Of a stretch of DNA of 64,000 nucleotides, positions 1 to 64,000 are shown one piece after another. The stretch is taken from the NCBI RefSeq assembly GCF_041956535.1, contig NW_027192209.1:429341-493340 (forward strand), given 5' to 3'. Each line of letters opens with the position of its first letter. Positions within the stretch are counted from its first letter, which is position 1. A program made the translations under genes and the position numbers. The notes under the pieces are model-generated. The model did no database searches, was not told where the DNA came from, and saw only the letters and a list, made by a program, of their open reading frames with translations. Source of the stretch: Calcarisporiella thermophila CBS 279.70. Lineage: Eukaryota > Fungi > Calcarisporiellomycota.

Positions 1-471
1 CCCACTTTTTGATATTGGAAATGACGAACGGGTTAAATACGATCGGATAGAAGAAAAAGATGATAGTAAGTAACACAGCGCCTTTGCAATTTTTTATTTT
101 TTTTTTCATTCTCACCTGTATAAATTATAGGCGATGAAGCACTTGCTAGGTATTTTTCAGGACTGCGTCCATTCGAGCCACCGAATCAATCTCAAAATTT
201 CAAATTTTCTGAGCTATCTCAAGTGCAAGCAGACCAGGCTCAGTATAGCCCCTTTGTGGATATATTGGAGGCCAGTGAACTAGATGATAATTCTACAGCT
301 GTAGTGGAAGAATTTCTATCCGATGGGCTGCAACGACTATCAGTATCTCCCATGCTTCAGAAAATGGAACTTACTAGTGTGCGAAGGAAAAGAAGGTTGA
401 AGATGAACAAGCATAAATACCGGAAATTGCGAAAGCGAACAAGAGCGCTTAGAAAGCGCCTGGGTAAATAA
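1..471 (+). CDS. COX24: Mitochondrial ribosomal protein mS38 / COX24-like (DUF1713), 5' partial, spliced
   Basis: C-terminus MELTSVRRKRRLKMNKHKYRKLRKRTRALRKRLGK is the characteristic mS38/DUF1713 basic motif; stop at 469-471. Confidence 0.8.
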
Positions 472-615
472 TATCTATAATGTGTATTAATTCCCTTTTT
501 ATTCCTCTTCCTTTATTTCTCTGCAATGAGCTTTTTTTATGTTCTATTTATGTGTTGGAAAATATATAGAAGAGGGGATGTTTTTTTTGGAATAAAGAGT
601 ATATAAATAAGGTCA

Positions 616-1587
616 TTAATTCATTACAGAACGTGCTGCTTCTATTGCATTTCGCAATTTCGTCTTGTCTTTGGTATAGTGATAATCAAGCTGCTCCTGA
701 GAGTACCGGTATGGGCAGGATTTTCCTCCAACAAAAGTAGCAGCATAATCCCTCATCTCTACCCATTTTACATAATCATGAGTTTGACGCGAGAAGCCTT
801 GGTGAGTGCCTTTCCCATAAGTCCCGTATGTTTTCAGAATGTCATCCAACATCGATTTGAGTTGCTCATCCCCCTGTGGAAATGGATGTGTGAGAGGGGG
901 ATCATTGATATCCTGTAGCGGAGGGCCATCTATATCAATAATAACTTTATATGGGTATTAATGTTCACCTAGAACTGTGCTACACAAACTTTTCAGTCAT
1001 TAACTAATTTACCAACTCCTCTCAGAGCAATCCATGGTCCATAGTCTTGGTGCAAACAAAGAATCTGATTGTAGTAAGCGAGATGTGCTTCATGTGCTAA
1101 TCTTTGAAAAGCCACAAACCGCTCGTCTTTATCATAGGTATATCGCAGCTCATATTTGATATTTTTGGCACCAATAATGTTTTCTACAACTTTCTCAATA
1201 CATCGAGTAGAGTAGGTATCTACTGGATGATTATCGATACAAATGTCTTTAGAGGAGACAAGGTAATTTATGAAGATCGGCCAAAAATGTCGCGTATTTC
1301 CGATAACTAATTCAAATATTTGATATATCAATTCAATACAAAAATATCTCTGTTAATTCTTACCTACAGCTAGGGTCGATTTAGAACGACCAAAAGTAGG
1401 TAAATGGGCGGATACTGTTGGAGGCAAAGATGTATTGTACCTGAAAGAAAAATGTTTAGTAATCGGATCCTAATAAAAGGGGATATGAAATATCTAATTA
1501 CCTTTGAACTGGGAATGCCTTGACAAGGTCAAAGCCCAACGGGTATAGGAGTGCTTGAAATTCCTTAGTAATGGAACGCCAGTTCAT
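616..1587 (-). CDS. MMACHC: Cobalamin processing chaperone CblC / MMACHC-like (decyanase/dealkylase), spliced
   Basis: Exon 1 MNWRSITKEFQALLYPLGFDLVKAFPVQR|YN, then HPVDTY, AFQRLAHEAHLAYY, LCLHQDYGPWIALRGV and YRYSQEQLDYHY. These parallel human MMACHC (PFGFEVYPFQVAWYN, DPVDQC, LAQTAAHVAGAAYY, CIHPRFGGWFAIRGV, RYSEEQKAYF). GT-AG introns. Confidence 0.85.
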
Positions 1588-1948
1588 CAATAAAACTCAG
1601 GAACACTATCCATTGAAACGAATTTGAAAATCTGTGACTACTTATAACAAAAACTACGTGATAATAGAATAGATACTTGGTAGAATATTGAACAGAAAAA
1701 ACTATTTCTCAAGATAGTCTATCATACGTTAGCTAAAAGAGCAACATACGAAGGCTGATTTTATGCGTTCCTTTTCGTTTTTGCTCTTTACTTGAATGGT
1801 GAATGAAACTCTAGGAGTTATTCAAGAATATATCAGCTGTATTTAAATTTAAAAATCGTACTATATTGGAGTGAATTAATAAAAACGTATACGTGTAAAA
1901 ACCAGAGCCGTTAATACTTTTCTCAACTGGCAAATCCCTTTGTTTATT

Positions 1949-3969
1949 ATGAGCAATTCACATTTTAATAGTGTCGTATCCGAGCTTTCCTTCCCTACTT
2001 CTTCTCCCAAGCCTAGAACTCATTTGGAGCGTGCTCAATTCGCATGCACATCTCGACTCATTACTTGTTTCATTAATGAGGATTTGATCAAAGGCTATTA
2101 TCACACCCTCCCCGATAATGGCCTACGCTCTTGGTGTGTTGTTCCCATAGCTACAAATGGAGATATTTATATTATCAGTTTGAAGAATCCTCCTGTAGGT
2201 AGACGTGGGGTCTACAATTTAGAGATAACCCTGCTAGATCCACAGGACTTGATGTTTCCTTTGTACAATGTGGAAAGTGGAAAGGTAAACCAGAGGCTTT
2301 TATGCTATTAGAGGGCAGTTGGCTCGTGTTTTAAACATTTCTCCTTCTCTTCGAAAGATTGTTCCTGAATATGATCCAGTCAGCACATTTCGAAAACTAT
2401 CAAAAGCTGCTGGAGTAGAACGTAAGATATTCGAAGAGCTAGTACCGGAAATCGAGAGTACGGTTATGTATATGGGTAGTCTATGATAAACTTAGAGAGA
2501 TGAAGCCACATATTCAAAAAAATTTTTTTCATACACTAGAACATACTTTCGCAAACCGAGTTCCGGCCCCAACACTTGCCTCTTCGAGCATCGATTGGGA
2601 ACAGAGTATTATTGAGGGACACCCACACCATCCAACGCATAAAGCTCGTTGTGCTGTTCCACCTATTCCACCCATAGCCCCCGGAAGTTTTGAGTTTAAC
2701 ACGATCAAACTTCGTTTTGTCTCTGTCCCTGCAACTGAAATGAATATAAGAGGCGAGTTTCTCCAGCTTATGTTTCCTTTGCTTGAGTATGCTGGGTTCA
2801 AGAACATTCCTCAAGATAAGGTTATTATACCACTACACCCTTTACAAGTTCCAAACGTGGAAGCTCGCTTCAAGGATCGAGGAATCAATGTCTATCCTCC
2901 GGAATTCACAGTTGAAGCACGTGTGCAGGCATCCCTTCGTACCGTCGTTCTACCCGAAATTTTGCCTGGGTATGCAATTAAGCTAGCTTGTGGTATTAAC
3001 ATAACCTCGGCAATGCGAACTATTACCCCGTACACCGCACATCTCGGACCAGGGATTTCACGAGATATTATCCCTCGTCTTGAGATCGATCCCACGGTAC
3101 TCGCTGTAGAATTAGAGCCGGGAAGTGCCTGGGCACGTCACTCTGATCCCAACTACAGCAAACATCTTAGCTGCGTATTTCGGCAAGAGACGAGCGAGAT
3201 GGACCAGGAGAAGCAGGGTGAAAGAGAGATTATTTGTGCGGCTTTGGTCGAAAGGGACCCAGATGCCAATGGTTCTGAAGAAAGCGTTTTAATTCGAAGA
3301 TGGGGTCTCGATACTCGCGAAAAGGCTATGCAATTCCTTAAGCGCTACGCTAACATTGCATTCCGCGCGTTTCTTCCCCCACTACTTAAAAATGGATTTG
3401 CATTTGAAGCCCATCTACAGAATACGAAGGCATGTTTCGACCGGCAGACTGGCGAGCTAAAAAGCTTCCGAATCCGAGATTTCGGGGGAATTAAATTGCA
3501 TCAAGAAACACTGGAGCTTACGACCGGGAGAAGGGTGGAAGTACTTCCTGGAAGCGTTATTGAAGCGGAAAATGCTAAGGACACCTATAAGCTACTCCAT
3601 CATACCCTAATACAGTGTCATTTACAACAAGTGGTGCGAGCACTACAGCTCCACGCAGATGGCATTGGCTGGCAAATCGTGCGTGAAGAATTTATACAGC
3701 AAGTTCCTAGACAACACCCGCTTTTTAATGCCTGGCTTAACGAGGAGTATGTTTTGGGCAAATGCTTGATTCGAATGAAATTCGATGGTCTTTCTCGAGA
3801 TGTGTGTATATTAGTATTTTATTCTAGTTATCTATTTGCGCTTTTAACACTTTATTTCTACCAGTATATCTACAGGTTGATACCTAACATTTTGCTATAT
3901 CGACCTCCTACGGACGATCATATCAATACTAATCAAGACATTGCCTATGTGGCTGCTGAATCGAACTAG
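1949..3969 (+). CDS. rfs: NRPS-independent siderophore (NIS) synthetase, IucA/IucC family, probable rhizoferrin synthetase; 4 exons, about 600 aa
   Basis: Motifs WEQSIIEGHPHHPTHKAR, PLHPLQ, QASLRTV, IKLACGINITSAMRTI, FEAHLQN and IRDFGG; introns at about 2284-2358, 2476-2539 and 3802-3864. Confidence 0.85.
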
Positions 3970-4100
3970 ACTTCTGCAGTACAATTTAGAATATGTAAAA
4001 TATATATGGAAATAATCTAGAAAATAAAATCGAGTTAAAAAAAGAGCCTATAAACTTGTAATTTTATCAAGAGATAAAGTTGAAATACAATTTCACAACG

Positions 4101-5022
4101 ATGGGGAACACTCAACCAAAAGGACAGAGGATCACTGTGCAAGATAAGGCTATATTAGATCTGAAGATCCAGCGCGATAAACTTCATCAATACCAGAAGA
4201 GGGTAATTTGAAGCGCTTAAATTTTGACCAATGTTAAGCACTAGTAACCTTTTCCTCTTTAATTTAGATCCTACTCATCATAGATCGCGAGGTTGAAATT
4301 GCTAAGGTAGCCATCGTAAAGGGAGACAAACGTAGAGCTCTTCTTGCTCTTAAAAAGAAGAGATATCAAGAAAAACTTTTGGAAAAATCAGATGCCCATC
4401 TTATTAATCTTGAGAATCTGGTATTTTATACATTAATTCTATTTTCAAACTATTTACTAAGCTCTTTACTATAGACAAATTCTATTGAATTTGCACTGGT
4501 TGAGAAGGAAATTCTTTCAGGTCTCAAGCAAGGCAACCAGGTACTTAAGGAATTGCAGAAAGAGATGTCCGTTGAGAGTGTGGAGAAATTGATGGAGGAG
4601 ACAGCGGATGCAATAGCATACCAGAATGTAAGTGAAAAATCAGTACTAATACTAGCTATTAGAAATGGTATCTTACACTGTCAATATAATATAGGAAATT
4701 GATGAGTTACTGAGCTCCCAGATAAGCGCCCAAGATGAAGAAGATATTTTGGAACAGTTAGCACAAATTGAACTAGAGCAGAGAATAGGAAATGAGCTCC
4801 CAGAAGTGCCTACAACTGAGCCGATCAAGGATAAGGGTGAATTTTTTTCCTCAGAGTTCTGCATCTGTATATTTTGAAGTTTAATATCCTGTGCTATTTG
4901 TAGATGAAGTCCTTTCCGAAGAGGAAGAAAAGGAGAGCAAAGAGGAAAAGGTAGCATCTCGCAAAAACAAGCAGAAAGCCCAATCAAGTAGACAGCTTGA
5001 GCCCGCACTGCTAGCAGCTTAA
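4101..5022 (+). CDS. VPS20: ESCRT-III subunit Vps20/CHMP6 (Snf7 family), spliced
   Basis: Myristoylation-type start MGNT..., then ITVQDKAILDLKIQRDKLHQYQKR, ALLALKKKRYQEKLL and VEKLMEETADAIAYQ; stop 5020-5022. Confidence 0.9.
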
Positions 5023-5673
5023 GTTACTGGTGCAAATTTGTATTATATAATAAATATCACGCTACATTTTGATCAGCATCTCCTCCATTGCATTTACTAT
5101 AAAAAACTATGCTCGATCTATTCCCTCAAACCTAGCTTTACAAGACATGACCGTAAGCGATTTAAACAAAAATGGCACTTTTAATCACAGGTAGATTATA
5201 GAAAATAGTTATCGTAAACCTTACTACTTTTGGCTATTACCCCTATATTTGTTGATAGCATAACTTACACTCGCTACATTATTCGTCCACTGTCGACTGC
5301 AAACCCCTTCTATCGACTTCGTTGAGTTAATTTTCTAAGGATGTGTTGAGATAGACGAGGTGTGCAATATTAAAAAAAAAAATTGATCGAGTCAATATAC
5401 GAGCCAATAATTACATTATTCGAGCTTGATAAACCTTTCTTGAAGTATATTATGTAGCTTATAAATAGCTCTTAATCTCAATGAATTTTTTCTCAAGATC
5501 TAAGTGAAAGATTAGAACGAGTCATCAATAAGTGCATGCATTTCGTGAACTACAAATATATCTTCACCTAAATTTTTATTTTCTTTTTTTTTATAACATG
5601 ATTGGGAGCTTATATGTATTATTCAAAATGTTGAATATACGCTACTTTGCATAGTTTTTTTTAGCCCAAGTAT

Positions 5674-6315
5674 TTACCAACCCCAACTACCGCAGCCATA
5701 AGGGACTCCGTACCCGATACTTCTAACGCCACAAGGCGAGATTCCGCCAATCCTTCCAAGACCATAAGGCAAGATCCCCTGTCCAATTCCAGCTAAACCA
5801 TATGCCGAGACACCAAATCCAATCCCTCCCATGCCGCCATATGGTATACCGTGGCTAATTCCCCCGCATCGCTTCACAACGGTGTTCGTATTAGCAACGT
5901 TGTACACATTGGCGTGGTTCTCTGCATTGGTGCATTCGTTAGCTTTGACATTAGCAGCAAGGTTCGCACGATGCTTGCAGCAGCTATCCAAGTCGGCACC
6001 ATTGGCATAATACGCGTTGTTGTAAACCCTAGGATAGCAGCCATATCCTCCACATCCGCCATATCCTCCACATCCGCCATATCCTCCACATCCGCCATAT
6101 CCTCCACATCCCCCATACACATCATATCCACATGGGTAAGACACGCCATAGGCACATGGGTAGCTCAAACCGTAAACAGATGGATTGCCGATACCATACG
6201 CGCCGCAACGTTTGTCGACAAGATTTTCTTCGTCAGTGAGAGGAGTAGCGAAAGAGGGGCAGACGACGGCAAGTAGAGCAAGAGGGAGAAGTACAAGGGA
6301 AGAGTTCTTGAGCAT
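5674..6315 (-). CDS. Secreted KR-processed Gly/Tyr/Cys-rich repeat protein, family member A (213 aa, intronless)
   Basis: Signal peptide MLKNSSLVLLPLALLAVVCPSFA, propeptide ending DKR, about 4 CGGYGG units, conserved core NNAYYAN...ANLAANVKANE...NHANVYNVANTNTVVKR and a Gly-rich tail; the core is shared with 58606-59211 and 63036-63553. Confidence 0.85.
   Translation of the reverse strand: MLKNSSLVLLPLALLAVVCPSFATPLTDEENLVDKRCGAYGIGNPSVYGLSYPCAYGVSYPCGYDVYGGCGGYGGCGGYGGCGGYGGCGGYGCYPRVYNNAYYANGADLDSCCKHRANLAANVKANECTNAENHANVYNVANTNTVVKRCGGISHGIPYGGMGGIGFGVSAYGLAGIGQGILPYGLGRIGGISPCGVRSIGYGVPYGCGSWGW
6041..6112. repeat. 18-nt tandem repeat x4 encoding (CGGYGG)n on the minus strand
   Basis: ccatatcctccacatccg repeated four times, the last copy with one mismatch. 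Confidence 0.95.
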
Positions 6316-7202
6316 TTTGTCCGAGTTTGTCTTTGATTGCTTTGCTTGTTTTTTGTTTGAAGTGTTCTGAATATGTGAATTATTTTGCAAAATCCGGTCT
6401 TTATATTCTTTCCAACTCGGCACCTCCGTCATTAGTTTTATGCACTTTCAACTTGATAATATCTCTTAAACAAGAGAATTCTTATTATACTAATTGATAT
6501 CAAATGTTATTACCACATATTTGATGAACTCCCCGTCTAGGTCAAATTTAGGTAAGTAAACAGACTCTTGGAAGCTAGTTTGATATTTCAAAGTATGCAC
6601 CCTTCGCTGAATGAATTTGTGTTGAGTATAGAACTATACCATTCGTACTATCGTGTATGATGACTTTAAACCGCGCAGTTTGTTTCAGTGAGTATTAGAA
6701 TGCCTTATTCCTCTAAGAGAAATATCAAATAATTCTATATGATTAATCAAGTAAATATAGGAGAAATTGAGATATTCTGAAGCATCTCTGACTTTGGTAA
6801 GTTAAAGCGAACAATACTAAGATAGTAGAGAAGGGCAGAAAACTTTGAAGAAGCCGAATAGTTTAGCAGTATAAAAAAAATCCTTGAATATATAAAATAT
6901 TGTACATATCAATATCGGCATTATAGTTCTATAAGGCTTGGTATACACAAATTATATTTCGCATATTGTCAAAGGACTTGGCCATTTTGGTTCCGAGTTT
7001 TTTCCCCCCCCAACTTCTATTCAATCCATTCAATTTGCCGCAAGGTGACGTTACCCAAGTAGCCTTTCCTCAACCCAGCAAAAAAAACGCGTTGAATCTC
7101 CCTTTATTAGCAGACTTACCAAGTTTTCTCTTTGTTAGCAAGTTCATCTCAGCCTTTTACTTATCATTTACATTATCATTATTTTTAGCTGCCAAAGCCA
7201 AC

Positions 7203-9045
7203 ATGGTATTAAATTGAATCATCTCTCAGTTTTATTTATATGAGTCTAGATTTTAATGCAGTTACACTTCTCATAATTCATAGGATGAAGAATATGATGT
7301 CATTGTCTTGGGCACTGGCCTAACTGAATGCATTCTCTCTGGCCTTCTTTCTGTCGAAGGCAAGAAAGTGTTGCATTTGGACCGTAATGACTACTATGGA
7401 GGTGAGAGTGCTAGCTTGAACCTGACTCAAGTGAGTACTCGAGTGAAATTTGCATATATAATGAAAAGGCGGATAATAAATTAACATCATCTCATTCCTG
7501 ATTAGTTTTATCGTAAATTCCGTGATGGTCAACAACAGCCGGCTGAATTTGGGCGTGACCGCGATTGGAATATTGATCTCATCCCCAAGTTCATGATGGC
7601 TGTAATTAGATTTTCGTATATATCGCTTAAAGGAGGACTTATTCAGCCCTCTTTTTATATTAGAACGGTGAATTGGTTAAAGTCCTTGTTCACACGGATG
7701 TAACTCGCTATTTGGAATTCAAGCAAATTGCAGGTTCTTATGTCTATCGAGATGGTCGCATCTCCAAGGTTCCTGCCACAGAAATGGAGGCCGTTCGCTC
7801 TCCCCTCATGGGATTATTCGAGAAGCGTCGCGCCAAGAAGTTTTTCGAGTTCATTCAGAACTGGCGCGATGAAGATCCGGCCACTCACAATGGTATTTAA
7901 ATATATTCTAACATAAAAATTTGCATAGTCAATATTAATTCTCGTAATAGGGGTTAACCTCGACACTTTGCCAATGTCTGAACTTTACAAGAAATTTGGA
8001 CTTGAGCCTGGTACCCAAGACTTCATTGGCCATTCGCTAGCACTCCACTTCAATGATGAATACTTGAACCGTCCTGCTCGTGAAACTTACGATCGGATTA
8101 TGCTCTATATGTCATCCATGGCCCGTTACGGAAAAAGTCCATATATTTATCCTCTATATGGACTGGGCGAATTGCCACAAGGATTTGCACGGTAAATGTA
8201 TTCCAGTAATTTTTGAGCTTTAAAGAATTACAATTTTTCTCCTTATTTTTTAGTTTGAGTGCTATTTACGGAGGCACATATATGTTGGACAAGAAGGTTG
8301 ATGAAATCGTGTTTGATGAATCTGGAAAGGTTTGCGGTGTGCGCGCCGGGGACGAGGTAAGTTCTTATGCTATAGTAGGCTGTCGATTTGTTTGACCGGA
8401 TTTGTTTCCATCGTTATAGACCGCCAAGTGCAAAGCCGTCATTTGTGATCCTTCTTATGCCCCGAATAAGGCGCGAAAAGTCGACTCAGTGGTGCGGGCT
8501 ATTTGCATCCTTAAGCATCCTATCCCTAACACGGATAATGCTGACTCCGTGCAATTGATCATCCCCCAGAATCAAGTCGGTCGCAAGCATGGTGAGAACT
8601 GGTTATCTCATATCATGACAATCATATCTTGCTCAATTCCATGTTATTTCTAGACATTTACATTGCATGTGTATCGGCTGCCCACAATGTTTGCGCTAAA
8701 GACTATTATTTGGCGATTGTGTCGACCATCATTGAGACGGACAATCCGGAAAAGGAGATTCAGCCTGGATTGAATCTGCTTGGCCCGATTGTTGAACAGT
8801 GAGTCAACCTCCTTCATTACCAGTATTAAGGGTCGTTATGCTTACATGCACTTGGTAGATTTATTTCGGTTTCCCCTATTGAAGAGCCTATTGCAGACGG
8901 CACGCAAGACCAACTCTTCATCTCGCGAAGCTACGACGCAACTTCGCATTTTGAAAGCGTGTGCGACGACGTCAAGGATGTTTACCGTCGTTTGACAGGC
9001 AAGGAGTTGGTGTTGAAGCAGCGCCCAAATGAGGCCGAGGCATAA
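7203..9045 (+). CDS. GDI1: Rab GDP-dissociation inhibitor, multi-exon (first coding exon is ATG only)
   Basis: M|[80 protein letters not shown] and SYDATSHFE. Confidence 0.97.
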
Positions 9046-9326
9046 ATAGTTAGCAATCTTCCACATTTCTCTTTTTTTTTTCACTTTTTTTCTTATATTT
9101 TTTTGATACAGTATAAAGATCTGAAATAAATATTTCGAATAAAGTTTTAATTTTTTTTTTAAATTCAGCACTCTTCGATTTTTTTTTTGTAACCCGAGCG
9201 TTAGACCCATTAGGTCAAAGGGTAAAGAGGGTGATTTGAATAACATAGGTAAGTGAAAATCCAGAAAAACCACTAATAAATGTTTACCATTAGGATGTGA
9301 TTGCTTTCTTCATCATATTTTTAAAA

Positions 9327-10084
9327 ATGATTCGATGTTTACTCACATTACTTCTCTTAGCGCCTGCATTTGCGCAAAACCAAACCTCCTCAGATGCCCC
9401 TTCTAATACCCCGATTAACATCCAAAACACTACGCTCCCTTTCTTGCTCGAAGGCGGGGCCAATGCTTCCGTTTCACTCTCTTTCAACGAAAATAAGACT
9501 TCCATAAGTCTATTCCTCCAGCCTTCTGCCAACGACACTCTCGAGCCTCGGTGTATGACTTTATTTTTCAACGCTCCACGTCTTGCAGATGAAGCAACTA
9601 AAGGCAAAACGACGGACAATAAAGAGGCGAATACAAGAGCATGCAATTTTAAGGGATGGGATGCAGATTGTGCCGATCATATTAGAATCAATGGCTGTGC
9701 TCCGGGGGGCCTTGTTTACACGTTGCCACCGACATGCGAGCAACGAGACATGATTGCAAGTACGTATATATTGAGACACTTAATATGTTAGGGAGAGACT
9801 AAAAAGATGACATGTTTTATTCATTAGTTCCGATTAATATAACGGGCGTGGTGGGTAAAAACAACCCTGCTCAACCCATCTTCACAAGCACAACGTCTCT
9901 AGGGATGCGCATGCTTTCTAACTCGTCAGTTGCGATAGCATGGACTCGCGGTTCTGGAAATATGCAGACATCTACAACACTCACATGCAACAATGTCATC
10001 GCAAATGCTTCGATTAAATCATCGACCTTAGCTATGGGATGGATATTGATTCTGGTCGTAGCAAGTTCAGCTATACTTCTCTAG
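9327..10084 (+). CDS. Secreted, probably GPI/membrane-anchored hypothetical glycoprotein, 1 intron
   Basis: Signal peptide MIRCLLTLLLLAPAFA, several N-glycosylation sequons, several Cys, hydrophobic C-terminus (MGWILILVVASSAILL); intron about 9760-9827. Confidence 0.65.
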
Positions 10085-10576
10085 AAAAGCTATATATATA
10101 GTTAGATATCATTATATTGTACTTTTTAGCGACTTCGTTTTGTCAATCCTCTATCCTTTCTATTATTAGAGAGGGAAAGAAAAAAATATAGACCTTCAAT
10201 GCAAAATTTGGTTATTGATATCGACACAGCTTGAGATTAAATCATCCTCTTGATAGTTTCTTTCAAATTATCGTTGCAGTTTTTCACGAGATGATCCTGG
10301 TTTGATGGGTATAGCCCCGATTGTTCACAAGCATTAGTAAGCTCTCTAGTAATTAGTTTTGATATCTCATTTTTCAGTAGGGGAAACCAATAAGACCAAT
10401 GATGTTATTTTGACAGAAATGATCAGACAGAAGAGAGCAAAGCATAAATGAAAACGCTTTCAAACAGAATGATTTTTATTAGTATGAAGGCTGTGAGCAG
10501 ATTTACTACTGGAGCCCGCGTGCTCTTTTTCAAACATTGGAAGAGCCACGAATTTTTTTGGCGGGGGGTCAGGAGT

Positions 10577-11433
10577 TTACTTATTGGCAGGTTTCATGGT
10601 TTCCTTGCAGAGTTCAAATTCACCCACAACAGACTTGAACTGCTCAATGTTCTTACACATGGTAAAGTGGCGCGTCACATTTTGGTAGTCTTTGCGGAAT
10701 TCTTCCTCAAAGAGGAATTGGAAGCCAAACTTCAGTGAGGTGAAAACGGCGATATCCGCGAGGGTGATGGACTCACCAACCATATAGGTATGGCTGGCCA
10801 GGTGCTTGTCCAGACTGGCAAGTGCACGTTTGAGCGCGGTAATCGCCTTTTGATGCACAAACTCGTTGTATTGCATGTAGCCCATAAGAGGGCCACTCCA
10901 TGCGGAAATGTGGGGGTTGAATTCATTTTCCGAATACAGAATCCACTGCCAGATCTGAGATGCCTCTTGTTTGTCTCGGCCAAGCAGGGGATTGTTATCT
11001 TTGGAGTTCGCAACTAGAAAAAGTACACACAGCCCGGATTAAATTCGCGTGCGTAAACAGTATTGCGAAAATAGATTTACCGTGGAACGCGATAGCGCTG
11101 CTTTCAAATAGCTTTAGCCCATCGGCGCCCTCAAAAGCCGGGACCTATAAGCAAGGTCAATTGTTTTCATTTCTCTCGTAATGTGCATTTCCAATGGTAA
11201 AATTCACCTTGCCAAGTGGGAACTTGGCGAGGAATTCCTTCGTATAATTGGTCTTGCCCATTTCGAAGTCGCCATCGATTTCTAACTCAGCACCACTATA
11301 CTTGGCAGTGATGAGAATTTTCGCCACGCGTGGGTTGTGGGGGTAGGTGTAGAGTTTCTGTTATTACAGCATTCAATGTCGTGTTAATTATGAATTACTG
11401 AATATAAATCATAATACTCACACCGAAGACCAT
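10577..11433 (-). CDS. Glutathione S-transferase-fold protein similar to the eEF1B-gamma N-terminal domain, spliced
   Basis: KLYTYPHNPRVAKILITAKY, EFLAKFPLGK|VPAFEGADGLKLFESSAIA and LDKHLASHTYMVGESITLADI; the ORF stops after ELCKETMKPA with no EF1G C-terminal domain. Confidence 0.8.
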
Positions 11434-12220
11434 TGTTCTCAAAAATTTTTAGAAAAAACCTGGGAATTAATTCTCGCCACATTTTCTCACCTTTTTACGC
11501 GCTCGATGGGGCGCATTTTTTCCGCAGCTAAGCTGAAGGGCTGAGGTTAAGTTCATTACTTGTTATGTATATATCAAGCGTGAGGTTGGGAGGACCAGAG
11601 GCAACAAAGAATTCAATTGGGATAGAGCAAAAGGAGGCAAAATGTGGCAGCGGTCGCGTTCCGAAGCTTCAAATTCAAGGATCAACAATAGAAAGAGTAG
11701 AAAGATCGCGCCTGATCCAGGAGGAAGACTAGCCCTTGCAAAGATTCTTAGTCCTTTCTATACTTTCTATTGTTTGAACTCTTTTTCCTAATCTTTGACT
11801 TAGTCTTCTGCTGCCTGGCATCAAACTACACCGAATCCAATGGTATATCTTGGATTGGTAACTTGGTATGCCGTCTACCCTAAGCCTCCTTTTTACGCTA
11901 GTATTTTCCCATCATGATTCCATACTCACGGAGGTTTAAGAGCAGAGTAATAATAGGCATAACTTGGACCAAAACCCTCAACCCAAACTGAGAAATTAGC
12001 GAGAAATTAAAATGGGCATCTCATATTTTCGGATGGATCGGACACGTATTCCTATTCAGTTGCAATTCGAATCAAATTCAGGTGGAGTTCAAAAGTGAAC
12101 GCGTTCCTTAGCAATCATCTCTTCTCCCCTAGCTATCGGTTGAGGTTTAGATTGATAAATCGGCTCGCACTCCTACTGAATCTTTTCCTCACCTAATATT
12201 CACTTCTTCAGAACCTCACC

Positions 12221-14333
12221 ATGGCTACCATGTACAGATCTTCCCGCCGCCCTCCTAGCTTTCATGGTGATAGCTCTGAAGCTACCTCACCCAATGTTAA
12301 TGATGCTAGGAAGCGGCAGTCCAAAAAAGATGAGGTAATCATTGATATATTCATGCTAATGCCATCGAATATTCATTAAGTGTTCAATCACTTTAATTGC
12401 AGGCTATTCGAAAGAAAATCGAGCAGGAACTTTCTAAAAAGCGCAACAGCCCTCGCCAAACCCGCCTTACTTCCAAGAAGCAGATCCAAGGTACTGTGAG
12501 CGCCCTGCGGCCATCGTTTGCTTTGACTGTGCGTGAGAATTGCTTGGTTGTGGAAGCGAGTCAATTGATGGCTGCAAAACGGAGCGATTGTGTGTTGGTG
12601 GTGGATGATGAAGATCGTCTCTGCGGAATTTTCACAGCTAAGGATATTGCATTTCGATTGGTCGCAGAGGACTACGATGCCAGGTACTGCGAAAATGTTT
12701 GCTCAATTCTTCTTTTTTTTTAGATATTGATCTCCTATGTATCATAGAGCTACTCCTGTCTCTGTAATCATGACAAGAAATCCAACTTGCGTAACCAGCG
12801 ATACTCCAGCTCCAGATGCTTTAGAGACCATGGTGCAACGTGGGTTCCGACACCTTCCCGTTTTGAACGAGGATGGTGATGTGGTTGGGCTCTTGGATAT
12901 TACTAAATGCTTGTTACAAGCTCTGGAAAGAATGGATCGTGCATTTGGGACGTCTAGGAAACTTTATGAAGCTCTTGAGGGTGTTCAATCGGAATGGAGT
13001 GGCGCTGATCGCAGGTAATTCTGAAATAATTTTGGGTGCTAACTAGCTCAATGCTGAAACGAATGCGTGTATCTACTATAGCTTCTTTTCGGTGATGAAG
13101 CAGATACGCGAGAAGATGTCCTGCCCGGATCTGAACTCAGTTCTTGATGGAGCTCAACACGCGGAAGTTGGTGTGCGCACCAATGTGCATGAGGCAGCAA
13201 AGTTGATGAAGTCAGTTCGCAAAACTTCTGTTCTTGTGATGGAGAATGGCAACATTGCCGGCATCTTTACGTCGAAGGATATTGTATTGCGAGTCATTGC
13301 GGCGGGTTTGGCCCCTTCGTCATGTAGCGTTGTGCGCGTGATGACACCGCATCCTGACACGGCTACGCCGACCACCACAATTTTAGATGCCCTGAAAAAA
13401 ATGCACGAAGGACACTATCTCAATTTGCCTGTCATCGACGACATTAGCCGCGATGTGCTTGGGGTGGTGAATGTGCTCCAGCTGACTTATGCGATGTTGG
13501 AGGAAATCAGTAGTATTGAAGGACAAGGTGAGAAGGGAAGAGGGATGGTGAACCGATTTTGGCAGTCATTTGCTACGCACGATGATGCGGAATCCGCCAG
13601 TGTCACTTCGGACACCGTTGCCTCCACACCAAGTGGGGCTGGGCATGTATACCCCCCTACACCCTCAAGTATATCGCGCGCTTCGCGGCCCAATACCTAT
13701 CCTTCTCGTGACTCGCCAACCCCATCTCAAAATTACCTTCATGAGGAGCAGGCTGCGGCCGAAGGAGAATACACATTCAAATTCCGGTCTCCAACTGGCA
13801 AAATGCACCGCTTTGTTGCCGAGACGAATTCTCTGTCCCACATCCGTGATGCCATTAAGTCTAAATTACTGAACGAGCGCATCAGTTTGGAGGACCTGGC
13901 TGCATCTCTTCACGCTGACACCTCGGATGCAGCCTTAGACGACAGCTGGATCGCACTGAGCTACGTGGACGACGACAATGACCACGTGCTGATATCAAGC
14001 GACGCCGACCTGATGGACTCTGTACAGGTGGCGCGGAGACAGGGGGCGGGAAGAGTGATGCTCTATTTGCACGATCACCTGACTCAGCAGCCAATTACCG
14101 AGCCTGTTTTAGGGGCTACTGGCGGAGAGCTGGACCACAACCCGACGGCATCGCGAGAAGACGAGAAGAGGGAAGTTGAGAAAAAAGCGAAGCGATTGAC
14201 AGGAAAGAGAGAGGAGAAGCCTGCGCCGTTCGGAGGAATTCCCAACGAACTCCTTTTGCCGGGTGCGATTGTTGCGTTGGCCGCCACCATTCTTTGCGTA
14301 TTTGTCGTTGGTCGGTTAACACGCTCGAAGTGA
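12221..14333 (+). CDS. CBS-CBS-PB1 domain protein with C-terminal TM helix (Mug70/CBSCBSPB-like), spliced
   Basis: RKRQSKKDEAIRKKIEQEL; CBS repeats (GIFTAKDIAFR, GFRHLPV, GIFTSKDIVLRV, GHYLNLPV); PB1 (FKFRSPTGKMHRF...LSYVDDDNDHVLISSDADL); C-terminal hydrophobic helix. Confidence 0.88.
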
Positions 14334-14936
14334 TTTTGCATAAGTTGCAATGGTGTAGGAGGGTAGTCTTTGCTAAAGATCGTATAATGTTTCCCTTCTT
14401 TTTTTGTACCCATTTTGCTCATTTTCCTATCCTTATTTTATTCTATTTTTTTTCTTCTTTTTCTTCCTAATGATTTTTACTTCATTTATAATTTTACCAC
14501 TGTATTAGTCTGAGGCTTATGTTATTTCACTTATCTAGGCTTTTATTTTTATTCCTTTCTACCTTCTCTTGTCTTTATCTAAAGCTGATATTAAATCGAC
14601 TGCTTTCTCTAAAAACCGCCGCATTTGTCCCTTAACAATGGAGATGCTCAACTAGAAACAAAATTTATACCTCGCAGATCAGTGTTTGGACTCGATATTT
14701 CTCATAGACCGTGATCTCTCTAAGAATACCTCCACTTGTCTATGATTCCTCACCTACATTCACCTACACGCGCTCTGTAGCAATGTAAAAGTCATGCTTT
14801 CAAGATTTTTCTTTGTAAATCCTTGGCCAAAGAGAAGTGTGGCGTAGTTGCTGGATCATCTAAATTCTATGGTTAACAGAAACTTTCTCCAAAGATCTTT
14901 TTTTCCTTTTCTTATCTCCTATAATCTAAAGATCCT

Positions 14937-15904
14937 ATGGCGCTGAACTGGGCGATGCTTCGCGAAGACCGCACGCCGGTTCTTCTTCCACAAGAGAAAA
15001 TGTTTATTCATCAGGGAGGAGTGCGATTGACATTAGATTGCACAGGAAGGTAATTCATGAAGGTGGCAAAATGGCTAGAATATAGATTAATCAATTAATT
15101 TTTGAATTTTGCAGAGGTTATCCCGGCAATTCGTAAGTTTCTCTCACATTTACTCAATAGATCAAAAGCTTAAATCGCTTATCGATGCAATTCATATAGA
15201 GGCGGTGTTTATTGCTCTTCAAATGGAACCGTTTTTCTTTCCAACAGACGGGTAGGAGTATCTTCTATTATATCGACTAGTTCCCCTGTTACAATTCATT
15301 TGTTCCATCCGTGCAGATAGTCTACATATGTGCTAATCCACAACCTCACTTCCAATCACTTTCCGTACCTCTCCGACACTTATCACAAGCTAAATTGAAC
15401 CAACCTTGGCTTGGACCTAACAATGTAACTGCTGTAGTTCAACCCGTAGGTGCCCTCTTATTTCAACATGATCCCCATTGCACCAACGTCTTTTTACCGA
15501 AACATTTGTTTTTAGGTTAGAGAAGGGGGATTGGAGCTTCCCGGCGTGCTTAAGCTCGTATTCAACGAGAGTGGTGCATTCGATTTCTACTGCGTATTTC
15601 GTGAGCTGTTAGAACGCCTAGCAGGTAAATGCCCGCTCATTTTACCCTTTTTTTTTTGTATTCATCTCTTTTCTTGTTGCCAGAAAATGAAAGCGAAGCT
15701 CCTCCGGACCACTTCGAACCTCTTCCTGTCTATACCGCATCTATGGGCAGTAGCTCAACAAACATTTCACATACCCCTCCGGTTTCTTCCAGTTCACATT
15801 TTCCAGAACCAAGTGCACCGCTGGCAGAAAGTCCCGAGCCAGTGCCGATGATTAGGGAAGACGAGCTTCCGCCCAGCTATGATGAGATCGTAAAGCACAG
15901 ATGA
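14937..15904 (+). CDS. WW-domain binding protein 2 (WBP2)-like GRAM/PH protein, spliced, with an 18-nt micro-exon (15115-15132)
   Basis: MALNWAML...PVLLPQEK, GTVFLSNRR, LNQPWLGPN, LKLVFNESGAFDF, C-terminal LPVY and PPSY motifs. Confidence 0.75.
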
Positions 15905-16141
15905 GATTGCAAAGCACAGATACTGCTCTTGATCACTCCATAATTGTGTGTACGATCCACTTTTGCATAATTATTATCCCCTTCTCTTTATAAGTAATAA
16001 TAGTAATAAGCTTAGAAGACCGTCAAATCTCTATGAAGCTGAAGCAATGGAAATAGAGTGTATATTCAAAGCCTGGCAGAAAATGAGCCCAATATTTAAA
16101 TTTAAAATAGCAAAGAAGAAAAAAAAAAAACAGAAACTCCG

Positions 16142-17723
16142 TCACATCATGCTATCATCATCGTGCCCGTGCTCGAAAAGATAGTTCGCTGCCATCTCCT
16201 CGTCCTTGTCGCACGCAATATATGCTTCTATAGCAATGGCGCGATCAAAACCCAATGCTTGTAGCTGGGGTGGTTAGGCAGAAATTATTAGTCAATGTGC
16301 AAATGATGGTTGGCCGAACAAGGATGTTATTTACTCTATTGATGGCTTCATTTTCCTCCATCGTAATATGAATGACGTCTTCATCGCCCTCCTCACCCTC
16401 GTAATCGTCTCCTTCGCCATGCTCCCCACCCTCTCCGCCTTCACCCAACAACCGCAAAAATGCCTCCTGGTTACTATCAATCAGCTCCACCAAGCGTGGG
16501 TTTGACTGCGCTAGCTGGCTAAGAATCACAGGGAGCAGCTCTGGGTTTTGCTGAACAAGCTGGCGCAATTGCTGGAATTGCGGCTGATGACGTAAGAAGG
16601 AGAGATCAGCATCGCTATCTCCGCCACCTGTGCGCTGTTGTTGTGGTTGTTGCTGCGCAGCATTGGCAGCAGCCTCAAAAAGATTTTGAGCGGCCTCCCC
16701 TTGCTGAGGCTGAGAGTGTTCTGTGGCGCCTGACTGAGGGTTGTGAGTGGCCTCTTCTCCTTCTAAATCTGCCGGAATTCCCTGTGAAAAATGGGAACCG
16801 CAATCAAATTAGACTCTGAATCTATCGGATAGGTTGATGCAGTGAAAATTTTCAATGATATAATTACATTCATTAAGTATTCCACGGCGCGGTCAGGGTT
16901 ATTGAAACTAGCTCGCATCGCCCGAATTACCTGCTCCCGCGGAAAGCCCATCTCGACCATATTATTAATGGCAGATTCGTACTGTGTCCCTGTTACTAAG
17001 ACATTCAGATATTAAAGTCAGGATGGAGTCGTCGATAATATCACCTAAACATCAATATTTTTTGGAATATAAATACCAAGAGCTTCGGAGGTATTCCAGG
17101 AGGAAATTCCGGTATTTTGACTTGGTGCGGCTGCGGGTTGCGGCGGGGCTGCTGCTTGTTCTCTCGTTGGTTTGTTGTCAGCAGCAACTGATGCCGGGGC
17201 AGGAGCAGGGGCAGGAGCAGGGGCAGGAGCAGGAGCAGGGGCAGGAGCTGATGCAGAGGAAGTGGATGTAGCATTGCTGGTGGCAGGTTTCGCTGCACTG
17301 GTTGTTTTTGGCTAAAATCGTGTTTGTTTATTAATATTCCGTTCAGAATCTCCCTTTGTTTTTTTTTGCGTACCTTGGAAACCATAAGCACCATAAAGTC
17401 CTTTTCAGACATATTCAACTGTCCAAAGACTTGATCATCGCTCAAGATCTTTCCTATTATACCAAAAATAAATTTTAGGGAATGATTACCAAGACACACG
17501 AAAAATAATGCAGATAGTACCTGAAAAAATTAGCTTCTGAGAGGCCGGCTCGAAACCTTGAGATGTCTGGATCTTGGCTTTCAAAACCGAAACCTATTAG
17601 ACGCGCAAAAGTTGCAGGTTAGAGCAGTCCAATGCAGAGGCTATTTATTCATCGTACCGTATCCTCAGGTTCGGCATCGATTTGGAAAATTTTCTGCTGG
17701 AGCGTTTTTATCGAAATCTTCAT
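16142..17723 (-). CDS. RAD23: UV excision repair / ubiquitin receptor Rad23, spliced
   Basis: [13 protein letters not shown]...[46 protein letters not shown]-binding [12 protein letters not shown], terminal [22 protein letters not shown]. Confidence 0.95.
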
Positions 17724-18182
17724 CTTTACAGTTGGTATGGATTATGAAAACGAAACTGCTGGACTGGTATATTAGGCTCGAGAATATTCAAACATTTTGT
17801 GACGTTGCTTGCCAATCTTTAGTTTGCCCAAATGAGCTCAGAGTTTAATTTGCTTATATTTTCACAATTGGATTATTCCGATTATTCATGTGTGTTCAAT
17901 ACAGACGCGCCGTGTTGAGTGATGTTCTTTGGCAAGAGAGCTGTTGAGAATACACCACACATATGATGCATGTTTTGTCCAGTGCTTTTTGAATATTTCC
18001 TGAGGGAACCTAGTATTTTGCTTGCTTTTTCTGAGGAGAGTCTACGCGGCGACCTAGTATTTTTTGTAGCTCGACCAATTTAGATTCGGGGCGTGAAGTA
18101 TATGCTTATACAAATATTCACAAGATGCTACAGCTACTAAATAGTTTGGTATCCATCTGAACTCGACCACTATTATGCATTC

Positions 18183-19826
18183 TCATTCCTCCAACGTACC
18201 TAATGCATCTCCCCATCCTGATGTCTCCACTAGGTCGGCAAGTTTATCAATTTCTTTTTCGACCCGTTCATTCCAATCCTTCATCGCTCCTTGCCACCCA
18301 ATTTGCTCAAGAAAATTCTGGCAATATGTTCTGTTTTCAAACAGCCCATGTAGATATACCCTATATGCAGTAAAGCATTTAGCATGGTTGTCAACTGGTG
18401 AATTGATTTTTTTTTTAAAAAAAAATTACCCGTAAATATTACCATTGCACCATCCTAGGCCATCTGGTAGATGTTCATTGGCCCCTTTGCCAGCGATGGT
18501 TTTGCCACGATGAATCTCGTAGCCACGGATTTTTACGCTTGAGCCATCCCGGTCTCTCCATTCTGTTTCCCGCTGACGCGTTGTTTTTTGAGGTTCTATC
18601 CAAGTTTCAAGGTCCAGCAATCCCAGCCCTCGTACATCAGCTTCGCCTTCTATATGATTCTCGTCATGGATATAGTTTCCCAAGATTTGCATCCCTCCGC
18701 ACACCCCCATCACCAGCTTCCCATGGCTAGCGAATTCCAGTATCTCCTTCTCGAGACCAGTCGTACGCAGAAACGCCAAGCTTTTATAGGAGTTCTTGCT
18801 CCCGGGAAGCAATATTGCATCATATCCATCTAACCCCGTCCATCTGCGAATTGGGATAACGTTCACGTTAGGGGCGTAGATTAGCGGGTCAAACTCATCC
18901 AAGTTGCTCGCAAACGGATACATTATAAGGGCAATGTTAATTTGCCCTAATACCGGTACATCCTTGTGATGGAACATATCTTCCTCGGGTAAAAGATGTT
19001 GGACCATTGGAATCACGCCGACCACAGGGACGCCAGTCTTTTGCTCCAGCCAATCGGTCGCTTCACCCAGCATATGAACATCGCCGATAAACTTGTTCAG
19101 AATAAAACCTTTGATCAGCGCACGGTCGTCAGAGTCGAGCGTTAGATAAGTGCCATAGAGATGGGCAAAGGCGCCGCCGCGATCTATATCCGCAACCAGG
19201 TATACGTGGGCCTTGGCGGCGTGGGCAACACGAAAATTGACGATATCAGCGTGACGAAGATTGGGCTCTGCGGGGCTTCCTGCTCCTTCAATGATGACCT
19301 ATATTTCATTAGATAAAATTGGTAACTGAGTCGAAATTCTATTAATCCATTCCGAGCTACTAGATCATATTCCTCCATGAGCGCACATAGCGATTGTTGA
19401 ACACGTGGCCACAATGCATTGGACCGCTGCGTCCAGTGTGTGCGCATAGCCTCTTCATCTACCCTTCCAAGCACAATCACTTCACATTTGCCCTCGTGGC
19501 TTGGCTTTAGCAATACGGGATTCATTTTCTCAGTCGGGAGAATGCGCGAGGCCTTTGCTTGAAAAAACTGGGCTCTTCCTAGTTCCAGGTAATATGGATT
19601 AAAGAAGAACGTTCATCCACAAGATCTATTATAACTCCCTTTTACCCATTTCTTGACCATCATGAGTGACAGCCGCATTGTTGCTGATCTGTTGGCCCTT
19701 GAATGGAGCTACACGCAAGCCTTTTCGGGCATAGTAACGACATAAGGCGGTGGTAAGGAAAGACTTGCCGGCATCTGAAGTGCATCCCATGATCATGATT
19801 GGGCGCCGATGGCGTGAGCATGTCAT
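18183..19826 (-). CDS. cobQ: Cobyric acid synthase (adenosylcobyric acid synthase, glutamine-hydrolysing), with 3 spliceosomal introns
   Basis: Spliced product: [21 protein letters not shown]...[12 protein letters not shown]...GQEMG|RAQ...MNPVLLKP...|[21 protein letters not shown]...[17 protein letters not shown]...[10 protein letters not shown]...GVPVVGVIP...SNLDEFDPL...ILLPGSKN...[10 protein letters not shown]...GLGLLD...GYEIHRG...IYG|[13 protein letters not shown] introns 19579-19645, 19299-19360 and 18361-18429 restore one frame. The exact last exon is slightly uncertain. Confidence 0.93.
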
Positions 19827-20266
19827 TCTGGAAGTGCGCAATTAATTTGTCGAAAAACAGCAGGAATGGAACATTTATGCTCTACAGAATTTCGGTGTCC
19901 ACCTGTAATTTAGCGTTTCCAAACTGGGGAATTGGGATAGCTGAAAAGGAAATGAGCCTCAGTAGGGTTGAAAGTTGAGAAAAGGCCATAATCACCATAG
20001 GGAGTATAATGAATACAGCATGAGTCCCCCCGGACGAACGTCATCCTTGTTTCCTAGGAATAGAGTGTTATTTCAAGGGGAATTCGAACCGAGAGCGGGT
20101 ATGCTCTATAGGCCCACGTGGCTTGTTTCGTTTTTCCCTAATATCATCTTGCTATATAAAGGACCGGCGCCTACCGCCAAGAACCCTTGGAAAGACTTTG
20201 CCTTCATTAAAATATTGACCTATTCCTTCTTTCTTAATCCTAAATCCTTACTTTTTTTTACCAACT

Positions 20267-21654
20267 ATGGCAAGAAGAGTACAAATTACGGATCTCCCCG
20301 AGGAAATCTTGGTTGACAATATATTTGCGTATCTTTCCAACTCATCTCTTGCCGCTGCTGCTCAATCTTGCAAATTTTTCGCTCGGCTGATAGAGGACGA
20401 ATCCATATGGAAACACAAGTGCTTGTAAGTTGACTCTCTCCTTCACTGACGTCTAGCCCATAGCCTGATCCACTCACCATTTTGTTGGACATGCTCCCTA
20501 CTAGGAACGAATTCAATTTCCCAGACCTGGTTACTTTCCGTCAACTTGGCTGGCGCACACTCTATCGCCGCCTTCGCCATCCGCGTGTCTACACATGGGG
20601 CTCAAACGACAAGGAGCGTCTCGGATATAAAACACCACCCGTGCATACACGTAGATATCCTCATTATATGCATTCTTCGACTCCGCAATACACTCCACGC
20701 GAGGTTGAATCACTTCGGGACAAAGGCGTGGTGGGATTGGTGGCGGGCGGCTGGGGATTTCACGTCGTAGACTACAAAGGTAGGGTGTGGGCGTGGGGAG
20801 TGCTGAGAGAGAACGGACCGGTCCTTGAAGAGCCCACTCAATTGGATTTGCCAGAGTCGATTCGAGTCATTTCGAGTGGAAGAGGGCATGTGGTTGCCTT
20901 GTCGAAGAACGAGCAAATATGGCAATGGGAGGACTATGGGGAGTATCATAGGATCGAGCTCCGAGGTAATCGGAGCCGAATCAAGCAGATTAACGCGGGA
21001 TGGACCCATTCACTGGCCTTGACGGAGGACGGAAAGATGTGGATCTGGGATAAGGAGGATCACACGGCCACCACCTGGGTTAGCCTCAGCGATGTGGACC
21101 CCGGCGTTGAAGACGGTAATGATACGTTCGTGCAGGTTGCAGGGGGGGAGTCCTTTTCGATAGCATTGACGGCCCAGGGCCGCATCTTCAAATTCGAGTA
21201 TCGAAGGCAGATGGAGCAAAGTGGGGAAATCGTGATGACACCGCCTCAAGAGCGATATTCGCAGCTCCTAAATTTCATCCCCCCTGCCAACGAGAAAATC
21301 ACCCACATCTCTGCAGCATTTCGTGCGTTTAGTGCCTATACCCCCGAAGGCACTGTCCTGATCGGCAACGACGAGTCCACGGCAGCCTCTGCCCCCAGCC
21401 TTATCCCAGAGCTTCAGCGTAGAGGCGTGTGCCAGATAACCCTGGGAGACTGGCATAAGGGATGCCTGACGGAGCGCGGAGAAATCCTCACCTGGGGGAC
21501 CAATGACCAGGGCGCTCTCGGTTTAGGCCGGGAGGTGAGAGACGAAGTGGTGGCCCCGACCTTGGTGAAGGATCTGGGGTTGGAGAGGGGATATCTTCCA
21601 TTCCAGATTGCGTTTGCGGGGTGGCATTCTGGGGCGCTGGTCGTCCCCCTGTAG
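20267..21654 (+). CDS. F-box + RCC1-repeat protein (Saf1/Pof9-like), 1 intron
   Basis: Exon 1 F-box ITDLPEEILVDNIFAYL; RCC1-like repeats (VYTWGSND, LVAGGWGFH, INAGWTHSLALTEDG, GDWHKGCLTERGEILTWG, IAFAGWHSGAL). Confidence 0.8.
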
Positions 21655-21835
21655 AGGAGGGAGGCACCCCTTTACAATGATTCATGTTATATCCAAAACC
21701 ATGATGATATCAACCCCCCAACTCTCCCCTTTTTTGAATTTAATATTCAGCTTCTATTACTATTAATATGAGATGTAACATGTTTATAACAAATAAAGGA
21801 TAAATTAGAGAATTAATGTACAGCCATCAAACGAA

Positions 21836-23803
21836 CTAGGGTGCATAGGGTGACCGCATTGTCATCTCCATGTTTTTCGGCCGCTGGACCACGAAACGTG
21901 TCTGGTCCTCGTTCGAAAGCTCCTCCAAGGTCCGGCCCTTTGTCTCAGTGATCAGGAAGGTGCACAGGAACCCTAACAACATGATTCCGGCAAAGATCAG
22001 CAGCAGCTTGTCGAGGAACTTGCCCTCCCCACCGATATCTTTCATCTCGCCGAAGCCCACTTGTGCAATAATCGCCCCAAGCTTGCCGAAGGCGGCGGAG
22101 ATACCGTGGCACGTGGAGCGATACCGGGTGGGGAAAAGCTCGCCGGGGACCACGAACGTCGTCGTGTTTGGGCCGAAGTTGGTGAAGAATTGGGAAAGAG
22201 TGAAGAGCACCACAAACCCGGCCACACTTGACGTTCTGAGGGGAATAGAAGGAAGGAAAAAAAAAAAACAAAAAGACGGGGGGGGGGGTATTAGCCATAT
22301 TCAGAGAGGTGGGAATCCGCCGTGTTTACACTCACTTTAGCTGGTAGAACGTAGCGCCCATCACCACGTAGATAATGGTGAGCATGGCAAATCCCATCAG
22401 CTGGATATTCCTACGCCCCAAGCGTTCGATGGTGAAGACGCACACCCAGTATCCGGGGACGGTGCCCAGCAGGTTGATGATGATGTTGCCGACCGAGGCA
22501 GAGAAGAGATTCGCATACGCCTATGAGAGGAGGCAACCACACGGAGCATGAGCCTGCCGCTCGGGCCAGAGTTCGCGCGGGGAATCGACTTACCTCGTTC
22601 GAGTGAGTTCCGGCGCGGAAACCTATGCTGTCCAGGATGAATCCGTTGTTGAGACCTATGCCATAGAATGCAATGTCTAGCAGGAACCAGGTCGAGGCGC
22701 ACCCAAACAAGAGCTTGAAGTTCTCCATCCGCGAGAAGTACTTGATGAAGTCGCGTAGCGATGCACGCGGCAGCTCAGAGTGCTCCACGAGATCTTGGTC
22801 CTCGTAGTCACCGGCAGCGGCCCCCTTGTGTAAGAAGGCAGCGGCATCCTTTGCGCCCTTGCTGATTTTTTGCTCCACATCCATGGTGTATCGTGGAGTT
22901 TCGGGAATCGTCAGACGGTAGTAGAGGGCAACCACGGCGGGGATCTACTCATCAATCAGTTAGCCAACCGCTGGGTTGCCGCGGGCCACAGTCATCCTTA
23001 CCGCGCCAACTCCGATCACAATGCGCCAACACTGGTCCAGGACGCCGACGTCTCTTCGGATCGCGTCACGGTACCCGAGCAGAACTAGGACGCTCACTAT
23101 GCTGGCCGACAGGATGCCGAGGCCCTGCATAGCAAACACGGCGGCAATCATGGCACCTCTGCGCTGGGTGGTGGCGAATTCGCTGGTGATCACGGCCGAC
23201 AGCGGATAGTCCCCTCCGATTCCGATGCCAAGGACCACGCGCCAGAAGCTGATGATCACCCACAGCGGGATGGTGCTGGAACTTCCGGCGACGGCCTGGC
23301 CGATGGTTGCGATCAGAATGATCGTGAGCTCGATTCCGTACATGCGCTTCCGCCCGAACTTGTCCGCCAGCCAGCCGAAGAGAAACTGGCCGATCATGGT
23401 GCCGATGCTGGCGGATATTTTGATGGTGGTGTCGATGTTCGAGGGCGTGCGGTTGCCGTTCTCCTGGAAGTACACCCACCCGAACATGAGGCTGACCAGG
23501 TTGATTGCGAAGAGGTCGTAGGAGTCTGTGAAGAACCCAATGCCAGACACGATGCAAGCTCTGACGTGGAACCTACGAAGAGAGCACTAGGGGTTAGTCA
23601 CGGGCCGCAGCCTGCACGGCAGAAGAGGGCAGTAGTGCGGAGGAAGCGGCGTACCAGCTGAACCGAGCGCTGTCTATTTCCGAGAGCGCGGCCCGTCTTC
23701 GCTCGTCCAGGTCCAGATAGGATGTATCCGCAATGGCATAGTCCATCGCGGGCCTTGGGTATTCGTGGAGTTCGTGGGTATATTGGATGGGAGGCTGGTA
23801 CAT
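21836..23803 (-). CDS. PHO84: High-affinity inorganic phosphate:H+ symporter (MFS), spliced
   Basis: ERRRAALSEID..FSWFH, GIGFFTDSYDLFAI, GIGGDYPLSAVITSEFA, RRGAMIAAVFAMQG, YYRLTIPETPRY, WFLLDIAFYG and NFGPNTTTFVVPGELFPTRYRSTCHGISAA. Confidence 0.96.
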
Positions 23804-23852
23804 AGTTGGGGAAGACGCGGGGCGGAGGGGAAGAGGGGGAGGAGGGGGAAGA

Positions 23853-23876
23853 GCAGCAGCAGCAGCAGCAGCAGCA
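23853..23876. repeat. (GCA)8 microsatellite upstream of the PHO84 start
   Basis: gcagcagcagcagcagcagcagca about 50 nt upstream of the PHO84 ATG. Confidence 0.9.
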
Positions 23877-24100
23877 GGGAGAGGGCTGATAAATAAGAGG
23901 CAGGGCCGGGGAGCTAGGGGAAGAGCAGGAAAGAACGGAGCAGGGGAGGGGGGGAGCGGGAAAGAAGGCTGGGAGAGGAGCCAAAAGCAAGAGGGGCGCT
24001 GCGCTGGAAGCGTGTTTTTATGATCTTTCCTTCTATTCTCGAAGCTCATGCACACAACTAGGTAACCGTTAGGGCATCCAATCCTTTATTTACAGGGAGC

Positions 24101-24108
24101 GCACGTTG
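24101..24108. promoter_or_regulatory. Candidate Pho4-type E-box (GCACGTT) about 300 nt upstream of PHO84
   Basis: gcacgttg matches the CACGTK Pho4 consensus, and its position fits the PHO84 promoter; short motif, so chance occurrence is possible. Confidence 0.4.
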
Positions 24109-24248
24109 GCTCCTTTCGCGTGTAACATTTTGCAAAAGTGTGTAAGTTTGGGGATTCAAACCCCGCAATGCAAGATTGCGCACGCAGGGGGATCTGATTT
24201 CTCGGGTGGAGGGCACGGCTTCCCAGCTGCCGCAGCCCGCTTCCCCCC

Positions 24249-49699: not shown

Positions 49700-52600
49700 A
49701 TGTACTGGCGGTTTGGATTTCATAACCCATCAGCCATTGATGGGTTACTTGAAAAAGAGGATGTAACACTTGAAGATCTGTTGGATGAGGACGATTTACT
49801 TCAAGAGTGTAAATCTCATAACGCGAAGCTCCTTGAATAGTTTGTATTCGACTTCCGAATTTCATATATGAGGAATTTCGCTGACATTTTTTTATTGACG
49901 CAAGTCTCCGCGATCCAGCCATTTTGGGGCAACTGTTTGATTATATTATAAGTGATGAGCTCGAAGAGCGGCAAAGATTCAAGTAGGTTGAGTATATATA
50001 AAGCAAACTTCTAAACTCCTCATTGATACAAGTCACGAGTAAAAATTAACGTACGCATTAATAGATACCCTTACTTAGCATGCGAAATTTTCTCGAGTGG
50101 ACTGAATATTGACGCAGTCACTGAGAACTGGGATCTGCTGGCTAGATTTTGGAAATTTCTTGACCGTCCTTCGCCTCTCAACTCTCTCCAAAGTTCATAC
50201 TTCAATCGCGTTATATGTGCGCTGTTATCCAAAAAGACTGCTGAGGTATATTCTTTTATTAATATATCACGCTATTGTCTTTGGCATCTAAGTGTAGCTA
50301 CACTCTTTAAAATCCTGTACATAATAGATGCTGGAATTCATCAAATCTCAAGGCGATGTTGTGAATAAGTTTTTATTCCACATAGAGACTTCGGCAATAG
50401 TGGATCTATTAGTAAATATTATTAGATTGGAGGAGTTGCCAGAGGGAGCTGGAGTAGTAGATGTACGTATCGATTCTAGAGTATCATTCCAATAGCTTTA
50501 AAATATTTACTAATTCAGATTGTATCTAGTGGCTGGATTCTCAGGGTATTATTTCGAAGCTCATAGAAAAATTGGACCCAAATCTTGACCCTGAAGTGAG
50601 CAAATATATACTGTAGTACCCTTTTTTTTCTGGCTAACGTTCGAATTCCCAGGTTCATTCAACTGCACAACAAGTGCTTTTAGAAATCATTAAGATTTCT
50701 CAAACAAGCAACCCCGAAGCTCCTTCTATTGGTCCTAACGTGTTAATTTCGAATTTTGTCAGGTAAACATTAGAATTCCCATCGTGTCTTCTAAAATGTA
50801 TTGAGTGCTTTTCCCACCTTTTTTAGCGAGAACTCTATCTCAAGATTAGTGGATTACATGTTAAATGCTGAAGCTCCGCACTCAACTTCAACTTTGATAA
50901 ACACTGTTCCAATCTTGATTGACTTAATTCGTCACAATAATGCGTAATTAGCAGATATATCATCCTGTGCTCTTATTGCATTTTCTAATTCGCATTTATT
51001 TATTTTAGTGACTATATTTTAGACCCGAATGCAAATCCGCAATTTCAAAAGTCAGCAAATATTGTAGATTTAAGTCCTATATTGCGCGTCCTTACCGGAC
51101 GACTTGGTGATTTCCAGCGATTGTTGGTCAAGCCAAATTCATGGGTAAATATTTTCTATATCGTAATAGTCATTAAAGGCGTCATTGACGTTTCATTTTG
51201 TTTAGAACGATTCAATTCCGCTAACTGTTGGAAAAATTACTCCTCTCGGATTTGAGCGTCTCAAAATTTGTGAATTACTTGCAGAGCTTCTTCACTGCTC
51301 CAACATGACGGCAATGAATATCAAAGGTCCATTAAATACTCATTCCAATACCAACTCAAGCCCAGTCGCTGAAGGCAGTGAAAATCCTATGCAACCAACC
51401 GAAGATGCTCAAGTTTTACTCGAGGCAAAATCAATTGATCAAAATCCTGATCAAAACGCCGTGAAAATTAACGGAGAGACGAATGAGTCAAGTTCTGCTC
51501 AACGTGAGCGGGGTAAAGAGACGGAGGAAGCGCAAAATACACTCGAATTGGAAGATAAACAGGTCAGGTTCTCGGAGAAATCTGAAGTTGTCCCGTTGTG
51601 CGACGATGCTACAGAAGCAATGGAGAGAGATAAGTTAGTAGTTGGTGATCTGCTTAAGCAAAAATTCATTGAACACCGGATCGTTCCTACATGCTTGGTA
51701 AGTATTTAATCAGATATTTCCTTTAAAAGATCAATAAAAATTAAATGAATTTTTTATAGGATTTGTTTTTCGAGTTTCCCTGGAATAATTTTTTGCATTA
51801 TGTCGTCTTTGATATTATTCATCAAGTCATCAACGGAAGAATGGACCAAGAGCACAATCGGTCACTTTTATTATCTGTAGGTTATAATTATTCAATGTTC
51901 GGCTGAATTCTGTATTGATGATACATGATTTGTTTTCTTGAATTAGTTGTTCACAGATGGCCAATTGACTAAACGAATTGTCGAAGCTCAACGTCGTAAC
52001 GATATTGAAGCGTAAGAAATCTTTTAGGATAATTTTTGAAATGGCATTTTTCGACTGTGTTCAATTTTTTCAGTGCTCGTCCTCGGGGAACACGGTTTGG
52101 TTATATGGGTCATCTTACTGGTATATCCGACGAAATTCTTCGACTTTCGGAAGAACACTTGAGTTCGCTCCCTGAATTGCAGCCTTATCTTGAGTCACCT
52201 GAATGGGTGGATTACCTTTCTCACGCTCTTCGTGAGACGAAGGAGCGAGATCTCCTTCCTCTAGGAGGAGCACGTCCCGCTCTTAATGGTAGTATAAATT
52301 TGGGTACCGGTGAGAACGAAGATTTTGTGGCTGAAGAGGGATCGACTTCGCAGAGGTTGTTGGGTGACCAGTTTGGACAATATATGACAAGGGAGATGAC
52401 AAACAATTTTGATGAAAAATTCTGGATGCATGGTGAGGAAGATGATGATGATGAGGAGGATGACGAAGAGGAAATCGAGTGGATGGGGTGAGTGATTTTA
52501 TAAATATATAGATGAACTAAAAAATTGAATTTTTCGCTTTTCCAGGGATTTTTGTTGGGATGCAGAAAAAATGCGAAGCGGAATAGGAGGATTAATGGAA

Positions 52601-53071
52601 GGCAGATCTAAGATGGTACAGGATGATGATTCAAGCAGCGACGAAGAGAGTAGTGGAGCCATGCGTTACACAGCAACTCTAGCTGGTCCGCCACTCACCG
52701 TCGCTGACTGGAACGAACAATTCTACCGAGCGCATTCTTCATCTTCATCGTCATCGAGTGATTTAGAGGATGGCGATGGCGACAATGACGAAGAAAACGA
52801 AGATGAGGCTGGTTCTGGTGGCGAAGAATTTTCTCCTCGGCTCGAGGATTTTGCAACAGTACGGGTAGCAGACAGGGTAGATTTGGATGAGATTTGGGGA
52901 AGCAACCCGGAGGAGAATGTAGAGGAGGAGGGGGATAGAGAGGGCTACAATGGATTCGAAGATTTGAATGCTCCAGCGTCAACTATTGCAAAAGGGCATA
53001 GCGAAAATATTGTAAATGATGAACAAAAGAAGGAAATAACAGTCGAGAGTGAAGAAAAGGATAAACAATAG
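49700..53071 (+). CDS. SIT4/PP6 phosphatase-associated protein (SAP155/185/190, PP6R family), multi-exon
   Basis: [82 protein letters not shown] and RFGYMGHLT; acidic tail. Confidence 0.93.
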
Positions 53072-53630
53072 GGTACTCTTATATTCTCTTCGCACTTTTC
53101 AGGTCTTTAAGTGGATTGGACTTTATCTTTTTTCAAGCTATCGCAAAATGGTAGTTCACTATTTCAATCTGGAACAATTTTTACTTTTCTTTTGTATTAA
53201 TGGGGGATATTTAGACTGATCTTTATTTGGATTAAGTGTAGATGGGTAAAACTACATTTGTTTAATTGTAAAATTAAACTCCTTTTTTTTTTCTCTCCTA
53301 GTTTGTGTTATTTTTCTTTTTAGTTTGTTGTTTTTACACTTTTCTCTTTGGAAATAATTACTGTAGGCAACTCCGAGCTTGTGCCTTTCAGGCAATCATC
53401 AACTAACCTTGTAAATGGTGCTCCTATGCAGAAGTTTTCTTGAAACTTTACATTAAGACTGCGTCGTCTTATCTATTTATGCATTCGAAACTTATGCAGC
53501 TTAAAACATCACTCAGTTAAATTCCCAAATATGAAATGAATTTCGAAGCCTCATTAATTCCAATTCCGTTGTATCTTGTCAAAATATATATCTATTACTC
53601 AAAATGTAATAGGATTAAATTACGGTATGA

Positions 53631-55477
53631 TCACACCCAGCGACATCCAGCCGACTTATCCACAACCGTCTTACGCTCTAAGATTTCCTCTACTCTTTCT
53701 TTGACCCCTCTCTTTCCTTTTCGCTCCCGCAGGAAGAAATCTACAACCTCTGTACGAGTCAATTGTACTGGGCCAGTATCAGGGTGCTCACCAGTGACCA
53801 CTCGCTTCACCTCCTCTTCCTTCGGCAATCCATAGCGTGCATGGGGGTATGCTTTGAAATTTTCCTCATGCAGCAGTTCTAATTCCTTTGGTTTCTTTTC
53901 ATCAAAGAATTTTCGTTTCACCTCTGTCGTCTTTACCTCTTCTAGTTGGGCAGGATTCCACTTAGGGCTGTTGGTTTTCGTAATTAGCAACGCGGTCACA
54001 CCTTCGTGGAAATCTGGTGTTTTAAGGAATTGCTGCGCAAGTCGGTATTCCATCTTAAAGCAATCGGCTACTCCCAGTTGAGATCCTTTACGAATTTGGG
54101 CAAGCGTGACTTTGAGGCTGGTAGGGGACATCTGCATAATCGTATCGTGAGCTTTTTTGGCAAAGTCAGTAGGATCATTCTTGAGGGCATCCACAATTTT
54201 TTCAACATCGTTAAATTTGAAGCATCTATGAAGAGAGATTCAGTGTTTATAGTCAGTCTGATAAGAATTGGGCGTTGGAAACAAAGCATTAATACCTATC
54301 AATGACCCGACGAGAATCTCCCCCAAGTGAAAAAGAGTGCTGAGGATCAACACTGGCTGTAAAATCTTCTATAGCCGCATTGACAACATCATAGCTAGAC
54401 GAGTCCAGTTGGCTAAGGCGCTCCTCTAAACTGGCGAGACGAGAGGATGGAACATAGTGGGTTGCGATTCCGGCATGACTACGAAAAAAGAAAAGTGGTT
54501 AGCTAATGTAATCATGGAGCATAGCTATGATAACTGATTTGCATACAAAACATCTTCTCCCTTAAGTCGCGCTCCGCTTAGTGCAAGATAAGTTCCCAAT
54601 TCTCCATCTAGCCGAGGCAGGAAGAAAGAGCCGCCGACATCTGGGAAGAAACCGATCTTGGTCTCAGGCATAGCGAACACAGTATTTTCAGTAGCAATGC
54701 GAAAAGGAGCGTGGACCGACAAACCAACACCTCCACCCACTAATCGTATATTCAGAATATGTAAAAAAACTGCGAAATCAATACCCAAAGGATGCAAGCT
54801 ACTTACTTGTTACGCCATCCAAAATGGCGACAAATGGTATTTTAAAAGTGGAAATTAAATGGTTTAGCTGGTATTCTTCTTCAAAAAATTTAACAGAGTT
54901 TGGATCATTTTTTTGTGCTAGTTCAATTACAGCTATGATTATGAAGATAGTTAAAATTAGAATATTATCCTTATGAAAAATTAATATATTAGGGAGAACT
55001 CACATTTCACATCTCCCCCTGCGCAAAATCCTTTTCCAGCACCCTTGAGAAGAACAAGCTTGCATAGCTCTGAATTTTCCCAAGTGCGCAAGTGTGAAGT
55101 CATAACTCTGACCATATTAAGGTTTAGTGCATTCAGAGCCTTGGGTCTATTTAGCGTAAGGACACGGCTACCAAACACCTTATTAGGTATCACCTCCATC
55201 TATTTTTTGTCAAAAATAAATCAGATTACTTCCTCTGCAATAATATTCCATGGCAAATTACCTTCTGTTCCTCTGCTGTTGAAGCCGCTGTGCCATGTTT
55301 TATGCTGGTAACGGTAGTCATCTATAATTTGGAATAAACTCTAGTATAGACAGCAAATTCTGGTAATTATGGATAGCTTACGTTCACAATATTCGGGAGG
55401 AAATAAGGGGAAGTTTGGTTAAACTTGGTTAATCTTTTGGGCACATGCCTCAAGGATGACGATACGAGATTATACAT
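53631..55477 (-). CDS. EHD3: 3-hydroxyisobutyryl-CoA hydrolase, mitochondrial, multi-exon
   Basis: Mitochondrial presequence, [68 protein letters not shown] and DFHEGV. Confidence 0.93.
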
Positions 55478-55658
55478 TTTTCAACTAATCTCTCTAACCG
55501 AGAACCAAAGTTTATCGAAAATATTGTGGGAATAAAATATTGATGTGACGTCGAAATTTTAAATATTTCGTAGTCACAACAGTAATTTAAATGGATTAGA
55601 ATTAGTATGTTAATAATTAAAACTTGAAGGTTGTGAGCGCTTGAGGTAGCGCTTGGCC

Positions 55659-58134
55659 ATGTATTTCTATCACCTTCGATTTGAAATATACACAATTGCA
55701 CATAGTTATTCAGAGGAGGAGGGAGCGACTTCTTCAAAAGATCATTCCGCTTATCTTGATCTCAACAGATCTACATTTGTACCTGAGGACATATTTGAAT
55801 CTTTGCCTGCAGACACAAATACTACTGTTAAGGGTCTAGATAAAAATAGCTCCAGAAGTAGAGAAGAGCATTGGGATTACAAGTCTGTTAATCGCGCTGC
55901 CCCCAGCAATTTAATCCAAATTTCATTACCGGTTTTTTCGACATTGAGTCAATCCCAGCCATACCGTAAAGTTGGTTTAGATCGTCGTGTGGGTCCAATT
56001 GATATTGTGTGGTTCAACGCGCTTGAGAAAATAGATTCTGTGATGAGTGAAGACGGATCGAGAAAGACAGAAGAAGCAACTAAATCGAATGCAGGAAATG
56101 ATTCTATTGAGGCACCAGTTGATCATACACGTGCCGAATCGAGCTCCTCCGTTAATACAGCTATAAATTCGGCTGAATCTAACAATTTTTCCTCTGCTCT
56201 CTCAGTTTCACGTGGAAATGCTTCGCCGACCCTCAGATCTACACCAACTAAATCTAAGCTTACTGTACCTGTCGGCACTGTTCAAACACTTCCAGAGTTC
56301 TCATCTGGCAATACAGAACTCAGCTATGGAATCGTGCACTTGTACAGAGATTCCCAGGAGATACCCAACGGAGAAGAGCCATATTTGAAATTGGATACAA
56401 AAGTATCGAATGATAGTGCAAATGGGGGGCTGCAAAATGTCCTTTGCGTGTTAGCAGTACCATCCTATATGTCACCTGCAGACTTTGTGGCATTTACAGC
56501 TCCGGTTGCAGATGCTGTTTCCCACTATCGTATTATTAGGTATTTTGGTGGATTATATTTGTAACATGATCCATTATTAATATTTTTATATAGGGACGCT
56601 TCACCGAATAAGTTTTTGGTACTCATGAAATTCCGTGATAGTGAGCATGCAGCTGAATTTTACAAACAATACAACGGACGCCCTTTTAGTTCTCTCGATG
56701 TAAGTTTAATTTTATTTTTATTGTTCAAAGTTTAAATGATAACTGTTTGCTACTATATCTAGCCGGAAATTTGTCACATTGTCTACATAAAATCTGTGGA
56801 ATTCAAGTCCACAGCTATCCCTCAATTTGCTTTCCCTTTCTTCCATGGCGTTGAGTTTGATTCATCCGCGACTTCTTCTGACTTATCTCCTGTTGGCTCA
56901 GCAGCCCCTATTTATGAAATCCCAACCTGCCCAGTCTGTCTGGAACGAATGGACTCATCAGTCACTGGCCTCCTTACTATTTCATGTCAACACACTTTCC
57001 ATTGCCATTGCTTAAGCAAATGGGGTGACAACAGGTATGTATTAAAATTTTTTGATTCACATCATCCAGCAGAGTGAATCATCGGATCACTTTGTTTTAT
57101 AGTTGTCCAGTATGCAGGTATAGCCAGTCACGTGATATGCTTGATGAAGAAGAGGGCGTAGAGCAGAGTGTATGTGGTGAGTGTGGTGCTAGTGAGAGTC
57201 TATGGATCTGCTTAATATGTGGTCACGTTGGGTGTGGGAGATATCAAGATGCACATGCGTATGCTCATTATGAATCCAGTGGTCATCTTTACTCTTTGGA
57301 GCTAGAGACCCAGAGAGTATGGGATTATGCTGGAGATGGGTCGGTTCATTATTTAGGGTTTTCGAAATAGTCTTTTATTGACCTAGGGCATCTCTATAGG
57401 TACGTGCATCGCTTGATTCAGAACAAAACAGATGGCAAGCTCGTGGAATTACCTTCTCCAAATCCTGCTGCTCAGTCCGAATTCCAGAATCCCCATGACG
57501 CACAAGTTTCTCAAGAAAAGCTTGATGCTATTGGGCTCGAATTCTCTTATCTTCTTACTTCACAGCTCGATTCGCAGCGCATGTACTATGAGGCAGAACT
57601 TGAAAAGATAGTGATGCAAGTATCGGCGCTGACTGCACAAGTCAAAAACTTGACCATGGAAGTAACTACTCTGAGTGCTGGAAAAGAGCAGGCGGAACGA
57701 GAATTAGAGGAGTATGGAAAGACCGTCAGGGAATTAGAACAAGGGAAGCGAATGGCAGAAAAGAAACTAGAAAAGGCGAACGATCGCCTGAATAAAGTAG
57801 AGAAAGAATTAAGAGAGGAGAAAGAGGTAAATTACTATCTATATAGTTAAGTAAAACCCTTCATAAATCTATTGCTTATCTGTAGATGTGCAATTCTCTG
57901 CGTGCCAATCAAGAAGAATATAAAGCATCCCTTAGCGCGAAGGAGCGTGAAGCTGCAGAATTGCAGGAGCAAGTTCGGGATTTAATGTTCTTTTTGAGTA
58001 CCCAGGAGAAAATTGCAAAATCGGAACTGCGAGATGAATTACAATCTGGCACCGTAGTAGTGCCTTCCAGCCCAGAAACCAGCTCTGGGACCGGCACAAA
58101 TTCGCCGCGGGGTAAGAGAAGGGGTAAAAGATAG
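55659..58134 (+). CDS. ETP1: BRAP2/IMP-like RING + UBP zinc-finger E3 ligase (Etp1-like), multi-exon
   Basis: GIVHLYRD, LCVLAVPSYMSPADF, RING EIPTCPVCLERMD...CQHTFHCHCL...CPVCRY, ZnF-UBP LWICLICGHVGCGRY...QRVWDYAGDGYVHRLIQNK and C-terminal coiled coil. Confidence 0.92.
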
Positions 58135-58605
58135 TTGGAATCCTTAATGCTTCTTACATCTGTTTATAGTACCTATTTCTAAGTTCACGATCGTTATATG
58201 ATTAATATTTTATATATATTTGCTTCTCACATCACTTATTCCCTTTTACTTGTTCTTCCTTTGTTCATGTACAATAAATATCATTCAGGACTCCATTAAT
58301 CTTTCCATCTTTGATTATGCAGTAATCTCCCAATTGGGATCGAGTAGAGGATCTCGTCTTTTGATTCCATTATCGGTAAATGGTGAATTGTTTAATTATA
58401 GAAGCTAGAATTCACAAGTGTATTCAAGTAGATTGGATATTATAACTGCCTTCAAAAATTATTCTGCAATTTAAATTGCTCGGCCAAATTTTTTATTCTT
58501 TTATAAAAAAGAATGAAAGGGAGTAAAAAAGAAAGTTTTGGAAAATTGTATCACGGCATTTTCAATTGATATTGTGTAAAACGAGTGATGTGTGGGAGGG
58601 TTGGT

Positions 58606-59211
58606 TCAAATGTATGGTGTGCCAATTGCACCAAGCCCAGTGGTATACTGCAAACTAGAGGCAAGTGGGATTCCAGAGGCATATTGCAATCCAGTAGCAT
58701 ACGGTAAACCAGCGGTAAGTGGCGATATACCGGCAAGTGGCGATACACCGGCGAGTGGCGATATTCCGGCAAGTGGCGATACACCGGCAAGTGGTGATAT
58801 TCCGGCAAGTGGCGATACACCGGCAAGTGGTGATATTCCGGCAAGTGGCAATCCACCAGCAATTCCGCCTAATCCCAGAGGTAACGCTCCCAGTCCCGCT
58901 ACCTGCCGCTTGTGAACCACCGCATTGGTGTTCGCAACATTGTACACATCGGCGTGATTTGCAGCCTTGGTGGCCTCGTTGGCCTTAACATTGGCTGCAA
59001 GGTTTGCATGGTGGTGGAAGCGGTCTTTTACATTGGCAGAGTTGGCATAGTAAGCACTATTCAAGACGGTGGGGAATCCCCATCCGATGAAGCGCTTGTC
59101 GATCTCCGCCGAGTTCTCAAGTTGCTCAGCAGGAACCGGGGAGGCAGAAGAGACGTGGGCAAGTGCCAAGAAGAAGGCGACGCACAAAGTGGAGAGGATG
59201 ACCTTGGTCAT
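58606..59211 (-). CDS. Secreted KR-processed repeat protein, family member B (201 aa, intronless)
   Basis: Signal peptide MTKVILSTLCVAFFLALAHVSSA, pro-region ending IDKR, core NSAYYANSAN...HHHANLAANVKANEATKAANHADVYNVANTNAVVHKR, then QVAG...(LAG[I/V]SP)7...TPYI. Confidence 0.88.
   Translation of the reverse strand: MTKVILSTLCVAFFLALAHVSSASPVPAEQLENSAEIDKRFIGWGFPTVLNSAYYANSANVKDRFHHHANLAANVKANEATKAANHADVYNVANTNAVVHKRQVAGLGALPLGLGGIAGGLPLAGISPLAGVSPLAGISPLAGVSPLAGISPLAGVSPLAGISPLTAGLPYATGLQYASGIPLASSLQYTTGLGAIGTPYI
58720..58845. repeat. 18-nt tandem repeat x7 (36-nt higher-order period) encoding alternating LAGISP/LAGVSP
   Basis: tggcgatataccggcaag, tggcgatacaccggcgag, tggcgatattccggcaag and so on, seven consecutive units. 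Confidence 0.95.
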
Positions 59212-59693
59212 TTTTGCTGAGGAGTTGTTCTTGTAAGGAAGTCGAGAAGCGGCTGTTAGTTGAAAAGAAACTGCACTTTTCTCGACACTTTTATATCCAA
59301 ATGAACATATAAGATCGAATACTGATACATCAATTTTCCAGTGTCTGATGCCATCTCTAACACAGATACAGCGACAATATTGCACAGCTTTGATTGATAA
59401 TTGATGAAATCTTGAACACATGTTCGAGAATGCTCGTCATCTTATCCAAGCCAAAATAGTGATTGTACATAGATAGCTAATTACATATTTGTAGGACATC
59501 CAAGTAATATATCTGTAGATTTCACATTCAAAAGATAATACGCAATCATTCTAAAAAGATCGGTAATTTGCAGTCACATTTTTGCAATCATGTCTTAAGA
59601 ATCGCTTAAAATCATAAATATGTATATACTGCCCTGCTCGATGAAAAATCTCGATAATGAATAGGACAAAAAGTGGTATAAAACAGGATCATT

Positions 59694-62575
59694 TCATTCT
59701 TTATAGCCTTCCAATTTCCCAAAAACAATCTGTCCGTCCAACACGGTACCTAGCACTTTACTCTCTAATATCTCTTTTTCAGGTATCGTCATGATATCCT
59801 TTGAGAACACAACAAAATCTGCAAACTTCCCCGGCGAGATAGAGCCAACCTATAAAATTAAATGCTGGTTATTGCGGTCGAGCAAAAATATTATGCGTCA
59901 ATAATATCTTACCTCATTCTCTTGAAATGCAGCATATGCAGCATCAATAGTGAAGCCACGCAATGCCTCTTCTCTAGTTAAAGTTTGTTCTGGATACCAC
60001 CCTCCATCGCCACTTGGCGACGTTCCATCCGTGTATTTTCGAGTGATAGCCGCATAAAAACCGAGCAACGGATTAGATTTTTCGATCGGAAAGTCGGATC
60101 CTAACGCAATATAGGAAGAGCTGGTAAAAACTAATAAGCGTCGATTCTAAAAGTGTAATAATAGCACTAAGGAGTTACCCAGAATTCAAAAAGGATTTCC
60201 ATGCATATGCACCTTTAATTCTTTCCGGACCCAATCTTTTTTCAGCATATGACATATCACTTGTAGCTGAAAAAAAACTCAACTATAAGCATGTGGTGTA
60301 TAAAAATTCGCAATCTATTTGTTTACCATGGGTCGGCTGCATAGATGGAATGATACCAAGCTCGCTAACACGACGAATATCATCCAGTGTCTTAGATTGA
60401 TATATAATAAAACATAGTTAGAAAGTCAATTCAAACAGGAAAACCTTCAATGAGATTGTACAAGAATTTGGGCATGCTCTATTCTAAAGCGATGGAAGTG
60501 GTTTAACTTGAAGCCATTATTCGGCGCCTCCTTGCTGTGGCTCTTCAATATTTCCTCGAATGTGTTAATGGTGATATGATTGGCTAGGTCGCCTATACAA
60601 TGGACATTGACTTGGTAACCGTTGTTGGCCCATTGACGGGCAACTTCCGCCAAATAAGTGGAGTTCATGAGCAGAAAGCCAGATTTTGTAGGATCATCTT
60701 TTAAAATAGGCGAGTTTCTCAACACCAATGGAAATTTCAATCTCAAAGAAATTTTCTTACCTGTATAAGGCTCCATCATTGCTGTATTAATATAATATTA
60801 ACAAATCATTAGAAAAGAACGAAATCCTTATAAATCCATATTTACCTGCTCCCCAACTGCCAATGGCCCCATCCATGAAAAGCTTAACACTTTTGACGGA
60901 GAGTTTTCCGGCAATCTCGAAAGGAGGTACTAAATGGCCACAATAGGTGTTTTTTTCCTCACAGGCAAGCATTGCATAAACTCGGAGCGGGAAGCGGTCG
61001 TACTGAATGGCTCTGGTGAATAAAGGAAATTAAGATATGTCCTCTGAGAAATGATACGAGTCTGGAATCCAATACCTTTTGAAGAACTCAATTCTACTTG
61101 GAGTAGTAAAGGCATTATGCATGCCAGTAATACCAACTGAGTGGAGCTCGGTTATTGCAGCGTCTAATGCGGACAAATTCTCTTCCTCGGTGAACTTCGG
61201 TACAAGTTTCTCTGGCAAATGACAAAACGTTAAAACAAGATACTGTAAAATCGTATGACAAGAGGGACACAAACCGACAAGAAACATTGCGTTATCGACA
61301 AATACACCGTATCCTGGGTCTTTAATAATTTCCTAAACAAAACATTTTTAGAATTCATTTTGTAAAACAATAGATCAAAAAATTAACAACAATACCCCTC
61401 CATCCAGTGTCTGCTCTAAATCAATTCCCTGTTCTTGGAGAAGGGATATAACCTTTCCGTTGACCCAATAAGCATGATAATCTATGCGGTATAATACTAT
61501 TGGGTATTGAGCCAAAATAGGTTCTTTGTCAAGATCCTCCTATTAAAAGAGTTTAAGAAAAACATTAAAAAATGCACAGTATATAAAGAGCGAATGGTAG
61601 AGCTACCGCGGTAGGGAATTTTCCTTCCGGCCACCTGTTTTGATCCCAGCCAAACCCTCGTATCCACTGTCCGGCTTCAGGTCGTAGCTTAGCAATCTTT
61701 TTAAGCAAGCGCTCTCTGACCTCTACAAGAAATTCAAATGCATTTGATAACTACCAAATAAAATCTTGACTAAGTTTACGCCCACCTTCTATGGAATTAG
61801 CTCCGGTGAGGTCTGGCTGCAATATGGATTGGCCCAGCTCCATCAAATGCTAAGACGTAAATCATAATAGGTCTAGGCATTTAACTCTCTCCAAATAATA
61901 TAAGTATGTGGGATACCTACGCCATGTGCATCAATTATTCCCGGGACGATAGTTTTATTGTTGAGATCATATACCTTAAAAATAGATTTCGAGTAGGTTA
62001 GTATAAAAATGAAGGAAATCAAATCAGGCCAACTTCGTACAGTGCCCTTGTTCTTCCATTTCTTTAAGATATTCTTCTTTTCCCCCACTTCTATGAACTT
62101 TCCGTTTTGTACTACAAATGCTTCGGCATGAGGGCGCGAACTATCCATGGTGATCACGTTGGCATTGTGTACTATATACAGGGTGTTTCTAATTTTTTAT
62201 CATAGATGAGACAATCCTATATTTAATAATTCTATAACGTCATGGAATTACCCTGTTCTTAAAAACCAAAGATACCCTGCGAATACTAGGAGAACTCCGA
62301 AGACAATAACGTTTAGTAATCTTAGATTATTTGAAAGCTTGGAATGCGACTAAATTCAAATAATAAACAACATTAACGTTAATTCATGAGTAAAGGTATT
62401 GAGTCAGCGAGAAAAGGCTGAGAATACTCTAATTTAAAAATTCTAATGGAAGATCTCAAAGCCCTAATTCTCTGAACTTTACCGATATCAGGGGTTCATT
62501 TTCAGTCGCATTCACAGCTTCAGAAGCTGTCGTGAAGTCATTTTTTGGGGAGCGACGTCGATTCGAGATTGCCAT
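59694..62575 (-). CDS. Amidohydrolase-3 family (YtcJ-like) metal-dependent hydrolase with N-terminal membrane anchor, multi-exon
   Basis: IVHNANVITMD, PGIIDAHG|HL, GFGWDQNRWP, RIDYHAYWVN, VKLFMDGAIGSWGA, HCIGD, RIEHAQI, SMQPTH, GSDFPIE and GSISPGKFADFVV; hydrophobic segment near the N-terminus. Confidence 0.88.
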
Positions 62576-63035
62576 TACTGATATTCTTTTTCTCACATTC
62601 AACGTGAATCCAACATATGCGGAATTTAAAAAGCTTCAATTAGCTTCAAGAATTGGTAGTTAGTTTTGCTTAGGCGGTTACATTGAACTGAGCTCTCTAT
62701 TGAAATCAATCCTTTACTAATTTAATTATCTGACATGATTATTACCATTTGCTAGAGAATATTAGGATGATTGATATCATGTAACAATTCATGATCAATA
62801 GCCAGTAAGCAGATCTTTCTTTTTTACAGGTATCATAATACATAGTAAGAACCCATCAATGAGCAAATAAAACCTTAACTAATCGCAACAAAGTGTTTTG
62901 ATCTTGAAATAATGATAAAACGGGCAAATTTATACAGTTTTATAGATATAAATAAAGAGAATATATCCATTTGTTTTTGTCTTTCAACCAGCAGCCGCTT
63001 CTCGACTCCCTTACAAGAACAACTCCTCAGCAAAA

Positions 63036-63553
63036 ATGACCAAGGTTATCCTCTCCACTTTGTGCGTCGCCTTCTTCTTGGCACTTGCCCACGTCTCTTC
63101 TGCCTCCCCGGTCCTGCTGAGCAACTTGAGAACTCGGCGGAGATCGACAAGCGCTTCATCGGATGGGGATTCCCCACCGTCTTGAATAGTGCTTACTATG
63201 CCAACTCTGCCAATGTAAAAGACCGCTTCCACCACCATGCCAATCTTGCAGCCAATGTTAAGGCCAACGAGGCCACCAAGGCTGCAAATCACGCCAATGT
63301 GTACAATATTGCAAACACCAATGCGGTGGTTCACAAGCGGCAGGTAGCGTCATATCTGGGATTAGGCGGAATTGCCGGTGGATTATCATCTGCCATTGGT
63401 GTATCGGCACTTGCCGGTGTATCGCCACTTACCGCTGGTTTGCCATATGCTTCTGGATTGCAATATGCCTCTGGAATCCCGCTTGCCTCTAGGTTGCAGT
63501 ATGGACTGCCATATACCACTGGGTTTGGTGCAATTGGCACGCCATACATTTGA
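63036..63553 (+). pseudogene. Frameshifted paralog (member C) of the secreted KR-processed repeat family
   Basis: Near-identical to member B over the 5' half, but reads ccg gt-cct gct where B reads ccg gtt cct gct (1-nt deletion at about 63112). This gives TGA at 63183-63185, while the downstream frame still encodes the intact core and tail. Could be a sequencing error. Confidence 0.7.
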
Positions 63554-63634
63554 GTTGATGTCTTTCCATTTTAGCTCCCTTCATTCTTACAGTGTGAAAC
63601 TCAAATTCGAATAAAATGAAACATGATAGGGTGG

Positions 63635-64000
63635 GAAAATACCCCATTTTAGTTGCTTCTTCTTTTGCCTCTCTCTGATGCCTATATCCAGAAGGTAGAA
63701 TCTATTCTTATTAAGACATTTAAGCATGCGAGAATTGCCTTGCGAATATGACGTGTCTAATCGCCATGCCGAGCTACGTGGTGCTCCAACTTTAACCTGG
63801 ACTATAAATCACTGCTCTTATCGAACTGTTGTCTCCTCAGACTCCCGCCCAATTATTGTAGTAGGTTGAATTTAGTAGAGGGATGAAAATGGCTGAGAAT
63901 TTGGGGGATAAAAATCCCCCTCTTACTCCAACCGTAGTAATGAGGTTGAGAATGATGATACAGTCGTTTTTCCCATTAGTGCATCCCTATTTAGCCATCC
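63635..64000. repeat. Dispersed repeat, copy 2 (inverted relative to 39068-39412), runs off the window
   Basis: The reverse complement aligns with 39068-39412 along its whole length. Confidence 0.9.

Follow-up and report, generated by a model that had tools for sequence, protein, structure and literature searches.

Here, we analysed a window of 64,000 nucleotides of the thermophilic fungus Calcarisporiella thermophila CBS 279.70 (contig NW_027192209.1), which contains three related genes, designated A, B and C. Their features, numbered from the first letter of the window, are as follows.

5674..6315, minus strand: gene A, an intact, intronless ORF of 213 aa
6316..6505, minus strand: promoter and leader of A, conserved with five paralogues on other contigs
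6208..6315, minus strand: predicted signal peptide of A (aa 1-23, cleavage after SFA) and acidic propeptide ending VDKR (aa 24-36), from reading of the sequence
6022..6207, minus strand: Gly/Tyr/Cys-rich N-terminal arm of A peptide 1, from composition and a tandem array
5869..6021, minus strand: conserved Asn/Ala core of A (aa 99-149), ending VVKR, from profile and alignment
5677..5868, minus strand: A peptide 2 (36% Gly), in which [LIV]PYG motifs recur and the C-terminus is aromatic, from alignment and composition
58606..59211, minus strand: gene B (P0006), an intact, intronless ORF of 201 aa
59290..59295, minus strand: TATAAA box of B, at -84
59092..59211, minus strand: predicted signal peptide of B (aa 1-23, cleavage after SSA) and acidic propeptide ending IDKR (aa 24-40)
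58906..59091, minus strand: B peptide 1, a short FIGWGFPTVL arm plus the core, ending VVHKR
58906-59061, minus strand: core of B (aa 51-102), from profile and alignment
58609..58905, minus strand: B peptide 2, rich in Gly, Leu, Pro and Ala by composition
62947..62952, plus strand: TATAAA box of C, at -89
63036..63553, plus strand: gene C, a recent copy of B with a coding sequence ~95% identical to it
63185..63340, plus strand: core of C, in the frame of the ORF 62912-63553

The exact protein of gene A is missing from the public protein collection. Genes A and B have the layout that the initial annotation had assigned to all three genes (signal peptide, acidic propeptide, KR, arm and core, KR, Gly-rich peptide), whereas gene C, as read, is broken by a 1-bp deletion. 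Its span is 518 nt, which is no multiple of 3, and comparison with B placed the deletion near position 63111, where one T has been lost (GGTTCC in B, GGTCC in C). The ATG at 63036 opens the same signal peptide as that of B; translation from it terminates after 49 aa, and the core sits in another frame. The deletion splits the ATG and signal peptide from the core frame, and the public model VTP21DRAFT_4010 (P0007) therefore has no signal peptide. Gene C also reads YNIAN where the earlier consensus had YNVAN, and the number of tandem-repeat copies is unequal between the arms of B and C. For gene B, the TATAAA box lies downstream of an alternative upstream ATG (59421), which favours the 201-aa start.

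The neighbours of A, B and C are fragments of SAPS, enoyl-CoA hydratase, BRAP2 and amidohydrolase genes. An assembly gap at 38136-39067, 19.5 kb from B and 31.8 kb from A, overlaps neither the three genes nor their promoters; only the A-to-B distance is affected by it. No other KR-rich, Asn-rich ORF was found in the 200 kb of this genome's contig C1 that were sampled.

A, B and C are members of an orphan multigene family of C. thermophila. Profile search of its own genome located the core 15 times in 11 genes, along with one fragment, over 8 contigs in all. A single core is present in eight of the 11 genes and two cores each in VTP21DRAFT_6700 and VTP21DRAFT_4011, and the C21 gene is a multi-core gene of at least two units that is interrupted by an assembly gap. 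The conserved core, recognised in the initial annotation and here delimited to ~51 aa, was confirmed: its identity between A and B is 67% (46% for the whole proteins), and a query with B recovers A at E=6.6e-21, far beyond chance. The core is under strong purifying selection, with dN/dS of 0.02-0.23, synonymous sites being saturated between subfamilies. In all four protein regions dN/dS is below 1, lowest in the core and highest in the C-terminal peptide.

The flanks of the core had been described as completely different among members, which goes too far: directly N-terminal of the core a G-[WY]-G-x-[FY]-P motif, and close to the C-terminus an [LIV]-P-Y motif, are kept in all intact members. 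Otherwise, the arms are built of near-perfect tandem DNA repeats, and the repeats first noticed in A and B are genuine arrays at the DNA level. The N-terminal arm of A contains an 18-nt unit x4.3 (6040-6117) encoding (GGYGGC)n, and peptide 2 of B, with zero charged residues, contains a 36-nt unit x4.2 (58713-58862) encoding (LAGISPLAGVSP)n. Across the family, Gly makes up 20-36% of the arms and Tyr as much as 25%, and the mature peptides are close to neutral, not cationic. Each protein has 0 to 12 Cys, and the number is odd in many KR-bounded peptides. Two patterns of Cys usage were rejected: an even count per KR-bounded peptide, considered as a test for intramolecular disulfides, since many counts are odd, and a covariation of NCF/NEC versus NRF/NEA, since the C21 gene and 4011 break it.

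Searches for relatives were extended to public collections. A, B and C match no Pfam family at E<=1, NCBIfam likewise gave nothing for the family, and an exhaustive HMM search of 1.84 billion protein representatives retrieved no genuine relative beyond C. thermophila proteins. One candidate of that search, P0009 (1061 aa, E=1e-8), was rejected as a spurious, repeat-boosted match: it is a 10-fold cystatin-like repeat protein in which only a 20-residue stretch of each repeat is matched. Profile search of PDB yielded a chance match only (E=0.42), the ESM Atlas no usable match, and pattern scans of metagenome contigs and bacterial genomes no relative of the core; no contig encoding the B or 6891 proteins is on record beyond this genome. 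These results agree with the earlier prediction of an uncharacterised, multicopy and lineage-restricted family without a Pfam match, and it is almost certain that the family is real, coding and restricted to this lineage. Since the phylum Calcarisporiellomycota is known from one genome, the orphan status may reflect sampling.

Similarity among the genes extends into their promoters. Gene A has a GATATC box (-186), a TTGTTT[GA]A[GA]AGAT box (-158), a TATAAA box at 6400-6405 (-90) and a leader element CAGAACACTTC at -54. The upstream boxes are common to six paralogues on six contigs, and TATAAA occurs at -66 to -108 in nearly all members. Such conservation across paralogues suggests that the family is probably co-regulated. 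A promoter DNA search for other genes under the same promoter returned family members only.

With regard to secretion, the N-terminus has a hydrophobic h-region and, at -3/-1, small residues, and AlphaFold2 places a helix there with confidence (residues 2-22 of B, pLDDT 86-88); for gene A, secretion is predicted from the N-terminal sequence by rule of thumb. The KR after the propeptide of A is invariant in the family alignment, and in 9/9 intact proteins KR or KRR is confined to aligned module borders, with 22 [KR]R dipeptides observed versus ~3 expected from the K and R content. The sites read [VI]-[DE]-K-R where the propeptide ends and KRR where two tandem cores adjoin, and position P4, four residues before the cut, is in most cases aliphatic. 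An aliphatic P4 is a known preference of Kex2, and both KRR between repeated units and [VI]-[DE]-K-R behind a short acidic propeptide are archetypal Kex2 contexts. Six loci with a proprotein-convertase P-domain (PF01483) were detected in the genome, one of which (L019) was checked and combines Peptidase_S8 with P_proprotein; processing at KR is plausible because such kexin-like genes are present. The number and placement of the dibasic pairs, the aliphatic P4 and the kexin-like genes strongly suggest the Kex2-type layout originally proposed, and the family proteins are probably secreted and cut at KR.

The following pathway might account for these observations. Each protein would enter the secretory pathway by its N-terminal signal peptide, and a Golgi kexin-type convertase would cut after the invariant KR/KRR and remove the short acidic propeptide. 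Cleavage would release one or more units composed of a Gly/aromatic arm and the 51-aa core, together with the Gly-rich, nearly uncharged C-terminal peptide. The released pieces may serve a structural role in the wall or at the surface of hyphae or spores. The conserved core would give them a shared means of interacting, by binding either to other cores or to a wall polymer. Surface properties, and cross-linking by disulfides and possibly dityrosine, would depend on the Gly/Tyr/Cys or Gly/Leu/Pro arms, which expand rapidly. In this explanation we infer that the proteins are secreted and cleaved, that they act in the wall or at the surface, and that they self-assemble, if they do so at all. As a whole, a kexin-processed orphan family providing wall or surface building blocks is the best explanation that we can offer, with confidence a little under even. 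The structural wall or surface role within it, suggested by composition and by analogy with Gly/Tyr/Cys-rich structural proteins of other kingdoms, is proposed only tentatively.

Those proteins of other kingdoms include silkmoth chorion proteins, high-Gly/Tyr keratin-associated proteins and plant glycine-rich wall proteins. They resemble the C. thermophila family in composition, with Cys and repeats of GYGG type, and in design, a conserved block at the centre being flanked by repetitive arms that evolve by repeat expansion; however, they belong to other kingdoms, and dibasic processing sites are present only in the C. thermophila family. No match of A, B or C to chorion or other Pfam families was obtained at E<=1. 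The parallels of the family with chorion proteins, and with the Rep1 repellent of Ustilago maydis, are analogies only.

A different reading is that diffusible bioactive peptides are made from these precursors, be they RiPP-type products, antimicrobials, pheromone-like peptides or signals, as proposed for many of the fungal Kex2-processed repeat proteins (KEPs). For KEPs, see Le Marquer et al. 2019 (PMC6339444) and Umemura 2020 (PMC7329392). As in KEPs, KR/RR sites delimit the pieces that would be released, and a signal peptide is predicted. KEPs have been found in Mucoromycota and other early-diverging fungi, where the peptides are longer (PMC6339444). A KEP-like layout is clearest in the two genes with KRR-separated tandem cores and in the C21 gene, with at least two units across its gap, and the genome is rich in KR-punctuated polyproteins. 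The published KEP pipeline requires at least four fragments after in-silico KR/RR cleavage (PMC6339444), a number reached only by the double-core genes 6700 and 4011, whereas A, B and all other single-core members give three. Repeated similar peptides between dibasic sites are absent in A, B and C and present in VTP21DRAFT_6700, VTP21DRAFT_4011 and the C21 gene; a kexin protease, which the KEP definition also asks for, is encoded in the genome by the P-domain loci mentioned above. The sequences are unrelated to described KEPs, and the pieces pair a conserved module with variable low-complexity arms. They are also long (62-113 aa), largely low-complexity and near neutral rather than cationic, and most genes have a single core, all of which argues against bioactive peptides. 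Dikaritin-type RiPP precursors differ further in having short KR-flanked cores and clustered UstYa/DUF3328 and tyrosinase genes, whereas the ORFs beside A, B and C are housekeeping ones; no tailoring enzyme (UstYa/DUF3328, tyrosinase or methyltransferase) was found among these ORFs, a survey in which intron-rich genes could be missed. On balance, we consider the bioactive-peptide reading rather unlikely.

The initial annotation had gone further than our wall or surface proposal, suggesting that the Asn-rich core could polymerise as beta-sheet in a self-assembling coat of spores or hyphae, with the arms setting cross-linking or hydrophobicity; we took this model to mean that the Kex2-released core forms a cross-beta Asn-ladder amyloid in a repellent- or hydrophobin-like coat. 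The core indeed contains a 14-residue pseudo-repeat in ~3.5 copies (identity autocorrelation has its maximum at lag 14), in which A-N-V recurs at core positions 9-11, 23-25 and 37-39 and Asn occupies fixed positions. This arrangement recalls curli CsgA and the HET-s prion domain, in which imperfect repeats form an Asn/Gln ladder. Their repeats, too, are short and keep Asn at set positions; however, they measure 19-23 residues versus 14, and there is no sequence relation. The best hydrophobicity period of the core is 2 residues (z=3.1), which counts for the amyloid model, but in the hydrophobic-moment spectrum no helix or strand period is significant, and period 2 is reached by 19% of shuffles once multiple periods are corrected for. 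AlphaFold2 modelling gave a long helix and no strand at low confidence (pLDDT 50.5 for the whole B protein, 48.7 for the core alone).

Co-polymerisation would fit the strong conservation of a core whose arms differ between paralogues, and a precedent exists in the Kex2-released Rep1 peptides of Ustilago, which form amyloid-like fibrils (cited in PMC6339444). The likeness to Rep1 is one of functional analogy only: Rep1 is a secreted precursor that Kex2 cuts into peptides some tens of residues long with a role at the hyphal surface, and the family proteins would be secreted, cut and deployed in the same way. Rep1 is a single gene with ~12 repeats, in contrast to the 11 dispersed C. thermophila genes with mostly one core each, and exhaustive profile search detected no sequence similarity between Rep1 repeats and the family. 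Class I hydrophobins (PF01185) are also small secreted fungal proteins that could coat surfaces, but the family lacks the 8-Cys pattern of hydrophobins (PF01185/PF06766) and any Pfam match at E<=1. The suggestion that this lineage is without classical hydrophobins fails for the C. thermophila genome, which encodes a class I hydrophobin (PF01185) with the 8-Cys pattern at C25:89122-89352, so there is no vacant niche to argue from. In sequence the family is unrelated to any known amyloid family, and to Rep1, hydrophobins and chorion proteins. Overall, the amyloid coat appears improbable. It is a shade less probable again that the core is a new self-assembling Asn-ladder module whose paralogues, with different arms, co-polymerise after kexin processing. 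If such a module existed, it would provide a modular, tunable and Calcarisporiellomycota-specific surface coat, a third solution beside hydrophobins and repellents, working at 45-50 C despite 25% Asn and combining Cys/Tyr-rich, elastin-like Gly/Leu/Pro and double-core paralogues in one coat.

We also considered that the core is a diverged relative of a larger family of Asn-rich, KR-flanked peptides of ~51 aa in the same genome, fused to low-complexity arms. This second family is revealed by a KR-G-x-x-D-G-x-x-N-N DNA pattern (18 exact matches vs 0 in a control); its units are about as long as the core, and one of its genes ends ~1.4 kb upstream of VTP21DRAFT_6700 on the same strand. However, the core profile misses it in the own genome even at E<=10. 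The exhaustive search of the protein library misses it too, even though its many tandem copies should have strengthened a match there. Where the starts of its units are visible, no more than ~4/19 residues agree with the core, and the bacterial genome pattern scan found no bacterial relative of the core. Common descent of the two families is accordingly improbable. Very unlikely, finally, is a single uncut secreted or wall-bound chain in which the basic pairs are kept for folding or binding: peptides 1 and 2 often have odd Cys numbers that become even only when combined, as in A (11+3), which could mean that disulfides join the two pieces, but the sums are still odd in most members (6891: 7+4; 8158: 9+0; 3624: 9+8), the pairs stand in the archetypal Kex2 contexts given above, and dibasic pairs occur nowhere else in the family proteins.

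Returning to the kexin-processed wall or surface proposal, almost nothing is known about the cell surface of Calcarisporiellomycota, with its single genome, and the family represents a candidate set of lineage-specific wall or surface proteins. It might also serve as a test case for kexin-processed precursors that diversify by keeping one module and swapping repeat arms, and might yield thermostable peptides that self-assemble or cross-link. For now, it is one of many fungal orphan secreted-protein families. A wider pattern is also visible in the C. thermophila genome, in which several kexin-like genes occur together with classic KR-punctuated polyproteins belonging to several unrelated precursor families.

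In the genome of Calcarisporiella thermophila, a thermophile and the sole sequenced member of the phylum Calcarisporiellomycota, we identified a multicopy family of predicted secreted precursors sharing a conserved Asn/Ala-rich core of ~51 aa. Public proteins that equal the translations of related loci are filed under this species. The initial annotation had proposed three intronless genes of one layout in the window, here called A, B and C. This description held for A and B, which are both intact in the ORF listing and translation, but not for C, which is frame-shifted as read.

5674-6315, minus strand: gene A, 213 aa, intact
58606-59211, minus strand: gene B, 201 aa, intact
63036-63553, plus strand: gene C, 518-nt span, not divisible by 3
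6040-6117, minus strand: arm array of A, 18 nt x 4.3 copies, 98% matches, encoding GGYGGC units
58713-58862, minus strand: arm array of B, 36 nt x 4.2 copies, encoding LAGISPLAGVSP units

A and B have the same order of parts: a hydrophobic N-terminus, an acidic stretch of 13-17 aa with [VI]-D-K-R at its end, peptide 1 (arm plus core) closed by KR, and the Gly-rich C-terminal peptide 2. The two proteins are 67% identical in the core versus 46% over their entire length, in agreement with the proposed conservation of the core, and the repeat arms ascribed to both genes are true tandem DNA arrays. Neither the 213-aa nor a 252-aa reading of gene A was present in the public protein collection.

The ATG of gene C encodes the same signal peptide as that of B, and near 63111 the gene lacks one T of B's GGTTCC. 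Translation from this ATG stops after 49 aa, and the core lies in the frame of ORF 62912-63553. Because the missing T shifts the frame, the public model of C (VTP21DRAFT_4010, P0007) has no signal peptide. The coding sequences of B and C are ~95% identical, with both flanks sharply diverged, and the remaining coding indels are all multiples of three (-12, -87 and +12). Judging from these indels and the coding identity, either C would have stayed coding until very recently or the 1-bp deletion would be an assembly error.

A search of the 28-Mb genome, first with B as query and next with a profile of the core, found 15 core copies and one truncated fragment, spread over eight contigs. The 15 copies make up 11 genes: A, B, C, VTP21DRAFT_4011, 6700, 6891, 11344, 9658, 3624 and 8158, and a gene on contig C21 (contigs of this genome, G000, carry C numbers, which are unrelated to gene C). 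The proposed family is thus real but far larger than the three genes originally seen. More than one core is present in three members, namely 6700 and 4011, each with two tandem cores and KRR between them, and the C21 gene, with at least two ~95-aa units interrupted by a 1117-N gap at C21:275079-276195. VTP21DRAFT_4011 sits 1.7 kb past the window end (L006, G000 C19:494973-495623), so that it is clustered with B and C.

Several public models and fragments of the family deserve mention. The model of VTP21DRAFT_4011 (P0005, 245 aa) begins 28 aa ahead of the signal peptide's initial Met, and this annotated start probably hides the signal peptide. In the C21 gene (L016/L014, G000 C21:274678-276600), a 1-bp frame change lies immediately before the gap, in which three or four further ~95-aa units could be hidden; the public 245-aa model P0008, which joins pieces across the gap, is probably wrong. 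The truncated core (profile positions 3-40; G000 C37:165088-165201, L017) lies in a 56-aa ORF 2.2 kb downstream of VTP21DRAFT_8158 and is probably a pseudogene remnant.

With regard to relatives, the family had no match in Pfam (E<=1) and nothing meaningful in NCBIfam (E<=10). When the family profile was run in a word-indexed search against 5.8 billion proteins, C. thermophila proteins alone matched; an exhaustive HMMER scan, in which the core profile was compared with 1.84 billion representatives, returned the same proteins plus one spurious match. The latter, a 10-fold cystatin-like repeat protein, was rejected, as only 20 residues per repeat matched. No relative was found in JGI metagenome contigs, in bacterial and archaeal genomes or among PDB sequences, and the ESM Atlas gave no usable match. 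By these searches the family is an orphan, though in a species of which no close relative has yet been sequenced. The earlier prediction of a multicopy, lineage-restricted family lacking a Pfam match agrees with the 11 genes found in C. thermophila only.

The [KR]R dipeptide occurs 22 times in the nine intact proteins, always at aligned module borders, versus ~3 occurrences expected from K and R content. Kex2 specificity comprises Arg at P1, Lys at P2 and an aliphatic residue at P4, and yeast alpha-factor has LDKR. The first site of the family, [VI]-[DE]-K-R, resembles the latter, and V or I occupies P4 in most second sites. This dibasic context fits Kex2 specificity, and we infer that the family proteins are cleaved at KR. 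Classic KR-punctuated polyproteins are also encoded in the genome, and the window's own contig encodes a secreted polyprotein in which KR separates Met-rich amphipathic units of ~53 aa (DIKGMLQNFRQFQE...; L023:953-2353, G000 C19:623452-624852; interrupted by an assembly gap). It is unlikely that the family proteins are themselves precursors of diffusible peptides of the KEP (Kex2-processed repeat protein) type, and highly improbable that they act as uncut single chains. A lineage-restricted family, secreted and kexin-processed, is the best-supported account, and the family would be a variation on the known design of Kex2-processed secreted precursors.

Six proprotein-convertase P-domain loci are present in the genome, and the one verified combines Peptidase_S8 with the P-domain. 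This kexin-like set, unusually large for a fungus, fits the abundance of KR-punctuated precursors in the genome.

Proprotein-convertase P-domain loci (six loci, two head-to-head pairs among them): G000 C5:1110032-1112179, C7:757755-759762, C17:258385-258645, C19:558104-558436

A second Asn-rich family has units beginning KR-G-[LIV]-x-D-G-S-x-N-N. The DNA pattern for KR-G-x-x-D-G-x-x-N-N had 18 exact matches versus 0 in the control, on contigs C8, C9, C12, C20, C28 and C29.

Second Asn-rich family: G000 C9:240763-242481, C9:322767-322979, C9:787589, C8:959765-959956, C12:180845, C20:195181, C28:302457-302957, C29:330891

One gene of this family ends ~1.4 kb upstream of VTP21DRAFT_6700 on the same strand. 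The core profile matched none of its members at E<=10 in the own genome, nor in the exhaustive scan, and a remote link between the core and these units is very doubtful.

AlphaFold2 with the family alignment gave B a pLDDT of 50.5, with the signal peptide alone confident, and modelled the core alone as a single long helix at low confidence (pLDDT 48.7). The hydrophobicity spectrum of the core had no significant period, the best (2) being matched by 19% of shuffles. Residue autocorrelation peaked at lag 14, and A-N-V recurs at core positions 9-11, 23-25 and 37-39. The core thus resembles ~3.5 copies of an imperfect 14-residue repeat in which Asn keeps fixed positions, a pattern that would be consistent with an Asn ladder without establishing one. 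In the A subfamily, Cys is found jointly at core positions 14 and 30, and B, C and 6700 have neither Cys; the C21 gene and 4011 depart from this rule. The number of Cys is odd in many of the KR-bounded peptides, which hints at intermolecular disulfides.

Pairwise Nei-Gojobori dN/dS of the core was 0.02-0.23, with synonymous sites saturated between subfamilies. Within the A subfamily the ratio was below 1 in every region, lowest in the core and highest in the C-terminal peptide (0.16-0.52). Upstream blocks are common to six paralogues on six contigs, comprising a GATATC box, a TTGTTTGAGAGAT-TTATCAAGT block, TATAAA at ~-80 and the leader CAGAACACTTCGAA; a TATAAA box lies at -66 to -108 in nearly all family members. 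In A and B it lies downstream of alternative upstream ATGs, which favours the short reading opening with the signal peptide as the probable start. Palindromic GATA-type elements (TGATATCA, GAT-TTATC) in the conserved blocks (window 6316-6505 and equivalents upstream of L005, L008, L009, L011 and L012) may be GATA-factor sites co-regulating the A subfamily.

The initial annotation had interpreted these genes as an uncharacterised family of Kex2-processed proteins that would build a self-assembling coat in a lineage not known for classical hydrophobins; this reading was partly supported, namely in its uncharacterised family and Kex2-type layout. At G000 C25:89122-89352 (L021:342-668) lies the gene of a class I hydrophobin that has the canonical 8-Cys pattern and scores 80 bits against PF01185, with weaker loci at C18:373349-373579 and C18:374809-375051, so the argument from a vacant hydrophobin niche fails here. 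Outside Dikarya, hydrophobins are rare yet recorded (bioRxiv 10.1101/2022.08.19.504535). A structural wall or surface role is suggested by the composition of the proteins, the repeat-driven evolution of their arms, their free cysteines and a charge near neutral; we regard this role as plausible but somewhat short of an even chance. The conserved core would then be a common interaction module, binding either itself (as amyloid or otherwise) or a wall polymer. Clean and testable as a family, these proteins fall into a very common class, the fungal orphan secreted proteins.

Around A, B and C the neighbouring ORFs match housekeeping families alone (SAPS, enoyl-CoA hydratase, BRAP2, a coiled-coil protein and amidohydrolase), so their surroundings do not resemble a biosynthetic cluster. 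The three genes lie clear of the assembly gap at 38136-39067 (distance to B 19.5 kb, to A 31.8 kb), which bears on the A-to-B distance only. The left edge of this gap (window 38080-38135) is a ATCATCGTCGCAGCA-like 15-nt tandem repeat, and the gap was probably caused by repeat collapse.
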